A DNA stretch of 64,000 nt, from the NCBI GenBank assembly GCA_026770705.1, contig JANJGN010000189.1, forward strand, positions 310,001 to 374,000, given 5' to 3'. This document shows positions 1 through 64,000 of this stretch, one piece after another (the stretch's first letter is position 1; the number at the start of each line of letters is the position of its first letter). The notes beneath the pieces were generated by a model. The model had not been told where the DNA came from. It was given only the letters and a program-made list of their open reading frames with translations, and did no database searches. The position numbers and the translations under genes are program-made. Source of the stretch: Isurus oxyrinchus. Taxonomy: Eukaryota.

Positions 1-120
1 ACTGAGGGAGTGCTGAACTGTTGGAAGGTCAGTAGTGAGGGAGGGATACAGTGTCAGAAGATCAGTCCTGTGGGAGTGCTGCACTGTCAGAAGGTGTGTA
101 CCGAGGTAGTGCTGCACACA
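1..120 (+). repeat. 33-bp CAGTACTGAGGGAGTGCTGCACTGTCGGAGGGT repeat, degenerate
   Basis: Same unit as the arrays at 15 kb, 25 kb and 28 kb. Confidence 0.75.
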
Positions 121-334
121 GCCAGACAATGCCGTGGTTATGATGTGTCCACACAGCAGGACTGGGGAGCACCAGGTATAAGGAAAAGTTTCAGCTTGCT
201 GAGGAGAAGAAGGAGAATCTCTCGTTCCAGGTTTCTCTCCGTACATTAAGAAGCAGGCATGCCGATGTTTCATTGCACTCTGTCTGCTGATGGGAGTCCG
301 CTTGGAAATTGCTGTTTGTGCTGATGGAAAGAAT

Positions 335-950
335 AAACTTTTCATAAATCGAGGGATTGAGTACAAACACAGGGAGGTTATGCTGAACATTTATAAAGCT
401 CTGGTTAGGTCACAACTAGAGTATTGTGTCCAGTTCTGGTCTCCTCACTTTGGGAAGGAAGTGAGGGTCCTTGAGAGGGTGGGGAGGAGATTGAGCAGAA
501 TGGGTCCAGGGATGAGGGATTTTAGCTACAAGGTTGGGTTGGAGAAGCTGGGGTTGTTCTCCTTGGAGCAAAGGAGATTGAGGGGGGACCTGATCGAGGT
601 GTACAAGATGATGATGGGTTTAGATACGGTAGACAAAGAGAAGCTGTTGCCATTAGCTGATGGGACAAGGACTGGGGGACACAGATTGAAGGTTTTGGGC
701 AGAGGGGGATGTGAGGAGGAACTTTTTTAAACAGCGAGTGGTAATGAGCTGGAACTCACTGCCTACGAGGATGGTGGAAGCGGAGACGATGAACAATTTC
801 AAAAGGAAATTGGATGGACACTTGAGGGGAAATAAACTCACAGGGATACGGGGATAGAGAGGGGGAATGGGACTGAGTGGATTGCTCTACAGAGAGACAG
901 CATGGACTCAATGGGCTGAATGGGCTCCCACTGTGCTGGAATGCCTCTCT
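335..950 (+). mobile_element. CR1 LINE 3' fragment
   Basis: LYKALVRSQLEYCVQFWSP..LGLFSLEQRRLRGDLIEVYK, the CR1 ORF2 C-terminus, plus 3' UTR. Confidence 0.9.
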
Positions 951-1059
951 GATACGAAGGTGATTTTAACCAGGACACTGACCAGTTTCATTGCAACTTA
1001 ACCCAACATCACACATTATTTGTCCGCACTGACTGACCAGATTGTTGCTGTACAAAGCT

Positions 1060-1199
1060 TCAAACAGTCTGTCGACTTCCTTTCACTGTTTGTCTCTCCC
1101 AGACACAGACTCCAGTGATAGTGATAACCACAGCCACAAGGAATATCACAGCTCGTATTCCCAGGATCAGGATCACGTGCAGAATCTCTCCTCCACTGT
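1060..1199 (-). CDS. Gene A terminal TM exon: (Y)SGGEILHVILILGIRAVIFLVAVVITITGVCVWERQTVKGSRQTV*
   Basis: Acceptor ttctctag at 1200-1201, phase 1; hydrophobic helix with an internal Arg; short Tyr-free tail; TGA at 1060-1062. Confidence 0.85.
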
Positions 1200-2862
1200 C
1201 TAGAGAACACACAGAAAGAAATCATCACTGACTCTCCACTTTCAATCTCTCACTCTGGCTGAACAATCAAGCTTCATAACACTGCAACATTTGCTGTAAT
1301 ATTGACCCATCCACTGGGATTCAATGTGGAATGAATGTTTTCATTGTAAACACTCCAAGAGTGGACAATCGGAACTTTCCCCTTAGCGTGGAACATTGGT
1401 GAGAATGGATCATTGTGCTGTTGGACTCCCTGTCCAATGTTTCTCTCCATCGCTGTGTACAGGATTGTGCTGTAGAAAATTCTGGAAATGTTTAGTGCAG
1501 GGTGGAAATCCATCTCGGATGCGTGTGCGAATCGGGCAGGATCGAGATGGACTCCCCCACGGACTTACACACCCCGCTAAATAAACAGTTCCAATCTTTA
1601 CCCAGAGAGAGGGGAGAATGTGGAACTCACTCCCACTGGGAATGGTTGAGGTGAACAGTATCGATGTATTTAAGGGGCAGGAGGGTCGGTAACCAGAGGG
1701 GCACAGATTGACGAACCGGAGGGGGAGATGAGGAGAATTTGTTTTGACAGAGCGAGTTGTTGTGATCTGGAAGGTGCTGCCTGAAAGGGTGGTGGAAGCA
1801 GATTCAATAGGAACTTTCAAAAGGGGAATTGGATAAACACTTGAAGGAGGAAGATGGGGGCAAAGTGGAGTGGTGGTTAGTGGATCTGATTGGATAGAAC
1901 ATTGAAAGACCTGGCACAGGCACAATGGGCTGAATGGCCTCCTCCTGTGCTGTATCATTCTCCGCTTCCATGATCTCTCCCCCAGTCAGTAACCACTCCA
2001 GATCCCTCTTGAAGGTGACAGAGAAACAGCAACCACCACACCCACTGACAGCACATTCCCGAGGATCACTACTCTCTGGGAAAAGATGAACTCCCCAACA
2101 TCCAGCCTATTCCTGCTTCCCGGAGAGTGTAAACACTTCAGGGAGGTGCTGAGGAAGTTCTCAATAAAATGAATTATCAAATCTACCATTTGAGAAATAA
2201 TTGAATTCCGATGAACTCCCAGCTTGTGTAGCAAACTGGGAAGTAGATTTGCTTGAAAAGCTGGGAAACACAAGGATTAAGTGCTACAATGCCACCACTG
2301 GTGGGAGGCTGTAACTACAGTGTGACGTTTACATAGGCAGTCATCACTATAAACAGGGGCTTTGGACATAATGGGCACGGAAATAGTGAGAACAGGATGT
2401 AAGCTTTTCATCAGCAGGAATTCTCTTACTAAACCTCTCCACCTCTCTCTTACTCTCAGATTCACAAAAAAATCACAGAATCAGATAAAGAGGAGTTGGG
2501 ACTAGTTATTCGTCAAAGGGTTAGGTTTCAGGTAGCTCCTTAAAGGGAGAGAGAGAGTTGGAGAAGCAGAGAGTATCTATGAGTGCCTCTATGCATCTGA
2601 GTGTTTGTACGAGTAATTTCCATATTCTTCCATAAATATGAATGGGAACACAAATCCCAGAATTCAGCCCACGCTCCAGTGCAGTACTGAGGGAGGTCAG
2701 ATAACCCATGAGGGAGTCTTGTGCTAGTGTGTTTGTTTGTGAGTGTGTCTTTGTGTGTGGTCATATATGTGTGTCTGCACGTGTCTATTTAGGTCTGTAC
2801 GTTTGAGGGTGTTTGTGTAGTATTCGAATCTGAGAGAGATGTTGAAGTCTGTGTACACTCAC

Positions 2863-3015
2863 ATTCCACAGTAATGGTTATGAACCCCTCCACTGCTCCA
2901 TGTTCATTCTCTGCCACACACTGATAGTCTCCAGTGTCCCTGGATGTAACGTGAGGAATCAGCAACCACAGCTCATTGTTGGAACTTCTTCTGTTCATTT
3001 GGACATTCAGATGTC
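2863..3015 (-). pseudogene. Gene A 5'-truncated C2-set Ig exon (..MNRRSSNNELWLLIPHVTSRDTGDYQCVAENEHGAVEGFITITVE)
   Basis: Near-identical to the 3' half of exons 13854-14135, 14615-14896 and 46580-46861; GTGAGT donor kept; homology ends abruptly at ~3015, removing the first Cys and the acceptor. Confidence 0.85.
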
Positions 3016-3538
3016 ATGGCAGGAATCAAGAACCCCGTTCGCACGATTACCAACAGAAAGTGAACAACAATTTATACTTAATGGAAAGACAGTGCTGATT
3101 GGTTGGCAAGTGGTCTCTGATAGGTGGAGGTGTTGCCGTGGAGAATGCTGTTTGCGATATGAGAAGTTTAGACAGCTTGTCTCTTCATTCAGCAATAATC
3201 ATATAAAGATCAATTAACTTCTATCGACTGTGAAGCACTTTGAGTGGCCTGAGAATGTGGATACTGAGAACGGGCTGCACTGTCAGAGGGTCAGCGCTGA
3301 GGGAGTGCTGATGTAGAATGAAAGATGTCGGTACAGTTAATGCTTTTCATCATTGATATTAAAGTGATTTTTAGAGGTTGCTTTGGGACTGAACTGGAAG
3401 CTATCACCAGGTTATTGAGAATCAGACAGTGTGTTATAATAAGCTGTGTTTTGTGTTATTATGTAAACGTCACAGTTTGTGTTATTTCCCATTGAGTGTT
3501 GGATGTGAATTGTTGAGTAATTATAACACAGCACTTAC

Positions 3539-3912
3539 CAGAAACGTGAAGCTGGGTTACAGGATAGTAGCTGTAACTATTCCTGCTGTCAAACTCTATT
3601 CTGAAAAAATAAGGTCCTGCATCTTCCCGTCTGATGTTGTTTATAATCAGGGAACAGTCACCATCTTTCAGGTCTCCAGACAGCCGGGTACGATGGCGGA
3701 ATCTTTGATCCCTGTGATTGTGACCCTCGGAGTGAAAGGCTATAGACCATTTAGGCTGTGGGTTCCCATCTATTCCTTTCAACCAGATTCTGCACGTGAT
3801 CTCCCTACGAAATTTGATAAGTAACTGTAATGACATGGAATCTGTACACATGAACCTTCCTGTGCTGTCACCTCTCATGGAGTGTCACCTTTCCACTCTT
3901 GTGACAGTCCAA
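3539..3912 (-). pseudogene. Gene A Siglec V-set exon, disabled
   Basis: Siglec motifs CVQIPC, GDCSL, DAGPYFFR. Acceptor AG>CG (3913-3914), CGA>TGA at 3875-3877, 1-nt deletion near 3790 (exon 374 nt versus 375/369 in the paralogues). Confidence 0.9.
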
Positions 3913-4615
3913 CGGGGGAGAGAAATATCAATATTTGACTCTGGATGGTTTGTAGATCCACTAGACTCGATATCCACCCCCTCCATCACTGGGGCACAGT
4001 GGCTGCAGTGTGGACCATCTACAGGACACACAAGGAACTCCCCAAGGTTTCACAACAGATAGAAGAGAATCCTGGACACAGGAGTGGACAAGTTCATTCT
4101 ACATTGGCTCATGGTCCTCAGGACCCTGTTTAGTGAAGCCAGTCTTCCATCCAACACAGTGTCTACAAGATACACAGGGAAACTGTGTAAATATCTCATC
4201 TCTCAACACTGAATGGGCTGAGCTTCAGTTTAACTTTCAGTATTTTTAAATTTCCATATTGTGGTTGCTATGGTGAAACTGTGCAGGAAGTGTGAGGGCT
4301 GGACTCTCTGTCTATTCTCACTGCAGCTGTGATGTGGTCGTGGTGATTCTCAGTAAAATGAAACCCTCTGATCTCCTCCATCGCCGAGGTTTAGGGAGTG
4401 AATTCCAGAGCTCAGGTCCCAGGCAGCTGTAGGCACGGCCGCCAGTATTGGAGTGATGGGAATTGGGGGATGGTCAAGAGGCCAGATTTGGAGTAACACA
4501 GAGATCTGGGAAGTTGATTGGTTGCATTGCAGGAGGTTACAGAGATAAAGAGATAAGAATGATCTTTTACAAAGACTGTTAAATATAAATCTGTCCAAGC
4601 TGACGATGATATTAC

Positions 4616-4694
4616 CTTGGAGAAGTGACAAGAGGAAGTAGATTTCCCGATCATTGTCCACTCCCAGATATTCCATCCACTTCTCACTCTCAAG
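4616..4694 (-). CDS. Gene A leader exon (..IYFLLSLLQ|G)
   Basis: ctctttcacag acceptor and CAAG|gtaat donor; ends like the gene B leader (ISLLQG). ATG at 4676 is in frame; ATG at 4654 (MIGK) is 1 nt out of frame. Confidence 0.65.
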
Positions 4695-4939
4695 CTGTGA
4701 AAGAGAAAGGAGTTAATGAGACCTCACCTCTTGTCCGACAGCTCTCGAGAGATCAGAACTGCTTTTAGACAATGTCTTCACAGACTAATTTGATTCTCTG
4801 TGGGATGATAGGTGCTCAGCAGAGAGTTACAAGGCTTTAAGAAAAACAAACAATGAAGGATTTGCATTTCTATAGCACCTTTCACCACCTCAAGACGTCC
4901 CAAAGCTCATGTCTCTGCACTTCCCTCATCCCTTGAGCT

Positions 4940-5320
4940 AGAAAGATGTTCTGTACAACAGACTTGAGTCTCACACCCAGATCTCAATAATCAGTAGAAA
5001 TCTTTCAAAGGCATCAATCATTGGAATCTGTCTTCATAAAGTCACAACATCAACAAAGGACGGTGTTGGTGGTGGAAGTGAATTCCAATCGTTCCGTTAC
5101 TTACCCAGGACCTGTCCGACTGCTCGCCTGGGGAGGAACTGCCCACACGCTCTGCTTGGGCTGAATGACCTCTTCCTGTGCTGCTCCCTCTGTGTATTTA
5201 ATGAGAAAGGGTTGATGTGTGTCTGTGAGTCAAAATGAGGAAGTTGGATCAAAGTGACAGACCAGCTCATGTTTTGAGATGTTGGTGAACTGTTAACCCT
5301 TTGTGTCCTGACCCTGTGTT
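4940..5320. repeat. ~380-bp block duplicated at 11521-11915 (partial third copy 5735-5960)
   Basis: Direct sequence match starting agaaagatgttctgtacaacagacttgag; contains the 85-nt exon-like unit. Confidence 0.9.
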
Positions 5321-5474
5321 GATATTTCTGCTCACAGGTGGACAGTCATTGACCAGGAGTTTCTCCTGTGGGTCAGTGGGTTTCACAGCCAAATTCAGGG
5401 GGTCAGAATGTTGTGGGATTCAAGACCCCATTCAGGGGACGTCTGCCCCACAGAGTAGACTGAAACTGCCCAGC

Positions 5475-5672
5475 GTCAGTCCTGAGGGAGTGCTGCACTG
5501 TCGGATGGTCATTACTGCACTATTGTAAGGTCAGTACTGAGGGAGATCTCCACTGTTTGAGGGTGAGTACTGAGGGAGTGCTGCACTGTCAGAGGGACAT
5601 TAATCAGGGAGTGCTGCAATGTTGGAGGATCAGTACTGAGGGAGTGCTGCACTGTTGAAGGGTCAGTATTAA
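5475..5672 (+). repeat. 33-bp tandem array
   Basis: About 6 units seen directly. Confidence 0.85.
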
Positions 5673-5994
5673 GGTGCTGATTTACAAGACAGGACAATGG
5701 ATTAGGAGCCCTCAGAACTCCCCCCGTGATTTCCAATCATTCCGTTACTTACCCCGGACCTGTCCGACTGCTCGCCTGGGGAGGAACTGCCCACACGCTC
5801 TGCTTGGGCTGAATGACCTCTTCCTGTGCTGCTCCCTATTTGTGTTTAATTAAAAAGGGTGGATGTGTCACTGTGAGACAAAATGAGGAAGTGCTTGGTA
5901 CCAAGTGAGAAAGATGCTCTTTGCCTCGCACTGTTAGAAAACTGTTAACCCTTTGCGTGCCAAGAATGTTTTTGAAGGGCCATTGACTGTTCAC

Positions 5995-6485
5995 ATGCAA
6001 CAAGCTCGAGGGGTTGACTGGGCCTCCTCCTGTTCCTGTGTAACAGGCTCGAGGAGGGTGAATGGGCCTACTCCTGTTCCTGTGTAACAGGTTCAAGGGG
6101 ACAGAATGGGCCTCCTCCTGTTCCTGTGTAACAGGCTCGAGGGGCTGAATGGGCCTCCTCCTGTTTCTGTGTAACAGGCTCATGGGGCACAATGGGTCTC
6201 CTCCTGGTTCTGTGTAACAGGCTCGAGGGGCTGAATGGGCCTCCTCCTGTTCCTGTGTAAAAGGCTCGAGGGGCTGAATGGGCCTCCTCCTGTTCCTGTG
6301 TAAAAGGCTCGAGGGGCTGAATGGGCCTCCTCCTGTTCCTGTGTAACAGGCTCATGGGGGCTGAATGGCCTCCTTCTCTCACTGTGTACCAGGCTCATGG
6401 GGCTGAGTGGGCCTCCTCCTGTTCCTGTGTAAAAGGCTAAAGGGGCTGAATTGGCCTTCCCCAGTTCCTGTGTACCAGGCTCGAG
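5995..6485 (+). repeat. ~40-bp minisatellite CTCCTCCTGTTCCTGTGTAACAGGCTCGAGGGGCTGAATGGGC
   Basis: Tandem units resembling the CR1 3' end. Confidence 0.9.
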
Positions 6486-6489
6486 TACA

Positions 6490-7340
6490 TTAGGAGCATC
6501 ATTGGAAGCAGCGTTTCACTTGCACTTCCCTCAATTTAATCTACTGCCTTCACTGCTCCCAATGTGGTCTCCTCTACATGGGACAGACCAAACACAGACT
6601 GGGTGATCGCTCTGATGAACACCTTCGGTCTGTCCACAAGCATGACCCAGACCTCCCTGTCGCTTGCCATTTTAACACCCCACCCTGCTCTCATGCCCAC
6701 ATGTCCGTCCTTGGCCTGCTGCATTGTTCCAGTGAAGCCCAACACAAATAGGAGGAACAACACCTCATCTTCCGACCAGGCACTTTACAGCCTTCCGGTC
6801 TGAATATTGAGTTCAACACTTTCAGATCATGAACTCTCTCCTCCATCCCCACTCCCTTTCCAATCTCCCTTTTCCATTAATTTATCAGTTTTAATATTTT
6901 TTTTATTTATATATTTTTCTTTTCCCACATTTTTCCATTATTTTTAAATGTTTTACATCTGTTGTTGTATCTCTACCTTTTAGCCTATTTCAATCCTTTC
7001 CCCCCACCCCACCCCCACTAGGACTATCTGTCTCTTGCTCGTCCTGCTTTCTACCCTTAATGTCCCCATTAGCACATTCCTCAGATAATATCACCACCGT
7101 CAACACCCCTTTGTCCTTTTGTCTATCACATCTTTGGCAACCTCTTCTTTACCTCCACCTATCACTGGCCCACAATCCAGCTCTACCTGCCCCACCCCCT
7201 CTACCAGCTAAAACATCACCTCATTTCTCGATTCCCTTAGTTCTGATGAAGAGTCATACAGACCCAAAACGTCAAGTGTGTTCCTCTCCACAGATCCTGT
7301 CAGACCTGCTGAGTTTTTCCAGCTATTTTTGTTTTTGTTC
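6490..7340 (+). mobile_element. Penelope-like element 3' fragment (GIY-YIG)
   Basis: Homologous to 45190-46250; splits the ~40-bp minisatellite. Confidence 0.75.
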
Positions 7341-7862
7341 CCGTTCATGTGGAACAGGCTTGAGTGGCTGAATGGAGCCCCTAATGTTCCTGTGTAACAA
7401 GCTTGTGGAGGCTGAATGGGTCTCCTGTTCCTGTGTAACAGGCTCAAGGGGACAGAATGGGCCTCCTCCTGTTCCTGTGTAACAGGCTCGAGGAGGGTGA
7501 ATGGGCCTCCTCCTGTTCCTGTGTAACAGGCTCAAGGGGACAGAATGGGCCTCCTCCTGTTCCTGTGTAACAGGCTCGAGGAGGGTGAATGGGCCTCCTC
7601 CTGTTCCTGTGTAACACGTTCAAGGGGACAGAATGGGCCTCCTCCTGTTCCTCTGTAAAAGACTCGAGGAGGGTGAATGGGCCTCCTCCTGTTCCTGTGT
7701 AACAGGCTCGAGGAGGGTGAATAGGCCTCCTCCTGTTCCTGTGTAACAGGTTCAAGGGGACAGAATGGGCCTCCTCCTGTTCCTGTGTAACAGGCTTAAG
7801 GGAACAGACTGGGCCTCCTCCTGTTCCTGTGTAACAGGCTCGAGGAGCTGAATGTCCTCCTC
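7340..7862 (+). repeat. ~40-bp minisatellite, second block
   Basis: Same unit as 5995-6485. Confidence 0.9.
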
Positions 7863-9192
7863 TCATTAAAAATAAATACTGCAGATGCTGTAAATCTGAA
7901 ATAAACACAGAAAATGCTGCATTAACTCAGCAGGTCTGGCAGCAGCTGTGGAGAGAGAAACAGAGTTTTTGCTTTGAGACTCTGAAGAAGGGTCATACGG
8001 ACTCGAAATGTTAATTCTGTTTATCTCTGCACAGATGCTGCCAGACCTACTCAGTTTCTCCAGGATTTTCTGTTTTTATTTCAGGTGCTCTCTTGTTCCT
8101 GTGTAGCACGCTCAAGGGGGCCTCCTCCTGTTCCGATTCAATGGGCAGTCAAAGCATGTGCCTGATTTTGGACCGCGAACCCAAATCTGTCCTCAGGGCA
8201 TTGATAGAGGAAATGACCAGTTACAGATCAATGCAGGAGGATTATTTATTTTCCCAATCTTTGAATCAAGTATCTCATCAAACACAGAGCGGAAACAGGA
8301 TCGAGGATGTTGGTCTCTGTAATCTGTAACACATCGCAAAGTCCACCCATCCACTCAGCCTTCAGGATGGATGCTAATTGTACTCTCCAAGTGTGAAGGA
8401 CTAAAATGGTGGTTTATTGCAGCTCTATCTCATTCTGTTATCAAAGCTGTCTCATCCATCCAATGACATATTGAAGAAGATAAACCTGCAACCAATTTTT
8501 CACATCATAGTTTCCAATGTTCATTGGCAACATCAATGTAAACATGTCATGCTGAAATGATGTCCTCCCACCAGTGGTGGCACTGTAGCACATCTGTTAT
8601 CCTCTAAGCTGCAGAGAATTTCTCAACTCTCCAATCAAATTGTTTCCCTGTTTCCCAGATTCTTGTTTGTTTCGCTGTTTAACGATGAAGTGTAAAATCC
8701 AAATATATATCTGAAAATACATTTGACTACAAAATGCTGAGTAAATTTTGCCAATCTCCTCTGCTCCAATTATCCACCGATCCTGCATTTCCTGAAGTCT
8801 ACACTGGCTGATGAATATTCTGTAAACACTGACAGACAGAAAGGTGAATAACAGAATGAAAATTAACTCATAATCACGGACACGGGATTGAATTTGTCCG
8901 TTCTGTCCTGGTACATCATCGAACGATATCTAAAGATATTTACAATCAGAATGGAGAGAAGGATGTTTCCAACAGTGAGGGACAATTCTGAAGGAGGATG
9001 TTCGAATTGAAACCCACAGACAATCATCCTGGATAGATCATTCCGAAGAAATTCCATCAGATTGTAACAAGAGGTTTAAATCTATTTCCTGGGAGTGAGT
9101 TCCTGTGGATATTAGGAAGGTAAATTGGAGTTTTGAATGATTCTCCCGTTCTGTATTCTCCCCACACTGTGTGTGTCTCATTCTTGCTCAGT

Positions 9193-9309
9193 TTATAAAT
9201 TCCCATAAACAGAATCCTTGGCAAATTCACAGTTTGCGTAAAGATCATCATCTGTATCAGGATTGACTCCGCGGTTAGATTTCATTTCCAGATCCTTCTC
9301 ATCTTTCTT
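9193..9309 (-). CDS. Gene B terminal cytoplasmic exon KKDEKDLEMKSNRGVNPDTDDDLYANCEFAKDSVYGNL*
   Basis: Strong acceptor tttctattacag; phase-0 frame gives two tyrosine motifs, then TAA at 9193-9195. Confidence 0.75.
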   Translation of the reverse strand, partial: KKDEKDLEMKSNRGVNPDTDDDLYANCEFAKDSVYGNL

Positions 9310-12300
9310 CTGTAATAGAAACAGAAATGATCAGAGTGACAATCAGAGTGATCAGTGTTTAGTATTATTGATCCAAATCAAAAAATTCCATCCACAGTAG
9401 AGACATTAATTATTGATACTGAACGGGGTTTGATTATTGATCCTGAACGATGTTTGATTATTGATTCTGAACGGGGTTTGATTTTTAATTCTGAACGGGG
9501 TTTGATTATTGATTCTGAAAAGGGTTTGATTATTTATTCTGAATGGGTTTTGATTATTGAATCTGAACGGAGTTTGATTATTGATCCTGAACGTAGTTTG
9601 ATTATTGATACTGAACAGGGTTTGATTATTGATTCTGAACGGGGTTTGATTATTGATACTGAATGGGGTTTGATTATTGATACTGAACGGGGTTAGATTA
9701 TTGATACTGAACGGGGTTTGATTTTTAATACTGAACGGGGTTAGATTATTGATACTGAACGGGGTTTGATTTTTAATTCTGAACGGGGTTTGATTATTGA
9801 TTCTGAACGGGATTAGATTATTGATACTGAACAGGTTTGATTTTTAATTCTGAACAGGGTTTGATTATTGATACTGAATGGGGTTTGATTATTGATACTG
9901 AATGGGGTTTGATTATTGATTCTGAAAGGGTTTTGATTATTGAATCTGAACGGGGTTTGATTATTGATCCTGAACGAAGTTAGATTATTGATATTGAACG
10001 GGGTTTGATTATTGATATTGAACGGGGTTTGATTATTGATTCTGAACGGTGTTTGATTATTGATCCTGAACGGAGTTTGATTATTGATACTGAATGGGGT
10101 TTGATTATTGATTCTGAACAGTGTTTGATTATTGATTCTGAACGGGGTTTGATTATTGATACTGAACGGTGTTTGATTCTTGATTCTGAACTGGGTTTTG
10201 ATTATTGATTCTGAAAGGGGTTTGATTATTGATTCTGAATGGGGTTTGATTATTGATACTAAACGGGGTTGGATTATTGATACTGAACGGGGTTTGATTA
10301 TGTATACTGAACGGGGTTTGATTATTGATTCTGAACGAGGTTTGATTATTGATACTGAGCGGGGTTTGATTATTAATTCTGAACGGGGTTTGTTTATTGA
10401 TACTGAACGGGGATTGATTATTGATTCTGAAAGGGGTTTGATTATTGATACTAAACGGGGTTGGTTTATTGATACTGAACGGGGTTTGATTATGTATACT
10501 GAACGGGGATTGATTATTGATTCTGTACGCGGTTTGATTATTGATTCTGAACGGGGTTTGATTATTAATTCTGAACTGGGTTTGTTTATTGATACTGAAC
10601 GGGGATTGATTATTGATTCTGAATGGGGTTTGATTATTAATTCTGAACAGGGTTTGATTATTGATACTGAACGTGGTTTGTTTATTGATACTGAACGGGG
10701 ATTGATTATTTATTCTGAAAGGGGTTTGATTATTAATTCTGAACGGGGTTTGATTATTGATACTGATCGGGGTTTGATTATTGATTCTGAACAGGTTTTA
10801 TTATTGTTACTGAACGGAGTTTGGTTATTGATACTGAACGGGGTTTGATTATTGATTCTGAACGGGGTGTGTTATTGATTCTGAACGGGGTTTGATTATT
10901 GATTCTGAACGGGGTTTGATTATTGATTCTGAACGGTGTTGGGTGTGAGTTTGGTTGGGTTTGGGAGTGACTGTATAAAACATTGCAGATACAGGAGTGG
11001 AGCAGCCATATCAATAACCAGGCTACTGGAGCAGCTGAGAGGCTGGGGATCCTGTGGTGTGTGACTCACCTGATTCCTCAAAGCCCAACCACGCTCACAG
11101 TTTTCATAAACAGGACCTCGATATTCATCAACACGGTGGTTCGATTTGATTCCTGCTTTCCCCTCACCTCTCTTCCGAAATAGAGATGGAAATGGACAGA
11201 ATGACAATCAACATGATGTGTATTCGGTGTTGGGTTTGATTATTGGGGAGAGAGTTCCAGATTTCCACTCCCCTTTGTGTGAAGAAGTGCTTCCTGACAT
11301 CACCCCTGAACGGCCTGGCTCCAATCTAAAGTTCCAGCCCCCTTGTTCTGGACTCCACCCGACCCCCACCACCCACCCCCACCCGAGGGAATAGCTTCTC
11401 TCTATCGACCCTATCGAGTGTTTAATCAGTTTGAACCCCTCAATTAGATCCCTCCTAAATCTTCTAGACCCGAGTGAATATAATCGTAGACTGTGTGTAA
11501 CCTGTCTGCATAATTTAACCAGAAAGATGTTCTGTACAACAGACTTGAGCCTCACACCCAGATCTCAATAATCAGTAGAAATCTTTCAAAGGCATCAATC
11601 ATTGGAATCTGTCTTTATAAAGTCACAACATCAACAAAGGACGGTGTTGGTGGTGGAAGTGAATTCCAATCGTTCCGTTACTTACCCAGTACCTGTCCGA
11701 CTGCTCGCCTGGGGAGGAACTGCCCACACGCTCTGCTTGGGCTGAATGACCTCTTCTTGTGCTGCTCCCTCTGTGTATTTAATGAGAAAGGGTTGATGTG
11801 TCTCTGTGAGTCAAATCAGGAATTGGGGAACAATTGTGAAAACCCTTTCATTGAAACGTAGGGCCTTAGTGTTGTGTTGTTAACAAACTGTTAACCCTTT
11901 GTGTCCTGACTCTGTGACGTGATTCCTGTGTAAAGCTGAGCAGTCGGTGAGCGAGTTTCAATTCACTGCTCACTCCAGGTGTTGAGGTGGATCTTCTGAA
12001 GGAGCAGATGTTGCTCAGCGCTCCTTAAAAATGTGAGAGACTGAACAACGTGTAAGAGGACGAGAGAAAGAATGAGAAGGAGAGCATTAGTGGAGATAAG
12101 AGAGAGTGAATGAGAGAGAGAGAGAATGAGAGAGAAAATGAGAAGGCGTGCATTAGTGGAGGTAAGAGAGAGAGTGAATGAAACATGGAAAAAGGAAAGA
12201 GATTGCATTCACTAACAAAAGAAAGGTTTTCATTTATATCGCACCTTTCACAAACTCAGGAGGTCACAAGGTATCTTATGGTCCGGGTCAACCCTGCCAG

Positions 12301-15300
12301 TTACAGGACTGAGTTGTGAAACAGTGAGTGTTGGATGAGATGTTAAACGGTAGGTGAACATCAAAACTCTTCAGGGGCTGTGAAGGGTTTTGGATTGTAA
12401 AAGTTGCTATAGAAATGCAAGTTCTTTCTATAAGGAGAGAAGGTTGAAGAAAACATGTTCAAAAACAACCAATTAAACCTTCACACTTACTTTCTCACAC
12501 ACTTGAAGATGAAGAATCCACTCAGTCCAACACTCAAACAGATTCCAGCTCCAAGCAATCCTGCTTTCCATTCATTGGAATCTCGCCCTGTAAAATCAGC
12601 CAATGAATGACTCCGGTACAGTTTGAGAATGGTTCCCTATGTACATGTAGTAATTCTGAACTTGTGAAGTGATATTGTCTATGCATGAAAGGTCTATACA
12701 AATAACATTTATCTATGTAATATTTATTGATAATATCCATGTACATGCAGGTTTCTATAAGGAGGATTCACATATAACAGGGGTGCCAAGCTGCTGAGGT
12801 GACACACAGGACTACATACACACCAAACAGCGGAAACAACATGCTACAGACAGAGCAAAGCGATCCCACAACCAACGGGTCAGATCTAAGCTCTGCAGTG
12901 CTGCCACATCCAGTCATGAATGGTGATGGACAATTAAAGATCTAACAGGAGGAGGATGTTCCACAAATATCCCCATCCTTAATGATGGGGGAGCTCAGCA
13001 CATCAGTGCAAACGACAAGGCTGAAGCATTGGCAACCATGTTCAGCCAGAAGTGCTGAGTGGATGATCCATCTCGGCCTCCTCCAGAGGGTCCCAGCATC
13101 ACAGATGTCAGCTTTCAGACAATTCGATTGACTCCACGTGACATCAGGAATCAGCTGATGATACTGGATACAGCAAAGGCTTTTGGCCCTGGCAACAACC
13201 CGGCAACAGGAAATAATGTGGTTACAAGAACGGGTAAGAGGCTGGGAACTCTGCGGTGAGTAACTCACCTCCTGACTCTCCAAAGCCTGTCCACCATCGA
13301 CAAGGCACAAGTCAGGATTGTGATGGAATAATCTCCACTTGGCTGGATGAGTGCAGCTCCAACAACACTCAAGAAGCTCGACACCATCCAGGAGCAGCTT
13401 GTTTGATCGACAGCCCATCCACCAGCATAAACATTCATACCCTCCACCACTGGCACACAATGGCAGCAGTGTATGCACCATCTACAAGATGCACTGCAGC
13501 AACTCACCAAAGCTTCTTCGACTGCACCTTCCAAACCCTTAACCTCTTCCACCAAGACAGTTCCAAGTCAGTGAGGTGTGTGACTTGGAAATCAACATGA
13601 GGTGGTGGTCTGCCCTGGGACTTGGAACTATATCGGCCGTTCCTTCACCGTCGTTGGGTCAAAATCCTGGAACTCCCTCCCTAACAGCACTGTTGGTGTG
13701 CCTACACCACATGGACTGCAGTGGTTAAAGAAGGCAGCTCACCACCACCTTCTCAAGGGGCAGTTACAGATGGGCAATAATTTCTGGCCTTGTCAACAAT
13801 GCCCACATCCCATGAGCTAATAACAAGAGAATGTAGAATTCTGTGTAACTCACGTTCCACAGTGATGGTTATGAATCCCTCCACTGCTCCATGTTCATTC
13901 TCTGCCACACACTGATAGTCTCCAGTGTCCCTGGATGTAACGTGAGGAATCACCAACCACAGCTCATTGTTGGAACTTGTTCTGTTCATTGGGACATTAA
14001 GATGTCGCCACGTCAGGTTAGAAGCTGGGAAGCTCTCGACAGAGCAGATTATCACTGTAGAATTCCCCTCAATTATATTGATCGATGAAGCGTTAATCAT
14101 ATCAAGAGAAGTAATTGAGAGGTTCTGTGGAGCATCTAAAAACATATAAAGATTTTAGAGTGAGCAAGCACAATGCACATCAAGACTCCATGTATCATCT
14201 CTCCGTATCTGATGTCTGAATACAATTCCAGGCACCTTCCTCAGCATAAGTTCCTCTGTCACATTTATAATGGACACTGCCTATGTAAACTGTCACACTG
14301 CAGTTGCATTCCCCCACCAGTTGAGGTGCTATCAATCTAGAATGAAAGAAACTTTCATTCACATCCTCAGGATTTCGCCAAGCCTTTACAGGCAATGAAT
14401 TGTATTTGATTGATGGAGCACTGAGGGGTAAATCTACAATTCACTGTTCAGGAGTTTGGTCATCCAATTCAGGGTCTTGTTGATCTGGAGTTTACCTTCG
14501 TTCCATCCAGAATTGGAGCTGACACCAAGACTCCAGTGCAGAGAGTGCGTGTGGGAGTGCATTTATGTATATGTGTTCAAATCTGAGAGAGTTGTTGAAG
14601 TCTGTGTAACTCACGTTCCACAGTGATGGTTATGAACCCCTCCACTGCTCCATGTTCATTCTCTGCCACACACTGATAGTCTCCAGTGTCCCTGGATGTA
14701 ACGTGAGGAATCACCAACCACAGCTCATTGTTGGAACTTGTTCTGTTCATTGGGACATTAAGATGTCGCCACGTCAGGTTAGAAGTTGGGAAGCTCTCGA
14801 CTGAGCAGATTATCACTGCAGAATACCCCTCAATTATATTGATCGATGAAACGTTAATCATATCAAGAGAATTAATTGAGAGATTCTGTGGTGTGTCTGA
14901 AAACAAATAAAGATCAGTTACTTACATTGTCTGTGAAGCACTTTGAGAGGCCCTGAGAATGTGAAAGGTCTGATATCAATGTAGGTTCCTTCACCACAAA
15001 GCACTTAATTCAGGCAGTCACTACAGCTCAGTACTGAGGGAGTGCTGTACTGTCGGAGGGTCAGTACTGAGGGAGTGCTGCACTGTTGGAGGGTGGGTAC
15101 TGTGAAAGCTGCACTGCCGCATAGTCAGTATTGAGCGAGTACTTCACTGTCGGAGAATGAGTACTGAGGGAGTGCTGCACAGTTGGATGGTCAGTACTGA
15201 GGGAGTGCGGCACTGTCGGAGGGTCAGTACTGAGGGAGTGCTGCACTGTTGGATGGTCAGTACTGAGGGAGTGCTGCACTGTTGGATGGTCAGTACTGAG

Positions 15301-18300
15301 GGAGTGCTGCACTGTTGGAGGTTCAGTACTGATGGAGTGCTGCACTGTTGGATGGTCAGTACTGAGGGAGTGCTGCAATGTCGGAGGATCAGTACTGAGA
15401 GAGTGCTGCATTGTCAGAGGGTCAGTACTGAGGGAGTGCTGCACTGTCAGAGGGTCAGTACTGAGAGAGTACTGCACTGTCAGAGGGTCAGTACTGAGGG
15501 AGTGCAGCACTGTTGGATGGTCAGTACTGAGGGAGTGCTGCACTGTCAGATGGTCAGTACTGAAGGAGTGCTGCACTGTTGGATGGTCAGTACTGAGGGA
15601 GTGATGCACTGTCGGAGGGTCAGTACTGAGGGAATGCTGCACTGTCGGAGGGTCAGTACTGGAAGAATGCTGCACTGTCGGATGGTCAGGACTGGAAGAT
15701 TGCTGCACTGTCAGATGTTCAGTACTGAGGGAGTGCTGCTCTGTCGGAGGGTCATTACTGAGGAAGTGCTGCATTGTCGGAGGGTCAGTACTGGAAGAGT
15801 GCTGCACTGTTGCAGGGTCAGTACTGAGGGAGTGCTGCACTGTCGGAGGGTCAGTACTGAGGGAGTGCTGCACTGTCGGAGGATCAGTAATTAGGGAGAT
15901 CTGCACTGTTGGAGGGTGATAAGACCATAAGACCACAAGACGTCAGAGCAGAAGGAGGCCATTCGGCCAATCAACTCTGCTCCGCCATTCAATGACACCA
16001 TGGCTGATCTGACAATCCTCAACTCCACTTTCCTGCCTCTTCCCCATAGCCTTTGATTCCCTGACTGATTAAAAAACTGTGTCTCTCAGCCTTGAATATA
16101 ATTAATGACCCAGCCTCTGCAGCTCTCTGTAGTAAAGAATTCCACACATTCACTACCCTCTGAGAGAAGAAACTCCTCATCTCTGTCTTAAATGGGTGAC
16201 CCCTTACTCTGAGATTATGCCCTCTGGTCCTAGACTCTCCCACAAGGGGAAACAACCTCTCAGCATCTACCCTGTCAAGCACCCTAAGAATCTTATATGT
16301 TTCAATAAGGTCAGCTCTCATTCTCCTAAACTCCAATGAGTACAGGCCCATCCTACTCAACCTCTCCTCATATGAAAATACCTCATTACTGGGATCAACC
16401 TAGTGAACCTTCTCTGGACTGCCTCCAATGCCAGTACATCTTTCCTTAGATAAGGGAACCAAAACTGCTCACAGTATTCTAGGTGTGGTCTAACTAGTGC
16501 CTTGTAAAGTTTTAGCAAGACTTCCCTATTTTTATACTCCATTCCCTTTGAAATAAAGGCCAACATTCCACCTGCCTTCCCTATTAACTGTTGAACTTGT
16601 ATGTTATCTTTCTGATGACCCCCAAATTCCTCTATGCTTCAGCTTTCCAATGTCTTTCTCCATTGAAATAATATTCAGCTCCTCTATACATCCTGCCACA
16701 GTGCAGCAGCTCACATTTTCCCACATTATATTCCATCTGCCAAGTTGATGTCCACTCACTGAACCTGTCTATGTCCCTCTGTAGACTCTTTGTGTCACCC
16801 TCACCACTTGCCTTCCCATCTATTTTTGTGTCATCCGCAAACTTGGCGAAAGTACATTAATTTCCCTCATCCAAGTCATTAATATATATTGTAAATAATT
16901 GTGGCCCCAGCACTGATCCCTGTGGCAATCCACAGGTTGACATCCTGAAAATGCCCCCCTTATCTCAAATCTCTGTCTTCTCTTAGTTAGTCGATCCTCT
17001 ATCCATGCTAATATACTGCCCCCAACACCATGGGCTCTTATCTTATTAAGTAGCCTTATATGTGGTAATTTACTGAACAACTTTTGGAAATCCAAATATA
17101 TTACATCTACTGGTTCCCCTTTATCTATCCTGTTTGTTATCTCCTCAAGGAATTCTAATAAATTTGTCATGCATGATTTCCCCTTCATGAAGCCTGTGTG
17201 TGATTAAATTATGCATTTCTAAATAGTCTGCTATTACATCCTTTATAATGGACTCTAACATGTTCCCATTGACAGATGTTAAGCTAACTGGCCTATAGTT
17301 TCCTGTTTGTTGTCTCCCTCCCTTTTTGAATATGGGTGTTACTTTGGCAGATTTCCAATCCTCTGGGAGTTTCCCAGAATCTAAGGATTCTTGGAAGATT
17401 AAAACCAGTGCATCCACTATCTCTGCATCTACTTCCTTTAATATCCTAAGATGCAACCTATCAGGTCCAGGGGACCTATCAGCCTTGAGACCCATGACTT
17501 TCCCTAGTATTATTCTCTAGTGATAGTTACTGTATTTATTTCCTCCCCCCACCCCCCTTTTGCCCCTTGATTATTTAGTATTTTTGGAATGCTATTAGTG
17601 TGTTCTACCGTGAAGACTGATGCAAAGTATTTATTCAACTCCTCTGTCATTTCCTGGCTCCTCATTATTATTTCCCCAGCCTAGTTCTCTCAGGGGCCTA
17701 TGTTCACTTTGGTCTCTCTCTCCCTTTTTATATATTTAAAGAAGCTTTTACTGTCCTTTTTTTATAATTTGCTAGTTTACATAGTTTTCTGCCTCTTTAT
17801 TTATTTTTTGGTCATCTTCTGTTGGTTTTTAAAACGTTCCCAATCCTCTGGCTTACCACTAACCATATTGCATGGTTTCTCTTTCAATTTGACACATGCC
17901 TGAACTTCTTTGGGTAACCCAGGTTGGTTTATTCTCTTCCTACAATCCTTCTTCCTCACCGGGATATATCTTTGTTGTGAGTCATGAGATATTTTCTTAA
18001 AGATCTGCCATTGTTCATCCAGCATCTTTTCTGCTAAACCCCTTTCCCAGTCCACTCCAGACAACCCTGTCCTTATTTCTTTGTAATTACACTTATTTAA
18101 GTCCAGCACAGTTGTTTCCGACCCAAGTTTCTCAGTCTCAGAGGGAATGCTGAATTGTACCAGGTTATGGTCATTTTTTTCCAGGGGATCATTTATTCTG
18201 AGATACAGTTCAGAGGAAAACCACCCATTAATATATCCCGTGTCAGTCACACCGTAGCAATAGAGAATTCCGATGGAATAGGGGCCTTTACCCCAAGGAA

Positions 18301-21300
18301 GTGGGAATACAAAGAGGCTCGGAGAGATGCGTCAGGTTATAAATCTCTGCTCAGAGCCCACCTGCAGTTAGTGGCTTCAGTTGTGGGTCCCGCCCCTCAG
18401 GGAGGGTATATTGCCCTCCGAGGGGCTGCAGCCCAGAGTCACCAGAACGATCCCGGGGCTGAAAGGGTTAAATTCTGAGGACAGGTTGCACAGACCAGGC
18501 TTGTGTTCCCTCGAGTCTTGAAGATTAAGGGGTGATCTAATCGAGGGGTTTAAGATGATTAAAGGATTTGATGGGGTCGATAGAGAGAAACTATTTCCCC
18601 TGGTGGTGGGGGTGAGGTGAGGGGGTGGGGGTGAGGGTGGGGGTGGGGGTGGGGGTGGGGGTGGGGGTGAGGGTGGGGGTGGGGGGTGGGGGTGGGGGTG
18701 AGGTGAGGGGGGGTCCAGAACAAGGGGGCAGAATCTTAAAATTGGAGCCAGGCCGTTCAGGGGGTGATGTCAGGAAGCAATTCTTCACACAAAGGGGGGG
18801 TGGAAATCTGGAACTCTCTCCCCCAGAAAAAGCTGTCGAGGCTGGGAGGGGTCAATTGTAAATTTCAAAACTGACATTGGGAGATTTCTGTTGGGTCGGG
18901 GGGTGTTTAAGGTTTAAGGAACCGAGCTGGGTGGATGGGGTTAATATACAGAACAGCCGTGATCTGATTGAATGGGGGAACAGGCTGATTATTGAATGAC
19001 TGGGAATGTCAGCCCAGTGTATGGATCGCCAATCTCTAGAATGGGAGGATTCCTCTTCTATTGGAATTCATTCAGTAATGTGGGCATCACTGGCAGGGCC
19101 AGCGTTTATTGCCCATCCCTAGTTGCCCCTTGAGAAGGCGGTGGTGAGCCGCCCGCTCGAATACAACTGAGTGGCATGCCCGGCCCATTCAGAGGGGCAG
19201 TTAAGATTCCCCCACATGGCTGTGGGTCAGGAGTCACATGTAGGCCAGACCGGGTAAGGATGGCAGAATTCCCTCCCTAAAGGAGATTACTGGCCCAGAT
19301 GGGTTTTTACAACAATCTGGTAGTTTCATGGTGACCATCACTGAGAATTGTGAACAAACTGTGGAGAAATGTCGACTTGCCAGCCAATCAGCACGCCCTC
19401 TTCCCCCGCATCAGAAATGGCTGTTCCCTTTGAGATTGGGTTTTCTCGTGACTCTGTCCTGACGAGGATTGAAACCTTCGACAGCATGTTTTCAGCAACA
19501 CCCAAGGGGAGATTTGGTTCACCTCGGAGTTTGGACAAGATGTGGAATTGTTTAAAAGTCAGGATTGAAATTACTCACATTCAGTGGGAATTCTAATGGG
19601 CAGAGACTGGGAACTGCCCAGGATACTTGTTGCTTCACAGTAGTAGGAGATTTCCTCATCGAATCCATAAGGAACTGTAATAGTTTGACCAGCGAGCGCG
19701 AGATTCGTCATCTTTCCTTGGGAGATCTTAAACCAGGTGAAATTGTGGACTGCTGGATTCCCGTCACTGGAACAACTTAGAGAAATCACCTTTCCTTTTT
19801 CCAGTGTCAGCCTGACAGACGTGTTGTGAGGAGAATCTTTCAAATACAAAATTATCAACACATTAAACACTGAGTGTGATGGAATTCTCTCCAGTTGCCG
19901 GGATGAGTGCGGCTCCAACAACACTCAAGAAGCTCGACACCATCCAGGACAAAGCAGCCCGATTGATTGGCATCCCACCCACCATCTTCAACATTCACTC
20001 CCTCCACCATGAACACACATTGTTAGCAGTGTGCACCATTTTATTAGTGATGATCTTATATTGATGGCCCCTAACTCTTCGTCACTCCGACAAGTGGAGA
20101 CATCTTCTCCACATCTACCCTATCGAAACCCTTTCACCATTTTAAGGACCTCGATGAGGTCACCCCCTCAGCCTTCTCTTTTCTAGAGAAAAGAATCCCA
20201 GCTTGTTCAGTCTTTCCTGATAGCTATAACATCTCAGTTCTGGAATCATCCTTGTCAATCCAACTTGCGCCTTCTCCAATGCCTGATTTAATAGGAGACC
20301 GACTCCCCCTCCATCACAAGCATGATGTTCTAATCAATACTTACACTTTACACTCAGAGTAACGGAGCTGACCACTCGATGGCTGGTTTGAGGGTAGTCG
20401 CACGTACAGCGGAGAGTTCGTCCATGATGCTTGAACGAAGGGTTAAAGGTCAGTAGAGCGGAAACCTCACCACCGTTCTCTGTAATGTTGCTGACCGATG
20501 AAGTCAGCAATTCACTCCAGGTTAGATTGGGGTGGTTATCAGGGCAGGTGTAGAGGCATTTACAGATGATATGTGCAGGAGTCCCCTCCTGTAAATCCTT
20601 CAGGAGCACAATAACTGGCTTATCTGGAGCATCTGTAATAGAAAGTTCCAGATGTTAACTGACAAGCAGAAAACAATTTGTATTTGTCCTCTGATTTTTC
20701 AATAGGGTCACAGACACTCAGAACACAGAAGGAGGCCATTGGCCCATCCAGTTCATGCTGTCTCTCTGTAGAGCAATCCAATCAGTCCCATTCCCCCCGC
20801 TCTGTCCTCGTATCCCTGTGAGTTTATTTCCAATTGTCCGTCCAATTTCCTTTTGAAATTGTTCATCGTCTCCACTTCCACCATCCTCGTAGGCAGCGAG
20901 TTCCAGCTCATTACCACTCGCTGTGTAAAAAAGTTCCTCCTCACATCGCCCCCCACCCACAACCTTCAATCTGTGTCCCCCGGTCCTTGTACCATCAGCT
21001 AATGGCAACATCTTCTCTTCGTCTACCTTATCTAAACCCATCATCATCTTGTACACCTCGATCAGATCCCCCCTCAATCTCCTTTGTTCCAAGGAGAACA
21101 ACCCCAGCTCCTCCAACCCAACCTTGTAGCTAAAATCCCTCATCCCTGGACCCATTCTGCTCAATCTCCTCTCCACCCAGAAGCAAAAAATCAGTTCAGA
21201 TCAGTACTCTTATCTCGCAGTTTTACTGGTGTTCTATATTATTCTATACAAGACCAGTTTGGACCAGTACTCTTATTTCCCAGTTTAACTGGTGTTCTAT

Positions 21301-23942
21301 ATTAAGCTATGCAAGACCAGTTTGGACCAGTACTCTTATTTCCCAGTTTAACTGGTGTTCTATATTAAGCTATACAAGACCAGTTTGGACCAGTACTCTT
21401 ATTTCCCAGTTTTACTGGTGTTCTATATTAAGCTATACAAGACCAGTTTGGACCAGTACTCTTATTTCCCAGTTTTACTGGTGTTTTATATTAAGCTATA
21501 CAAGACCAGTTTGGAGCAGGACTCTTATTTCCCAGTTTTACCACTGTTATATGTTAAGCTATACAAGACCAGTTTGGAGCAGGACTCTTATGTCCCAGTT
21601 TTTACAGTTTTGTCCTCTTGGACACCCTTTCTGAAGCTCTTACATCTTTCCTGAAGTGTGGAGGCCCAGCGTTCTGAACAATATTCCAGCTGAGTTCTAA
21701 CCAGTGATTTATAAAGTTCCCGCATGATCTCTTTGCTTTTAACTCAGTTCCTCAGTCTGTTAACACAAGGAAGACATTTTCTTTCTTCATCACCTCAACA
21801 ATTTGTCCTTTAATCTTTCAGAATGAGTGCAGAGAGACGCCCAGGTCTCTGCTCACCTACACCTGTCCAAATCATTACTGTCCAATATCTGTCTGTATTC
21901 ATCCTGACAAAGTGCGTCACTTCACACGACACTGCGCTGAACTGCATCAGCCATGTGTCTGCCCACCTCACACTGATCCTGCCCCTCTCATGCCCAATCT
22001 CTCCTTATCACTACCCACGGCTTTGCCAAGTTTCATTCCATCAGAAAACATCATCACTGAGGGACACTTAGCGATTGCCAGCTTCAATGTGTGAGAGCAG
22101 ATTCTGCTCTGCAATTCCACGTAACTCCAGGCTGACATGCTCCAGTTAACACATGGGGATGTGGAGCAGTTGCAGCTGAAGTGGGAACAACAGTAAAGTT
22201 AAAAACATTTTGATACAAGTGATAATTCTCAGACAGAGCAGCACTCACTCGGCAAAGACCCCCCAACGGTGCAGCACTCCCTCAATACTGACCCCCCAAA
22301 GGTGCAGCACCCCCTCGGTACTCACCCTCCGACAGTGCAGAACTCCCCCTGTACTGACCCTCCGACAGTACAGCACTCCATCAGTACTGACCCGGTGACA
22401 GTGCAGCACTCCCTCAGTACTCACCCTCCGACAGTGTAGCACTCCCTCAGTACTGACCGTCCGACAGTGCAGCACTCCCGCAGTACTGATGCTCTGACAG
22501 TGTGGCACTCGCTCAGTACTGACCCTCCGACAGTGCAGCACTCCCTCAGTACTGACCCTCTGACAGTGTGGAACTCCCTCAGTACTGCACCAGATCACAT
22601 ACTGGACTTTGTTCTGACATCTCCTGGAGCAGGAATTCAACCCATGACTGCCTGGCTCTGAGATGAGAACATGACCCCCTTGTGCTGATAGACTGAGTGT
22701 GAAAGGAACTGGGACTTACCAAGAACCTGGAGTTGGACTGGTTGTGTAAAAGTGTGATCTGTGTAGCCCTCCACATCCACATAAAAGTAATACACATCAC
22801 TATCTTCAGCTCTGAGACTGTCAATCCTCACCGAACAATTCTTCCCTTCCAAGTCGCCGATTATTTTAGCACGTCCCACGAATGTGGCCATCGCATAGTT
22901 GGGATCTTTGGTGTATGTGATGGTATATTTCCATCTATACCAATATTTATACCAAGCTCCGTGCAGTGCTGTGTAAGAGTGGGAAGGAAAGTCAAAGCTA
23001 CACGGAATAACCACACAAGAGCTGCTGATGGCCCTCCGAGACAGCGCCTTCATAGACCATCCCTCTGACGTCACTCCTGAAAGGCAACAAGGGAAGAGAC
23101 AGGACATCAAAAAGCAGAATATTACTTCAATGGAGAGAGGCAGCAGAATGCGGTACAGAGGGATCTGGGTGTCCTTGTACATGAATCACAGAAAGTCAGC
23201 ATTCAGGAACAGCACGGAATGAGGAAGGCAAGTGGAATGTTGGCCTTTATTGCAAAGGGATGGAGTATAAAAGGAGGGAAGTCTTGCTACAACTGTACAG
23301 GGCGTTGGTGAGATTGTATCAGGAGCAGTGTGTAGAGTTCTGGTCTCCTTACTTAGGGAGGGATAGACTCTGCATTGGAGGCAGCTCAGAGGAGGATCAC
23401 TGGGCTGATTCCTGGGATGAAGGGGGTTTGTCTTATGAGGAAATGTTGAGCAGGTTGGGCCCTGTATCCATTGGAGTTTAGAAGAATGAGAGGTGATCTT
23501 ATTGAAACATATAAGATTCTGAGGTGGTGGGGGGTTTGACAGGGTGGATGCTGAGGGGATGTTACCCCTTGTGGGGGAATCCTGTGAAGCAATAAGGATG
23601 TTTTACTGCATTAAAGGTGCTATATAAATGCACTGTCATTCCTATTGAAACAAGCTCTCTGATGCACAAACAGAAAATGCTGGAAAAACTCAGCCGGTCT
23701 GACAGCATCTGTGGAGAGAGAAACAGAGTTGGTGTTTCGAGTCCGTATGAGACTTTTGCTTTTGCTAAATTCTCTGACTCGCTATTCACTCACTCTCTGT
23801 GTGATCACTAACCCTTTTCTCTAAAATTAAATGTTCACTTCCTCACTCCAGGAAAGAATCCAATTCCCTGAGTTCCGATCAGTAATGAATTTGTACCTTG
23901 CAGCAAGCTGATGAAGATCAGTATCAGACCGACCTCTCCCAT
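9193..23942 (-). CDS. Gene B: Siglec-like type I receptor, L-V-C2-C2-C2-C2-TM-cyt, 9 coding exons, ~603 aa
   Basis: join(23897-23942, 22720-23076, 20345-20632, 19579-19836, 14615-14896, 13854-14135, 12491-12587, 11686-11770, 9193-9309) = 1812 nt, open frame, all introns GT-AG with compatible phases. The tail exons are the least certain part. Confidence 0.8.
9408..10937 (+). repeat. 24-bp minisatellite GATTATTGATTCTGAACGGGGTTT (~63 units)
   Basis: Direct tandem; the ORF track shows an 8-aa LIIDSERG period. Confidence 0.97.
11686..11770 (-). CDS. Gene B candidate middle cytoplasmic exon (85 nt, phase 2 to 0) GSSTRRGHSAQAERVGSSSPGEQSDRYW
   Basis: acacag acceptor and TGG|gtaagt donor; bridges the TM exon (phase 2) to the terminal exon (phase 0); similar size to gene C's 82-nt middle exon. 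Confidence 0.55.
12491..12587 (-). CDS. Gene B TM exon RDSNEWKAGLLGAGICLSVGLSGFFIFKCVRK
   Basis: ttttacag acceptor, gtaagt donor, uncharged hydrophobic helix; homologous to 42911-43007. Confidence 0.9.
12780..13820 (+). mobile_element. Degenerate LINE (CR1/L2-group) fragment with internal deletions
   Basis: LDTAKAFGP and KAQVR..EYSPLGW motifs; same family at 35140-37220, 39440-39890 and 42320-42780. Confidence 0.7.
13854..14135 (-). CDS. Gene B C2-set Ig domain 5
   Basis: 282 nt, phase 1-1; APQNLSI..CSVESFPASNLTW..DTGDYQC. Confidence 0.92.
14615..14896 (-). CDS. Gene B C2-set Ig domain 4 (tandem duplicate of domain 5)
   Basis: 282 nt, phase 1-1, near-identical to 13854-14135. Confidence 0.92.
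15028..15918 (+). repeat. 33-bp tandem array (~27 units)
   Basis: Direct tandem; 11-aa period in the ORFs. Confidence 0.97.
15920..18200 (-). mobile_element. CR1 LINE ORF2 (RT) fragment, degraded
   Basis: NYRPVSLTS, KSCMTNLLEF, DVIYLDFQK, LYKALVRPHLEYC in several frames. Confidence 0.95.
18290..18990 (+). mobile_element. CR1 3' fragment with internal (GGGGGT)n tract at 18603-18713
   Basis: RLRGDLIEGFK motif; related copies on the opposite strand at 33000-34080 and 11245-11520. Confidence 0.8.
19579..19836 (-). CDS. Gene B C2-set Ig domain 3 (CD22/sialoadhesin-like)
   Basis: SPHNTSV..LSCSSDGNPAVHNFTWFK..YYCEATSILG; 258 nt, phase 1-1, gtgagt donor. Confidence 0.88.
20345..20632 (-). CDS. Gene B Siglec domain-2 C2 exon
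   Basis: APDKPVI..CKCLYTCPDNHPNLTW..LTFNPSFKHHGRTLRC; the extra Cys after strand B is typical of Siglec D2; 288 nt, phase 1-1. Confidence 0.92.
20718..21178 (-). mobile_element. CR1 3' fragment
   Basis: Near-identical to 480-950 in reverse orientation. Confidence 0.9.
21195..21605 (+). repeat. 63-bp minisatellite (~6.5 units)
   Basis: AAGACCAGTTTGGACCAGTACTCTTATTTCCCAG.. in tandem; 21-aa period. Confidence 0.92.
22235..22590 (-). repeat. 33-bp tandem array inside a SINE remnant
   Basis: Reverse orientation of the same unit. Confidence 0.9.
22720..23076 (-). CDS. Gene B Siglec-type V-set exon (no essential Arg)
   Basis: CVVIPC (strand B), KNCS (strand E), DSDVYYFY (strand F with no Cys) match the Siglec V cysteine pattern; 357 nt, phase 1-1. 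Confidence 0.92.
23120..23582 (+). mobile_element. CR1 fragment just upstream of the gene B V exon
   Basis: MEYKRREVLLQLYRALVR; very similar to 52960-53400. Confidence 0.88.
23897..23942 (-). CDS. Gene B signal peptide exon MGEVGLILIFISLLQ|G
   Basis: ATG at 23942, hydrophobic core, phase-1 donor; upstream acceptor at 23957 implies a non-coding 5' exon. Confidence 0.85.
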
Positions 23943-24209
23943 CTTCAGTTCCTCATCTAAATGGAAAATGATAAAGACAGAGACTTTTTCATAAATTGTC
24001 CCCAGCGTTTCTTCCTCAAACAATAACAACTTGTGGTTAAATGGCACCTTTCAGGGAATTAAACAGCCCCAGGGAATAAACTAACGTCAAGACAAGGAAG
24101 GAGAGATTGAGAAGGGACATCGCAAACTGATTCACCAAAGACGGCAAAAATTCATTGTTCCCTCACTCCCTGTGCTGGGTGTCCAGCTTTTTCTCTCAGT
24201 GAGTTTAGT

Positions 24210-25015
24210 CCTCACAATCTCTATCTATCGCAGTCTTCTGCTCTATCCCTCTCTCTCACACACACACATTCTCTCTCTAACACTCACAATCTCTCTCTAT
24301 CACACTCTTCTGCTCTATCTCTCTCTCTCACACACACATTCTCTCTCTAACACTGACAATCTGTCTCTATCACACTCTTCTGCTCTATCTCTCTCTCTCA
24401 CACACACATTCTCTCTCTAACACTCACAATCTCTCTCTATCACACTCCTCTGCTCTCTCTCTCTCTCACACACACACATTCTCTCTCTAACACTCACAAT
24501 CTCTATCTATCGCACTCTTCTGCTCTATCTCTCTCTCTCAAACACACTCATTCTCTCTCTGACACACACATTCTCTCTCTCTCAAACTTTCACCATTTCT
24601 CTCTATCTCGCTCTTCTGCTGTCTCCCTCTTTCTCTCTCTCACACACAAGTACCCTCTCTCTCTCTCGCACATTCTCTCTCACACACAAGCACCCTCTCT
24701 CTCTCAAACACACTCTCTCACACGCACACTCTCTCTCACACACAAGTACCCTCTCTCTCTCTCGCACATTCTCTCTCACACACACTCTCTCTCACACACA
24801 CTCTCTCTCACACGCACATTCTCTCCCTCACACACACTCTCTCATACACACACTCTCTCTCAAACACACTCTCTCTCACATGCACACTCTCTTCCTCATA
24901 CACACACACTCTCCCTCACACATGCACACACTCTCTCTATCTCTTTTTCTCTCTCACACTGTCTCTCTCTCCCGCTCTTTCTCTCTCTCTCTCACACTCT
25001 CTCCCTCTTCTCTCT
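24210..25015 (+). repeat. CT/CA-rich compound repeat, 70-bp period in the first half
   Basis: cact(c/g)acaat recurs at 24281, 24351, 24421 and 24491. Confidence 0.9.
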
Positions 25016-25074
25016 GATACGGAAGGATTTAAGACCTGCTCATGATTTCAGCTCAAAACCCAGGCAGATTCTCC

Positions 25075-25740
25075 CCAGTGAGGGAGTGCTCAGGGGGTGC
25101 TGCACTGTCAGAGGGTCAGTGCTGAGGGAGTGCTGCACTGTCAGAGGGTCAGTGCTGAGGGAGTGCTGCACTGTCAGAGGGTCAGTACTGAGGGAGTGCT
25201 GTACAGTCAGAGGGTCAGTACTGAGGGAGTGCTGCACTGTCGGAGGGTCAGTACTGAGGGAGTGCTGTACAGTCAGAGGGTCAGTACTGAGGGAGTGCTG
25301 TACTGTCAATGGGTCAGTACTAAGGGAGTGCTGCACTGTCAGAGTGTCAGTACTGAGGGAATGCTGCACTGTCGGAAGGTCAGTACTGAGGGAGTGCTGT
25401 ACTGTCAATGGGTCAGTACTAAGGGAGTGCTGCACTGTCAGAGTGTCAGTACTGAGGGAGTGCTGCACGGTCAGAGGATCAGTACTGAGGGAGTGCTGCA
25501 CTGTCGGAGGGTCAGTGCTGAGGGAGTGCTGCACTGTCAGAGGGTCAGTACTGAGGGAGTGCTGCACTGTCAGAGTGTCAGTACTGAGGGAGTGCTGCAC
25601 TGTCAGAGGGTCAGTACTGAGGGAGTGCTGCACTGTCGGAGGGTCAGTACTGAGGGAGTGCTGCACTGTCAGAGGGTCAGTACTGAGGGAGTGCTGCACT
25701 GTCAAAGGGTCAGTACTGAGGGAGTGCTGCACTGTCAGAA
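25075..25740 (+). repeat. 33-bp tandem array (~20 units)
   Basis: Direct tandem. Confidence 0.97.
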
Positions 25741-26509
25741 CTACCGTAATTCAGATGATGTTTGAAATTAGCAACATGCCTCATCTAAAATTCTATATCA
25801 TCAGCTCAATATAAATAGATTAGTCCTGTATGTTTCACTTTACTGCAAATTGTTCATGGTTTCATTTCCTTGTTAACCAGGCTCATGTGATGACTATTTT
25901 TAAATAATGTTTGTTATTTGGAACAAGGGGCCATGCCTGAACAGATAACTGTCGGATCAAGCAGCTGGGATTTTTCTTGAACCTTGCTTCATTCAGATGT
26001 TTGCTGCTGGACATGAGATCATTAATGTGTGAATGTAGAATCGGAGTCACCTCAGTGAACAGCAGCATTGGTTGAACAGCCTGATCTGCAATAAGAACTG
26101 CTGAACACAATGTCCGTTCAGAACAGCTCGGTCCCCGATCAGAGAAACAGCCTCAGACAGAACCAACTGACGCTGGAATCCATACAATTCATCAACGTGT
26201 TGGGAGTTAGTTTGATGTCGGAGATGGAGTGTTACTGGGAAGGAGGGAACCCGTCAGGATGAACAGCTCGATGTACGACAAGGAAAGGATGAGCTAAGAG
26301 GGGTTGGTCACGGACAGACAGAGCGTGTGAAGACTCAACAAGCTAATGGCAGGTGAAGAGCTGGAAAGGTGTCTTTTCAACACAAAGTTTAGACACAGAA
26401 CTCGATGTTTGATTGGGTATTTCAAACCAGAGATACTCTTTACAGGGTGAATGGACCTTGTCAATAATCCATCCAGCCAACCTCGCCTGGAGATTAGTCC
26501 AATATTAGA

Positions 26510-26780
26510 CACTAAACCGAGTCCCCCGTCTGCCCTCTCGGGCGGGTGTGAAAGATCCCACAGCCACTATTTGGAGGAAGAGCAGGGGGGAGATCTCCCC
26601 GGTGTCCTGGGACCAATATTTATCCCTCAACCAACATCACCAAAAACAGATGCTCACATTGCTGTTTGTGGGAGCTTGCTGTGCGCTAATTGGCTGCTGC
26701 GTTTCCTACATTACAACAGTAACCACACTTCGAAAAAAGGGTGAACTCAACTGTAAAGTGTTCTGGGACATCCAGAGACC
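26510..26780 (+). mobile_element. Deu-domain SINE (SacSINE1/AmnSINE1-like) fragment
   Basis: aaaccgag..cccgtctgccctctc..aagatccca..gaagagcaggg..ccaatatttatccctcaaccaac matches the Deu core as I recall it. Confidence 0.7.
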
Positions 26781-26827
26781 ATGCTGTACAGAAGAGATTT
26801 GACAGGAGCAGCAAGTGTTTTACTTAC

Positions 26828-27080
26828 AGGAGAATGAGTCCCCAGGGTCGTAGAGTCAATCCTGTCAGATGAATGTCTAACTGGAGACACTTCAGGGAGC
26901 TGATCTAATTCTGGAAATGTTCAGTTTACCAGGATCGGAGGAGAGATGATCTTCCTCTCCTGACTGCATCGGACACGAGGTGAACTGGCTCTGGGAGGAG
27001 GGTCAGTGTTAACCCAGTTTTTCTGTGTTTGAGGGAGATGTGAAACTGGGGAAGTCACGTGGTTTTTTGGTGTGGTCACT
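26828..27080 (-). promoter_or_regulatory. Candidate non-coding first exon and promoter of gene B
   Basis: gtaagt donor at ~26827; upstream cluster GAAACTGGGGAAGT (PU.1/ETS), CACGTG (E-box), TGTGGT (RUNX) at 27041-27077. Confidence 0.35.
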
Positions 27081-27612
27081 CCATGTCTTTATTTGGTGCA
27101 GCACTCATTTAGTTCATGTCGTTGTTTCAATGCTACAAAACCACAGTGCATTCTGGACTATTTCTGCCTGACCTGCTGTCAGATACACACAGTCTGACAG
27201 AGAGGCGGAAAAGTGGTCCCTAGCAACCTGTATGACTGTNNNNNNNNNNNNNNNNNNNNNNNNNNNNNNNNNNNNNNNNNNNNNNNNNNNNNNNNNNNNN
27301 NNNNNNNNNNNNNNNNNNNNNNNNNNNNNNNNNNNNNNNNNNNNNNNNNNNNNNNNNNNNNNNNNNNNNNNNNNNNNNNNNNNNTATGCACACGCATACA
27401 AACACACGCTCACACACAAACTCACACACACACATACATGCACATTTTCTCTTTCTCTCTCTCCTTCTCTCTCTCACACAAACACACTCTCACTCTCTCC
27501 CACACATTGTCTTTCTCTCCCACACACTCACACACTCTTTCTGTCTCTGAGACGGAATGTTGGGGTTTGAGACCGTCTCAAGGTTACAGCTCAAAACGCA
27601 GACAGACTCTCC

Positions 27613-28345
27613 CCAGTGAGGGAGTGCTGAGGGCGTGCTGCACTGTTGGAGGGTCAGTGCTGAGGGAGTGCTGCATTGTTGGAGGGTCAGCACTGAGGAA
27701 CTGCTGCACTCCCAGAGGGTCAGTACTGAGGGAGTGCTGCACTGTCACAGGGTCAATACTGAGGGAGCGCGGCACTATCAAAATGTCAGTAGTGAATCAG
27801 TGCTGAACTGTTGGACGGTCAGTGTTGAGGGAGTGCTGCACTGTCAGAGGGTCGGTACTGAGGGAGTGCTGCACTCCCAGAGGGTCAGTACTGAGGGAGT
27901 GCTGCACTGTCAGAGGGTCAGTACTGAGGGTGTGCTGAACTCCCAGAGGGTCAGTACTGTGGGAGAGCTGCACTGTCGGAGGGTCAGTACTGAGGAAGTG
28001 CTGCACTGTCGGAGGGTCAGTGCTGAGGGAGTGCTGCACTGTCGGAGGGTCAGTACTGAGGGAGTGCTGCACTCCCTGAGGGTCAGTACTGAGGGAGAGC
28101 TGCACTGTCAGAGGGTCAGTACTGAGGGTGTGCTGAACTCCCAGAGGGTCAGTACTGAGGGAGAGCTGCACAGTCGGAGGGTCAGTACTGAGGGAGTGCT
28201 GCACTACCAGAGGGTCAGTACTGAGGGAGTGCTGCACTGTCCGAAGGTCAGTAGTGAGGGAGTGCTGCACTGTCAGAGGGTCAGTACTGAGGGAGTGCTG
28301 CACTGTCAGAGGGTGGGCACTGAGGGAATGCTGCTCTGTCAGACC
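27613..28345 (+). repeat. 33-bp tandem array (~22 units)
   Basis: Direct tandem; flanks duplicated with those of the 25 kb array. Confidence 0.97.
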
Positions 28346-28648
28346 TGCCATATTTCAGATGACATTTGAAATTAGCAACATGCCTCATGTATAATTATAT
28401 ATCATTAGCTCAAAATAAATAGAGTATTCCTGTACGTTTCACTTTACTGTAAATTGTTTGCAGTTTCATTTCCTTAGAAACCAGGCTTGTGTGATCACTA
28501 TTTTTAAATAATGTTAATAATAAAGATGCAACAATGCACACGCACACAGATACACACACACACACACACACACACATACACAGACGTTCACACTGACACA
28601 AGCTCGCACAGGCAGACACACACACATACACAGAAAGGCAGACAGACA

Positions 28649-28691
<43 letters not shown>

Positions 28692-28704
28692 GAATTAAAA
28701 AAGT

Positions 28705-29480
28705 TAGAGTCCAATAAAAAACGTAAAAGAATATATGATTAATACATTTGCTTGTCTTTGAGAAATAGATTGCTGACGTTTGCAGCTGTTCAAGGTTAAT
28801 TGGTTTCCTGTGGCATCCTGGTGGTGATTTGATTCAGATTTGCACTTTGTTGAAGATGCTCTGTTAGCTTCAGAAAGAGAGAGAGAGAATTTCTGCTCTT
28901 TTCCAGCAGTGTTTTTGAGTGACTGCCATCTTTCTTTTTCCTCCTACTTTCTCTTATATCTGCTTGACAGAACCTGTTGTTAAACTCCTGTCTGTATATT
29001 CCCAAAGGGAATTCGATCAGCATGTCTTGCATTCATTGTTACAGACCAAGTAATCCCATTTTTTTGATGTTTGCATCTCTGAAACATTTGATGCATTTCA
29101 AGATATAGATCAACAGGAGATGGAGACATTTCATTCTCCACAAGGGGTGTTGAATGTTTGATGAATATCTGCACGGTGAGCAGATCCCATTACTTTGATA
29201 GACCTACAGTGATCAGAGTCCAGCGCTTTGCATTTTTAAGGGAGACCCTGTTTCAAGTGTACACTGACACACCTCAGTGAGAACTTTCATGCAACATGTC
29301 TGAAGTGCAATTCATTTGAAGCTTTCCAGAGAAGTGATCAAGTTTGCAGTATCAGCAATCAGGTGACTCGTGACAGCCATTATTGATCAGTGCCTAATCT
29401 TGTACTTTTGAAAAAACAGGTCTCCTTTAAACAGTTCAATACATTTTTGGCTCGTTGATGAAGTTAAAGGAAGCTCTGTT
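28705..29480. repeat. Diverged direct repeat, second copy at 31478-32090 (probable LTR remnants)
   Basis: Shared blocks such as acatttgatgcatttcaagatata.atcaacaggagatgg and ccagagaagtgatcaa. Confidence 0.7.
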
Positions 29481-29891
29481 ATGACATAACAGATGGTAAA
29501 TGCTGAGCTGTTCAAATCCTGGAGGGAAACTTGAAACAACTGTCACAACTAATTTCCAACTTGTATGTTTTGAGGTGTGAGCTTTAAATTCAGTAGTAAT
29601 GAGGTTAAGAGGTTTAAGAGGTAATTCTGTTTACCTCAACAGGTTCACCACTTGTCTGATGCAGTCAGGAGAGGAAGATCATCTCTCCTCCAAACCTGGT
29701 AAACTAAACATTTCCAGAATTGGATCAGTGTCTCCAGTTAGTCATTCATCTGACAGGATTGACTCTACAACCCTGGGGACTCATTCTCCTGTAAGTAAAA
29801 CACTTGCTGCTCCAATCAACTCTCTTCTGTATAGCATGATATTTGGATGTCCCAAAGCACTTTACAATTTGAGTTCACCCTTTTTTCAAAG

Positions 29892-30655
29892 TGTAAGAGG
29901 TTTTTTATAAAACTAAATTAAACATTGATTAACAAGAAAAATTATTTTTAAGCACACACATATATCTATAAATTGCTACTATAATAACTTCTAAATCTCT
30001 TAATTAATTTAACTTCCATTTACACTTTTGTTCAGGCAACAGTAAAACACTGAGACTTTAAAAGTCCCAGGAAAAATAAACGATACTCTGGACAGCTGAG
30101 ATCAAAATGAGTTATCTTAACTTCAGTCCCTGGAGGCAGCAGCTTGGGACATGCAGGCTGATGGCTTTTCACCATTGTAAGCTCTTAAAAAGACCAACCC
30201 TTACACACAGCCTTCACTCCTTGATACATATTTTCCCCTTTGAATGCAAATTCCCATTGTTTTTGTTTTGTCTTTGGACTTTATTTTTGTAATAATACAA
30301 ATCTCTCATAGTCCTAACTTTTACCAGTAATCTTTGGCAAAAATAAACACACTGTTTCTTATCTTCACCTGGCTGGGTGACACATTTCTCTCCTTCTTTG
30401 AAAACAATCTAGTTTGGTTTAATTTAAAATGCAAATTGCCCCCTTTACACTTCACATTCTAAAACTTCCCCATGTTTACCTAATAAACAGTTCAAACCTA
30501 ACTTCTCTTCTTCCATCAAAACACCCAGACCAGCTTCCTCTAATTCCAATAAGTCTCACACAAACACATCACAGACACATGTGGACACATAGACATGGAC
30601 TCTATTTTACAATAAATTCCAATAACATTATGGAGATTATTATATATTCCTGACA
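29892..30655 (-). mobile_element. Probable solo LTR
   Basis: TG..CA ends; similar to 36170-37118 and to the reverse of 56870-57795; no clear TSD. Confidence 0.55.
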
Positions 30656-32974
30656 TGCTATCACTCAGTCGCAGTTTCCTGTCANNNNNNNNNNNNNNNN
30701 NNNNNNNNNNNNNNNNNNNNNNNNNNNNNNNNNNNNNNNNNNNNNNNNNNNNNNNNNNNNNNNNNNNNNNNNNNNNNNNNNNNNNNNNNNNNNNNNNNNN
30801 NNNNNNNNNNNNNNNNNNNNNNNNNNNNNNNNNNNNNNNNNNNNNNNNNNNNNNNNNNNNNNNNNNNNNNNNNNNNNNNNNNNNNNNNNNNNNNNNNNNN
30901 NNNNNNNNNNNNNNNNNNNNNNNNNNNNNNNNNNNNNNNNNNNNNNNNNNNNNNNNNNNNNNNNNNNNNNNNNNNNNNNNNNNNNTGGTTGACGGGGAGT
31001 GAACTGGCTCCCTTTCTATTCAAACCCCATGGTTGGTCACAAAAAAGGGTTTTAAAATATATTTTCCCCCAAATGCAATTTCCAAAACAATTAAACCACG
31101 TTCGGTTGAGTCAAAGAAAGAGTTATTTTACTCGTTACCTAACTGGAGAAANNNNNNNNNNNNNNNNNNNNNNNNNNNNNNNNNNNNNNNNNNNNNNNNN
31201 NNNNNNNNNNNNNNNNNNNNNNNNNNNNNNNNNNNNNNNNNNNNNNNNNNNNNNNNNNNNNNNNNNNNNNNNNNNNNNNNNNNNNNNNNNNNNNNNNNNN
31301 NNNNNNNNNNNNNNNNNNNNNNNNNNNNNNNNNNNNNNNNNNNNNNNNNNNNNNNNNNNNNNNNNNNNNNNNNNNNNNNNNNNNNNNNNNNNNNNNNNNN
31401 NNNNNNNNNNNNNNNNNNNNNNNNNNNNNNNNNNNNNNNNNNNNNNNNNNNNNNNNNNNNNNNNNNNNNNNNNATTATGGAGTCCAATAAAAAATTAAAA
31501 GAGTTGTTAGCTTATACTGCAGCGTAGGCTGTGAAGTTTGAAGCTGTTTTAAATTAGTTGGTTTGCTGTAGAATCCTGTATTTCATCTGGCTCAGATTTT
31601 CACGTTGTTGAAGACACTCTGTTAGCTTCAGATATTGTTAAAGGCCAAGTACTCCCATTTTTTATCTTTGCATCTCCAAAACATTTGATGCATTTCAAGA
31701 TATAAATCAACAGGAGATGGGGGTATTGTATCCTCCAGAGGGGGTTTTGAATGGCTGATGATTATCCGCTTGGTGAGCAGTTCCCACTGTTTTGATAGAA
31801 CCACAGCTGATCAAAGTCCAGCACTTTGCATTTTAATGCCTTCCTTTTAAGAGTGTCCCTGTTTGAAGTGCACCCTGACACACCCCAGGCGTGACCTTCC
31901 ATGCAACTGGTCTGCAGTGCAATTCATTTGAACCTTTCCAGAGAAGTGATCAACTTCACAGTATCAGCAATCAGATGACTTGTGTCAGCCATTTTTGATC
32001 TGTGTACAATCTTGTATTTCTTTGAAAAACAGGTCACTTTTAGACAGTACAATATGTCTTTGGTCTGTTAGTTCAGTTGTAGGAAGCTCTTAATCGCAGT
32101 TTGCTGTCATTGGGATATTGTCTTTGTGTTTGTATTTGTGCACGTGTGTGAGTGAATGTGTGTGTGAATGTGTGAATATGAGAATGTAAGTGTGTTTGTG
32201 TCTGTCTGTAAGCGTGTGAGCGTGTGTATGTGTGTTTGTGTATGTGTGTGTGTGTGTCTATGTGTGTATGTGAGTGTNNNNNNNNNNNNNNNNNNNNNNN
32301 NNNNNNNNNNNNNNNNNNNNNNNNNNNNNNNNNNNNNNNNNNNNNNNNNNNNNNNNNNNNNNNNNNNNNNNNNNNNNNNNNNNNNNNNNNNNNNNNNNNN
32401 NNNNNNNNNNNNNNNNNNNNNNNNNNNNNNNNNNNNNNNNNNNNNNNNNNNNNNNNNNNNNNNNNNNNNNNNNNNNNNNNNNNNNNNNNNNNNNNNNNNN
32501 NNNNNNNNNNNNNNNNNNNNNNNNNNNNNNNNNNNNNNNNNNNNNNNNNNNNNNNNTACGTGTGTGTGTGTTTGTGAGAGAGAGAGAGCATTTCACAGAG
32601 TGAAACTTCCCTGAGTGTGGCCGGTGTGTTTAACATTTAAGCCACACAGACAGGATGTGGTTAAAAGGTGAAACCACAAGGAGTGAGTGTGTATTCCAGT
32701 GACTGTCTCTCTGTGGGTTTCCTGTGGGTTTCTGTGAACTGCCTGTGGTTTTAAAAAAAATCTTCCAACCCCACATGCACGGCATCAAATAAGGATTTGG
32801 AAGATGCAGCTCAGAGAGTAACTAGTCCCTCCTCCACTCTTCATCCTCCTGCTCCTCTGCGTCCCTCCTCGTCTCTCTCCTCATACTCCCACGCCTCCCC
32901 CTCCTCAACCCCCCACCTCCCTCCACCTCATCCTCATCTTTCTCCTCCTCCCCTCCTCCTCCTGTCGAGTCTGA

Positions 32975-34080
32975 TGCACAGGAACAGGAAGAGGCCATTC
33001 AGCCCCTCTAGCCTCCTTCTCTATTTGACTACATCACAGCTGATCTGTATCTTAACCCCATCCACCCGCCTCGGTTCCGTGACCCTTAACCCCCGACCCA
33101 ACAACAATCTCCCAATCTCAGTTTTGAAATTTACAATTGACCCCTCCCAGTCTCGACAGCTTTTTCTGGGGGAGAGAGTTCCAGATTTCCACCCCCGCTT
33201 TGTGTGAAGAAGTGCTTCCTGACATCACCCCCTGAACGGCCTGGCTCCAATGTTAATGTTCTGCCCCCTTGTTCTGANNNNNNNNNNNNNNNNNNNNNNN
33301 NNNNNNNNNNNNNNNNNNNNNNNNNNNNNNNNNNNNNNNNNNNNNNNNNNNNNNNNNNNNNNNNNNNNNNNNNNNNNNNNNNNNNNNNNNNNNNNNNNNN
33401 NNNNNNNNNNNNNNNNNNNNNNNNNNNNNNNNNNNNNNNNNNNNNNNNNNNNNNNNNNNNNNNNNNNNNNNNNNNNNNNNNNNNNNNNNNNNNNNNNNNN
33501 NNNNNNNNNNNNNNNNNNNNNNNNNNNNNNNNNNNNNNNNNNNNNNNNNNNNNNNNNNNNNNNNNNNNNNNNNNNNNNNNNNNNNNNNNNNNNNNNNNNN
33601 NNNNNNNNNNNNNNNNNNNNNNNNNNNNNNNNNNNNNNNNNNNNNNNNNNNNNNNNNNNNNNNNNNNNNNNNNNNNNNNNNNNNNNNNNNNNNNNNNNNN
33701 NNNNNNNNNNNNNNNNNNNNNNNNNNNNNNNNNNNNNNNNNNNNNNNNNNNNNNNNNNNNNNNNNNNNNNNNNNNNNNNNNNNNNNNNNNNNNNNNNNNN
33801 NNNNNNNNNNNNNCCCACCATCCGGGGAAATAGTTTCTCTCTATCGACCCCATCGAATCCTTTATTCATCTTAAACCCCTCGATTAGATCACCCCTTAAT
33901 CTTCGAGACTCGAGGGAACACAAGCCTGGTCTGTGCAACCTGTCCTCGGGATTTAACCCTTTCAGCCCCGGGATCGTTCTGGTGACTCTGGGCTGCAGCC
34001 CCTCCGAGGACAATATCCCCTCCCTGAGGTGTGGGGTCCAGGACTGACCCCAGTGACTACAGGTGGGGTCTGAGAGGGGC
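32975..34080 (-). mobile_element. CR1 3' fragment spanning an N gap
   Basis: CSLESRRLRGDLIEGFK. Confidence 0.8.
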
Positions 34081-35129
34081 TTTAGAAAACTGTGCCAGAC
34101 ACTTCAAAAACTTCTTAAACACAACCCTGTATCGAGTGCCTTAGAATACTGGGGCCAATATTTACCCCCAACTAACACCCTAAAAACAGATGGTCTGGCT
34201 CATTCTCACATTGCTGTTTGTGGGAGCTTGCTGTGCGCAAATTGACTGTGGTGTTTCCTACATTACAACGGGGATCTGCACTTCAAAGATAGTCCTTCAT
34301 TCCCTGAGAAATGTTTTTGAACAGTGGATGCTGTGGAACAGTAGGAAACATGGCAGACAATTTCTGCACAGCAGGATCCCACAAACAGCAGTGAGATACA
34401 GACCCAGAACATCTGTTTTTTTTTAATGATGTTGGTTTAGGGATAAATATTGGTCCCAGGACACTGGGGATAACTGCCCCACCCGACTCCATACCCACCC
34501 CCTACACTTCACCCAAAAAGTGTCCATGGGGTTTTTGACATCCATCCGAGGTGTCCACTCTGTGCCTGTTCCAGGATCTTGAGGCTCAAGACCCAACACT
34601 GGGTTCACTTTGAGCCTATCCAATCAGGCACAGGGACTGTTCCCACAAACTGCCAGGCCCTGACTTAAGGCTATTGATCCCTCGCGGCATGAGAGGGATG
34701 ATGGGTTGAAGGTCATCTTTCACCCGAATCCTGTCTTAACAACATTGTAAACGCAGTGGAAAAATCCCACTGGCCCCTTGTATCTTAACAACATCGTAAA
34801 CATGACCTAAAGAATCCCCTGGTCACCCCTGAGTGTTTCTAATATTGTAAATACAGTGGATATATTTCCTCCATCTTCTGAGAGGTAAAACTATGACACT
34901 AGAGCACCACCACTGGCAGGAGGGTGTAACTACAATGTGACATGTTTACATGGGAATGTTACATTACAAATGAAGGTACATGATTGTAAATAATGAAAAG
35001 GGCATGTGATAACAGGAAATGGTGCCTTGGAGAATGCAGTTATTCACCAGAGTATGGTATTTCATTTGAAAAACAATATAGAGAAATGTCTGAGCATTTT
35101 AATTGCTTGTTTTTTATATTCATTTATGG

Positions 35130-37220
35130 GATATGGACGGAACTGGCGAGGCCAGAATTATTGCCCATCCCTAATAGCCCTTGAGAATATGGTAATGAGC
35201 TGCCTTCTTGAACTGTTGCAGTCTATGTGGTGTAGGTACACCCACAATGCTGTTAGGGAGGGTGTTCCAGGATTAGGACCCAGTGACTGTGAAGGAACGG
35301 CCGATATATTTCCAAGTCAGGATAGTGAGTGACTTGGAGGGTAACTTCCAGGTGGTGGTGTTACCATGTATCTGCTGCCCTGTAATTCGAGATGGTAGTG
35401 GTCGTGTGTTTGAAGGTGCTGCCTAAGGAGTTTTGGTGAGTTCCTGCAGTGCACCTTGTAGCTGGTACACACTGCTGCTACTGTGTGTCGGTTGTGCAGA
35501 GAGTGAATGTTTGTGGATGGGGAGCCGAACTAGTGGGGCTGCTTTGTCCTGAGTGGTGTTGAGTTTATTGAATCTTGTTGGAGCTGCACTCATCCAGGCA
35601 AGTGGAGAGTCTTCCATCACACTCCTGACCTGTGCCTTGAAGACGGTGGACAGGTTTTGGGGAGTCTGGAGTGAGTTACTCACTGCATGATTCCCAGCCT
35701 CTGACCTGCTCTTGTAGCCACAGTATTTTTATGGCTAGTCCAGTACAATTTCTGGTCAATGGTAACCACCAGGATGTTGATAGTGGGGCATTCAGCAGTG
35801 GTAATGTCATTGAACATCAAGGAGCGATGGTTAGATTCTCTCTTATTGGAGATGGTCATTGCCTGACACTTGTCAGCCCAAGCCTGGATATTGTCCAGGT
35901 CTTGCTGCATTTGGACAAGGACTGCTTCAGTATCTGAGGAGACGTGAATGGTGCTGAACATTGTGCAATCATCAGTGAACATCCACACTTCTGTCCTTAT
36001 GATGGAAGGAAGGTCATTGATGAAGCAGCTGAAGGTGGTTGGGTCTTGGACACTACCCTGAGTAACTCCTGCAGTGATGTCCTGGAACTGAGATGATTGA
36101 CCTCCAACAACCACAACTATCTTCCTTTGTGCTGGGTATGGCTCCAACCAGTGGAGAGTTTTCCCTCTGTTATGATGTGGTAGATGATGTGTGCCGGGGG
36201 ACCAAATCCACAAGGGAAACTTGGTCACACTATCACAACAGTTTTGCGATTTGTATTTATTATGAGATGTGTGCACTGAATTCAGGAGTAATGTGTCAAC
36301 CAAGACATTTAGAGATCTTAAAAATTAAATTTTAATATTTATTTAAGATTTAAAGCGCACACATAAGGATACGGTTACTACTATAACAAATCCTAAACTT
36401 CCTAATTAACCTTGAAGATGGTGGACAGGCATTGGGAAGTCTGGAAGTGAGCAGTAAAACTCCTTTTAGGCAATAAACCAAAATAGATTTTAGATTTAAA
36501 AACAGAACCAGCAAGTTAACACAGAACACACTTGAGAGTGGATTTCCAAATGGCTTTCTCGAACGACAGTCGCTGAACATAACAGACCTATGGACAAATG
36601 CCTGGAGGCTTCTTCAAGGCTGATTCACACACTCTTGTTAGATTTTACATGATCCCCAACATAGCCTTTCATTCTCCTTTGTTGATGTTTCTCTCTCTTT
36701 GATATGTAAATTTCATTGTTCCATATGTCTTTGGAATGATACATTTCCCATAATATAAAAACTTTCATGTTGCCAATGTTGTCAATAACCTTTGGGAAAA
36801 ATAAACACACTCCTTTGCCTTGCATATCGGCCTCGTTGTAAACAGACCAACAGCCCTTTGAAATCCAAACAATCCCTTCACTTACCTAAAAATTAAAATT
36901 CTCTTTCTCACCTCACATGCAAAGAAAGCCTCCATGTTCACTCATTAGCATTTCAAGTACATTTCTACACCTAGCTTCTTTTGATAATCTCAAACTTGCA
37001 GTCTACCTGACTCCAGGTGTAATTAAACCACACAGACAGACCCATCTACACTCACACCCATAAACCTAGTTTACAACAAACCAGGAAAATATTAAGCAAA
37101 TTATTATACTTTCGTACCACCCCTGATTCCCATTGACTCCAGTTTTACTCGGGATCCTAGATGCCACACTCGGTCAAATGCAGCCTTGATGTCAAAGGCA
37201 GTCACTCTCACCTCACCTTG
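35130..37220 (-). mobile_element. LINE RT fragment interrupted by a probable solo LTR (36168-37118)
   Basis: GVTQGSVQDPTTFSCFINDLP..FTDDC RT motifs; LINE sequence resumes at 37119 after a tgttatga..cgtacca insert. Confidence 0.75.
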
Positions 37221-37410
37221 TATTAACAGATGTTAAATTATACATAATTCATAAGCTTCTCACAATCTTTTACAGCATGGAAAAAGGTGCAGCATTCAGA
37301 AAGCTCACTCAGAACCAATAAAAAAAAGTTGAGCAACATCATATTTCTGTTCATTACTATTTGGCCATGTTGGCTGCACACACCCCACAGCCCCGCTCCC
37401 TGTTTCACAC

Positions 37411-37659
37411 TCAGTTTTTCTGGAACCTGATCTGTGCGTATTCCGTGTCCTCGCTCCTGTGCACAGTCCTGTCACCGCCGGGCAGCTTTGAAAAGTTGAT
37501 GTTGGCGTAGAGAAGCTTGGCGGGATTGTCGGGGTTCCCATGTCCAACATCGCCTCCCACTGGACCTTCAGAGAGATCCCGGGGAGCTGGGGTCTCCCCC
37601 TCACTAGTTGTGTCTCTGGTTGTGTTCCGGGGCTCAGTAATCAGCACGTTCTGTTTACC
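37411..37659 (-). CDS. Gene C distal terminal exon with ITIM (LLYANI) and ITSM (TEYAQI)
   Basis: ctctgtag acceptor, phase 0, 249 nt; classic Siglec tail architecture. Confidence 0.9.
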   Translation of the reverse strand, partial: GKQNVLITEPRNTTRDTTSEGETPAPRDLSEGPVGGDVGHGNPDNPAKLLYANINFSKLPGGDRTVHRSEDTEYAQIRFQKN

Positions 37660-40600
37660 CTACAGAGAAATGGAAACAGAAGATATCCTCACATCAATTA
37701 CTGGTACTGATAGGGTTAAATTATTGTGCAGCCTCATTAGTGTCAGTCGTATCTCAGTGGGTTTAACCCTTTTTTTCACTCTCTTTCTCTGTCTCTCTCG
37801 CTTTCTCTCTCTCTTTATAATTTAATCTCTATCACACTCCAACAGTGCAGCACTCCCTCAATACTGACCCTCTGACAGTGCAGCACTCCCTCAGTGCTGA
37901 CCCTCCGACAATACAGCGCTCCCTCAGTACTGACCCTCTGTCAGTGCAGCACTCCCTCAGTACTGACCCTCCAACAGTGCAGCACTCCCTCAGTACTGAC
38001 CCTCCAACAGTGCAGCACTCCCTCGGTAATGGCTCTGGTGAGTGATGGCTTGGAATCTGCACACAGGTGCCTGGTGTGAGGCTCAATAACATGAACCTTG
38101 TAATCAGAGAGAGGATGAGAGAGAGGGAGAGAGGAGGGACAGAGACAGAGTGTTATTAATCTATTAATGTTTGTATTATAAATGCAAACTGTCTTTTTAA
38201 ACAGAGGTTTAGTCTGTGTGTGTGTCTGTGTGTATTTTAATTGGATTAAAGCCAGCCAGTCTGGGTGCTTTGATGTATAGTAGTTTTCAGATGTAAACAA
38301 AGAGGTAAAGTGGTAATTTGCATTTTTAAATAAAACATTAAATGCCTGAGAGTGAAATCTTAAACCAATCAACGTTTATATTACTAATAAAATTGATACG
38401 ATGAAAGGGGATTTATTATTGGAAGAGATGGAGTTCAAAGGTCCTGATGATACATTGCGAATTTACCTTCAAACAGAAGCCATAAGACCATCAGATATAG
38501 GAGGAGAAATTAGACCATTCGGTCCATCGAGTCTGCTCCACCATTCATACATGGCTGATATGTTTCACAAACCCCATTCTCCCACCTTCTCTCCTAACCT
38601 TTGATCCCCTGACCAATCAAGAGCCCATCAATCTCCGTCTTCCTTACACTCAAGAGCTGGGTATAACTTGAGCAGTTTTGTGTGTGCAGAACAGAGGCTT
38701 GTAACATCAAAGCAGCTGTAAGCCTACACCTGTCTGCAAAGGAACCAAAGTGAAAGGAACCTCATTTGGAATTTGTGAGGTGAAAATGCTTTGCCTGGGT
38801 GTCTGCTTAAAGATAATGGGTTGTCTTAGAGGAGATTAGTTTGAGAATTTGTTAAAAATTTATGATGATACTAGTTTGTAGCCATGTGCATATGTTTAAC
38901 TTGTGTAAATTAATATATGTCTCAAGTAGTTTGATATAAAACCATCTCAAGAACTGGTGGTCTTATTCCTGAATTTAGAGCTGCATCTCAAACATTCCAC
39001 TGGGAAATATAGGTTATGACAGTTGTTTAAAGTTTCCCTCTGGGATTTTAAACAACAGCCTTTACCAGTTTCTGTGTCATAATAGAGAGACAGCATGATA
39101 CTGAACCATTGCTGACTCCACAGATACAAATCAGTGGGTAACTGGGCTGGGAATCTGGGACATGTGTTGTCTACACACTGAGATTGAAGCTTTGGAGTGA
39201 GTGTAAACAGCTCCTGTACCTGGTGCTTCACACAGAGTGAACTGGGGGTCAATGCAATGTCTCTGGTCCCTGAAACTCTCTCCTCCATCGCTGTCTTTCT
39301 CCTGCAATAACACAATATGACACTGTGGTTATCATATAGCAGAGAGTCAGTGCAGCACAGACATAGAGCACACTGTAACCTTACACCAATGACTGGACTG
39401 TCTCTTTAAATCACTTCTGCACAAAGCACAGAATCTAGAATCTTGACACCATCCAGGACAAAGCAGCCCGATTGATCTACACCCCATCCCCCACATTAAA
39501 CATTCACTCCCTCCACCATGAACACACAGTGGCAGCAGTGTGTGTACCATCTACAAGATGCACTGCAGCAACTCAGCAAGGCTCCTTCAACAGCACCTTC
39601 CAAACCCACGAACTCTACCATCTAGAAGGACAAGGGCAGCAGACACATGGGAACACCACCACCTGGAAGTTCCCCTCCAAGTCACTCACCATCCTGACTT
39701 GGAAATATATCACCGTTCCTTCATTGTCGCTGGGTCAAAATCCTGGAACTCCCTCTCTAACAGCACTGTGGGTGTACCTACACCACATGGACCGCAGCGG
39801 GTCAAGAAGGCAGCTCACCACCACCTTCTCAAGGGCAATTAGGGATGGGCATTAATGCTGACATCACCAGTGACAGACACATTCGATGAAAGAATTAAAA
39901 ATCTCACAGCTCAATGTATTTATTGTGACCCTGCTGCACACACTCCCTGTCGAAGGAGCCTTTGTGGTTCTATTGTTAATCGAAGCAGATCAGAGTTACT
40001 ACAACCACTTGCATTTATATAGCACCTTCAATGTAGCAAAATGTCCTAAGGCTCATCTGGGGATTGTTAGTGACATCTTCACCTGACTCTGAGGCACATG
40101 AGGAGATATTAGGGACAGGAGACCAACAGCTGAGTCAACAAAGTCAGTTATTAACGGGCATCTTAAAGGAGGAGCTGGAGATAGGGAATGAGAGACAGAC
40201 ACAGAAAGAAAGACAGAGACAGGGAGAGAGAGAGAGAGAGAGAGGGAGAGAGCGAGAGAGAGAGGGAGAGAGAGAGAGAGAGAGAGAAAGACAGTGAATC
40301 TCTATCCCCAATGGCTCAGCATCCAGTCCTCTCTGGAGAAGCATTTCATTCCAAACCACACCAACCGCAGCCCAATTCCATCCCTTCCTCCCTCTTTCCC
40401 CCTCTCCCCCAGTGGGTGTTTCCTGTTCCCAGGAATCTCAATCACTACCCCCACCCCCATACCTCCTCACTCACTCTCCCCATTTCTCATTCAGTTATGC
40501 TCGAACCTGATCTGTGCGTATTCCGTCTCCACTTCCCTGTGGACAGACCCATCACCACTGGACATCCTCAAGACTTGGGGATTGGCCTAGAGAAACTCTT

Positions 40601-43600
40601 CAGGTTTGTCAGGGTTCCCATGTCCAACATCGCCTCCCACTGCATCTTCAGAGAGACCCCAGGGAGCTGGGGTCTCCCCCTCGCCAGTTGCGTCTCTCTT
40701 TGTGTTCTGGGGCTCAGTAATCAGCACGTTCTGTTTACCCTACAGAGAAATCGAAACAGAAGTTATCCTCACATCATTTACTGGCACTGATAGGGTTAAA
40801 TTATTGTGCAGCCTTGTTAATGTCAGTCGTGTCTCAGTTGGTTTAACCCTCTCTCTCATGTCATATGAAAGATACCACCTATGGCAGTGCAACGCTCCCT
40901 CAGGACTGACCCTCCGACAGTGCAGCACTCCCTCAGTACTGACCCTCCGACAGTGCAGCGCTCCCTCATTACTGACCCTCCGACAGTGCAGCGCTCCCTC
41001 AGTACTGACACTCCGACAGTGCAGCACTCCCTCAGTACTGACCCTCTGTCAGTCTTGCACTCCCTCGGTAATGGCTCTGGTGAGTGACAGTTGGATTCTG
41101 CACTCAAGTGTCTGGTGTGAAGCTCATTAACATGCACCTTGTAATCAGAGAGAGGATGAGAGAGAGAGAAAGAGAGAGAGAGAGAAAGAAAGGGAGGTTG
41201 GGATAGAGAGAGAGACTGTCATGATGCGATTAATAAATATCATGTTATTGGAAATTATTTTTATTCACATCGGGGTTTAGTCTGTGGGTGTGTCTCTGTG
41301 TGTTTTAATTGGATTAAAGCCAGCCAGTCTGGGTATTTGATGTATAGTAGTTTTGAGATGTAAACTGAGGCATAAAAATTTGTATTTTTAAACAGAGCAT
41401 TCAATGCCTGAGAGTGAAATCTTAAACCAATCAACATTTATTTTATTGATAAAATTGATACTATGACAGAGGATTTATTGTTTGAAGGGATGGAGTTCAA
41501 AGGTCCTGATGATACAATTAGAATTTACATTCAAAGAGAAGAGCTGGGTATAACTTGAGCAGTTTTGTGTGTGCAGAGCAGAGGCTTGTAACATCAAAGC
41601 AGCTGTAAGCCTACACCTGTCTGCAAAGGAACCAAAGTGAAAGGAACCTCATTTGGAATTTGTGAGGTGAAAATGCTTTGCCTGGGTGTCTGCTTAAATT
41701 CTATGGGTTATCTTAGAGGAGATTAGTTTGGGAATTTGTTAAAAAGTTATGATAATACTAGTTTGTAGCCATGTGCATATGTTTAACTTGTGTTAATTAA
41801 TAAATGGCTCATGTAGTTTGATATAAAACCATCTCGAGAACTGGTGGTCTTATTCCTGAATTTAGAGCTGCATCTCAAACATTCCACTGGGAAATATAGG
41901 TTATGACAGTTGTTTAAAGTTTCCCTCTGGGATTTTAAACAACAGTCTTTACCAGTTGCTGTGTCATAACAGAGAGACAGCATGATACTGAAACATTGCT
42001 GACTCCACAGGTACAAATCAGTGGGTAACTGGGCTGGGAATCTGGGACACGTGTTGTCTACACACTGAGATTGAAGCTTTGGAGTGAGTGTAAACAGCTC
42101 CTGTACCTGGTGCTTCACAGAGAGTGAACTGGGGCTCAATGCAATGTCACTGGTCCCTGAAACTCTCTCCTCCATCGCTGTCTTTCTCCTGCAATAACAC
42201 AATATCACACTGTGGTTATCATATAGCAGAGAGTCAGTGCAGCACAGACACAGAGCCCACTGTTAGCTTACACCAACGACTGGACTGTCTCTTTAAATCA
42301 CCTCTGCACAAAGCACAGAATCAAGACGCTTGACACCATCCAGGACAAAGCAGCTCGATTGATCCATACCACATCCACCACATTAAACATTCACTCCCTC
42401 CACCACGAACACACAGTGGAAGCAGTGTGTGTACCATCTACAAGATGCACTGCAGCAACTCAGCAAGGCTCCTTCAACAGCACCTTCCAAACCCACGACC
42501 TCTACCATCTAGAAGGACAAGGGCAGCAGACACATGGGAACACCACCACCTGGAAGTTCCCCTCCAAGTCACTCACCATCCTGACTTGGAAATATATCAC
42601 CGTTCCTTCACTGTCGCTGGGTCAAAATCCTGGAACTCCCTCTCTAACAACACTGTGGGTGTACCTACACCACATAGACTGTAGTGGGTCAAGAAGGCAG
42701 CTCACCACCTCTTTCTCAAGGGGCAATTGGGAATGGGCAATTAGTATTGTCCACGCCAATGACAGCCACATTCGATGAAAGAATTTAAAATCTCACAGCT
42801 TAGGAGGAAGCCACTCAGCCCATCGTGCCTGTGCTGGCCTTTTGTAAAAACTGTCCAATTAGTCCTAAGCAAATGTTTAGATTAAAATCAAGTTAAATCT
42901 TCAGACTTACTTTCTCACACAGATGAAGATGAAGATTCCAGCCAGGAAAACACTCAACATGATCCCAGCCGTGAACAATCCTACTGTCCATTTACTGGAG
43001 TCTCTACCTGTAAAAACAGCCATTAATTACTGCACTACAGGTTTACAATGATGCTCCGATGTATCTCGAGAAGCGATACACTCACTCAATGTTTAAATAC
43101 TCATTCTCGGGCAATGCTGACATTTATTGTCCATCCCTAGTTTCCCCTTGAGAAGGTGGTGGGGGGTCTTCCTCCTGAACCACTGGTTTGTCCCAAACTG
43201 GAAGACCAGTTCAGAGGGCAGGTAAGAGTTAACCATGTTGGTGTCTGAGACTGGAGTCACATATACACCCAGACCTGTTAAAATGGACAGGTTTCGCTCC
43301 CTTAAGATCATTAGTGACCCATATTATATATGTAATTTCTATATATATGTATCAACTACCCTCCCTAAAATAATCAATTATCACCTCAATTTCACGCTGT
43401 TGTTTGTGGGATCTTGCTGTGCACAAATCAGCTGTTGCGTTTCCAACATGATAACAGTGAGCTCACTTCGAAACTGCTTTACTGGTTATCAAGAGTTTTG
43501 GGAATTCCTAAGTATTTTATCAACGCAAGTCTTATATTTCGATTTAATCCATGTAACATTTATATATAATATTTATCAATGTGATCCCTATAGCATAAAT

Positions 43601-46600
43601 TTATAATATTTATCAATATAATCTATGTAACATTTATATATAATTTTTATCCATTTAATTTCTGTAATATTTATATATAATGTTTCTCGATTTAATCCAT
43701 GTAACATTTATATATAATATTTATCAATGTAACATATGTAACATTTATATATAATATTTATCCATTTAATCTGTGTAACATTTATATATAATTTTTATCA
43801 ACGTAATCTATGTAACATTTATATAAAATGTTTCTCGATGCAATCGATGTAACATTTATATATAATATTTATCAATGTAATCTATGTAACATTTATATAT
43901 AATGTTTCTCGATGTAATCTATGTAATGTTTATATATAATATTTAGTCGTTTGGGAGGAGAACCTGAGTATTGCTGAGAAAGGACATTTTGTCAAAGCTT
44001 TCTGTCTTGCACCCAATGAAGCAGCTTATCTGGGGGAGAGGGTTCCAGATTTCCACTCCCCTTTGTGTGAAGAAGTGTTTCCTGACATCACCCCCTGAAC
44101 GGCCTGGCTCCAATTTGACCAAGTGTTGCCATTGTCACATGAGGTCAGGTGATTCAAAGCTTGGTCAAAGGGTTATGTTGTAAACAGCATCTTAGAGGAG
44201 GTAGAGAGAGAGGTGGAGTGGTTGAGGGAGGGAATTCTCGAGTTTAGGGATCAATCCAGCTGAGTGGAGATCGATCCTGAGCGAGTCTCTCACCTTTGAC
44301 CCACAGATACATCTTGAACATGGCTTCCCCATGTGGGTTTTGAACCGAGCAGGATGCAATCACTCCCCCCTCATCCTGGGGTCTCATCAGGGTGAGGAAA
44401 CCAGTCACCAGATGCCCATCTCTGACCTGCCACGACACAAAACCTCCGTGTGTTTGGTTACCACTGATGTTCGCACTGGGCAGGTGCCAGGTGAGGTCTC
44501 CGGGTGGGTTGGAGGTGGCCACACAGACGCAGGTGACCCCCTCTGATCTCCGAGTGCACTCCGACTGCTGGGAAATCTCCGGCTTATCTGAGGAGGGAAG
44601 GACAACAATGAGACAACGTCATAGCAAAGTTAGAGCGTAAGATAGAATCTTCACACTGAAACACTCATTCCTGCCTTTGTTACCTCTGCACTCAACTATC
44701 CCAACACTCTCCTGCCCGACCTCCCATCTTCCACTCTCCGTAAACATCAGCTCATCCCAAACTCTGCTGTCCCCATGTCCTAACTCACACCGAGTCCCGT
44801 TCACACATCACTCCCTGTTGGTCACTGAGCTACACTGGCTCCCGGTCCGACAATACCACAATTTTAAAATTAACATCGTTTCAAATCCCTCCTTACTCCC
44901 TCCCTATCTCTGTAACCTCCTCCAGAACCTTCAACCCTCCCTATCTCTGTAACCTCATCCAGCCGCTTCAACCCTCTCTATCTCTGTAACCTCCTCCAGC
45001 CCCTACAACCTTCCTTATCTCTGTAAACTCCTCCAGCCTCTACAACCCTCCGAGATCTCGATGCACCTCCAATTCCAGCCTCTTGACCTTCCCCCGATTC
45101 CTATCGCTCCACCATTGGCAGCCGTGCCTTCAGCTGCCTGGATCCTAACCTCTGGAATTCCCTCCCTCATTTCTCACCTCCTTCGGACAAAATCTGACCA
45201 CCATCAAAAGCATCTTCCCTTCACCCCCACCCCGTTGGCATTCCACAGGGATCATTCCCTCCAGGACACCCTGGTCCACTCCTCCATCACCCCTAGCACC
45301 TCAACCCTCTCCGATGACATCTTCCCATGTATTTGCAGAAGGTGCAACACCTGCCCCTTTACTTCCTCCCCCCTCACTGTCCAATGACCCAAACACTCCT
45401 TCCAGGTGAAGTAGCGCTTCATGCAGACTTCCTTCAATATAATCTACTGCATTCATTGCTCCCAGTGTGGTTTCCTCTACATTGGAGACACCAAACACAG
45501 ACTGGGTGATCGCTCTGATGAACACCTTCGGTCTGTCCACAAGCATGACCCAGACCTCCCTGTCGCTTGCCATTTTAACACCCCACCCTGCTCTCTTACC
45601 CACATGTCCGTCCTTGGCCTGCTGCATTGTTCCAGTGAAGCCCAACGCAAACTGGAGGAACAGCACCTCATCTTCCGACCAGGCACTTTACAGCCTTCCG
45701 GACTGAATATTGAGATCAACAATTCCTGGTCATGAACTCTCTCCTCGATCTTCACTGCTTTTTGAACTTTTTTTTATGTATTCATTTTAATTGTTTTATT
45801 TGTTAACTGTTTTCCACTTATTTTTATTATTACTATTTGAAATTCATTTCCATTTTTCTTGATTGTTTTATCCGCAGATTTTAGTCTATTTTCGATCTTT
45901 ATTCCCTCCACCGTCCCCTCCCCCTGCCACACCCCCACGAGGGCCATCTGTCTCTTTCCAGAGTGCTTACCCTGGTCCGCCCATTATCACACTCTGCTTA
46001 ATGTCACCATTAGCACCTCCTTTATCCAATACCACCACTGTTAACAACCCTTTGACCTTTTGTTTATGACATCTTCCACAATCTCTCCATTGCCTCCACC
46101 TATCGCTGGTTTTCTATCCAGCTCCACCTGTCCCATCGCCCCCCCTTAGACAGGATATATTTCACCACATGTCTACTTCCCTTTAGCTCTGAAGAGGAGT
46201 CTTACGGACTCCAAACGCTAACCCTGTCTTTCTCTCCACAGATGCTGCCAGATGCTCAGAATCAGCTGGATGGACAGAAAGACCAATGAGTGGCTTAGAT
46301 CAAGAGGAGAAGTTCAGCAATTAAAAGGGTTGTTCAGGACAGTTAGAGAGAGAAAGGTCGTCAAGTACGGAGATTGGAAACGAAGACCTGACAGCCTTGT
46401 CCTGACAACCATTGAAGGAGAAACTGAGAGCAAAAACAGAAAGGGAGAGGAAAAATTGGGTGTGTGGATAACGTGGACTGAGCGAGGATTGAAGAAAACT
46501 GGATTAAAAACAACACGATCCCAATGGCTCCACGGAGACCACAGAGACAACAAACAAACAAATGTATCTCCACACTCACGTTCCACAGTGATGGTTATGA

Positions 46601-49600
46601 ACCCCTCCACTGCTCCATGTTCATTCTCTGCCACACACTGATAGTCTCCAGTGTCCCTGGATGTAACGTGAGGAATCACCAACCACAGCTCATTGTTGGA
46701 ACTTGTTCTGTTCATTGGGACATTAAGATGTCGCCACGTCAGGTTAGAAGCTGGGAAGCTCTCGACAGAGCAGATTATCACTGCAGAATTCCCCTCAATT
46801 ATATTGATCGATGAAGCGTTAATCATATCAAGAGAAGTAATTGAGAGATTCTGTGGTGCATCTAAAAATATATAAAGATTTTAATGTGAGCAAACACAGT
46901 GCACAGCAAAACTTCCTGTATCTTCTCGCTGTAACTGATGCCTGTGTGCATTTCTAGGCACCCTCTCTCAAGATAAGTTCCTATGTCACATTTACAATGG
47001 GCACTGCCTATGTAAACTGTCACACTGCAGGAGCATTCTCCCACCAGAGACCCTGCCCATCCAGATTTAAAGAAACAGCCTTTCACATCCTCAGAATGTC
47101 CCCAAGGGCTTGACAGGCAATGAATTATATTTGATCGATGGAGCACTGAGGGGTAAATCTACAATTCTCTGTTCAGGAGGTTGCTCATCCAATTCAGGGT
47201 CTTGTTGATCTGGAGTTTACCTTCCTTCAGCACAGAATCGGAGCTGACACCGAGACTCCAGTGCAGCACTGAGAGAGGAGAGGGAACTCATGTGTGTATG
47301 TGTGTGTGTGTGTTTGTGTTTCTGTACAAGTGAGTGTGTTTGTGTGTGTGTATGTGTGTGTGTGTGTGTTTGTGTTTCTGCACAAGTGATTNNNNNNNNN
47401 NNNNNNNNNNNNNNNNNNNNNNNNNNNNNNNNNNNNNNNNNNNNNNNNNNNNNNNNNNNNNNNNNNNNNNNNNNNNNNNNNNNNNNNNNNNNNNNNNNNN
47501 NNNNNNNNNNNNNNNNNNNNNNNNNNNNNNNNNNNNNNNNNNNATGTGCGTGCTTACGTGTGTGTGTGTGTGTGTGCATGTGTGTGTGCGTGTGTGTGTT
47601 GTGTGTGTGCACGTGTGCGTGTGAATGTGCGTGCTTACATGTGTGTGTGTGTCTGTTGGTGTGTGTCTGGTCTGTGTAACCTGTAAACCTAACCCTTCCA
47701 CACTGATGGTCACAAACATCCCCCACTACCAACAAATTTATCTCAGTAAGGAACATGGCACTGCCAACCTCGTCAATACCATCTTCTAAACAGGGGATTG
47801 GGTAGGAATCTGGTTTTATTGCTGCATTAACCTTGCTGTAATCTATGCAGAATCTGGTTGGAAATGAAATACCTGCTCCTTTTTACCTCCCTCCCTACGA
47901 TGGTATCGTTTTAACATATTGATGTGTCACAGCCGATTCTTTATTCTACAATCTGGGGTGTCTATCAAATAATTTACTTGACCAACCCTCCTAATTACCT
48001 TGTAGGGACCACTGAACTGCGCTTTCAGAGGCTCCCCCTGCCAAGGCAATGATACTAACAAGTCATCCCCCTGGTTGAGATGTTCGGGTCACAGCTTGCC
48101 TGTCTGCCCCATTCCTTCATCTCTGTTTGAGAAACTATAAGATGTTCTTGTGCCACTTTGGAGGCTCCCATGAGCCGTTCCTGAAACATGGACATATCAT
48201 CTGAAATAGAGGATTCATCCCTCTGTCCGGAATATCTTTCTTTGATGTATTTCAGACAGCCTCTTATCTCGTGTCCATAAGTTATTCCAAAAAGACTAAA
48301 ACCTACCGATTCAGTTGGTGAATCTTGTGTGGGAAATACAAGAAAATCCAGTCCTTTGTCCCAGTCATGGGGAGTTCATGACAATAGCTTCAATCATTGT
48401 TTTGAGGGTTTGTTGGTCCCTCTCTAAAGATCCCTGTGTCTATGGATGATATGCTGCGGACTTTAACTGTTTTATACCCAAATTACTCATTATGTTCGGA
48501 AAATTTTAAGACATAGAGATGGAACCTTGATCTGACTGGATCTCCAGCGGTAATCCATAATGGGTAAAAAAATTGGGTTAACTTCCCTATTCCTACTTTA
48601 GCTGTAATTGTTCCTAAAGGGATGGTCTCTGGAAATCGATTTGTCATATCCATCATAGTAAGGCCATACTGGAGTCTGGCTTTCATTTTCGATAATGGTC
48701 TAACACAGTCCACTAATGCTCGTATCCAATGATAACGGACAATTAGCTCACTGGAGGAGGGGAATCCACAAATATCCCCATCCTCAATGAAGGGGGAGCC
48801 CAGCACATCAGGGCAAAAGATAAGGCTGAAGCATTTGCTACAACAATTATCCATTTCTGTCTGGCGTAAAAATAAGTCAGGAAATGGTGCTCAACCAGGG
48901 CTTACAAAAGAAATTAGGGATAGTATTAGATCCAGAGAGGAGACATAAAATTGCCAGGGGAAGCAGCAATGCTGAGGATTGGGAGCAGTTTAGAATTCAG
49001 CAAAAGTGGACAAAAAGATTGATCAAGAAGGGGAAAATGGAACATGGGAGTAAACTTGCAGGGAACGTAAAAACCGACTGTAAAAGCTTCTATAAATATG
49101 TGAAGAGAGAAAGATTAGCAGTGACCGATGTAGGTTCCTTGCAGTCAGAAAGGGGGGAAATTCTAATGAGAAACAAAGAAATGGCAGAAGAACTGAACAT
49201 ATATTTTGGTTCTGTCTTCACAAAAGAGGACACAAATAATTTCCCAGGAATGTTAGGGAACCAAGTGTCTAGTGAGAGGGAGGAATTGAAGATAATCAGG
49301 ATTAGTTTTAAAAAATGAATCTGGAGAGATTAATGGGTTAAAGGTTGAACAGTCCCCAGGGCCTGAAAATCTACATCCCAGAGACTAACGGAAGTGACCC
49401 TGGAAATATTGGAAGCACTGGTGGTCATCCTCCAAAATTCTATAGGCTCTGGAGCAGTTCCTATAGATTGGAGAGTGGCAATTGTAACCCCACTATTTAA
49501 AATAGAAGGGAGAGAAAAATCAGAGAATTACAGACCAGTTAGTCTAACATCAGTCATGGGGAAAATGCTAGAGCCTATTATATAAGGTGTGCTAATGGAA

Positions 49601-52600
49601 CGCTTGGAAAGCTTTAATGGGATTCGACAAAATCAGCATGGGTTAATGAAAGGAAAATCATGGTTAACTAATCTATTGGAGATTTTGAAGATGTAACGAG
49701 TAGAATAGATAAGGGATAACCAGTGGATGTGGTGTATTTAGACTTCAAGAAGGCTTTTGATAAGGTCCTACATGAGGCTAGTGCGCAACATTAAAGCCCA
49801 TGGGATTGCGGGTAATTTACTGGCATGGATTGAGAATTGGTCGATAGACAGGAAACAGAGGGTCAGAATAAATTAGTCTTTATCTGAGTGGCAGGCGGTG
49901 ACTAGTGGTATACCACAGGGATCCGTGCTTGGGACCTAACTATTCATGATATATATAAATGACTTGGGTGAGGGAGCCAAGTGCAATATTTCCAGGTTTT
50001 CTGATGACACAACGCTGGGTAAGGGTGTGAGCTGTGAGGAGGATGCAAAGAGGCTTCAAGGCGATTTAGACAAGTTGTGTGTGTGGGCAAACACATGGCA
50101 GATGATGTGGATGAATGTGACATTGTAGGCTTTGGTGTGAAAAACAGAAAGGCAGAGTATTATTTAAATGGTGATATATTGCGAAATGTGGATGTACAAA
50201 GGGATCTGGGTGTCCTTGTGCACTAGCCAATGAAAGTAAACAGGCAGGTGCAGCAAGTAATTCGGAAGGCAAATGGTATGTTGGCCTTCATTGCAAGAGG
50301 ATTTGTGTTCAGGAGTAGGGATGTCTCACTGCAGTTATACAAGGTCTTGGTGAGACTGCACATGGGGTACTACGTGCCGTTTTGGTCTCCCTCCCTAAAA
50401 AAGGATAGACTTGCCGTCGAGAGAGCGCAGAGAAGGTTCTCTAGGCTGATACCAGGGGCGGCAGGACTGTCGTATGAGGAGAATTGGTACGACTGGGTCT
50501 GTATTCACTAGAGTTTAGAAGAATGAGAGGAGACCTGAATAAACGTAAGAAATTCTAACAGAGATAGACAGACTGGATGGAGGGAGGATGCATCCCTTGG
50601 TTGGGGAGTCTAAAACCAAGGGCGACAATCTCAGGATACAGGACAGGCCATTTTGGACTGAGATAGGGAAACATTTCTTCACTCAGAGGGTGGTCAATCT
50701 GTGGAATTCTCCATCACAGAGGCTGTGGAGGCCGGGTCACTGAGTGTATTCAAGAAAGAAACTGATAAATATTTTGATATTAGGGGCATCAAAGGGTACG
50801 GAGAGAAAGCGGGAATAAGGCTTTGAGATAGAGGGTCAGCCTTGATCATATTGAATGGCGGAGAAGGCTTGAAGGGCTGAATGTCCTAATCGTGCTCCTA
50901 GTTTCTATGTACCTAGGTATCTATAGAACTATCTCTCTCCGTGTTCTATTCTCATGTGACCTTGAGTAATTAATGATAAATACTATCTATTTACATTGTT
51001 AATATTAAACTTTTATACTACATCTCCCCCAAAATCTTTGACATCAATGAAGACAATATTTATATTATCCTATATTGTCTTTTAAGTTCAACCTTGGCCC
51101 CCTCTGCCTTATCAGGTAGGCATAAACAATCCCAAGGCTTAATACAGGAAGAGCTCTCCCTGGTCAATATCACTAATAAAAAAGGACCTGTTTTGTCTTC
51201 AACCCAGTGATGTTTGTGGGATCTTGCTCTGCACATTGTATCCTATTACAGCTAATATAGAATCAAGGGTGTCAGTACTTACCTTGTACAGTTAGTACAA
51301 GGGTCCGCTCCGATGAAACAGATGGATATCTCACTCTGCAGCAGAGAGTGTGTCCGTGGTGTTTGAGTGATGGGGTCAGGGTCAGAACAGAAGTATAGGT
51401 CAGAGTGACACCATGCTGAGTTACAGTGTTTGAGACTGATCCAGGTACGTCAGTGGGAGTGTCCCAGGTTAAGACAGGTGCAGCTGTTCCATTGCACGTT
51501 GTGTTGAAGGTGCAGCTTACATCCACACGCTTTCCTGCAATAATTTCAGCAGGGAATATCGTGGGTTTATCTGTGAAATCTAACAGACAGAGAATGGATC
51601 CTTTTAGAGAAATATAATGTGAAGCATCAGTTCAGATAGAAACCACAGTCCCACAAGAGAAAGCACTTTTACAAGGATGATATGAGAACTGAGAGGTTAC
51701 AATGATCAGGAAAGATTTTCTTGCTCTTTGGCAGTAGTGTTTCTGTCTCTCAGCTTAATACACGTTCACTCCGAGACATGTGAATTGAGAATACTGGATG
51801 AGAGAAGAGGCTGAGACCAGAGATTGGAGTTAAAAGCAGAATACTGTGGATGCTGGAAATCTGAAACAAAAACAAAAATTGCTGGAAAGACTCAGCAGGT
51901 CTGACAGTATCAGTGGAGAGGAAGACAGGGTTAACGTTTCGAGTCCGTATGACTCTTCATCAGACCAGAGGTTTGAGTTCACTGGCTTCTCATTTCCTCA
52001 GTGATCTGGGTGATTTATTACATTGTGGTTTGTTGGATCTTGCTGTGCACAAACTGCCTGCTGTGTTTTACATCTGTGACTACAATTCAGGAATAATTTC
52101 ATTGGCTGTGAAGGGATTTGGATCCTCCTGAGGTGGTAAATTGCGCTGCAGAAATGCACATCTTTCTTTTATCGATACGTCAGACTTTTAAACAGGACAG
52201 GAGAGATTGATGGGAGTGGTAACCTGATAATACAGTTAATGCTTTTCATCATTGATATTAAAGTGAGTATTAGACGTTGCTTTAGGACTGAACTGGAAGC
52301 TATCACCAGGTTATTGAGAATCAGACAGTGTGTTATAATAAGCTGTGTTTTGTGTTAATATGTAAATGTCACAGTTTGTGTTATTTCCCATTGAGTGTTG
52401 AATGTGAATTGTTGAGTAATTATAACACAGCACTTACCAGAAACGTGAAGCTGGGTTACAGGATAGTAGTTGTAACTATTACTGCTGTCAAATTCTATTC
52501 TGAAAAAATAAGGTCCTGCATCTTCCCGTCTGATGTTGTTTATAATCAGGGAACAGTCGCCATCTTTCAGGTCTCCAGACAGCCGGGTCCGATGGCGGAA

Positions 52601-55600
52601 CCGTGGTAACTCGTGACTGTGATCCTTGGAGTGAAAGGCAATAGGAGCCCAGGGAATCTGTTTCTCATTATTAAACCAGACTCCACCTCGCGGTTGGTTT
52701 TCCAGACACGATGGATAACTGTAATGACAAGGAATCTGTACACACGAACCTTCCTGCGCTGTCACCTCTCGTGGAGTGTCACCTTTCCACTCTTGTGAGG
52801 GTTCAACTGGGGAGAGAAATCTCAATATTTAACTCTGGATGGTTTGTGGATCCACTAGACTCAACTTTACAGATGAGGCTGAATTGGGGGGATGGTTAAT
52901 ACTGAGGAGAATGGCAACAAATTATTTTGGCAGGATGAATAGAAAAACAGAATATTATTTAAATGGAGACAGGCTGCAGAATGCAGGACAGAGGGATCTG
53001 GGTGTCCTTGTACATGAATCACAGAAAGTCAGCATTCAGGAACACCACGGAATGAGGAAGGCAAGTGGAATGTTGGCCTTTATTGCAAAGGGATGGAGTA
53101 TAAAAGGAGGGAAGTCTTGCAACAGCTGCACAGGGTGAGATTGTATCAGGAGCAGTGTGTACAGTTCTGGTCTCCTTACTTAGGGAGGGATAGACTCTGC
53201 ATTGGAGGCAGTTCAGAGGAGGTTCACTGGGCTGATTCCTGGGATTAAAGGGTTTGTCCTGTGAGGAAATGGTGAGCAGGTTGGGCCTGTATCCATTGGA
53301 GTTTAGAAGAATGAGGGGTGACCTTATTGAAACATATCCGATTCCGAGGGGGCTTGACAGGGTGGATGCTGGGAGGATGTTTGCCCCTCGTGGGGGAATC
53401 TAGAACCAGGGAGCACAGTTTCGGAATGAGGACTCTCCCATTTAAGACTGAGATGAGGAGGAATTTCCTCTCTCAGAGGGGCGCTAGCCTGTGGAATTCT
53501 CTTCCCCAGAGAGCAGTGGAGGCTGGGCCATTGAATAGACTCAAGGCTGAGTGAGGCAGGTTTTTGATCGACAAGGGAGTCAAGGGTTTGGGGGACAGGC
53601 AGGAAAATGGAGTTAAGGCCACAACCAGATCTGCGAGAGTAGGCTCGGGGGGCCGAATGGCCTGCTCCTGTCCCTATTTCTTATGTTCCTACATTCTTAC
53701 CTTCTTGAAATATTAAAGCTGCAGAATAAACATGCAAGTGACTGACCTGCTCGACCCACCTTCCATCTGGGTGTCCCATGGGGAGGACCCTTCCTGAGCC
53801 AGATCCACCAGCCAACATGGTCTGGATCTGAGCACAGGAGACACGGGGGGGTGTGACTAACAGGCTCCTTGTGACAGGCCCCGTCTGTCCAATGGCTGGC
53901 TTTCAGCTGCCAAGGCCAGAGTGGTCCTTGCTAAAACCGGCTCAGGACAGGTCAGGACACCTGTGCAGACCCCCTCCAGCGCTGCAGCCTCTGTACAAAC
54001 CCCTCATGCGCTTGTGGAGAGACACAAACAAGGCTGCACATTACCGAGGAGAATCCCCTCTACGGACTAAGGGGCTGACTCATCACCTTAAACTCAGCAA
54101 ATGAGGAGGCTCTCACTCGGTATCGGGACTTGGCATTCACTCAATAAAAATAATCAAATGACATTTTGGTCAGAAATCTAAGGAGGTTGTACATTCCCTC
54201 AAAAATAAGACTCAAGCTGGGGTCGAGGGTCAAAGGGCAACAACTTATATTTACACAACAACTTGAACATGACAAATCACCCCAAGGTGCTACACAGGAG
54301 CGTCATAAAACAAAGTATGTCACCCAGACACATGTGGAGATATTAGCGACAGCTGGCCAGAAGAGGACGGTGTTATGGAGAATCTTCAAAGAGGGATGAA
54401 ATGGATAGAGAGAGAGAGAGAGAGGGACGGAGAGGGGTTGAGGGAGGGTATTACAGAGCTTGGGCCCCAGGCAGCTGAAGGCACGGCCGCCGATGTTGGA
54501 GTGATGGGACCGGGGGATGGTCAAGAGGCTGGAATTGGAGGAGAGCAGAGACCTCAGAGGGTTGGAGGGGCTGGAGGAGGTTACAGAGATAGGGAGGGTT
54601 GTAGTGATTGGAGGAGTTACAGAGATAGGGAGGGTTGTAGAGGCTGGAAAATTGAAGAGAGATTGGGAGAGTGTAGGGTATGGAGGAGTTTGCAGAGCTA
54701 GAGAGGTTTGTAGTGGCTGGAGGAGGTTGCAGAGATTGGTAGGTTTGTTGGGCAGGATGATTTTACAGATATAGGGAAGCGGTGGAGGCTTGAAGAGGTT
54801 ACAGAGAATGGGATGGTTGTAGGTACTGGAGGAGGATGAGGAGATTACAGGGATAATGAGGAAACAAAGATGAAAATTGTGACATTGAGACTTTGCTTGA
54901 CCAGGAGCCAGTCTCGGTCATCGAGCAGAGCGGGTGATGAGGGAACGGGACTTGGTGTGAGTAAGGACGTGGTCAGCAGTTTTGGATGGCCTCAAGTTTA
55001 TGGAGTGTAGAGCGTGTTGTTGGAACAGTCGAGTCTGGAGGTAATGAAGGCGTGGATGAGGGTTTCAGCAGCAGATGAGCTGAGACAGGGTGATGTCGTG
55101 CGATGTTACGGAGGTGGAAATAGACGGTGTTAGTGAGGGCGCAGATGTGAGGCCGGAAGCTCATCTCAGGATCAAATGGGACAACAAAGCTGTGAACAGA
55201 TTGGCTTCAATCTCAGAGAGCTGCCAGGGAGAGGAATGGAGTTGGTAGCGAGGGAACAGAGTTTGGAGTGGGGAATGAAGACAATGGCTTCAGTCTTTCC
55301 AATATTTAATTGGAGGGAATTTCTGCCCATCCAGTACTGGATGTCGGATAAGCAGCCTGATAATTTAGCAGCAGTGGAGGAGTCGAGAGAGGTGGTGGTG
55401 AGGTAGAGCTGGGGATCCTCAGTGGACAGGTGAAAACTAACAGTGTTCAGATGATGCTGCAAAGCCATTGCAAGTGATTCTCTGGCTACGATGAGATGGA
55501 TAAGAATGGAGCCAGGGGAGAGCAGTCCCACCCAGCTGGACAACAGTGGAGAGGTGTTGGAGGAGGATGGTGTGGTCGAGCATGTCAAAGGCTGCAGACA

Positions 55601-56466
55601 GATCGAGAAGGACGAGGAGGGAAAGTTGACCTTTGTCACAGTCACACAGGATGCCATTTGTGACCTTGATAAGAGCTGTTTCAGCACAGTGGCTGGGGTG
55701 GGAACCTGATTGGAGGGATTCAAACATGGAGTTCCGGGAAAGATGGGAACGGATTCGGGAGATGGAAACACGTTCAAGGACTTTGCAGGGGAAAGAGAGG
55801 CTGGAGATGGGACGGGGGTTTACACGGACAGTGTGAGGGGTGGAAGGTGTAGTGGGGAGGAGACACTTCACTCAGGGGGGAGGTGTCATCACCCCTCAGC
55901 TCGGTTTACGTTACAGCTATGATGTGGATTCAATCACACACAATAAGCTCATGGATCTGGGAGCAGAAATAGACAAATCATTAAAAATAGTGACGCTGGT
56001 TAACACGGCCAAAAAACAAGCAAATCAAACACTATTATTTCCCATTGAGTGTTGAATGTGAATTGTTGAGTAATTATAACACAGCACTTACCAGAAACGT
56101 GAAGCTGGGTTTCAGGACGGTCGTTGTATCTATTCCTGTTGTCAAATTCTAGGCTGAATAAATAATATCCTGCATCTTCCCGTCTGACATTGTTTATAAT
56201 CAGGGAACAGTCACCATCTTTCAGGTCTCCAGACAGCCGGGTCCGATGGTGGAACCTTATTAACTTGCGATTGTGATTCTTGGAGTGAAAGGCTATAGAC
56301 CGTTCATTCCATGTTTCCCAATTCCTTCTCATATACCAGAATCCGACTGGTGATCTCGCTACTAAATATGATGGATAACTGTAATTACATGGAATCTGTA
56401 CACACGAACCTTCCTGCGCTGTCACCTCTCCTGGAGTGTTGACTTTCCACACTTGTGATAGTCCAA
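37411..56466 (-). CDS. Gene C: Siglec-like (CD33-related/MAG-like) inhibitory receptor, (V)-V-C2-C2-C2-TM-ITIM-ITSM; leader exon not found in window
   Basis: Exons 56092-56466, 52438-52806, 51283-51579, 46580-46861, 44294-44587, 42911-43007, 42107-42188 or 39220-39301, 37411-37659; all open and phase compatible. Confidence 0.8.
39220..39301 (-). CDS. Gene C middle cytoplasmic exon, distal copy
   Basis: 82 nt, phase 2 to 0, RKTAMEERVSGTRDIALTPSSLCVKHQ; ttgcag and gtacag sites. Confidence 0.8.
40491..40739 (-). CDS. Gene C proximal terminal exon with premature stop at the ITIM tyrosine codon
   Basis: 249-nt paralogue of 37411-37659; TAC>TAG at 40587-40589; downstream TEYAQI still recognisable; AATAAA (minus) at 39919-39924. 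Confidence 0.8.
42107..42188 (-). CDS. Gene C middle cytoplasmic exon, proximal copy
   Basis: 82 nt, phase 2 to 0, RKTAMEERVSGTSDIALSPSSLSVKHQ. Confidence 0.85.
42911..43007 (-). CDS. Gene C TM exon GRDSSKWTVGLFTAGIMLSVFLAGIFIFICVRK
   Basis: tttttacag acceptor, gtaagt donor, uncharged helix. Confidence 0.92.
43540..43945 (+). repeat. 37-bp AT-rich minisatellite (~11 units)
   Basis: TATGTAACATTTATATATAATATTTATCAATGTAATC in tandem. Confidence 0.9.
44294..44587 (-). CDS. Gene C membrane-proximal C2 exon (MAG D5 / CD33-related Siglec type)
   Basis: KPEISQQSEC..VTCVCVATSNPPGDLTW..SCSVQNPHG four-Cys pattern; 294 nt, phase 1-1. Confidence 0.9.
45190..46250 (+). mobile_element. Penelope-like element fragment
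   Basis: NIIYCIHCSQCGFLYIGDTKHRLGDRSDEH, a GIY-YIG endonuclease motif. Confidence 0.85.
46250..46560 (+). mobile_element. RTE-type LINE 3' fragment
   Basis: MLRISWMDRKTNE motif. Confidence 0.55.
46580..46861 (-). CDS. Gene C C2 exon shared with genes A and B
   Basis: 282 nt; 4 mismatches versus 13854-14135 by manual comparison. Confidence 0.92.
47715..48725 (-). mobile_element. Gypsy (Gmr1-type) pol remnant, integrase upstream of RT
   Basis: VDCVRPL..RFPETIPL..SAAYHP (integrase) at 48.7-48.4 kb precedes RFCIDYSKVNAAIKPDSYPIP (RT) at 47.86 kb. Confidence 0.75.
48880..50910 (+). mobile_element. CR1 LINE ORF2 fragment, degraded
   Basis: ENYRPVSLTSV, YINDL..FSDDT, LYKVLVRLH. Confidence 0.95.
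51283..51579 (-). CDS. Gene C Siglec domain-2 C2 exon
   Basis: FTDKPTI..SCTFNTTCNGTAAPVLTW..LTLTPSLKHHGHTLCC; 297 nt, phase 1-1. Confidence 0.92.
52438..52806 (-). CDS. Gene C V-set exon V1 (essential Arg present, YFFR)
   Basis: 369 nt, intact splice sites, Siglec Cys pattern. Confidence 0.93.
52862..53690 (+). mobile_element. CR1 3' fragment
   Basis: QRDLGVLVHESQK..FKTEMRRNFLSQR. Confidence 0.9.
54235..55850 (-). mobile_element. L2-type LINE fragment
   Basis: RPISSLSFPCKVLER, ETALIKVTN, LLVLLDLSAAFD, LQLNIGKTE. Confidence 0.88.
56092..56466 (-). CDS. Upstream V-set exon V2 (Arg replaced by Ser, YYLFS)
   Basis: 375 nt, intact ccgtag and gtaagt sites, open frame, paralogue of V1. Confidence 0.88.
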
Positions 56467-56869
56467 CTACGGAGAGAAATATCAATATTTAACTCTGAAT
56501 GTTTTCTCAATCCACTGTACTCAATATCCACCCCCTCCATCACTGGGGCACAGTGGCTGCAGTCTGGATAATCCACAGGTCACACAATGAATGCCCCAAG
56601 GTTTTACCACAGATCGAAGAGAATTCTGGACACAGGAGTGGACAAGTTCATTCTACATTGGCTCATGGCCCACAGGAACCTATTTAGTGAAGTCAGTCTG
56701 CCACCCAACACAGTGTCTACAAGACGCACTGATTGAAGTGAGTTCACTGCTGATTTACAATGTAGGACAATGGATTTGGAGCCTTCAGAATTCCCCCATT
56801 ATCACCATCATGAATCAGTAATTGGCCTAGCTGTCCTAGATCCTCAGTGTCTAAGGCAGTGGTTCCTAT

Positions 56870-59115
56870 TGTGATGTAAGTATAATAATTTTCATAATAT
56901 TTTATAGTATATTGTGAAGTAGGTTTATGGGGGTACGCATGATGGGTCTGCATGTGATTTAAGTACATTTGGAGTTAATTAGATTGGAAGTTTAAAATGA
57001 TCAAAAGGAGCTAGGTGCTTGACATGCTATTGAGGAAACATGGATGCTGCTTAGCATGGAAGGTATGAAGAGAATTTGCATTTTTATTTCAATGAAGGGG
57101 TTGTTGGATTTCAAAGGAATCTTAGCTTGTTTACAACTAGCCAGATAAGCAAGACTAAGGAATGTGCTTATTTTTCTCAAAGGCTCCTGGCAATATGGGC
57201 ACCACGAAAGAATTTGTTATGAGGAAGAGACAGTTTCAAAAACATTTGGAACAATAGAATTTTCATGTTACAAAGAGACAAATATATATCTATCAGGGAG
57301 AATGAAAGGCTATGTGTCAGAATGCCATGTAAGATCTAACACGAGTGTGTGATATAGTCTTAATGAAACCTCAAGCATTTGTGCACAAGCCTGCTATCCA
57401 ACAGAACTGAAGTTGGGGAAAAGCCACTTGGAATTCCTCTGTGCAGGGTATTGCTATTGTATTGTGTTAACTTGCTGAGTTGTTTTAAATCTAACATCTA
57501 TTTTTAGTCTGTTGCCTTAAAGGGAGTGTAACTGGGAGTCAGGTTAATTTGGAATTTTAAGAATTATTATAGTGGTAATTGTAGAGTTATGTATGTGCTT
57601 GAAATCTTTTATTTTGAGAGCAAGAATATTAATTTAATTTTCAAATCTCTAAAGGTCTTGGTGTAATTATTGCTTCTGAATTCAGTGCACACATCTCATA
57701 ATAAATACAAATTGCAAAATCATTATGATAGTGTGACCACCTTTCTCTCATGGACTTGGTCTGCCTGGCACACATCACCTGCCAAGTGATAACACTGTTG
57801 TAATATGCCTTTCAGGGACAGCAGCATGACATCACTCGAGGGGAAGTGTGTCATGTGATTTTAGAACTGGGGATAGCTTAAGTAAGTTCTATGTGTATTT
57901 GTGTGTGTTAGGGATAAGGTCTATCTTTAAGTTCAAGTTTAGTTTGTTTTCTGTATTTGTGTGTTAAGAAAGGGGGAAACTTCAGTTTTGGTTTCATTTT
58001 CATTTAGCAATCTAATGGGGTTTGATGTCTCTTGAAGGAAAGTCAATACAAACACAAGGTGTAAGAAACTGTGCTGTTGCTAAGCAACAGTGATCCAGAG
58101 GGACGGACCCATAGAGACAGAGAAAAACAGAAATGTGCTTTCAGTTTGGTTGAAAGGAGTTGCCAGGAGAAGCAGCAAAGGAGCGGGACAGATAGTCAGT
58201 CCCAAAGTAAAGAAGAAGCCAAAACCATCGAGTGGAACAGGAGAAAGAGCCAAGAAGACCTTCTACTCCAAAGAAGATCAGGAATCTGAAAAAGGTCCTG
58301 TTAAGTCGAGATAAGATTGAGGAGCAGAGGAGGGATCCAAGCTAAAAGAGAAAAAGCAAAAGGACACAGACCTAAAGCAAAAAAGGCTTATTAGAAGCCA
58401 GAAGATCATAGGAGACAGCTAAATGTTGATGTCTTCTTACTATGACCATGTGAAGCCATGGTGTTCCATTGGCATGACTGAGCATTGGAGAGACAACGCG
58501 TAGAAGGAAGGCTGAATGCATGTGGCGATCCAGGGGGCAGGAACATGGGAAGGAGAGTTTGAAATCATGGAAGTGGACCCTTGTGGAAGGTGTCTGAGTG
58601 AAAGTGTCATGTTAGAGAAGATTCCAAAGAGAGCACTTGACGAGTAGAGATTGGAAACTCTCATGTGAAAGATACAGTTTTGGAAGACCAGTTGCCTCAT
58701 GGTGAAACAAGTGTCTGGAGTCAGTTGAGCTGAAACCCATAGCATTTGTTCCAATTGGGGTCTATCACTTGGATACAGAATGTGGTGTCCCTGACGCCAG
58801 GTCGTCTATTGGTTTGCATGAACTGTGTACTTAGTGTGAACATGAGAGTATAAGATAGTTATTGTAACTTGTATTCTACTTATGAATCTGTAAATGTATA
58901 GGTCTGGGTGAAGGAGTAATGTAATATAATCAGTCTTTCCTAGTTTAATAAATGTTTTATTCTTTTGTTAGAAGGTCATCAGATGATTCCTGTGACTCTG
59001 TTCAGTAGCCGCACTCCACATTCCTAAATAAAAAATAAAAGTTAGGACCTATCAAGCTGAGTTCCACCCTGGGATCTGACTTGCCCAGTAGTAACATCAG
59101 CTGGGATGATAACAC
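56870..59115 (+). mobile_element. Two adjacent LTR-like elements (~56870-57795 and ~57797-59113)
   Basis: TG..(GATAA)CA termini, AATAAA, similarity to the LTR-like inserts at 38150-39080 and 41217-41970. Confidence 0.5.
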
Positions 59116-59129
59116 CATCCAGTCCAAGT

Positions 59130-62100
59130 TTCACTTTGGCCTGTGAGCAGAACACAGCTCACACAGTTTGGCTGCAGGTGTCTCCCAGCTTTCTATCCTT
59201 GTATATCTGTTCTCATGTCCCTATTCTAAATAAATGAACGCACAATGTATTTACCCAATTCTGTATCAGTGGCTGGTGCCTTTATATCATTATAAAAACA
59301 CAACATGGTGATCAGCGGTGGCCAAACATTCTGGCAGCAAGATTCAGTACAGGTATGATGTGGTGAACAGCCTTAGATCGAGCTACATGGCATGAGACAA
59401 CCCTCGACGCTTTGGTCAGACCACAACAGAGACACAGCATCAGAGAGGGTTGAAATCGCAGTGTACTGACTGCTCAGGAAACCTTTGAAGACACAGTGAC
59501 GGGAAAGAGCTCAAGTAAAGAGCTGGGGAGCAGACAGATCCCTCGTGGTGAGATTACAGCACACGGCCTGTAGGTCAATGAGTGGGACAGTGTGTATCGC
59601 CAGGACCAGCAGCGGGTTAGCTCAGTCAGGGAAGGCGAGTGACCAGGGTGTGGGCTGGATCGATAGTGAGCAAGGGAGAGTCAAACACACAAAAACCATT
59701 ATAAAAATCAGCCCAGAGAAGTTAGTGATTATAACGGGCGGCTTCGAGATTGCTGAACAGCAAATTGAATAAAAAACAAAGACTCCATTACTCCGTGGTG
59801 TGTTCCTGCCGCAACCCGTCTTCGTGGGCGGAGCTTCGGAAAAGCGTACGAAAGGGGCTAAAGCGACACTCATCCCAGGTCCTGTAGGAGAAGGAAGGTC
59901 AAAGGAATATTGTCAGAATGTCCACGAAATTCCCCAGTTTGAACTGGGATGTAGCTGACCGACTATCTGAATTCAGGATGTTTAAACAGCGTACAGAACT
60001 CTGGTTTCCTGATTCAGGTGTGACTGAACCAGACGAGCAAGCCATAAAAATTCACCTCACGATTGGGAATGAAGGTCTACACAGGCCGAACACGTCAGGA
60101 TTAACAGCAGAAGAGTGAAAGGATCCCCAATAGATATGGACGACATTGGAAGACAGGTTCAGAATCAGGTGAAACTCCATATTCATCAACTAGAGTTTAT
60201 GTCATTTCATCAGCCTACACAATCCATAGACCACTTCATCAGCCGATGTAGAGAAAAGGGTACGCACTGTGATTTCAAACACAGAGTCTGCAGACAGAGT
60301 TGTTGAGTTGGCGATCGCATCCACTCCCATGGAAGCCTTCCAGAAAGCTCTGCTAGATAAGACCAAAACCTATAGCATTGAAGAGCTACTCAAGGATAGA
60401 CATAAATACGAATGGATCCTCACAGGTCAACGAAGATTACAGGTCCTCTGTACAACATCAATTGTTGACACACTCACTAGAACATCCAAACCTAGTGAGA
60501 CGTGTGGAAGGTGTGGCCTTCTGCAGGCACCAAGGAAATGCCCAGCTTTCCAGCAATCCTGCAAGGCTTGTGGCAGAAAGGGCCATTGACAGCGGCAGGG
60601 CACTAGAGCAAAGGCTGATGCAGCTACAAAGAGCCGTGTGCTGATCCAAAATAACCCTACACAGCGGGGAAACTTCAAGCAATAAGAATGACCATCCGCT
60701 ATCCCATCAGGAACATATACATGCGGTGACTGACAAACCAGGAAATGGCAATGATGTGCACGATGAGACGAGGAGCGGTGATCGATATTCCACCTCTCAC
60801 ACATATCCTGACGTGGCTTGCCAATAAATTGTGGATTGTTGTCCTTCATGATATCTCTCAGCACATCAAATAAACTGAAAATGTCCCATAGCAGTGGGAT
60901 TTTCTGGCCCCACCCACTGCCAGGATTGTCCAGACCGGCCGAAAGCGAATGGATTTATATTTGTCCCAATCTCCCATGGCAGGTCCTACCATGACTGGGC
61001 CAGAAAACCCCAGCCTAGAGTTTGTGCAGCACTTGTGCTCAACGTATTGTGCAATTGTTGAACAATTTCACACCTTTTACACCATCAATCTCATGGAGAA
61101 CAGATGCCGTCACATCACCTGCACTATTGGCCAAGATTCCAATTATCTGCCCTGAGAAAGTTGCTACCTCCCCTTTATTGGCCAAGATTGACACAGGGGC
61201 AAGTGCCAACATTCCCCTCCCCCAGCCCACTCCAGCAAATTTTCAAAGACATGTATCCAAGGATATGGAAGTCCATGGGGAAACCTATTGCTGTGTACAA
61301 CACTTCACCAACTCCATGTGCAGAATCCATAGTCCTGGAGTGCAAGTACAATCAATCCTCCTGGGTCTCACAGATGTTCTACATTGTGGAGACTAAACGC
61401 TGAGCAATTACAATCTACCCGCATGCGGTGACCTCACACTAGTGACTATCCATGGAATTTGTCAGACATCACATGGGTCAACCTCAGAAACTACCCCATC
61501 ACCTCAGTTCATGCCATAACATTGAAATATGCAGAAAGTTTCAACAGTATTGGTAGTTTCAAGGTAGCTGCAACATTACACCTGCAGGAGAATGCAAGTC
61601 TGTCAATTGATCCAGTACATTTAGCACAACAGAAATGACAGCAGCTACAAGAGGGAACAGTGAAAAATTCTACAGGAACTGTGGAAATATCATTGAAGCG
61701 TGGCCTGATTCAATTTGACCTGATCGGCATAAGCGAGGCATCTCCCAGGGAACCATTTTTAAAGGCAGGCAGGGCATCATACCGGAACATTTGTGATCCT
61801 ATATTCTTCAACAACTTCATCCCTCACACATGGACACAGATCAGACAAGGAGACTCACAAGAGATACAGTCACTGGCCGGGTATGAACAATGACCTTGAA
61901 GTCGTTTGTAGGGAAGTACAAGGCTTGTCAAGAGGCTTGTCAAAGAACCACTGATTCCACAGGAAATTCCTGCCCATTCTTAGTCCAAAATCTGAATCCT
62001 TTCATGTCCATGTCACTGACTTCATCGTCATTGTCAACAGCTTTACCAGATATCCCGTTATTCAAAAAAAGCACAACACACCAAGCACAACTTCTGCACA

Positions 62101-63200
62101 CACTCTAAGCACTATTTTCAGTTTCTTTGGTGAACCTAGGGACATGATTACAGATAATCTGGAATATCAATCACACTACTTCTTCTCCTCATTACCCCAG
62201 ATCTAACAGCCTAGCTGAATGAATGATTCACACAGTGAAATCCCTAATTCTCAAATGTAGACAGACCAAGCAAGATCCACACATTGCAATGTTACATCTG
62301 AGATCAACACCTACAACTGCAACTTTGTTAAATTCATTCATGGGATGTGGGAGTCACTGGCCAGGCCAGGATTTATTACCCATCCCTAATGTAAGAGATA
62401 ACCACATTGACGTGGAGTCTGGAGTCACATGTCTGCCAGATAATTTTGTTCCCTAAAGGGCACTGGTGAGCCAGGTGGGATTTCTAACAATGGTTTTGTG
62501 GTCATCACTAGACTTTGAATTTCATATTCTTATTAAATTCAAATTCCATCATCTATTATGGCCGGATTTGAACCCATATTCTCAGGATATTACCCTGGGT
62601 CTCTGAATTACTCGTCCAGCAACAATACCACTACACCATCACCTCACCTTATTCCATCACTGACAGAGATCATGTTTCGTGTGCCAGTAGTGACCAATTT
62701 CGCTACTCTTACCCATTCTACTCTCTCAGAAACCAGAGAGCAACTTTTAAAACTACAAGAGAAGATAAGGAATGTTCATGATAAAAATGGAGGTGCAGAG
62801 TTGCCAAGTTTACAGTTGGGACAAGTTCACATCCAGGATCCCACAGAAGGTTCATGATCACCAGCCGAGGTGACAAGGATTTGTTCAGAACCAAGGGGCT
62901 ATGGAGTCAAACACACAAGGGCACAGCGGTGAGGTGGAACCGAGGATAACTCAGATCCATTCCCGCTCCTATTCCATCGAGGAGCAGATCCCACATGAAA
63001 TCAGGATCAGCATCCAAGGGTGACAATCCCACAGATCACGGTGAGCAGTTAAAGACACCTCCAGACAAGGTAACCAGCACAAGATCTGGGTGTACCAGAA
63101 GGTTAAATCCACACTTTAGAGACTCAAATATTCAACAGTTCCATGCACTTATGTAATTGCCAATAAACATGAACATGATATGAGAAACCGCTTGTTCCCT
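59130..63200 (+). mobile_element. Degraded Ty3/Gypsy LTR retrotransposon (gag-PR-partial pol)
   Basis: ..ACA|TGGTG PBS-like junction at ~59305; gag knuckle CPAFQQSCKACGRKGH; protease KIDTGASANI; integrase C-terminal remnants at 62.1-62.9 kb; many stops. Confidence 0.85.
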
Positions 63201-63417
63201 GCCCTTCTCAAAGATCCATTCCTGCAGCAGGAGCCTGAAGAGTTATTGAAAAGGGACTTAATTTATCGGATTGTAGAATGATTCGGAACAGAAGGAAGCC
63301 ATTTGGCCCATCGAGCCTGTGCTGGGCCTTTGAAAGATCTGTCCAGTTAGTCCCACTCTAACCTCTGCTCTCTCCTCCACAGCCCTGCAAAATGTCCCCT
63401 TCAAGTATTTATCCAGT

Positions 63418-63960
63418 TCCTGCAAGGCTTGTGGCAGAAAGGGCCATTGACAGCGGCAGGGCACTAGAGCAAAGGCTGATGCCACTACAAAGAGCTGTGC
63501 GCTGATCCAAACTAACCCTACACAACGGGGAACCTTCAAGCAATAAGAATGACCATCCCCTATCCCATCAGGAACATAGACATGTGGTGACTGACAAACC
63601 AGGAAATGGCGATGATGTGCATGGCGAGACGAGGAGCGGTGATCGATATTCCACCTCTCACACATATCCTGACGTGGCTTGCCAATAAATTGTGGATTGA
63701 GGTCTTTATTGATCTCTCTGGGCACATCAAATAAACTGAAAATGTCCCAAGGGGTGGGATTTGCTGGCCCCACCCACTGCCAGGATTGTCCGGACCAGCC
63801 GAAAGCCAAAGGATTTATGTCTGTCCCAGTCTCAGAAACTACTCCATCACCTCAGTTCATGACATAACATTGAAATATGCAGAAAGTTTCAACAATATTG
63901 GCAATTTCAAGGGAGCTGGAACATCACACCTGCAGGAGAATGCAAGTCTGTCAGACTCCT
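63418..63960 (+). mobile_element. Second fragment of the same Gypsy family
   Basis: Matches 60557-60970 and then 61480-61605. Confidence 0.85.
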
Positions 63961-64000
63961 TGCATTAAAATAATTGCAATCCAACTTTGCCATTCTATCT

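Follow-up and report, generated by a model that had tools for sequence, protein, structure and literature searches.

Paired Siglecs have so far been known from a few mammalian pairs. As set out in two accounts of these receptors (PMC4042635, PMC6288428), primate Siglec-5/14 and Siglec-11/16 carry near-identical ligand-binding ends on opposite signalling tails, their activating members have a basic transmembrane (TM) residue and no ITIM, null activating genes are frequent, gene conversion and null activating alleles are known, and the activating mammalian Siglecs use DAP12. Here, we analyse a 64,000-nucleotide stretch of DNA from Isurus oxyrinchus (the window; contig JANJGN010000189.1, positions 310,001 to 374,000) that contains the TM exon of a broken Siglec-like gene, gene A, together with the cluster to which this gene belongs. 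The cluster resembles the primate pairs in its near-identical ligand-binding ends on opposite tails, in the basic TM residue and missing ITIM of its Arg-bearing class, and in its frequent null activating genes. By contrast, it holds roughly 200 activating-type and 200 inhibitory-type TM anchors, against two pairs in human (PMC4042635, PMC6288428); activating genes have up to at least seven tandem V exons; the shark TM exon is no mutated copy of the inhibitory one; gene A is not the lost twin of a single neighbour; and DAP12 is the adaptor of the primate system.

The Xenopus XFL/SLAM-like NxxR families are a second close system. In the two reports on them (PMC2413239, PMC6557307), the TM segment and short tail lie in one exon, activating and inhibitory genes are similar in number and intermingled, ectodomains vary, one activating TM exon type is reused across receptor families, and the C-terminal end of the TM segment is acidic; the shark class shares all of these traits. 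Unlike the Xenopus receptors, however, the shark class has Leu and not Asn three residues before the Arg and has Siglec-type ectodomains, and the shark cluster exceeds the 70-75 genes per family given there. FcR-gamma association was demonstrated for XFL (PMC2413239, PMC6557307) and is a prediction for the shark Arg class. Siglec-15, which is present in fish, is like the shark receptors built from V, one C2 and a basic TM residue; it is, however, one of the conserved Siglecs and uses Lys (PMC7226832). According to the same teleost study, fish genomes lack CD33-related Siglecs (PMC7226832), while 4-5 CD33-related genes are given for three mammals (PMC4384638), and in the accessible text of the whale shark genome paper Siglecs are mentioned once (PMC8455134). 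Our search, which ran outside subscription journals and supplements, found no paper describing a shark Siglec cluster. What is new here is the scale and layout of the paired shark cluster, with a portable Arg anchor that lacks the NxxR motif.

The TM exon of gene A and its surroundings

The features of the window that matter here are given below. Joints and contigs come from runs X1, X5, X6, X7 and X17, which we guess to be RNA and whose source organisms may differ from that of the window.

1060..1199, - strand: terminal exon of gene A, encoding a TM segment with an intramembrane Arg and a short tail; 212 exact core matches genome-wide, GT-AG joints into its paralogue L102
2863..3015, - strand: 5'-truncated second C2 remnant with its GT donor kept; common among intact paralogues, whose listed transcripts skip it
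3539..3911, - strand: dead Siglec-type V exon of gene A; member of a clade of 22 rows, all broken
4616..4694, - strand: gene A leader exon; lacks one base of the usual leader frame and is in phase 1 only if read from an upstream ATG
5105..5892, - strand: conserved element with a GT donor, present twice; lies ~540 bp upstream of most leaders of the family
8413..9309, - strand: terminal exon of gene B, with AATAAA at 8418; joint 11070>9309 in X1, contigs over 8320-9313 in X1, X5 and X7
12491..23076, - strand: ectodomain of gene B (a different V type, three C2) and its uncharged TM exon; C2-to-TM joint 14614>12586 in X1
37413..56466, - strand: gene C, inhibitory type, with V, V, C2, C2, C2, an uncharged TM and an ITIM-bearing last exon; 221 matches to its TM core

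The exon at 1199-1060 (- strand) is phase 1, follows an acceptor AG at 1201-1200 that is preceded by a pyrimidine tract, and encodes 45 residues, SGGEILHVILILGIRAVIFLVAVVITITGVCVWERQTVKGSRQTV*. Its hydrophobic stretch, which spans residues 5-33, is the strongest real one in the window (19-residue Kyte-Doolittle mean up to 2.95) and contains the Arg as residue 15 (codon CGA at 1155-1153); the tail beyond the Trp has 12 residues and no Tyr. Sequence and phase agree with the preliminary description, which had reported an Arg-bearing TM exon with a Tyr-free tail of 12 residues. The non-homology to the TM exon of gene C that was claimed there is borne out as well: BLASTP gives no alignment of the two exons, and the DNA of the exon has no match in the whole window besides itself. 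Judged by its relatives, the exon is not a chance open reading frame, because annotated shark receptors end in near-identical peptides and because GT-AG joints enter a paralogous copy in contigs of three of the four runs compared with that copy.

The ectodomain of gene A is dead, as had been stated. The V exon has CG where the acceptor AG belongs and is further disrupted by a TGA (3877-3875) and a frameshift. Of the C2 exons, the first one that relatives carry is absent, and the second is the truncated remnant at 3015-2863. In L102 the joint 8034>9624 bypasses the corresponding remnant, and one X7 contig joins the C2 remnant to the TM exon. A leader-to-V joint is seen for paralogues of gene A in X1, X6 and X7. 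In gene A, a one-base deletion in the leader (4616-4694) puts the upstream ATG in phase with the TM exon, and this altered leader recurs in the dead-V clade and in some V-less loci. The conserved element at 5105..5892 is likely a promoter plus a non-coding first exon; its copies at 5892 and 5244 were first read as tail exons of gene B, a reading that was dropped since they precede leaders. An inhibitory-type gene whose exons are open begins ~2.7 kb downstream of the TM exon, immediately beyond the left edge of the window. We conclude that gene A is a pseudogene of the ordinary kind, one of many in a birth-and-death array.

Gene B ends ~7 kb upstream of the TM exon of gene A with its own stop and AATAAA. 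Its tail exon ends at 11070 and its terminal exon starts at 9309; the latter encodes two Tyr motifs, the last of which fits the ITIM consensus, and has its stop at 9195-9193. The V exon of gene B (22724-23076) represents a second V type, in which the sialic-acid column has no Arg; genome-wide, it has many partial copies among 118 candidates. A first-exon-like element at 11659-11959 (11822), between the TM exon and the tail exon of gene B, may be a remnant or a co-opted tail exon. The leader of gene C lies right of the window at ~65423, and an Arg-TM gene is located upstream of gene C, close to the right edge of the window but outside it. V1 of gene C (56092-56466) has Ser in the sialic-acid column. 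The ITIM-bearing last exon of gene C is duplicated (40741 and 37661), the first copy having an early stop, and that of the gene left of the window is likewise duplicated, with both copies open; for these two genes, out of 221 anchors, the last exons were found to carry ITIM-type motifs. Finally, satellite arrays of 33 bp and 24 bp (5459-5680, 15015-15920, 22225-22590, 25074-25740, 27612-28343, 37834-38044, 40878-41086; 9405-10940) produce long spurious open reading frames in the window.

Copies of the exon in the genome and in other sharks

A 261-base query with the TM exon gave 229 candidates in the genome of the window, and the best 40 of the 229 were scored as 99-100% identical. A 35-base pattern of the exon's core, in which the Arg codon was left open, had 212 exact matches, whereas the reversed control had none; the Arg codon CGA was present in 207 of them. 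The core of the uncharged TM exon of gene C had 221 matches at no more than one mismatch, and a 26-mer of the V exon had 657. Contig C52 (4.17 Mb) alone contains 64 Arg-type and 54 inhibitory anchors, and it serves as a floor for the genome-wide anchor counts, which may include haplotype duplicates and overstate the haploid number. Near-identical copies of the window's block lie on C52, and an FcR-gamma-like exon lies on two small contigs of almost the same sequence; because of this recurrence, some contigs are possibly alternative haplotypes. Three V-motif matches lie on larger contigs outside the main cluster (C25:36073498; C34:15138188 and 15163826).

Integrity was scored in the 10 kb upstream of 61 of the 64 C52 matches and of 19 top BLAST matches elsewhere. 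The preliminary description had called for a genome-wide check for intact paralogues and for homologous TM exons beside Siglec-like exons elsewhere; many such exons were found, numerous of them intact. On C52, 23 of the 61 copies have an open V, an open first C2 and an Arg TM exon, two have an open ectodomain but Gln in place of the Arg, 19 have no open V within 10 kb, and 17 have no open first C2. With 212 copies of the exon and these 23 open genes, the activating class has not been lost. The leader lies inside the 10 kb in 4 of the 23 open copies. When 18 of the other 19 were extended by a further 10 kb, a leader appeared in 10 (one with a stop in the second V), four were still within arrays of 5, 6, 6 and 7 open V exons, and four had no same-orientation leader. 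A leader was thus found for 14 open copies, 13 of which have no broken V. Accordingly, 13 of the 61 C52 copies have every part from leader to stop, and as many as 23 may have them; only 13-23 of 61 look functional.

Several activating-type loci, i.e. L188+L104 (C52:3537797-3557796) as well as L064, L084 and L099, carry tandem arrays of five to at least seven open V exons at intervals of ~2.3 kb, followed by a single C2 and the TM exon. Among inhibitory-type genes, L115/L116, L125/L126, L139/L140 and L141/L142 have 7 to 11 tandem copies of the second C2, and stalk length varies widely.

Joints were scored on paralogues of gene A, with the complete copy L102 as reference, and not on gene A itself. 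For L102, GT-AG joints V>C2 and C2>TM were detected in contigs of X1, X5 and X6, which belong to three studies, the shorter sides of the X1 joints having only 29 and 21 letters; in X17 neither joint was detected on L102, and an unspliced contig crosses the acceptor. One 972-nt contig of X6 spans V, C2 and TM of L102 with 5, 5 and 1 differences, and a leader-to-V join was found at the same depth. In X1, moreover, the end of one V is joined to the start of another, fitting tandem V inclusion. We conclude that paralogous transcripts of this TM exon class are spliced V-C2-TM. Junctions into the exon, for which a search had been proposed, were thus seen in the L102 paralogue; as to position 1199 itself, none of the 15 joints listed (there are 242 others) enters it from the C2 exons of gene B or from the leader of gene A, which carries no weight either way.

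Nine proteins from Carcharodon, Scyliorhinus and Chiloscyllium end in the peptide of the TM exon, and a profile search with 10 matches added Hemiscyllium, Rhincodon and Mustelus; P0016 (E 4.5e-5, 10 short stretches) was left out of the count. The Arg is kept in all 14 shark proteins read in which the exon is terminal and in one model in which the segment is internal (six shark genera). The named matches included no ray, chimaera or bony fish. The exon is thus conserved across sharks at the level of these predicted proteins. The ectodomains above it are named CD33-like, Siglec-12/13-like, CD22-like, sialoadhesin-like, CEACAM5-like and SLAM family member 9-like, the names being automatic and given to predicted models. 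In the window's genome, a diverged copy at C21:89447523-89447621 (L162, L190), 67% identical over 434 bases including the intron (~300 bp), sits behind a non-Siglec (SLAM/CEACAM-like) V-C2 ectodomain whose V-like piece has a stop; P0014, a relative of this copy, has weak matches to CEACAM and CD276. On the evidence of the varied ectodomains in other sharks and of this diverged copy behind a non-Siglec ectodomain, we conclude that the Arg TM exon has moved between receptor families.

Pairing, ligand and adaptor

For the V tree, we used 144 V exons, 114 from Arg-TM loci and 30 from inhibitory-type loci. The tree has 17 changes between activating and inhibitory labels, at least 12 of which are forced by well-supported branches, compared with a mean of 26 after shuffling; because of this, the labels are to be seen as clustered but mixed. 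For each of the 30 inhibitory V exons, the activating loci contain an open V that is 90.7-99.2% identical to it. On C52, the next same-strand anchor upstream within 35 kb is of the Arg type for 27 of 54 inhibitory TM exons, while the shuffle mean is 13.3 and none of 5000 shuffles reached 27; downstream, the next anchor is of the Arg type for 7 of 53 inhibitory anchors. The layout of the window fits a module in which an Arg-type gene lies upstream of an inhibitory gene. One gene with both tails by way of alternative last exons was considered and rejected, since in the regions read the downstream inhibitory genes mostly show their own leader and V exons. With the Arg in 14 of 14 shark proteins and the V exons interleaved in the tree, the assignment to an activating-type TM exon of a paired Siglec-like family stands. 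In total, we conclude that the family is paired, that genes A and C are not a pair, and that the activating class is not lost.

The Siglec-type architecture of V and C2 was found for intact paralogues and not for gene A itself. The homologue P0003 has the Pfam domains V-set, Ig_CD22 and C2-set_2, and its best PDB matches, with Cys residues aligned, are CD33, MAG and Siglec-5 (E 1e-26 to 2e-23), to which it is far closer than to Siglec-15 (8e-11); CD33 (97 bits) and MAG (90 bits) score almost alike. The F-strand Arg of the sialic-acid column is present in 70 of 81 distinct open V exons and aligns with the CD33 Arg in the same motif. Because P0003 is closest to CD33, MAG and Siglec-5 and because 70 of the 81 V exons keep this Arg, the V domain of intact copies likely binds sialylated glycans.

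As for signalling, the genome contains TM exons with Cys and Asp, which we take to be of FcR-gamma-like and CD3-zeta-like type, the former on contigs C1723 and C1648 and the latter on C18. A search at 28-91 aa for full-length shark FcR-gamma proteins in that exon's frame gave no candidate, which is not evidence of absence. A Pfam DAP10 scan of the genome gave 16 matches, all with E 0.4 or worse, and Pfam has no family for the TM peptide. In 6 of 6 aligned rows, Leu and not Asn stands three residues before the Arg, and Glu34, the acidic residue at the C-terminal end of the TM segment, is invariant; TM segment and tail are in a single terminal exon. The activating members have a basic TM residue and a short tail without a Tyr motif, a combination described as an established sign of coupling to ITAM adaptors (PMC13358205). 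An FcR-gamma-like partner is somewhat favoured, because the residue is Arg and not Lys, because the TM C-end is acidic and because TM and tail share one exon, as in NxxR receptors. Against it stand the missing Asn, which is given as typical of FcR-gamma partners (PMC6557307), and the use of DAP12 by activating mammalian Siglecs (PMC4042635, PMC6288428). A DAP12-like partner is distinctly less probable but worth considering, and a partner of neither kind would be fairly unlikely.

Persistence of the exon and meaning of the cluster

Probably, the TM exon is what normally closes the genes of a greatly amplified class of shark Siglec-like receptors, which likely activate through an adaptor with an acidic residue. 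Gene A would then be a broken member of a set of ~200 copies, and its anchor likely owes its intact state solely to recent block copying. That the exon is intact despite a dead ectodomain, as was emphasized earlier, is true of gene A but not exceptional: of 47 sampled copies in which the ectodomain is broken, 45 have an open TM frame. Across 81 copies, diversity is 0.010 in the TM exon and 0.012 in the adjacent intron, and the changes in the exon comprise 14 distinct non-synonymous and 2 synonymous ones, so that no purifying selection on the exon was seen in this within-genome comparison; for that reason, many copies may be passengers. The CpG of the Arg codon is changed in 3 of 81 copies, which is within the range of neighbouring CpG sites and is not counted as support for selection on this codon. 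A recent block copying, by duplication or conversion, accounts for the intact exon without selection on gene A. In the V exons overall pN/pS is 0.64; a value of 1.2 on variable columns is circular, the columns having been picked by variability, and positive selection is not claimed.

Two other accounts look to the neighbours of gene A. In the one proposed originally, gene A is the activating partner of inhibitory gene C, lost in the manner of SIGLEC14-null or SIGLEC16P. Genes A and C do share V family and strand, and gene A is dead; however, the V of gene A, said to be a close paralogue of gene C V1, is only 82.6% identical to V1 and 82.1% to V2, whereas gene C V1 matches a V from an intact activating gene at 96.8% identity, and gene C is 96% identical over 9,007 bp (60973-52009) to the activating genes L059 and L056, both intact. 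The close activating twins of gene C thus survive elsewhere. Moreover, the V of gene A falls into a separate clade of 22 rows (support 100/100), all broken, which was copied at least 22 times among the 81 sampled loci, and the usual module neighbour, which is also the direct downstream neighbour of gene A, is the inhibitory-type gene left of the window. We regard this partnership as largely refuted and give it next to no credence. In the other account, gene B or another upstream gene splices its C2 exons onto the TM exon, and the resulting activating isoform keeps the exon intact. The phases match, as had been pointed out, donor and acceptor both being phase 1; elsewhere too, B-type TM exons often lie ~8-16 kb upstream of an Arg TM exon, and in other sharks the Arg exon terminates CD22-like and sialoadhesin-like models. 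Such splicing is nevertheless possible but unlikely, because gene B is equipped with a TM exon, a tail exon, a terminal exon containing a stop, and an AATAAA of its own, with joints and contigs in support; in addition, two first-exon-like elements and a leader exon intervene, and there is no selection excess on the TM exon to account for, making a gene B isoform a very improbable reason for the state of the exon.

Two further accounts concern what the exon does. The Arg might bind no adaptor but snorkel to headgroups or mark the edge of the helix, in which case the proteins would be non-signalling decoy or adhesion receptors; the hydrophobic stretch of residues 5-33 could accommodate a helix that begins close to the Arg, and the NxxR motif is missing. 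This is unlikely in light of the invariance of the Arg across shark genera and ectodomain types, and of the short Tyr-free tail in the same exon and the intermingling with ITIM genes, both of which match the activating FcR-like class of Xenopus as reported (PMC2413239). Alternatively, copies whose V is dead or missing, gene A among them, might yield short membrane proteins of the form leader-C2-TM or leader-TM, and these could serve as adaptor sinks or as ligand-blind modulators. All 22 members of the dead-V clade have an open TM frame, the upstream ATG of gene A holds its leader in phase with the TM exon, and eight sampled loci lack a full V between their leader and an open TM exon: seven (L038, L068, L071, L075, L076, L092 and L103) contain an open C2, and in one, L074, the leader is followed directly by the TM exon. 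Where no open V was present, the TM frame was open at all 39 of 39 loci, while the C2 exon, which is twice as long, was open in 28 of 31; this small excess leaves room for such products but is not significant (P = 0.06, against a rate biased upward). Set against these points, the TM exon and the adjacent intron are equally diverse, most changes in the exon are non-synonymous, and the altered leader combines an acidic N-region with a short hydrophobic core; we consider V-less products quite unlikely.

Working copies have the structure leader-V(1 to at least 7)-C2(-C2)-TM(Arg), end in a Tyr-free tail, and share V exons with interleaved ITIM-bearing genes, often lying head-to-tail upstream of them. 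Under our preferred reading of an amplified, likely activating class, their V domain would bind sialylated glycans by the F-strand Arg present in most open V exons, and the TM Arg would pair with the TM Asp of an ITAM adaptor. Activating copies would thereby counter pathogens that engage their inhibitory twins, and birth-and-death turnover would leave many pseudogenes such as gene A. The ~200 Arg-type copies, many of which are intact, and the interleaved relatives with tyrosine motifs, present in similar number, likely form a very large switch-on/switch-off receptor system. Only tentatively do we put forward the fuller picture of a several-hundred-gene paired Siglec system of sharks, which would by far exceed every Siglec repertoire described, and in which a portable, shark-specific, non-NxxR Arg exon might be grafted onto Siglec and non-Siglec ectodomains, might use FcR-gamma and not DAP12, and might serve up to at least seven sialic-acid-binding V domains per activating receptor.

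The local story of a single lost partner is one of ordinary pseudogene turnover. The cluster as a whole is a ready test set both for activating Siglecs as counter-traps against sialic-acid mimicry and for the question of which adaptor early vertebrates used. Its multi-megabase extent, with activating-type and inhibitory-type anchors in similar numbers, suggests that sialic-acid sensing by opposed signals is as old as the jawed vertebrates, or that it has re-arisen on a much larger scale in sharks.

Follow-up and report, generated by a model that had tools for sequence, protein, structure and literature searches.

The window analysed here, a stretch of 64,000 nucleotides from the shortfin mako genome (Isurus oxyrinchus, contig JANJGN010000189.1, positions 310,001 to 374,000), contains three tandem Siglec-like loci, all on the minus strand: gene A (1-4.7 kb), gene B (9-24 kb) and gene C (37-56 kb). 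Every exon that the first-pass annotation of this DNA had listed was found on that strand, at or near the position originally assigned to it and with compatible splice phases. Its description of three genes with four signalling ends proved overstated, since the exons are indeed present but gene A is a relic and one of the ends, a tyrosine-less tail, is the product of a point mutation. The window holds six runs of N, five of them in the intergenic region between genes C and B and one (47392-47543) in the intron between D2 and C2 of gene C. None lies inside an exon or less than 400 bp from one, and therefore no reading frame is interrupted by a gap. Genes A and B are internally free of gaps. Continuity across a gap is backed solely for 33278-33813, whose flanks match an intact repeat copy (18337-18963) in the same order and orientation.

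Gene C, of the inhibitory type, has the exon order V1, V2, D2, shared C2, D4, TM and then two copies of a cassette made of a cyt1 and a tail exon, which is the order seen in RefSeq proteins from other sharks; a search of the window for its leader exon found none. V1 (56092..56466, minus strand, as are all exons below; 375 bp, phase 1-1) has an acceptor, a donor and a Pfam V-set match (3e-13), and groups with the first V domains of shark RefSeq proteins in a V1 clade with support of 100/96. V2 (52438..52806, 369 bp) is likewise flanked by splice sites, matches Siglecs in a phmmer search of the PDB and is 95% identical to Carcharodon P0170. It is followed by domain 2 (51283..51570), recognised by Pfam as C2-set_2 (6e-8) and 95-98% identical to Carcharodon RefSeq proteins, by the shared C2 exon of Ig_3 or I-set type (46580..46861), and by the membrane-proximal Ig exon D4 (44294..44587), 96% identical to residues 360-456 of Carcharodon P0161. 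The TM exon (42911..43007) encodes RDSSKWTVGLFTAGIMLSVFLAGIFIFICVRK and ends in a phase 2 donor.

In the first cassette, the cytoplasmic exon cyt1a (42107..42188) encodes RKTAMEERVSGTSDIALSPSSLSVKHQ, and tail exon a (40494..40739) carries a TAG at 40587-40589, exactly at the first motif tyrosine, with a relic of TEYAQI 3' of it; an internal donor, if serially spliced, would set the end of this exon at 40507. In the second, cyt1b (39220..39301) falls within a duplicated block (38652-39911 and 41539-42800, 95% identity), and tail exon b (37411..37659, stop codon 37411-37413) is 89% identical to the tails of Cetorhinus P0003 and P0226. Tail b encodes LLYANI, an ITIM, followed by the membrane-distal ITIM-like or ITSM-like TEYAQI, which is the arrangement of CD33-related Siglecs; the corresponding human tails read LxYAxLxF ... 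TEYSE[IV]. The truncated tail without tyrosines that had been counted as an ending of its own does exist (40587-40739). It is not a separately designed ending, however, because a single TAC to TAG change in one of two cassettes accounts for it and RefSeq models of related sharks (P0160, P0203, P0197, P0202) use such cassettes serially. As a consequence of this TAG, the predicted gene C protein stops ahead of any tyrosine motif unless cassette 1 is skipped.

Gene B is intact. Its leader exon (23897..23942) encodes MGEVGLILIFISLLQ, which matches the N-terminus of Cetorhinus P0226, MGVVGLILIFISLLP. Three ectodomain exons follow: V' (22720..23076), a MAG-like V-set whose best structural match is MAG (6e-15) and which is 92% identical to P0226; D2' (20345..20632, alternative acceptor at 20623), 88% identical to P0226 and C2-set_2 by Pfam (5e-3); and D3' (19579..19836), whose 3' end is spliced to 14896 in a contig from run X7. 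Two copies of the shared C2 exon come next, copy a (14615..14896), with joints to 14135 and 12587, and copy b (13854..14135), whose 3' end (13854) is spliced to 12587 in runs X1, X6 and X7. The TM exon (12491..12587) encodes RDSNEWKAGLLGAGICLSVGLSGFFIFKCVRK and is joined to 11770 (X5, X6) and to 11174 (X1). Two cytoplasmic exons absent from the first-pass list were exposed by the spliced contigs: cyt1 (11686..11770, GSSTRRGHSAQAERVGSSSPGEQSDRYW), also present in RefSeq P0018 and P0177, and the cassette exon cyt2 (11070..11174, KRGEGKAGIKSNHRVDEYRGPVYENCERGWALRNQ), with joints 11174-11686 and 9309-11070, conserved in P0177 and P0159. The tail exon (9193..9309) ends in DTDDDLYANCEFAKDSVYGNL before its stop codon, and its acceptor at 9309 is seen as joints in X6 and X7 and as loose ends in X1.

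All junctions from D3' to the tail are thus represented in spliced contigs, drawn from four public runs of four studies. Joints 9309|11070, 11770|12491, 12587|13854 and 12587|14615 have CT..AC ends, corresponding to GT..AG on the minus strand; 11174|11686 and 11174|12491 have CC..AC ends, and the acceptor dinucleotide of cyt2 is GG in the window. Loose contig ends are identical to adjacent gene B exons, including 19579-19607 past 14896. The contigs come from two organisms and are 95-99%, not 100%, identical to the window, and what they represent may be an allele, an orthologue or a near paralogue of gene B rather than this very copy. A spliced contig that fuses D3' (19579) exactly to the first C2 copy (14896) shows that the mosaic structure exists in transcripts and did not arise by misassembly. 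A lack of spliced transcripts, or a misassembled mosaic, had been named at the outset as grounds for giving up the reading of this locus; for gene B transcripts are seen, with joints at the predicted sites.

The evidence supports gene B as an expressed chimera, in which a MAG-like ectodomain without the canonical arginine is combined with a C2-C2-TM-tail module known from other ectodomains. Its V' ectodomain is also 91% identical to P0218, and P0218 and basking-shark P0226 both have ITIM-type tails; in the basking-shark relatives of this ectodomain, D3' leads directly to a C-type TM and the ITIM tail. The 3' half of gene B (C2, C2, TM, cyt1, cyt2 and tail) corresponds to a module that also occurs with V2-type ectodomains. 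The gene B combination occurs in none of the retrieved RefSeq proteins, where V'-D2'-D3' is found with an ITIM tail only (P0226, P0218).

Gene A is a decayed copy of activating type, consisting of a leader, a dead V exon, half of a C2 exon and an Arg-containing TM exon with a 12-residue tail, and only the first and last of these are intact. The leader (4616..4676) encodes MEYLGVDNDREIYFLLSLLQ and matches the N-terminus of Carcharodon P0011. The V exon (3539..3912) has CG instead of AG at its acceptor (3913-3914), an in-frame TGA at 3875-3877 and a 1-bp deletion; of the C2 exon (2864..3013) only the 3' 150-190 bp remain, with an intact donor and no acceptor, the 5' half being replaced by unrelated DNA. 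These V lesions and the missing C2 half rule out gene A as a working gene. The Arg-TM exon (1060..1199), encoding SGGEILHVILILGIRAVIFLVAVVITITGVCVWERQTVKGSRQTV and a stop codon, is made of ILHVILILGIRAVIFLVAVVITITGVCVW followed by ERQTVKGSRQTV, giving a TM helix with a basic residue in it and then a short, motif-free tail. Its identity is 93% with the Carcharodon P0170 and P0174 C-termini and 78-82% with Scyliorhinus and Chiloscyllium RefSeq proteins, a range of 78-93% over four shark genera.

Several exons are held in common by the three loci, much as first proposed. Genes A and C share a V family (3332-3968 against 52231-52862, 88%; 3482-4170 against 56035-56724, 86%), and genes B and C share the TM exon (12491-12587 against 42911-43007, about 80% nucleotide identity). 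The C2 exon claimed for all three is indeed present in four copies that are 96-98.6% identical, with the qualification that the gene A copy is a 3' fragment. At the protein level, the C2 domain is 84-88% identical to Scyliorhinus and Mustelus, and purifying selection may partly explain the high identity of this exon.

The window is probably part of a large shark and ray Siglec-like family, in which gene C represents the inhibitory type, gene B an expressed chimera and gene A a decayed activating copy, and in which exons have been re-assorted between paralogues. Under this model, unequal recombination and gene conversion among the tandem paralogues would re-assort ectodomain and signalling exons. 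An alternative account, which we consider unlikely, is plain tandem duplication followed by decay, whereby the duplicates of one ancestral gene suffered different losses and share exons through common ancestry and purifying selection, no exons having passed between them. Such a history would fit the extension of the duplicated blocks into introns (V exons with flanks 86-88%; C2 with 450 bp of intron 85-89%), the disabling lesions in two of the three loci and the strong conservation of the C2 domain across species. However, the V', D2' and D3' exons of gene B are only about 30% identical to V and D2 of gene C, while C2 is 97.5-98.6% and TM about 80% identical, indicating three ages rather than one duplication. 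The C2 exon of gene C is 98.6% identical to gene B copy 13854-14135 against 85% in the adjoining intron (Fisher p = 4e-11), and synonymous differences occur in only 3 of 93 codons, fewer than the 15% intron divergence predicts. Also against plain duplication, the basking-shark relatives of the gene B ectodomain have a C-type TM and an ITIM tail directly after D3', and a single V2 clade of the V-domain tree contains all three tail types intermixed. The V exons, moreover, are mosaic within the exon: the C-C'-C'' segment is 56-68% identical between copies, and between V2 of gene C and the decayed gene A V, identity reaches 92-96% at both ends and drops to 56% in mid-exon.

Mixed module combinations are seen most broadly outside the window. 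A search with V2 retrieved 1417 proteins at E<=1e-3, 33 of them at E<=1e-30, and more than 120 RefSeq relatives were found in at least 20 elasmobranch species, variously named Siglec-5, 7, 8, 10, 11, 12, 13, 14, CD33-like or MAG-like. Relatives of the window genes were found in sharks and rays only, the nearest sequences being those of the white shark and the basking shark. These RefSeq protein models are computer predictions with automatic labels, and our literature search found no paper describing a shark or ray Siglec-like family. Among lamniform RefSeq proteins, V2-type ectodomains that are 91-95% identical to V2 of the window are combined with three kinds of end: ITIM/ITSM tails in P0153, P0161 and P0003, the Arg-TM exon in P0170, P0174 and P0185 (exon 89-93% identical to that of the window), and the B-type TM and tail in P0163, P0176 and P0177. 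In Carcharodon, V2-type domains of this identity occur on both ITIM and Arg-TM ends, and in P0018 the V combined with the B-type TM and tail is less closely related (72%). The inference of a paired Siglec system in this lineage, with mixing at the level of exons, is thus supported, though for the family as a whole more than for the three loci of the window, where the activating member (A) is dead and the inhibitory member (C) contains a nonsense codon.

The assignment to the Siglecs is based on several features of the V domains. V2 of gene C matches Siglec-5 (6e-16), MAG (1e-15) and Siglec-8, Siglec-7 and CD33 (~1e-15 to 1e-14) in the PDB, followed by Siglec-10 and sialoadhesin, with alignments that span YFFRxE. 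The E-values of the first five differ by roughly an order of magnitude at most, and only CD22 and Siglec-15 are clearly farther. Pfam domains in the window genes are V-set, Ig_CD22, C2-set_2 and Ig_3, and the exon after the V-set is a C2-set domain 2 in both C and B. The F-strand arginine of V2 (GPYFFRIEF), the conserved residue with which Siglecs contact the carboxylate of sialic acid, aligns with that of Siglec-5 (YFFRVE), and its codon also survives in the decayed gene A V. The Siglec cysteine pattern (a pair of B-strand cysteines, CxxxxC, and an E-strand cysteine) is found in V1 and V2 (GSCVQIPC ... DCSLII) and in V' (SSCVVIPC ... NCSVRI).

It is nevertheless conceivable, if quite unlikely in our judgement, that these are lineage-specific Ig receptors that are Siglec-like by fold alone and no longer read sialic acid, in which case the term paired Siglec would be a misnomer. 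The canonical arginine is replaced by Ser in V1 (YYLFSLEF) and by Tyr in V' of gene B (YYFYVDVEG, aligned to the arginine of MAG YYFRGD), and the low identity of the C-C'-C'' segment concerns the part of the domain that determines specificity in mammalian Siglecs. Against this, V2 and most RefSeq relatives retain the GPYFFRIEF arginine and the Siglec cysteines, and Siglec V domains score more than 7 orders of magnitude better with V2 than the top non-Siglec match, pIgR (1.6e-8). In the favoured reading, V2-type domains would bind sialylated ligands through this F-strand arginine. That the mosaic genes are misjoined or collapsed paralogues in a gapped short-read scaffold is a very improbable explanation. 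It would fit the N runs (one of them within a gene C intron), the 96-98% identity of paralogous exons, which favours collapse, and the fact that DNA-like public runs contain no more than 0.44 of the sampled words. Against it stand the gap-free interiors of A and B, the spliced contigs from independent studies that show each gene B junction from D3' to tail exactly where predicted, and the agreement of the gene C exon order with proteins of other sharks.

In the proposed mechanism, ITIM/ITSM tails would recruit SH2 phosphatases, and the Arg-TM form would signal through an adaptor with an acidic TM, for example DAP12 or FcR-gamma. The gene B tail contains YENC, YANC and a terminal YGNL (DDDLYANC-x7-YGNL), with all three tyrosines in a YxN context. 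It is ITAM-like, as first noted, in that its spacing and second half fit YxxL/I-x6-8-YxxL/I, but the first half has Cys at +3. The pattern D[IL]Y[AK][NS][CW]-x7-Y[GV]N[LIV], at the C-terminus, is conserved in Carcharodon, Cetorhinus, Chiloscyllium, Rhincodon, Mobula and Hypanus, and a true ITAM is rejected by the +3 Cys (Trp in one species) across all six. We know of no counterpart of the YENC / YANC / YGN[LIV] tail among mammalian Siglecs. Once phosphorylated, such a tail could dock Grb2-type (pYxN) or Syk-type SH2 proteins. With this in mind, one may tentatively speculate that the YENC / YANC-x7-YGN[LIV] module, which is shared by lamniform sharks and rays, is an undescribed, self-contained signalling tail, ITAM-like or Grb2-docking, forming a third arm beside the ITIM and Arg-TM ends. 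According to this speculation, one recombination between tandem paralogues, preserved in gene B, might have made an inhibitory, Arg-less MAG-like receptor activating, and paired Siglec-type signalling might be at least as old as the elasmobranchs or independent of that in mammals.

Among known proteins, the closest comparators are elasmobranch RefSeq entries such as Carcharodon carcharias XP_041037177.1 and XP_041037180.1 (CD33-like), Cetorhinus maximus XP_078389734.1 (Siglec-12 X3) and Scyliorhinus torazame XP_072326180.1 (Siglec-12). Proteins of this set share the exon types of the window (V1, V2, D2, shared C2, D4, two TM types, Arg-TM, ITIM cassettes and the B tail) at 72-98% protein identity, but do not have its lesions, the TAG in C and the dead A. 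MAG (Siglec-4; PDB 5LFR/5LF5) is the best structure match of V' and near-best of V2, and the C-terminus of L-MAG, ...EYAEIRVK, resembles TEYAQIRF of the shark tail. However, the sialic-acid-binding arginine of MAG is the residue replaced by Tyr in V', and MAG is unlike the shark genes in domain number and tails. One-to-one orthology to MAG, one of the refuting conditions named at the outset, does not hold; the shark family is multi-copy, tandem and fast-diversifying.

The paired receptors SIGLEC5/SIGLEC14 and SIGLEC11/SIGLEC16 of primates are neighbouring genes with similar V-set/C2 ectodomains, of which one member has a tail with an ITIM and an ITIM-like motif, while its partner combines a charged residue in the TM with a short tail; the partners undergo gene conversion, and the activating one is often a pseudogene or lost (PMC4042635, PMC5701461). 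The shark and ray family differs from these pairs in belonging to cartilaginous fish and in being much larger, in the two to three V-set exons that each gene carries in tandem, in its third signalling end, and in tail cassettes that are duplicated and, in RefSeq models, serially spliced. The would-be pair of the window also differs in its strong divergence in C-C'-C'', and its activating copy is dead. In this last respect gene A resembles the primate activating members, which have often been lost or turned into pseudogenes.

The exons of the window were searched individually. Against solved structures, the second V-set exon of gene C (V2, 52438-52806) matched Siglec-5 (6e-16), MAG (1e-15), Siglec-8, Siglec-7 and CD33 (about 1e-15 to 1e-14), as well as Siglec-10 and sialoadhesin, with pIgR as the next family at 1.6e-8. 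The GPYFFRIEF stretch of V2 aligns on GSYFFRVE of Siglec-5, showing that the sialic-acid-binding arginine is present in this domain, and the Siglec-typical cysteines, a B-strand CxxxxC and an E-strand DCS, were also found. In the first V-set exon of gene C (V1, 56092-56466) a serine replaces the canonical arginine. The V-set exon of gene B (V', 22720-23076) is MAG-like (6e-15), with a tyrosine aligned to the arginine of MAG. The exons that follow the V domains are C2-set_2 and Ig_3 / I-set according to Pfam, which gave no meaningful match on the TM and tail exons. When V2 was run in a full HMMER scan, 1417 proteins came up at E<=1e-3, 33 of them at E<=1e-30. The named relatives, predicted by RefSeq, belong to sharks, rays and skates and are labelled Siglec-5, 7, 8, 10, 11, 12, 13, 14, CD33-like or MAG-like, the closest being those of Carcharodon carcharias (93-98% per exon) and Cetorhinus maximus. 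This closeness points to a lamniform-like shark as the source of the window, although no retrieved protein matches it completely. No description of a shark Siglec-like family was found in the literature searched, in which the whale-shark genome paper mentions shark Siglecs in passing only. The family is visible through automatic RefSeq names; it can be read as a variant of paired Siglec-type receptors in which V domains stand in tandem, tail cassettes are joined in series and a third signalling end is based on tyrosines.

The minus strand carries all Ig-like open frames of interest, and every exon described here lies on it. Gene A occupies 1-4.7 kb, gene B 9.2-24 kb and gene C the stretch between 37.4 kb and at least 56.5 kb. 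The first-pass annotation had proposed spliced transcripts as a check, and these were found for gene B, from its D3' exon through the tail, in contigs that are 95-99% identical to the window and that may therefore derive from an orthologue or allele of gene B. The contigs aligned to 9150-14950 come from four public sequencing runs, belonging to four studies and two organisms. The leader (23897-23942), V', D2' (20345-20632) and D3' (19579-19836) of gene B are predicted, the 3' end of D3' being matched by a spliced contig. Prediction and spliced contigs together support the TM exon (12491-12587), the tail exon (9193-9309) and the two gene B copies of the Ig exon common to all three loci, C2a (14615-14896) and C2b (13854-14135). 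Introns are skipped in the contigs at exactly the predicted sites, and the joints reveal two further cytoplasmic exons, cyt1 (11686-11770) and cyt2 (11070-11174), that are also part of the RefSeq-predicted proteins P0177 and P0159. Minus-strand GT..AG ends mark the joints of the TM exon with C2b (three runs), with C2a (one run) and, on its other side, with 11770 (two runs), and CC..AC ends occur at the joints 11686-11174 and TM-11174. The joint 11070-9309 was seen in two runs, plus loose ends in a third, and C2a-C2b was exact in one run but for a single stray junction letter, and present in another with a few differing letters there. In run X7, a 29-letter loose end past 14896 equals window positions 19579-19607, the 3' end of D3', and thus shows the D3'-to-C2a splice.

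The acceptor of cyt2 (11175-11176) reads GG in the assembly, and the contigs nonetheless use this exon; the GG may be allelic or species-specific, may be an error of the assembly, or may mean that cyt2 is skipped in the window copy. The reading frame is kept if cyt2 is skipped and lost if cyt1 is skipped, as was seen in run X1. A direct TM-to-tail splice through a phase-0 GTGAGA donor at 12499 was considered and rejected, since splicing in the contigs starts from the phase-2 donor at 12491 and runs through cyt1 and cyt2. A second rejected idea took the peptide 'STGRGHSAQAERVGSSSPGEQSDRS' for a mere repeat, exonised by mistake in a single Chiloscyllium model; the contigs and the RefSeq predictions P0018 and P0177 show it as a spliced exon (cyt1). 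Misassembly of gene B is ruled out by the spliced contigs.

With these exons the cytoplasmic domain of gene B becomes KCVRK-GSSTRRGHSAQAERVGSSSPGEQSDRYW-KRGEGKAGIKSNHRVDEYRGPVYENCERGWALRNQ-KKDEKDLEMKSNRGVNPDTDDDLYANCEFAKDSVYGNL, followed by the stop codon. Its terminal motif, D[IL]Y[AK][NS][CW]-x7-Y[GV]N[LIV] before the stop, is conserved in Carcharodon, Cetorhinus, Chiloscyllium, Rhincodon, Mobula and Hypanus. The YANC-x7-YGNL end, originally described as ITAM-like, is indeed present with the spacing of an ITAM, but its first half is YxxC and it is therefore not a true ITAM. Three of the tail tyrosines (YENC, YANC and YGNL) lie in a YxN context, the sequence preferred by the Grb2 SH2 domain. 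A word-based search for B-type tails with residues 392-516 of the predicted protein P0007 returned three proteins, a count that is no gauge of absence as the search needs exact 5-mers. Two more copies (85-88%) of the segment holding cyt1 were observed at 4940-5363 and 5726-5958, both between the last exon of gene B and the leader of gene A, with the translation ...SSTGRGHSAQAERVGSSSPGEQSDRS...; these copies could be what remains of additional cytoplasmic cassettes or of a gene since lost.

That exons have been mixed among these loci, as the first-pass annotation inferred, is supported by four lines of evidence. The first is the unequal identity between genes B and C: their V and D2 exons have no alignable DNA and about 30% protein identity, while identity reaches about 80% in the TM exons and 97.5-98.6% in the C2 exons, pointing to different ages within one gene pair. 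The second comes from the shared C2 exon itself, where the gene C copy and C2b differ at 4/282 exon positions vs 64/436 aligned upstream-intron positions (Fisher p = 4e-11), with 3/4 of the exon differences synonymous. This pattern fits conversion or a recent exon transfer, with selection contributing. Third, the V exons of the family (52438-52806, 56092-56466 and, in gene A, 3539-3912) are mosaic. Their C-C'-C'' part is 56-68% identical between copies, their 5' and 3' parts 89-96%, and their ends plus flanking intron 89-100%; the middle of the gene A copy is closer to V1, its 3' end closer to V2. The C-C'-C'' part determines ligand specificity in mammalian Siglecs, and its divergence here resembles diversifying change or patchwork conversion.

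The fourth line is the way in which modules are combined in relatives. Among related species, V2-type ectodomains are found attached to three kinds of end: ITIM tails, the Arg-TM exon (the activating-type TM exon of gene A) and the B tail. Tail types are interleaved inside the V2 clade of the V tree, where the protein nearest to the window V2 is an Arg-TM protein (95%). The V' ectodomain is followed by a C-type TM and ITIM tails in the basking shark (RefSeq predictions P0226 and P0218), whereas in the window it is followed by a C2-C2-B_TM-cyt-tail module that forms the 3' half of P0177. Gene B thus resembles a fusion in which a P0226-like gene supplied the 5' half and a P0177-like gene the 3' half. 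Separately, a contig of run X1 (loose end at 14613; 42995-43005) joins a copy of the shared C2 exon directly to the start of a C-type TM (AGAGACTCCAG). This combination is predicted by none of the three loci and presumably comes from another paralogue, and is further evidence of module re-use.

Gene C is of the inhibitory type. Its ectodomain exons, in the order V1, V2, D2 (51283-51570), shared C2 (46580-46861) and D4 (44294-44587), are all of phase 1-1, and its TM exon (42911-43007) ends in ...ICVRK in phase 2. Relatives share the V1-V2 tandem: the RefSeq predictions P0003, P0161 and P0168 each have a first V that clusters with the window V1 in the V tree and a second V that clusters with V2, and RefSeq models place both V domains in one protein. 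Two cassettes of a cyt1 and a tail exon follow, cassette a (cyt1a 42107-42188; tail a from 40739) and cassette b (cyt1b 39220-39301; tail b 37411-37659), held within a tandem duplication (37396-38479 vs 40476-41541 at 80%; 38652-39911 vs 41539-42800 at 95%). Tail b, ...AKLLYANINFSKLPGGDRTVHRSEDTEYAQIRFQKN followed by a stop, carries an ITIM and an ITSM-like motif. Tail a reads ...PEEFL, a stop codon, ANPQVLRMSSGDGSVHREVETEYAQIRFEHN and a second stop; the first stop is a TAG at 40587-40589, where relatives have TAC (Tyr).

The separate Tyr-less truncated tail reported earlier for this locus does not hold up, and is best read as a nonsense mutation (TAC>TAG) in the first of two serial cassettes. 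Both tails occur in series (...TEYAQIR/RKTA...KHQ/GKQNV...) in the RefSeq predictions P0160 and P0203 of Carcharodon and P0197 and P0202 of Cetorhinus, spliced through an internal donor, CAGATCAG/GTTC, that the window also has, in correct phase, at 40507 and 37427. P0203 differs little from the two cassettes of the window. The rival reading of the cassettes as alternative endings, chosen by a splice switch, is now less likely because these four proteins join them serially. Read as serial cassettes, gene C would have no tyrosine motif at its end if spliced like its relatives, and its ITIM/ITSM tail is predicted to be made only when cassette a is skipped. No leader exon of gene C was found in 52.8-64 kb by a motif scan, by short-word blastn with the A and B leaders or by tblastn with eight shark N-termini. 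Upstream of V1, direct repeats at 60557-60973 and 63418-63833 (92% identical) bracket open reading frames, one of which (60269-60589) has a retroviral-type zinc-knuckle motif. An LTR retroelement is thus likely in this position, and may be the reason why the leader lies outside the window.

The activating gene A of the first-pass annotation survives in part, its Arg-TM exon being intact and conserved, but its V exon dead and its C2 exon partial. An intact leader (4616-4676; MEYLGVDNDREIYFLLSLLQ) agrees with the N-terminus of P0011 of Carcharodon. Three lesions affect the V exon: its acceptor reads CG for AG, a TGA interrupts the frame at 3875-3877 and 1 bp is deleted. Just the 3' 150-190 bp of the shared C2 exon are left. 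The Arg-TM exon (1060-1199) has a good phase-1 acceptor and encodes SGGEILHVILILGIRAVIFLVAVVITITGVCVWERQTVKGSRQTV up to the stop codon, a sequence 93% identical to the C-termini of P0170 and P0174 of Carcharodon (V-V-D2-ArgTM) and 78-82% identical to proteins of Scyliorhinus torazame and Chiloscyllium. Together, the lesions and the conserved Arg-TM exon indicate that gene A is what decay has left of a copy of a genuine and conserved gene of the activating type.

These loci lie in repeat-rich vertebrate DNA with 33-bp, 24-bp and 43/44-bp tandem arrays and LINE and LTR fragments. Five N runs separate genes C and B (27240-27384, 30685-30985, 31152-31473, 32278-32556 and 33278-33813) and one lies in the D2-C2 intron of gene C (47392-47543). 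All six leave the exons untouched; the closest exon edge, 46861, is 531 bp from a gap, so that no reading frame crosses one. The run at 33278-33813 has flanks that correspond, in order and orientation, to a single intact repeat copy (18337-18610 and 18716-18963), supporting continuity there. As the matching blocks sit just 105 bp apart vs an estimated gap length of 536, that estimate is probably too long. The 33-bp satellite was observed at 5472-5674, 15028-15917, 22228-22587, 25085-25739, 27623-28343, 37837-38028 and 40885-41066. Its arrays run in either orientation, lie in introns and spacers at each of the three loci and, where scored, have 6 to 27 copies; each duplicated tail cassette of gene C contains one such array. 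These arrays could be substrates for unequal recombination. A 24-bp array of 64 copies (86% matches; 9409-10940) occupies much of the cyt2-tail intron of gene B, and reverse-transcriptase-like LINE fragments lie at 48480-50900 (D2-C2 intron of gene C) and at 16000-18330 (D3'-C2a intron of gene B), the intron in which the presumed fusion junction of gene B must lie.

A mode of action can be inferred for the family. Its receptors would sit on the leukocyte surface, where V2-type domains would bind sialylated ligands. ITIM/ITSM tails would recruit SHP-type phosphatases, the Arg-TM form would require an acidic-TM adaptor, and the tail of gene B would signal via its own tyrosines. Recombination among tandem paralogues would continually re-pair the binding and signalling parts; primate paired receptors driven by pathogens are proposed to evolve in a similar way (PMC4042635, PMC5701461). 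The family thereby offers testable material for the origin of paired receptors by exon re-assortment, the role of tandem V-set domains and signalling by a tyrosine tail that is non-canonical yet conserved. To this the window contributes a clear chimera with spliced-transcript support (gene B) and two examples of decay, the dead activating copy (A) and the nonsense codon in an inhibitory tail (C). The paired Siglec design either dates to early jawed vertebrates or is a striking convergence. According to the teleost-based view, fish genomes contain no CD33-related inhibitory Siglecs but only Siglec-1, CD22, MAG and Siglec-15 (PMC7226832); sharks and rays, in contrast, have a large, fast-evolving Siglec-like family with swappable exons and with inhibitory, adaptor-type and tyrosine-tail members.

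Follow-up and report, generated by a model that had tools for sequence, protein, structure and literature searches.

Paired YxN motifs conserved in the tail of a Siglec-like receptor of sharks and rays are candidate docking sites for Grb2-family adaptors

Tyrosine motifs of the ITT or ITT-like type occur in the tails of immunoglobulin-superfamily receptors that carry no ITAM. They are known from DNAM-1 (CD226; D/EIYV/MN), mIgG, CD28 and DAP10, and share a core in which an acidic and a hydrophobic residue precede Tyr-x-Asn, with an invariant Asn at +2 and a free +3 position. The conserved motif of DNAM-1 binds Grb2, needs the Asn at +2 and tolerated a Tyr-to-Phe change at +3 (PMC4647266), and in the ITT the part kept among vertebrates is a YxN core (PMC4263166). 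Ig receptors with such sites are already known elsewhere, for instance the catfish LITRs (PMC4810170). The tail of the Isurus oxyrinchus gene described here has the same core, likewise on an Ig-superfamily receptor that lacks an ITAM. Unlike the ITT-like systems, however, it has two or three copies of the motif, two of them fixed 11 residues apart and the last at the C-terminus; it lacks YxxM and is joined to a Siglec-like ectodomain, and its binding of Grb2 is predicted from the consensus.

Four groups of proteins resemble the shark receptor in other respects. CD22 (Siglec-2) is a Siglec-family receptor whose tail recruits Grb2 at Y828 (PMC3342095), as we predict for the shark tail, but it has three ITIMs beside this one Grb2 site and keeps the sialic-acid Arg, whereas the shark tail has YxN sites only and its V domain has Tyr at that position. 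MAG (Siglec-4) and sialoadhesin (Siglec-1) are the best V-domain relatives of solved structure; in contrast to them, the shark V domain has Tyr for Arg, the tail is different and the gene sits in a tandem, exon-shuffled cluster. We infer that the shark gene is not the MAG orthologue. The paired Siglecs (Siglec-5/14 and -11/16) and Siglec-15 offer a parallel in that near-identical ligand-binding domains stand on inhibitory and non-inhibitory tails. The mammalian activating Siglecs, however, use a transmembrane lysine and DAP12 (PMC7226832), whereas the shark receptor lacks charge in its transmembrane core and bears tyrosines in its own tail. Finally, LAT, NTAL/LAB and LAX also carry several Grb2-consensus sites on one tail, but they are nearly without ectodomain, while the shark tail is without a PLC-gamma site; a search with a profile of the shark tail found no sequence homology to them.

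The gene has already been annotated automatically in RefSeq. In the portions of the two papers that bear on the subject, the fish Siglec paper (PMC7226832) mentions neither sharks nor Grb2, and the whale-shark genome paper (PMC8455134) names Siglecs once, in passing; nothing relevant came from PMC2915791. No description of shark Siglec-like tails was found in the literature searched, the scope of which excluded most subscription journals and supplements. The component parts are all of known kinds (the YxN motif, paired receptors, Arg-less Siglecs). Their combination, namely an Arg-less Siglec-like V domain with a YxN-only tail, no DAP12 lysine and a duplicated tail exon used in two frames, appears to be undescribed in that literature.

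Structure of the gene and reading frame of its last exon

The window, i.e. the whole 64,000-nucleotide stretch of I. oxyrinchus DNA analysed, contains Siglec/CD22/MAG-like Ig genes clustered in tandem, each of them on the minus strand. An exon model of one of them was built by mapping white-shark RefSeq proteins onto the window. It describes an intact Siglec/MAG-like gene of ten exons and 637 aa with no internal stop, in which all nine introns are GT-AG. Both the tail and the V domain, used as queries, match white-shark RefSeq models named 'myelin-associated glycoprotein-like'. The 637-aa model is identical at 596 positions to the 638-aa white-shark isoform X1 (94% identity) and at 372 positions to a zebra-shark protein of the same layout, and the white-shark RefSeq isoforms XP_041037222-5 share the same terminal tail; this degree of identity points to a shark close to Carcharodon. 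The exons run in the order leader, V, four more Ig domains, transmembrane segment, cytoplasmic exons c1 and c2, and terminal exon, the tenth of ten:

23897..23942, minus strand: leader (signal peptide) exon
22720..23076, minus strand: V-set domain, among solved structures nearest to MAG and sialoadhesin, with Tyr where the sialic-acid Arg would be
20345..20632, minus strand: Ig domain 2, C2-set, with the Siglec-type C-x5-CP
19579..19836, minus strand: Ig domain 3
14615..14896, minus strand: Ig domain 4, a 95% identical copy of domain 5
13854..14135, minus strand: Ig domain 5, I/C2-type
12491..12587, minus strand: transmembrane exon, hydrophobic core uncharged, ends in phase 2
11686..11770, minus strand: cytoplasmic exon c1, phase 2 to 0, sets the frame of the tyrosine tail
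11070..11171, minus strand: cytoplasmic exon c2, phase 0 to 0, with PVYENC, a third YxN
9409..10940, no strand: 24-bp tandem repeat, about 64 copies, fills the last intron
9193..9309, minus strand: terminal coding exon, 38 aa and a stop, entered in phase 0
9193..9252, minus strand: motif DDDLYANC-x7-YGNL and stop, Tyr codons at 9240-9238 and 9207-9205, 11 residues apart
8215..9192, minus strand: 3' UTR, covered by run contigs, AATAAA at 8418 and 8250

A further AATAAA lies at 8080, beyond the contig-covered 3' UTR. The transmembrane exon leaves off in phase 2 and c1 brings the frame back to phase 0, which c2 does not alter; entry into the terminal exon is therefore in phase 0 whether c2 is included or skipped. 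Splicing of the transmembrane exon straight to c2 was ruled out, as the first AG is out of frame and the frame comes from c1; the idea that c1 is a recently exonised repeat was also rejected, because zebra shark and bamboo shark have this exon. Two orphan copies of c1 with splice sites are found downstream of the gene (5105-5197 and 5759-5857, minus strand); with respect to these copies, 11521-11959 matches 4940-5363 at 86%.

Read on the minus strand from 9309 to 9193, the terminal exon translates to KKDEKDLEMKSNRGVNPDTDDDLYANCEFAKDSVYGNL and a stop, that is, an acidic run, YANC, seven residues and a final YGNL. It is preceded by a clean acceptor (a polypyrimidine tract and ...TTACAG at 9310), and in a six-frame translation of the window it is the single match to a twin YxN with such spacing. 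Pfam has no family for this tail or for exon c2. Entered in phase 2, the same exon would give RKMRRIWK and a stop.

Contigs from 4 of 19 listed runs were aligned to window positions 8200-9400. The RNA status of the runs is presumed, none of those listed as containing the sequence being recorded as RNA, and the contigs are a few percent off the window, so that they come from relatives or alleles and not necessarily from this animal. In two of the four runs, X1 and X6, from two studies, contigs break at the acceptor and run on into the end of c2 (match at 11073), which indicates a spliced phase-0 junction. The intron bins 9348-9400 are covered by none of the four runs, and the contigs of X5 cover only the UTR and the end of the terminal exon. 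The segment 9193..9309 is a genuine exon that is spliced in as the last of a shark gene for a Siglec-like immune receptor. The frame that the earlier note had read from the letters alone is thus borne out by the junction in two of four runs, by the 10-exon model and by the white-shark isoforms with the same tail. Transcripts entering the exon in phase 2, which that note had set against its own frame, do exist, but they come from elsewhere: other contigs, of X6 and X7, join the terminal exon to a transmembrane exon reading YLITKTYRRT, with a short RKMRRI-type tail, and this exon is the transmembrane exon of a paralog (P0004) and is absent from the window. An end at about 11.96 kb, also considered there, is used by none of the four white-shark isoforms. 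By phase computation, skipping both c1 and c2 in the present gene would likewise yield a Tyr-less tail.

The use of the terminal exon in two frames was also observed outside the window. Phase-2 entry from a transmembrane exon gives a Tyr-less basic tail in P0004, P0005 and P0014/P0025. In one gene of white shark and one of basking shark every listed isoform has such a tail, while in sawshark one isoform has it and another has the YxN tail.

Ectodomain and transmembrane segment

The protein has the Siglec layout, with an N-terminal V-set domain, C2-type domains and one transmembrane segment. Compared with solved structures, the V domain matches MAG (E 5e-15) and sialoadhesin (E 7e-12), and it has a weak score against Pfam Ig_CD22. 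Siglecs have two cysteines near strand B and one on strand E, with a partner in domain 2; the corresponding C18, C23 and C78 are invariant in 8 of 8 rows, where they align with the MAG and sialoadhesin cysteines, and the disulfides are predicted from the sequence. The essential F-strand Arg is absent: YYFYVD stands opposite YYFRGD in MAG and YNFRFE in sialoadhesin, and all 25 elasmobranch members of the subfamily that were compared have Tyr at the sialic-acid-Arg position. Judged by these tests of family membership, all made on the sequence, the receptor is Siglec-like and not a canonical Siglec, and the way in which this elasmobranch-wide subfamily binds its ligand is probably not the canonical one for sialic acid. 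AlphaFold, run on the 8-row V alignment, gave a mean pLDDT of 42.7, which is too low to use.

Some further V-domain features deserve mention. An aromatic WYKYW-x-WKY stretch in the V domain (22720-23076) and its 25 homologues is kept in sharks, sawfish, skates and rays. Another V exon, at 3480-3943 (minus strand), has the Arg but is split between two reading frames with a break near 3790, and is therefore probably a pseudogene or an assembly error. The neighbouring gene has two tandem V exons (56015-56497 and 52355-52837, minus strand), with Ser at the sialic-acid position in the first and Arg in the second.

Siglecs that couple to DAP12 have a basic residue inside the transmembrane helix. Here the core, AGLLGAGICLSVGLSGFFIF, is uncharged, and in this sense the adaptor independence proposed earlier is supported. 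A W-K pair does precede the core at its outer edge; it is common to the ITIM-type paralogs. The Lys that follows the core is Met in white shark.

Conservation of the tail and its possible partners

Fifteen tails were compared, that of the window and 14 from 12 other species; a sixteenth row, P0120, was left out of the counts as a duplicate of P0057's tail. Of these 14, two were matches to the tail profile; the other twelve had come from V-domain searches or were cluster mates. Fourteen of the 15 shark and ray tails have both YxN motifs, with the tyrosines exactly 11 residues apart; in the exception, that of S. canicula, a stop replaces the second Tyr. Around the first Tyr, Asn at +2 and L/I at -1 are found in 15/15 and D/N at -2 in 13/15, while position +3 is C in six tails, T in four, Y in three and W in two; +4 is D/E in 7/15 and +5 is F/W in 11/15. 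The second Tyr has Asn at +2 and L/I/V at +3 in 14/14, with S/L (7) or A/E (7) at -2. In the aligned tails, then, the invariant feature from sharks to rays is the twin YxN pair. The tails of the myliobatiform rays Mobula, Hemitrygon and Hypanus align over the motif only, so that their homology rests on the V domain and the transmembrane segment. Against 1.84 billion representatives, the tail profile gave six matches, five of them elasmobranch and the sixth (P0118) an unrelated repeat protein, which was discarded; none came from a bony vertebrate. Several teleost Siglec/CD22-like proteins (P0071, P0075, P0085, P0090, P0093) have YGN[LIY] ends or more than one YxN site, a smelt example having YGNM, YENV and DIYANV.

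An ITAM has the consensus YxxL/I-x6-8-YxxL/I, in which Leu or Ile is needed at +3 of both tyrosines; a literature search for mutagenesis of the ITAM +3 positions found nothing. The earlier note had headlined a 'cysteine-variant ITAM', which as a non-canonical ITAM would bind the tandem SH2 domains of Syk/ZAP-70. With this agree the spacer, which is x7 in all 14 tails with both tyrosines and thus in the ITAM range, the aliphatic residue at the second +3 and the acidic residues ahead of the first Tyr. But L/I at the first +3 occurs in 0/15 tails, the consensus is matched in 0/16 rows, the two invariant Asn are no ITAM feature, and the Cys, present in 6/15, is common but not conserved. The motif is therefore not an ITAM, and binding of Syk/ZAP-70 is quite improbable. 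When the conservation of both tyrosines and of the Cys was checked, as that note had proposed, the tyrosines were upheld (14/15) and the Cys was not.

The alternative given in the same note, a dual YxN of the Grb2/Gads consensus, fares better. At the sequence level the ITT-like/Grb2 consensus pY-x-N-x is present at 15/15 first and 14/14 second tyrosines, with the spacing kept in 14/14, and docking of Grb2 is the preferred reading because Asn +2 is invariant while +1 and +3 vary. On the other hand, YxN is a short and permissive motif that is present in the paralog ITIMs too (LLYAN[IV]), and neither the fixed 11-residue spacing nor the aliphatic +3 of the second Tyr (14/14) is required for Grb2. 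These two features hint at a further binding partner.

SHP-2 or SHP-1 might be recruited instead, with SVYGNL serving as an ITIM and DLYANCEF as a site like pY896 of IRS-1 for Grb2 and the SHP-2 N-SH2 domain. Indeed, SVYGNL fits the ITIM signature [IVLS]xYxx[LV] (PMC7226832), and the +5 and +4 residues of the first Tyr match the preference for a hydrophobic +5 and an acidic +4, as in the ligand pY-V-N-I-E-F (PMC8007070). The ITIM reading proposed earlier fits the window's own sequence but is weak, since 4/14 tails fit strictly and 7/14 when Ile is admitted at +3. Moreover, A or E stands at -2 of the second Tyr in 7/14, and D/N at -2 of the first in 13/15, where SHP-2 prefers a hydrophobic residue, and +3 of the first is never aliphatic. 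A gap of 11 residues is also probably too short for both SH2 domains of SHP-2, an objection that is eased by the Tyr of c2, which lies 36 and 47 residues upstream of the terminal-exon tyrosines. On balance, recruitment of SHP-2 or SHP-1 is unlikely.

Duplication of the tail exon, exchange of tails and proposed signalling

Exon c2 resembles the terminal exon. When their DNA was aligned, acceptor included, the score was reached by 0/3000 shuffles; at the protein level it was reached by 19/5000 shuffles against the window's own exon and by 0/5000 against two homologues. In the control comparison of c1 with the terminal exon (c3) there was no similarity (931/5000 shuffles). These alignments identify c2 as a divergent copy of the terminal exon that arose by tandem duplication and includes the acceptor. 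It retains the first YxNC but no longer has the second Tyr, and its former stop region has become a donor. The white-shark model has one Lys more at the start of c2; in the window the acceptor reads CGGAAG, so that the next AG is used, in frame. The zebra shark has the same three-YxN layout, the c2 Tyr is lost in one C. punctatum gene, and white-shark isoform X2 skips c2 and thus has two YxN sites. Across genes, isoforms and species, therefore, tails are found with 0, 1, 2 and 3 sites. The third YxN, that of c2, and the loss of the sialic-acid Arg had both been missed in the earlier note.

Siglecs are endocytic receptors, and the terminal YxxL/I/V could mainly be a sorting or endocytosis signal (YxxPhi, bound by the AP-2 mu subunit) of an uptake receptor, the YxN being secondary. 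The C-terminal Tyr does have an aliphatic +3 in 14/14 tails. YxxPhi, however, has no requirement for Asn at +2 or for another YxN at a set distance, and the retention of the duplicated YENC exon is left unexplained; sorting as the main function is highly improbable.

The V type of this gene was found in 22 gene models, of which 11 have the twin-YxN tail, six an ITIM-type tail, two the short phase-2 tail and three other ends. One paralog (P0007), whose V domain is 92% identical to that of the window, illustrates that this V type is also found on ITIM/ITSM-like tails, as in 6 of the 22 models. In Chiloscyllium punctatum, a twin-YxN tail is borne by a receptor with Arg-bearing V domains (P0116, GCC37911.1), and therefore tails and ectodomains have been shuffled both ways. 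The neighbouring Siglec-like gene in the window (37411-42262, minus strand) has a duplicated tail cassette, in which copy 1 (42.2 kb and 40.7 kb) has a stop at the ITIM Tyr and copy 2 (39.3 kb and 37.66 kb) is intact, with LLYANI and TEYAQI.

Docking of Grb2-type adaptors, with activating and dampening outputs taken together, is likely. Since ITIM paralogs with the same V domain exist, which is the layout of paired receptors, a co-activating role is favoured: the conserved twin YxN motifs are candidate docking sites for Grb2-family adaptors and would probably act in co-activation without DAP12, a reading to which we give a probability of about 0.5. On clustering of the receptor by its ligand, the [DN][LI]Y sites would be phosphorylated by Src- or Syk-family kinases. 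Grb2, Gads or Grap would then bind to the resulting two or three pYxN sites and bring in Sos, Vav, PI3K or PLC-gamma, in the manner of DNAM-1. The twin-YxN receptor may be the activating partner of those ITIM paralogs whose V domain is nearly the same, and how many sites a tail has, from 0 to 3, might depend on exon skipping, phase-2 entry and exon duplication. In models of LAT, a valence of three permits branched Grb2-SOS clusters (PMC3291652), and three sites could permit such clustering here.

Docking of Grb2-family adaptors might also have a dampening output, through Grb2 with SHIP, Dok-3, Cbl or PMCA, like the Grb2 site of CD22 or NTAL. The conservation pattern is the same for both outputs, and there are examples of dampening by Grb2 sites. 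Among Siglecs with such a site CD22 is the nearest, and its Y828 serves in negative calcium control (PMC5302901, PMC3342095); NTAL carries five YxN sites, and its effect in mast cells is mostly negative (PMC3342071). Against this, the isolated ITT-like motifs of DNAM-1 and mIgG are activating (PMC4647266, PMC4263166), and a second inhibitory form would be less needed where ITIM paralogs with the same V domain already exist. We regard a dampening output as rather unlikely.

More tentatively, the locus may belong to a paired-receptor system of sharks and rays in which a Siglec-like V domain with Tyr in place of Arg is joined to interchangeable tails, the activating form being a built-in, LAT-like multivalent Grb2 scaffold that replaces DAP12, with 0, 1, 2 or 3 sites set by dual-frame use, skipping and duplication of one exon. 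This fuller scheme is possible but doubtful. The finding calls for a correction of the automatic 'MAG-like' label and indicates that a Siglec-like subfamily extends across the elasmobranchs. If co-activation through the YxN sites is true, the oldest jawed-vertebrate lineage would build a non-inhibitory Siglec-like arm with its own Grb2-type tail, not with the mammalian combination of a transmembrane lysine and DAP12.

What the first reader, a model, noticed from the sequence alone, without database searches (positions are those of the whole stretch)
37411..42800. Duplicated cytoplasmic-tail cassette: a possible splice switch between an ITIM/ITSM tail and a signalling-dead tail
Seen: after the single TM exon, the two tail exons are tandemly duplicated with all splice sites and phases intact. 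The distal last exon encodes LLYANI (ITIM) and TEYAQI (ITSM). In the proximal last exon that first Tyr codon is TAG (40587-40589), which removes both motifs. The proximal copy has its own AATAAA at 39919-39924, next to the duplication junction, and as a last exon it should escape NMD. Inference: alternative last-exon choice gives inhibitory versus decoy receptors with the same ectodomain, reminiscent of L-/S-MAG but built by cassette duplication.
Basis: partly seen in the sequence, partly recalled or inferred. Interest (0 to 1): 0.85.

Follow-up and report, generated by a model that had tools for sequence, protein, structure and literature searches.

The report
Shark Siglec doubled tail, one broken
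A shark immune-receptor gene of the Siglec family carries its two signalling-tail exons twice in a row, a layout shared by many related shark genes, and here the first copy has a single stop-codon mutation that looks recent, so it is more likely a fresh lesion than an evolved on/off switch.

Summary
On the minus strand, one TM exon (42911-43007) is followed by two tandem copies of a two-exon tail cassette. Splice sites and phases are the same in both. TAG is at 40587-40589 and AATAAA at 39919-39924.

The reading needs revision in four ways.
1. The doubled cassette is old and family-wide. Seven RefSeq models of great white and basking shark Siglecs carry two cassettes. Three great white models have this window's layout, and the scan noted at least eight more cases in this genome.
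2. The proximal last exon is not a decayed copy of the distal one. It belongs to a separate lamniform "type 2" lineage (YANP + TEYAQI) whose first motif is not a canonical ITIM even when intact. The distal exon is the ancestral "type 1" (LLYANI + TEYAQI).
3. The TAG is private to this genome. All seven proximal exons in relatives have Tyr there, and the 31 codons after it are still open and nearly identical to great white, so the change is recent, polymorphic or an error.
4. RefSeq joins the cassettes in series through an in-frame donor inside the proximal last exon. Under that splicing the TAG would trigger NMD rather than make a decoy.

Alternative last-exon use therefore remains untested.

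The parts
42911..43007 (-). Transmembrane exon (97 nt), donor AAA|GTAAGT, ends in phase 2
   Evidence: 97% aa identity to great white XP_041037239.1 (P0030) by tblastn.
40476..42800 (-). Proximal copy of the duplicated unit (intron part, A1, intron, B1 coding part)
42107..42188 (-). A1, first cytoplasmic exon of the proximal cassette (82 nt, phase 2 to 0)
   Evidence: Three nt differences from A2, all non-synonymous.
40590..40739 (-). B1 coding part before the stop: 50 codons, no tyrosine
40587..40589 (-). TAG at the position of the first tail tyrosine. TAC in the distal copy, Tyr in all seven proximal exons of relatives.
40491..40586 (-). B1 remnant after the stop: 31 open codons including TEYAQI (40509-40526), then the original TGA (40491-40493)
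   Evidence: One of 27 residues differs from great white.
40501..40509 (-). Candidate internal donor CAG|GTTCGA (exon would end at 40507, phase 2). This is the position RefSeq models of relatives use to join cassette 1 to cassette 2.
   Evidence: Junction ...TEYAQIR|RKTA... in P0001, P0016, P0017, P0018, P0030, P0031, P0034. Sequence.
39912..40475 (-). 564-nt spacer after B1, unrelated to the flank after B2. Holds a CT microsatellite and AATAAA at 39919-39924.
37396..39911 (-). Distal copy of the duplicated unit, with a 172-nt insertion at 38480-38651
39220..39301 (-). A2, first cytoplasmic exon of the distal cassette
37411..37659 (-). B2, distal last exon (82 codons + TGA) with LLYANI (37498-37515) and TEYAQI (37429-37446). 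Ancestral type-1 tail.
36338..36343 (-). First AATAAA downstream of the B2 stop (about 1.07 kb)
44247..56488 (-). Ectodomain exons of the same gene: V-set 56003-56488 and 52358-52828; C2/Ig exons 51275-51631, 46317-46880 and 44247-44618 (open frames that contain the exons)
   Evidence: Pfam V-set/Ig_CD22/C2-set_2/Ig_3. PDB best matches are Siglec-5, MAG, Siglec-8, Siglec-7 and CD33. 88-93% aa identity to P0030.

Best explanation
This is the 3' end of a CD33-related-type Siglec gene of a lamniform shark, closest to great white shark XP_041037239.1.

**The architecture.** The cytoplasmic tail is encoded by two tandem two-exon cassettes, and this layout is old and family-wide. The proximal last exon is a lamniform-specific 'type 2' tail (xLYANPQV...TEYAQI: a YxN site plus an ITSM, no canonical ITIM). 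The distal last exon is the ancestral 'type 1' tail (LLYANI ITIM plus TEYAQI ITSM). The A exons, the introns and the 5' part of the B exons look homogenised between the cassettes (inferred gene conversion). An 81-nt type-specific patch stays distinct.

**The change in this genome.** The proximal last exon carries one private TAC>TAG change at the first tyrosine codon. Everything downstream of it is still intact, so the change is recent and may be only an allele.

**Expected consequence (inferred).** Transcripts that include cassette 1 are the default expected from its position and from the identical acceptors.
- If B1 ends the mRNA, translation stops about 80 residues after the membrane with no tyrosine.
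- If B1 is spliced on to A2 through its CAG|GTTCGA donor, as RefSeq models of relatives do, the stop lies 80 nt upstream of an exon junction and the transcript should be NMD-prone.
- Only transcripts that skip cassette 1 would give the ITIM/ITSM receptor.

I read this as a fresh loss-of-signalling lesion on a pre-existing dual-tail design, comparable to the polymorphic pseudogenes of primate SIGLEC clusters. I do not read it as a purpose-built inhibitory/decoy switch.

**Shown:** anatomy, conservation in relatives, privacy of the TAG. **Inferred:** which splice paths are used and the fate of the products.
For: - **Anatomy.** establish the exons, phases and duplication.
- **Siglec identity.** V-set exon 52358-52828 aligns to Siglec-5, MAG, Siglec-8, Siglec-7 and CD33, with YFFR on Siglec-5's YFFR. 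Pfam finds V-set, Ig_CD22 and C2-set domains.
- **Relatives with two cassettes.** An HMMER search with the B2 exon found 13 shark proteins. Seven RefSeq models (P0001, P0016, P0017, P0018, P0030, P0031, P0034; Carcharodon and Cetorhinus) contain two cassettes joined at ...TEYAQIR|RKTA.... P0016, P0030 and P0031 have type 2 then type 1, as in this window.
- **Orthology.** Window exons are 88-97% identical to P0030, with B1 closest to its proximal cassette and B2 closest to its distal one. In a tree of B exons, window B1 groups with the three great white proximal exons (98/98) inside a type-2 clade (100/99).
- **Which type is ancestral.** Type 1 is the only type in Stegostoma, Hemiscyllium, Chiloscyllium, Rhincodon, Scyliorhinus and Mustelus.
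- **Privacy and recency of the TAG.** All seven proximal exons in relatives have Tyr where the window has TAG. After the TAG, 31 codons stay open and 1 of 27 residues differs from great white, against 7-8 of 50 before it. B1 and B2 differ from their great white counterparts by similar amounts (8-9 and 10-11 of about 78).
- **Type-specific patch.** 30 of 81 nt differ in codons 45-71 against 14 of 165 elsewhere (p = 2e-7).
- **Hint of conversion.** A Val in GGDVGHG is shared by B1 and B2 only in this genome.
- **Internal donor.** The B1 donor matches the consensus as well as the gene's own A-exon donor (6 of 9) and has G at +5, which the distal copy lacks.
- **Same genome.** Unchecked scan notes list at least eight further duplicated tail cassettes.
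Against: - No transcript or read evidence was obtained. Which cassette is used, and whether the TAG is real, heterozygous or fixed, is therefore unknown.
- The serial RefSeq models may be ORF-maximising chains rather than RNA-supported isoforms. In the same cluster, P0043 is a read-through fusion of two genes.
- Open reading frames in the proximal exons of relatives are partly an ascertainment effect, because a broken exon would not be modelled.
- By eye, 5-7 of the B1 differences from great white look derived on the window's side. Some relaxation older than the TAG cannot be excluded.
- dN/dS between B1 and B2 is about 1. This fits relaxed constraint on one copy as well as it fits two diverged functional types.
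- Orthology to P0030 rests on protein identity only. Genomic loci of relatives could not be fetched.
Confidence: 0.5

Rival explanations
1. Regulated choice between two terminal exons (B1 with its own poly(A) site versus B2) gives a signalling-dead decoy and an ITIM/ITSM inhibitory receptor with the same ectodomain. The TAG is maintained because the decoy is useful.
For: Both cassettes have identical acceptors and intact phases. B1 keeps its own stop, and an AATAAA lies 570 nt downstream at the junction. Both cassettes are conserved in relatives, so both are probably used in some way. A stop in a terminal exon escapes NMD (established rule).
Against: The TAG is absent from all seven proximal exons in relatives, and the sequence behind it shows no decay, so there is no sign of long maintenance. 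The AATAAA is at chance density. Even when intact, the proximal tail is a different signalling type, so any ancestral switch would have been type 2 versus type 1, not inhibitory versus dead. No RNA evidence exists.
Confidence: 0.2
2. The proximal cassette of this gene is a silent pseudo-exon pair. Transcripts go from the TM exon to A2 and B2, or from A1 to B2, and the TAG has no consequence for the protein.
For: dN/dS between B1 and B2 is about 1. B1 has a stop, and several B1 differences from great white look derived on the window's side when compared by eye (sequences). Great white P0033 is modelled as TM plus a single cassette whose A exon matches the distal cassette of P0034, so skipping or single-cassette loci exist.
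Against: A1 and B1 have the same acceptors as A2 and B2 and lie closer to the TM donor, so skipping them would need an unseen silencer. B1 carries only one lesion, and its post-stop part is nearly unchanged.
Confidence: 0.15
3. The TAG is a base-call or assembly error, or one allele of a heterozygous site. The gene really encodes FLYANP...TEYAQI in its proximal cassette, like its great white counterpart.
For: It is a single C>G difference from the codon seen in every relative, and there is no other damage in the exon.
Against: Nothing in the window marks this place as low quality: there are no N runs nearby and no homopolymer at the site. The error rate of modern assemblies is low (general knowledge).
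Confidence: 0.08

Closest known systems
Mammalian CD33-related Siglecs (CD33, Siglec-5, -7, -8, -9, -10)
   Same: N-terminal V-set domain with the YFFR arginine motif, which aligns to Siglec-5. C2-set stalk domains. One TM segment. A tail with a membrane-proximal ITIM (LLYANI against LHYASL in CD33, from my own knowledge) and a distal TEYxxI/V motif (TEYAQI against TEYSEV).
   Different: The tail exons are present twice in tandem. A second tail type (YANP in place of the ITIM) exists only in lamniform sharks. Orthology to the mammalian cluster was not tested, and the RefSeq names 'Siglec-8/10/12/13' are automatic.
RefSeq models of great white and basking shark Siglecs with two tail cassettes (XP_041037239.1, XP_041037234.1, XP_041037072.1, XP_041037157.1, XP_041037065.1, XP_078389619.1, XP_078389744.1)
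   Same: Same cassette pair. In the first three, the order is also the same (type 2 proximal, type 1 distal), with shared derived residues (EEFL, QVLRMSSGDGS). Exon identity to the window is 88-97%.
   Different: They read through the proximal cassette with Tyr intact and are modelled as one long four-tyrosine tail.
Long/short tail isoform systems: L-/S-MAG, CEACAM1-L/-S, CD33 exon 7a variant (own knowledge; CEACAM1 papers surfaced)
   Same: One ectodomain with alternative cytoplasmic ends. One of them lacks the tyrosine motifs because an exon brings an early stop.
   Different: Those systems use a small cassette exon or a frame shift, not a duplicated two-exon cassette, and their isoforms are shown by RNA and protein data. 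Here no transcript evidence exists, and the stop is private to one genome.
Polymorphic pseudogenes and tail changes in primate SIGLEC clusters (SIGLEC12, SIGLEC14, SIGLEC16; own knowledge; PMC4042635 and PMC7379906 surfaced)
   Same: A fast-evolving tandem Siglec cluster in which single lesions and gene conversion change or remove signalling in individual genes or alleles.
   Different: Here the lesion hits only one of two tail modules, so an intact inhibitory tail remains reachable downstream.

Membership tests
Siglec (I-type lectin) receptors | N-terminal V-set Ig domain with the conserved sialic-acid-binding arginine | tested here: met
   Exon 52358-52828 gives Pfam V-set 4e-12 and Ig_CD22 3e-9. 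Its best PDB matches are Siglec-5, MAG, Siglec-8, Siglec-7 and CD33, with YFFRIE aligned to YFFRVE of Siglec-5. The upstream V exon 56003-56488 reads YYLFSLEF and lacks the Arg.
Siglec (I-type lectin) receptors | C2-set Ig stalk domains followed by one TM segment | tested here: met
   C2-set_2, Ig_3 and I-set hits on exons 51275-51631, 46317-46880 and 44247-44618. The hydrophobic TM exon is 42911-43007.
Siglec (I-type lectin) receptors | Binding of sialylated glycans | not testable with these tools
   Needs glycan-binding assays.
CD33-related Siglec subgroup (inhibitory type) | Tail with a membrane-proximal ITIM ([ILVS]xYxx[ILV]) and a distal ITIM-like/ITSM (TxYxx[IV]) | tested here: met
   The distal cassette encodes LLYANI and TEYAQI. 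The proximal cassette would give FLYANP (no ITIM) plus TEYAQI, and it is closed by TAG.
CD33-related Siglec subgroup (inhibitory type) | Orthology or synteny with the mammalian CD33-related cluster | not tested
   Only this 64-kb window was available. RefSeq names of relatives are automatic.
Alternative terminal-exon (long/short tail) isoform systems | Two mRNA 3' ends, each with a working poly(A) site, seen in RNA | not testable with these tools
No transcript-derived proteins of this family appeared in the protein searches.
Alternative terminal-exon (long/short tail) isoform systems | A poly(A) signal after the proximal terminal exon that is more than chance | tested here: inconclusive
   There is one AATAAA at 39919-39924. 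Background is nine per 9 kb on this strand, so about 0.56 is expected in the 564-nt spacer.
Serial double-cassette tail as in RefSeq models of relatives | In-frame donor inside the proximal last exon that can join the A2 acceptor | tested here: met
   CAG|GTTCGA with the exon ending at 40507 in phase 2, while A2 accepts phase 2. It has 6 of 9 consensus matches, like the A-exon donor, and G at +5.
Serial double-cassette tail as in RefSeq models of relatives | Open reading frame through the proximal cassette | tested here: not met
   TAG at 40587-40589, 80 nt upstream of the candidate donor.
Recent or polymorphic nonsense allele in a Siglec cluster | Stop private to one lineage, with no secondary decay | tested here: met
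   Tyr in 7 of 7 proximal exons in relatives. 31 open codons follow the TAG, and 1 of 27 residues differs from great white.
Recent or polymorphic nonsense allele in a Siglec cluster | Variation among individuals | not testable with these tools

The most novel reading that the evidence does not exclude
Lamniform sharks may have evolved a conserved two-module Siglec tail. The proximal module is YxNP + ITSM (Grb2/SAP-type) and the distal module is ITIM + ITSM (SHP-type). The modules are kept distinct against ongoing gene conversion. Splice or poly(A) choice, or serial inclusion, would then set the signalling type and valency of one ectodomain. In this gene the system would have gone one step further: a nonsense change turns the proximal module into a tyrosine-free decoy end. 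The same change also creates an in-frame acceptor-like TTTCTCTAG|G that could yield an ITSM-only mini-tail.
Probability: 0.15. Interest if true: 0.65.

Novelty: new variant of a known kind. Interest (0 to 1): 0.38.

Why it matters
Paired or switchable signalling in Siglecs has been worked out mainly in mammals, where it comes from separate genes or small alternative exons. Here a whole shark order appears to carry a doubled tail cassette with two maintained tail types, one with a canonical ITIM and one without. Automatic annotation has recorded this layout, but three full-text searches found no paper describing it.

If both modules are used, either in series or as alternatives, this would be a distinct way to tune inhibitory receptor output, and it arose independently of mammals.

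It looks like one recent lesion in one gene. It is useful as a natural knock-out of the proximal module if it is real and segregating.

Tried and rejected

- **Reads.** So there is no junction, 3'-end or genotype evidence. The local alignment and hexamer scan inside my own scripts did read the whole region, and the spacer self-comparison used 39912-40374 only.
- **Genomic loci of relatives.** I therefore could not compute dN/dS of proximal exons across species, or compare their stop, donor and poly(A) flanks.
- **Joined spliced model.** Exons were searched one by one by reference.

**Searches that found nothing relevant**
- **Other tail copies in the window.** tblastn with the A and B peptides found only the two cassettes.
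- **Transcript-derived proteins.** Two word-index searches returned only RefSeq models.
- **Literature.** Three full-text searches found no paper on shark Siglec tails or on duplicated tail cassettes.
- **Leader exon.** It was not found upstream of 56488 within the window, so completeness of the gene's 5' end is open.

**Readings considered and rejected**
- **Simple decay of B1 from B2.** Rejected. The divergent 81-nt patch matches a separate, conserved tail type.
- **Assembly collapse or haplotype artefact as the source of the duplication.** Rejected. Great white gene models show the same type-2-then-type-1 order in one transcript unit at three loci or haplotigs, and the copies differ by 5-20% with indels.
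- **AATAAA as evidence for a terminal exon.** Rejected as non-significant.

Full report
**1. What is there**

- A 97-nt transmembrane exon (42911-43007, donor AAA|GTAAGT, phase 2) comes first.
- Exon A1 follows (42107-42188, 82 nt, phase 2 to 0), then last exon B1 (from 40739, phase 0).
- A second pair follows: A2 (39220-39301) and B2 (37659 down to TGA at 37411-37413).
- The last 12 intron bases before A1 and A2 are identical, as are those before B1 and B2. Both A donors are CAG|GTACAG.
- B2 encodes LLYANI and TEYAQI.
- In B1 the homologous tyrosine codon is TAG (40587-40589). It is followed by 31 further open codons that still include TEYAQI, and then by the original TGA (40491-40493).
- AATAAA is at 39919-39924.

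The duplication is certain. 41539-42800 matches 38652-39911 at 95% over 1262 nt, and 40476-41541 matches 37396-38479 at about 80%. Similarity ends a few bases after both stop codons. A 564-nt spacer (39912-40475) follows B1 and is unrelated to the flank after B2.

**2. What gene it is**

The window holds several Siglec-like genes on the minus strand. For this gene:
- The V-set exon 52358-52828 hits Pfam V-set and Ig_CD22.
- Among solved structures it is closest to Siglec-5, MAG, Siglec-8, Siglec-7 and CD33, and its YFFR aligns on the arginine motif of Siglec-5.
- The stalk exons are C2/Ig domains.
- tblastn with great white shark XP_041037239.1 (P0030) maps the exons at 88-97% amino-acid identity.

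The window therefore comes from a lamniform shark close to Carcharodon. I did not try to name the species.

**3. The cassette pair is old and family-wide**

An exhaustive HMMER search with the B2 exon, given by reference, found 13 shark proteins. Word-index searches and cluster listings added more.

Seven RefSeq models contain two cassettes, joined at ...TEYAQIR|RKTA...:
- Carcharodon: P0016, P0017, P0030, P0031, P0034
- Cetorhinus: P0001, P0018

The last exons fall into two types.
- Type 1 (...LLYANINFSKLP...TEYAQIRFQKN) is the only type in carpet sharks (Stegostoma, Hemiscyllium, Chiloscyllium, Rhincodon) and in ground sharks (Scyliorhinus, Mustelus). It is therefore ancestral.
- Type 2 (...LLYANPQVFRVPSGDG.VHREEETEYAQIRFKRN) is seen only in the two lamniform species and in this window.

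In all seven double models the proximal exon is type 2. In P0016, P0030 and P0031 the distal exon is type 1, exactly as in this window. Their proximal exons also share the window's derived residues (EEFL, QVLRMSSGDGS).

In a maximum-likelihood tree of B-exon peptides, window B1 groups with these three proximal exons (98/98) inside the type-2 clade (100/99). B2 sits among the type-1 exons.

The duplication therefore predates the split from great white shark, and the two types predate the split of Lamnidae and Cetorhinidae. It is not an assembly artefact of this window. Unchecked notes of this scan list at least eight further duplicated tail cassettes on other pieces of the same genome, one of them 23 kb before this window.

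**4. B1 is not a decayed B2**

B1 and B2 differ at 44 of 246 nt, but very unevenly. Differences number 30 of 81 in codons 45-71 and 14 of 165 elsewhere (Fisher p = 2e-7). Synonymous divergence is 0.67 in the patch and about 0.08 before it. The patch is exactly the type-1/type-2 difference.

The rest of the unit is much more alike.
- The A exons and their introns are 94-99% identical per 100 nt.
- Identity drops to 85-92% downstream of a 172-nt insertion in the distal copy (38480-38651).
- One substitution (Val in GGDVGHG) is shared by B1 and B2 of this genome and by no relative.

I infer gene conversion between the cassettes, with tracts stopped by the insertion, while the type-specific patch is kept apart. 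That inference suggests, but does not prove, that the two types do different things. Type 2 lacks a canonical ITIM because Pro sits at Y+3. It keeps a YxN site and the ITSM.

**5. The TAG**

All seven proximal exons in relatives have Tyr at this codon. Behind the TAG there is no further damage, and only 1 of 27 residues differs from great white. Before it, 7-8 of 50 residues differ. B1 and B2 have drifted from their great white counterparts by similar amounts (8-9 and 10-11 of about 78).

So the stop is private to this lineage and young. It may be an allele, and I cannot exclude a base-call error.

**6. How the two cassettes may be used**

RefSeq models in two species instead join the cassettes in series through a donor inside the proximal last exon. 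In the window this donor is CAG|GTTCGA, with the exon ending at 40507 in phase 2, which fits the phase-2 acceptor of A2.
- It matches the consensus at 6 of 9 positions, no worse than the gene's own A-exon donor.
- It has G at +5, whereas the distal copy has C.

I cannot tell whether these models are RNA-supported. The same annotation also contains an obvious read-through fusion of two genes (P0043), so caution is due.

The poly(A) hexamer after B1 is what chance gives (about 0.56 expected).

By position and equal acceptors, cassette 1 should be the default choice. With the TAG there are three outcomes:
- a terminal B1 gives a tail of about 80 residues without tyrosine;
- a serially spliced B1 puts the stop 80 nt upstream of a junction, which is NMD-prone by the 50-55 nt rule (established knowledge);
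- only skipping cassette 1 gives the ITIM/ITSM receptor.

**7. Verdict**

A dual-tail design is real and probably functional in the family. The 'signalling-dead' end, however, is a private and apparently recent nonsense change, not a conserved isoform, and its effect depends on splicing that nobody has yet measured here.

My odds are:
- best reading (lesion on an old dual-cassette design): 0.5
- evolved inhibitory/decoy switch: 0.2
- silent pseudo-exon: 0.15
- sequence error or heterozygous site: 0.08

The closest known things are mammalian CD33-related Siglecs (same domain plan and tail motifs), the RefSeq double-cassette shark models (same architecture, open frame), long/short tail isoform systems such as MAG and CEACAM1 (same logic, different construction), and polymorphic SIGLEC pseudogenes of primates.

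For novelty, the doubled tail cassette with two maintained types is a new variant of a known kind. It is already predicted by automatic annotation and was repeatedly noted by this scan on other DNA of the same genome, but three full-text searches found it in no paper.

**Limits**
- The joined spliced protein was not searched, because exons were searched singly by reference.
- Read laying gave nothing.

Noticed in passing
window 40586-40597 (minus strand): The TAC>TAG change creates TTTCTCTAG|G, an acceptor-like motif. Splicing from the phase-0 donor of A1 to 40586 would stay in frame, bypass the stop and keep TEYAQI, giving an ITSM-only mini-tail. The pyrimidine tract is short and the true acceptor lies 150 nt upstream, so use is doubtful.
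   Followed up: no
window 38480-38651: A 172-nt insertion, present only in the distal copy, sits exactly where identity between the copies drops from about 95% to about 88%. This is as expected if gene-conversion tracts stop at the heterology.
   Followed up: partly
window 37777-38111 and 40819-41153; also 15.0-15.9, 22.2-22.6, 25.0-25.8 and 27.6-28.4 kb; 43459-44019: Arrays of a 33-nt tandem repeat lie inside both cassette introns, and the same repeat occurs at many other places in the window. A separate 37-nt-period array lies just upstream of the TM exon.
   Followed up: no
window 56003-56488 and 52358-52828: Two V-set exons lie ahead of one stalk. The upstream one reads YYLFSLEF (no arginine) and the downstream one YFFRIEF (arginine present). 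This agrees with scan note s1-865448.
   Followed up: partly
window 44620-46550: The Ig exon that corresponds to residues 217-299 of great white XP_041037239.1 has no match between the flanking exons. Exon content of the stalk differs between close relatives.
   Followed up: no
window 56489-64000: No leader exon of the MIGKSYFLLSLLQ type was found upstream of the first V exon. The stretch holds retroelement-like open frames, so the gene's 5' end may lie outside the window.
   Followed up: partly
P0043 (Cetorhinus XP_078389645.1): This RefSeq model runs through ...TEYAQIRFQKN into the leader of the next Siglec gene. It is a read-through fusion, and it shows that automatic chaining in this cluster is not always reliable.
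   Followed up: no
P0003 (Carcharodon XP_041037176.1): Its type-1 tail reads LLCANI, with Cys in place of the ITIM tyrosine. This is another natural loss of that tyrosine in the family.
   Followed up: no
window 42317-42790 and 39430-39901; also 35111-35575 (inverted) and 13369-13781: The upstream end of each duplicated unit is a dispersed repeat with about 80% copies elsewhere in the window. Repeat-mediated unequal exchange is a plausible origin of the duplication.
   Followed up: no

Follow-up and report, generated by a model that had tools for sequence, protein, structure and literature searches.

Neighbouring arginine-positive and arginine-negative V-set exons in a CD33-like Siglec gene of the lamniform shark Isurus oxyrinchus

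Results

Organization of the locus

The window, i.e. the complete stretch of 64,000 nucleotides from Isurus oxyrinchus analyzed here, carries on its minus strand a CD33-like Siglec gene of this lamniform shark. The exons are arranged in the order V2, V1, three C2 exons, an exon for a neutral transmembrane segment and two cytoplasmic tails (Table 1). From V2 to tail B the frame is open over 680 codons, and all of these exons are open and bear canonical splice sites. The two open phase 1-1 V exons with good splice sites put forward in a preliminary description of this DNA are indeed present: both have pyrimidine-rich AG acceptors and GTAAGT donors, and their equal phases permit any exon skip. 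The two tails had also been taken to allow combinatorial isoforms. Two tails exist, but this idea is weakened because tail A stops before any tyrosine motif, its TAG codon sitting where homologues carry tyrosine, that is, at the first tyrosine of this tail, and in the white-shark models P0028 and P0149 both tails are chained in series. The cluster as a whole is pieced together from near-identical exons, and among the neighbours a V exon (3539-3913) and a leader (~4616-4693) are broken.

Table 1. Features of the Siglec gene, with positions in the window.
Feature	Position	Strand	Remarks
Leader-intron remnant	56467..56724	(-)	88% identical to intron of broken V at 3539-3913
V2 exon, distal-type Siglec V-set	56092..56466	(-)	375 nt, GLS start, 3 Cys, F-strand Ser
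First Cys of V2	56402..56404	(-)	counterpart of interdomain Cys CD33 C36/MAG C37
Ser codon AGC of V2	56153..56155	(-)	at essential-Arg position; one base off AGA
V2-V1 intron	52807..56091	(-)	without leader, C2 or TM
V1 exon, internal-type V-set	52438..52806	(-)	369 nt, EPS start, 4 Cys, F-strand Arg
Cryptic acceptor within V1	52718..52740	(-)	88 nt inside, frameshifting
Extra BC-loop Cys of V1 (YPSCL)	52706..52708	(-)	proposed (putative) partner of first Cys of V2
Arg codon AGA of V1	52499-52501	(-)	
First C2-set exon	51283..51579	(-)	CTFNTTC; second Cys aligns with CD33 C169
Second C2/I-type Ig exon	46580..46861	(-)	
Membrane-proximal Ig exon	44294..44587	(-)	
Transmembrane exon	42911..43007	(-)	hydrophobic core without charged residue
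Cytoplasmic exon 1, copy A	42107..42188	(-)	
Tail A terminal exon	40490..40739	(-)	in-frame TAG 40587-40589, both Tyr motifs lost
Cytoplasmic exon 1, copy B	39220..39301	(-)	
Tail B terminal exon, intact	37411..37659	(-)	ITIM LLYANI, distal TEYAQI

Sequences between and upstream of the V exons

In agreement with the preliminary description, neither a leader nor a C2 or transmembrane exon was found between the V exons by tblastn with 115 homologues, by a leader-peptide scan or by a leader-DNA scan. The LINE debris described for this intron corresponds to a reverse transcriptase fragment (RVT_1, 55440-55871) and dispersed repeats; the stretch at ~53620-54430 has no repeat match within the window. 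The ends of the intron consist of a shared donor flank of ~56 nt and a shared acceptor flank of ~58 nt. Eleven open reading frames upstream of or between the V exons yielded a single match above cut-off, to RVT_1. The same three types of scan detected no leader in the 7.5 kb upstream of V2 that belong to the window (56467-64000), and the sole leader that they returned from the window is the broken one.

V1 and V2 as Siglec domains

Both exons, starting with (V)GLSQVW in V2 and (V)EPSQEW in V1, encode Siglec-type V-set domains with the CxxxxC motif and the intra-sheet cysteine pair. They score above cut-off with the Pfam profiles V-set (E = 1.5e-13 for V2 and 2e-12 for V1) and Ig_CD22. The best sequence matches of V1 in the PDB are Siglecs (E = 5e-16), and its PYFFR motif aligns with YFFR of the solved Siglec-5 and Siglec-8. 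As noted earlier, the essential F-strand arginine is present in V1 and replaced by serine in V2, the outermost V domain seen. If V2 is N-terminal, this is a Siglec-family protein with an arginine-less first domain, like Siglec-XII. From the established chemistry of Siglecs, V2 should be unable to form the salt bridge with sialic acid and V1 should be able to do so.

The C2, transmembrane and tail B exons likewise have Siglec features. The CTFNTTC motif, which the window shares with the homologous model P0141, aligns in that model with the C2 cysteine pair of CD33 and MAG; the V-C2 part of P0141 matches CD33 with E = 2.7e-25. The CxxxxC motif, the F-strand arginine (that of V1), the C2 interdomain cysteine and the ITIM plus distal tyrosine motif are shared with CD33, Siglec-5, -7, -8 and -10 and MAG. 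All of these possess one V domain, whereas the shark gene has a second one with an added BC-loop cysteine.

V2 belongs to a clade of 13 members (support 100/98), among which serine is private to V2; its 12 full-length clade-mates have arginine (11) or lysine (1). Since the serine codon is one base away from an arginine codon and serine is absent from the clade-mates, the exchange probably reflects recent loss of the arginine, tolerated in a domain that is redundant. As such, loss of the arginine is ordinary in the fast-evolving Siglec family. The dN/dS ratio between V1 and V2 is ~0.95 (0.215/0.225, 122 codons), a comparison between paralogues in which relaxation and positive selection look alike.

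Tandem V domains in homologues

Two to seven directly adjacent V domains occur in 31 of the 115 homologous elasmobranch models, all of them computed gene models, some fused (P0003 opens with the transmembrane segment and tail of another gene). The domain counts also include isoforms of one locus and reflect shared ancestry, not independent events. Models automatically annotated in RefSeq as 'Siglec-12/13-like', such as Carcharodon XP_041037226 (P0015) and XP_041037141 (P0141) and Cetorhinus XP_078389683 (P0003), belong to the same family, V1 being up to 95% and V2 81% identical to a model domain. They place V2-type before V1-type domains, an order met repeatedly in the models of white and basking sharks; their V2-type domains keep arginine or lysine, unlike V2 with its serine. 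Model P0015 corresponds to the gene studied here minus the second C2 exon, consisting of V2-type, V1-type, C2 and proximal Ig domains followed by the same transmembrane segment and tail. Each of the 12 clade-mates of V2 is followed by another V domain, and ten are the first of their run. Arginine loss also occurs in stingray tandem-V models, which have R, K, S and K at this position. We found no description of a multi-V Siglec family of sharks in the literature searched, which took in few subscription journals.

Internal-domain marks of V1

A cysteine in the pattern YP[SL]CL, as in the BC loop of V1, is present in 40 of 56 V domains that follow another V domain, but in just 3 of 88 that follow a leader and 4 of 31 unplaced ones. 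It occurs in 11 of the 12 shark and ray taxa with V-after-V domains. The second mark is the exon start, which is charged in 23/55 V-after-V domains (EPS in 15/55) and in none of the 88 domains behind a leader. By the -3,-1 rule of signal peptides, a charged residue at this place should impair cleavage.

The extra cysteine of V1-type domains lies seven residues after the B-strand cysteine, and the interdomain cysteine of C2 six. Interdomain bonds are reported as established for C36-C169 of CD33 and C37-C165 of MAG (PMC6669322, PMC5150538). P0019 is a natural V-V protein, and in its AlphaFold model the pair of V domains can be laid as one unit over the V-C2 pairs of Siglec-10 (Z 14.2, rmsd 4.7 over 208 residues) and CD33 (Z 14.0, rmsd 6.1 over 202 residues), with higher rmsd values (9-21 A) for the other two-domain matches; this lends weak support to a V-V unit. 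The AlphaFold models have pTM values of 0.55 and 0.43 and a pLDDT below 50 in the V-V linker. A Foldseek search with a V-V-C2 model, which returned pIgR, CD33 and MAG at near-equal E-values, added little.

Splice joints in contigs of relatives

Runs X1 and X2 stem from one sample of a related organism, with contigs differing by ~1-5% from the window. In X1, V-ends are joined exactly to the first nucleotide of V1 (52806), to a GLS-type V start and to the region of the cryptic acceptor inside V1; an X2 contig joins a V-end to a similar V start. Contigs of these runs also contain V-to-C2 joints (52438/51579), and one GLS-type V start carries a loose end resembling a leader. Because V1 and V2 share their last 20 nt, V-end joints are not locus-specific: V-to-V splicing is observed for the family, not for this locus. 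The joints listed for runs X4 and X15, whose contigs indicate presence only, include no V-V joint, and V2 is uncovered there at 93% likeness. X2 contigs ahead of V2 and those in the intron between V1 and C2 have equal depth (162), which can be taken as a hint only.

Discussion

We consider it fairly probable that the gene encodes an inhibitory receptor of the type V2-V1-C2 with a putative disulfide between the two V domains, and this is the best reading of the locus. V2 and V1 would be consecutive exons of one CD33-like receptor, and the main product would have the form leader-V2-V1-C2-C2-C2-TM-tail B with an inhibitory ITIM. The first cysteine of V2, otherwise unpaired, may bond to the extra BC-loop cysteine of V1, and the first cysteine of V1 would pair with the BC-loop cysteine of C2 in the manner of CD33 C36-C169; the two bonds would yield a locked V-V-C2 rod. 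With the salt bridge predicted for V1 and not for V2, the latter could act as a cap or spacer or bind a non-sialic ligand. Skipping or mis-splicing of V exons would be occasional and secondary. The preliminary description had offered a V-V receptor as one of two options, and it is this option that homologous models, the V-to-V joints of the relative and the two internal marks of V1 support. Against it stand the absence of a leader from 56467-64000, the lack of locus specificity of the joints, the derivation of the architectures from gene models, and three white-shark models (P0138, P0142 and P0146) in which a V domain with the PSCL cysteine directly follows a leader.

The leader would have to lie more than 7.5 kb upstream, possibly together with additional V exons, whereas it is ~0.7 kb away from its V in the neighbouring copy. 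The leader-intron homology upstream of V2 ends at 56724, and a retroelement insertion might have split off or removed the leader, leaving behind a young orphan or pseudogene, either V2 alone or the entire gene, with a neutral arginine loss. Such decay, in line with the stop in tail A and the broken neighbours, appears rather unlikely. V2 does have a long terminal branch (0.23 versus a median of 0.074) and 23 differences from its nearest relative, but of 44 conserved columns just 3 are altered in it (the median is 1 for 49 lamniform V domains), two of the 3 differ in the nearest relative too, and every exon down to tail B is open with canonical splice sites. In addition, an X2 contig (56523-56938) spans the break, a weak hint that the relative shares and transcribes this arrangement.

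The second option of the preliminary description, alternative V cassettes switching specificity, is unlikely and fares weakly. Here, leader-V1-C2 would bind sialic acid, leader-V2-C2 or V2-V1 would not, and splicing would be regulated. Exon phases allow this, V-exon skipping is described for CD33 (PMC7426717, PMC6669322), in white shark a modelled isoform (P0136) omits the distal V domain present in P0015, and V2-type domains sit directly on C2 in the truncated models P0135 and P0115. Nevertheless, the EPS start of V1 is never seen after a leader and its charge should hamper signal-peptide cleavage, a leader-V1 form would leave Cys33 of V1 free, the same seven V domains are constant in all 15 listed of the 20 isoforms of the basking-shark 7-V locus, and the serine is confined to V2 within its clade. 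That V2 is part of another gene or was misplaced by an assembly error, as the exon patchwork and six N gaps in the window might suggest, is very improbable given that 47544-64000 is free of N, contigs of relatives cover much of the intron between the V exons at ~95-99%, and white and basking shark models repeat the order of the V domains.

For a V2-V1-C2 receptor, Siglec-12 is the obvious comparison, with two N-terminal V-set domains before C2 in primates, and was cited as precedent in the preliminary description. The parallel holds for the number of V domains, but not for an arginine-positive/arginine-negative pair: human Siglec-XII is reported to have lost the arginine by R122C (PMC6288428), both human V domains lack it according to a review legend (PMC6829431), and the Rhinopithecus model has arginine in both. 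Its second V domain lacks the BC-loop cysteine and has an extra one further along. The ~34% identity to primate Siglec-12 and the nesting of V1 and V2 among shark V domains suggest convergence, the two-V arrangements probably having arisen by independent duplication.

A broader proposal, which we make tentatively, is that sharks and rays have long possessed multi-V Siglec-like receptors, a family with two to seven lectin domains in series, in which the internal V domain gained a cysteine locking it to the domain above and sialoglycan valency is tuned by switching off single sites (arginine to serine or lysine) and by V skipping; here the outer site would be off and might instead serve a non-sialic or pathogen ligand. 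Reviews regard Siglec-12 as exceptional in having two V domains (PMC6829431), and only four regular fish Siglecs are listed in a fish study (PMC7226832). A tandem-V family of sharks and rays with a conserved extra cysteine would place the origin of multivalent Siglecs early, and it would allow sialic-acid binding by an internal V domain to be tested directly.

Tandem-V Siglec-like models are also present in frogs, turtles, arowana and lynx. The 132 distant proteins compared contain 21 pairs of adjacent Siglec-type V domains, of which just one has the BC-loop cysteine seen in shark V1. Because most of these pairs and 16 of the 56 V-after-V domains lack the pattern, tandem V domains do not require this cysteine. 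At the arginine position, Xenopus laevis XP_041425635 has R, Q and Q.

Two V-set exons in one Siglec-like gene

The two-V feature is real. V2, the outer, and V1, the inner exon, were intact in the preliminary description, and this is borne out by their frames, phases and splice sites (listed in the table) as well as by scores above the Pfam V-set and Ig_CD22 cut-offs for both. The solved structures best matching V1 are Siglec-5, -8 and -7, CD33 and MAG. The reported contrast at the F-strand position likewise stands, with Arg (AGA) in V1 and Ser (AGC) in V2, and the need for this Arg in sialic-acid binding is established, binding being abolished in CD33 R119A (PMC6669322) and MAG R118A (PMC5150538). 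V1 combines an EPS start with the motif PSCL, while V2 has a GLS start and three cysteines. Neither tblastn with 115 homologues nor two leader scans revealed a leader, C2 or TM exon between V2 and V1; the interval holds one RT fragment and dispersed repeats.

Positions of the V exons and of further features in the window
Feature	Position	Length	Strand	Remarks
V2 exon	56092-56466	375 nt	(-)	Open, phase 1-1, canonical splice sites
V1 exon	52438-52806	369 nt	(-)	Open, phase 1-1, canonical splice sites
First C2 exon	51283-51579		(-)	Extra Cys (LCCRV vs LSCRV in homologues viewed), would stay unpaired
Tail duplication	37396-42800		(-)	Common to white and basking shark models
Inverted match	56878-57794 / 36168-37111			72%
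Match	60557-60973 / 63418-63833			92%
V exon, different Siglec-like lineage	22719-23076		(-)	Intact, without Arg (YYFYV)
C2 exons, Arg-less lineage	~20346-20651; ~19580-19855
3' half of another family gene	9196-14921		(-)	Two Ig exons, TM, three cytoplasmic exons with Tyr motifs
Leader exon of broken third V	~4616-4693		(-)	1-nt deletion
Third V exon, same family	3539-3913		(-)	Broken by stop and frameshift
Partial C2 after third V	2864-3013
Short-tail TM exon after third V	1063-1200

V1 is followed on its 3' side by three Ig exons and a neutral TM exon, and then by the cytoplasmic exons, which are present twice (tails A and B). The frame from V2 to tail B stays open over 680 codons, closing with the ITIM LLYANI and the distal Tyr motif TEYAQI. 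Of the two tails put forward earlier both copies exist, but tail A carries TAG at the position of its first Tyr. The nearest protein matches belong to Cetorhinus and Carcharodon, reaching 95% for V1, which makes a lamniform shark the probable source of the window. In white and basking shark models (P0028, P0149, P0003) tail A is joined in series to tail B, a chaining that the TAG blocks here. Upstream of V2, no leader exon was found in 56467-64000; likeness to the leader intron of the neighbouring copy stops at 56724, with repeats beyond, and the expected leader region (56878-64000) is repeat-rich.

Tandem V domains in relatives

Among the 115 homologues, which are computed gene models that include isoforms of single loci and some fusions, 84 have no adjacent V domains, 20 have two, six three, three four, one five and one seven. 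Two-V Siglec-like genes of this kind already occur, undescribed, among automatic annotations of sharks; in the literature searched, which took in a minority of subscription journals, neither multi-V Siglecs of sharks nor a V-V disulfide is described. The Arg column of 177 distinct full V domains, V1 and V2 included, reads R 160, K 12, S 3, Y 1 and T 1, the two remaining Ser domains being stingray domains within tandem arrays. A tree of 60 of these domains (the lamniform ones with a few outgroups; bootstrap values not entirely settled) places V2 in a clade of 13 (support 100/98), adjoining two white-shark domains. Its 12 clade-mates carry Arg (11) or Lys (one); each has a further V behind it, and ten are the first of their run. 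A V2-type domain sits straight on C2 in two truncated white-shark models (P0135, P0115), absent from the clade because they are partial.

The gene probably encodes a tandem V2-V1-C2 inhibitory receptor, the outer domain of which recently lost sialic-acid binding, leaving the inner one as the only candidate lectin site; the Arg contrast itself is probably incidental. A leaderless locus in decay is unlikely; V2 has a long branch but deviates at just 3 of 44 conserved columns. A regulated switch between V cassettes is about as unlikely. The alternative cassettes of the preliminary description do have a parallel in a white-shark isoform skipping the distal V (P0136); the inner V of that gene, however, starts with GLS, and seven V are kept in all 15 isoforms listed (of 20) from the basking-shark 7-V locus. 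That V2 belongs to a separate gene or results from misassembly is highly improbable.

Contigs of four of 23 listed runs were compared with 51150-57000 at 93% likeness; all are presumed to be RNA, with a divergence from the window of about 1-5%. Two of the runs, X1 and X2, represent a single sample, and both contain the V-to-C2 joint 52438/51579. In X1, V ends are joined exactly to 52806 and also to a GLS-type start, and the V end in X2 leads to a similar start. A further joint in X1 leads to the cryptic acceptor 52718 and puts the frame out by 88 nt; in X2, a GLS-type V start has a leader-like loose end. Since V1 and V2 share their final 20 nt, the joints show V-to-V splicing in the family and not V2-V1 of the window.

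Internal-domain features of V1

The conserved cysteine of internal V domains is a lead of greater interest than the Arg contrast. The fourth Cys of V1 (YPSCL) lies seven residues past the B-strand Cys, in the BC loop. The motif is found in 40/56 V domains directly behind another V, 3/88 behind a leader and 4/31 unplaced domains, counts that are non-independent because ancestry is shared; a looser first count, which dropped seven rows without the CxxxxC pattern, gave 39/55 vs 5/87. It occurs in 11 of the 12 taxa having V-after-V domains, rays too. In CD33 and MAG, the first V Cys is bonded to a C2 Cys (C36-C169, PMC6669322; C37-C165, PMC5150538). The latter lies six residues past the B-strand Cys of C2, a spacing shared by the shark C2 motif. 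From these sequences we infer that a disulfide may connect V2 and V1. Its motif is missing from 16/56 internal V domains. In a set of 132 less closely related proteins, which includes primate Siglec-12 as well as models from frogs, turtles, arowana and lynx (10 of 20 named), just one of 21 pairs of adjacent Siglec-type V domains has a BC-loop Cys. Both counts argue against the bond being necessary. Downstream V domains lacking this Cys often have an extra one elsewhere, past the C strand in rays (P0014, P0016, P0154) and monkey Siglec-12 (P0208) and within the V-V linker in Xenopus (P0181).

The start of V1 also differs from that of leader-borne domains. A charged first residue is present in 23/55 V-after-V, 0/88 V-after-leader and 3/26 unplaced domains, and an EPS start in 15/55 vs 0/88. 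By the signal-peptidase rule, the signal-peptide end left over on V1 reads as degraded.

For two natural V-V proteins, AlphaFold predicts each V well folded and a linker with pLDDT <50 (pTM 0.55 for P0141, 0.43 for P0019). The P0019 pair, taken as a unit, superposes on the V-C2 domains of Siglec-10 (Z 14.2, rmsd 4.7 over 208), CD33 (Z 14.0, rmsd 6.1 over 202) and Siglec-5 (Z 13.8, rmsd 6.0 over 200), the other two-domain rows lying at 9-21 A; this may hint at a V-V unit resembling V-C2.

Other Siglec-like sequences in the window

For the gene at 9196-14921, neither a V of the family type nor a first C2 that would belong to it could be found within the window. All three homologue TM/tail types lie downstream of V2-V1, at ~43007, ~12585 and ~1200. 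The V exon at 22719-23076, to which no leader or TM exon was assigned, has a Heptranchias match (67% identical) with Tyr at the Arg position, as has a Pristiophorus model, which marks it as an old, conserved Arg-less receptor.
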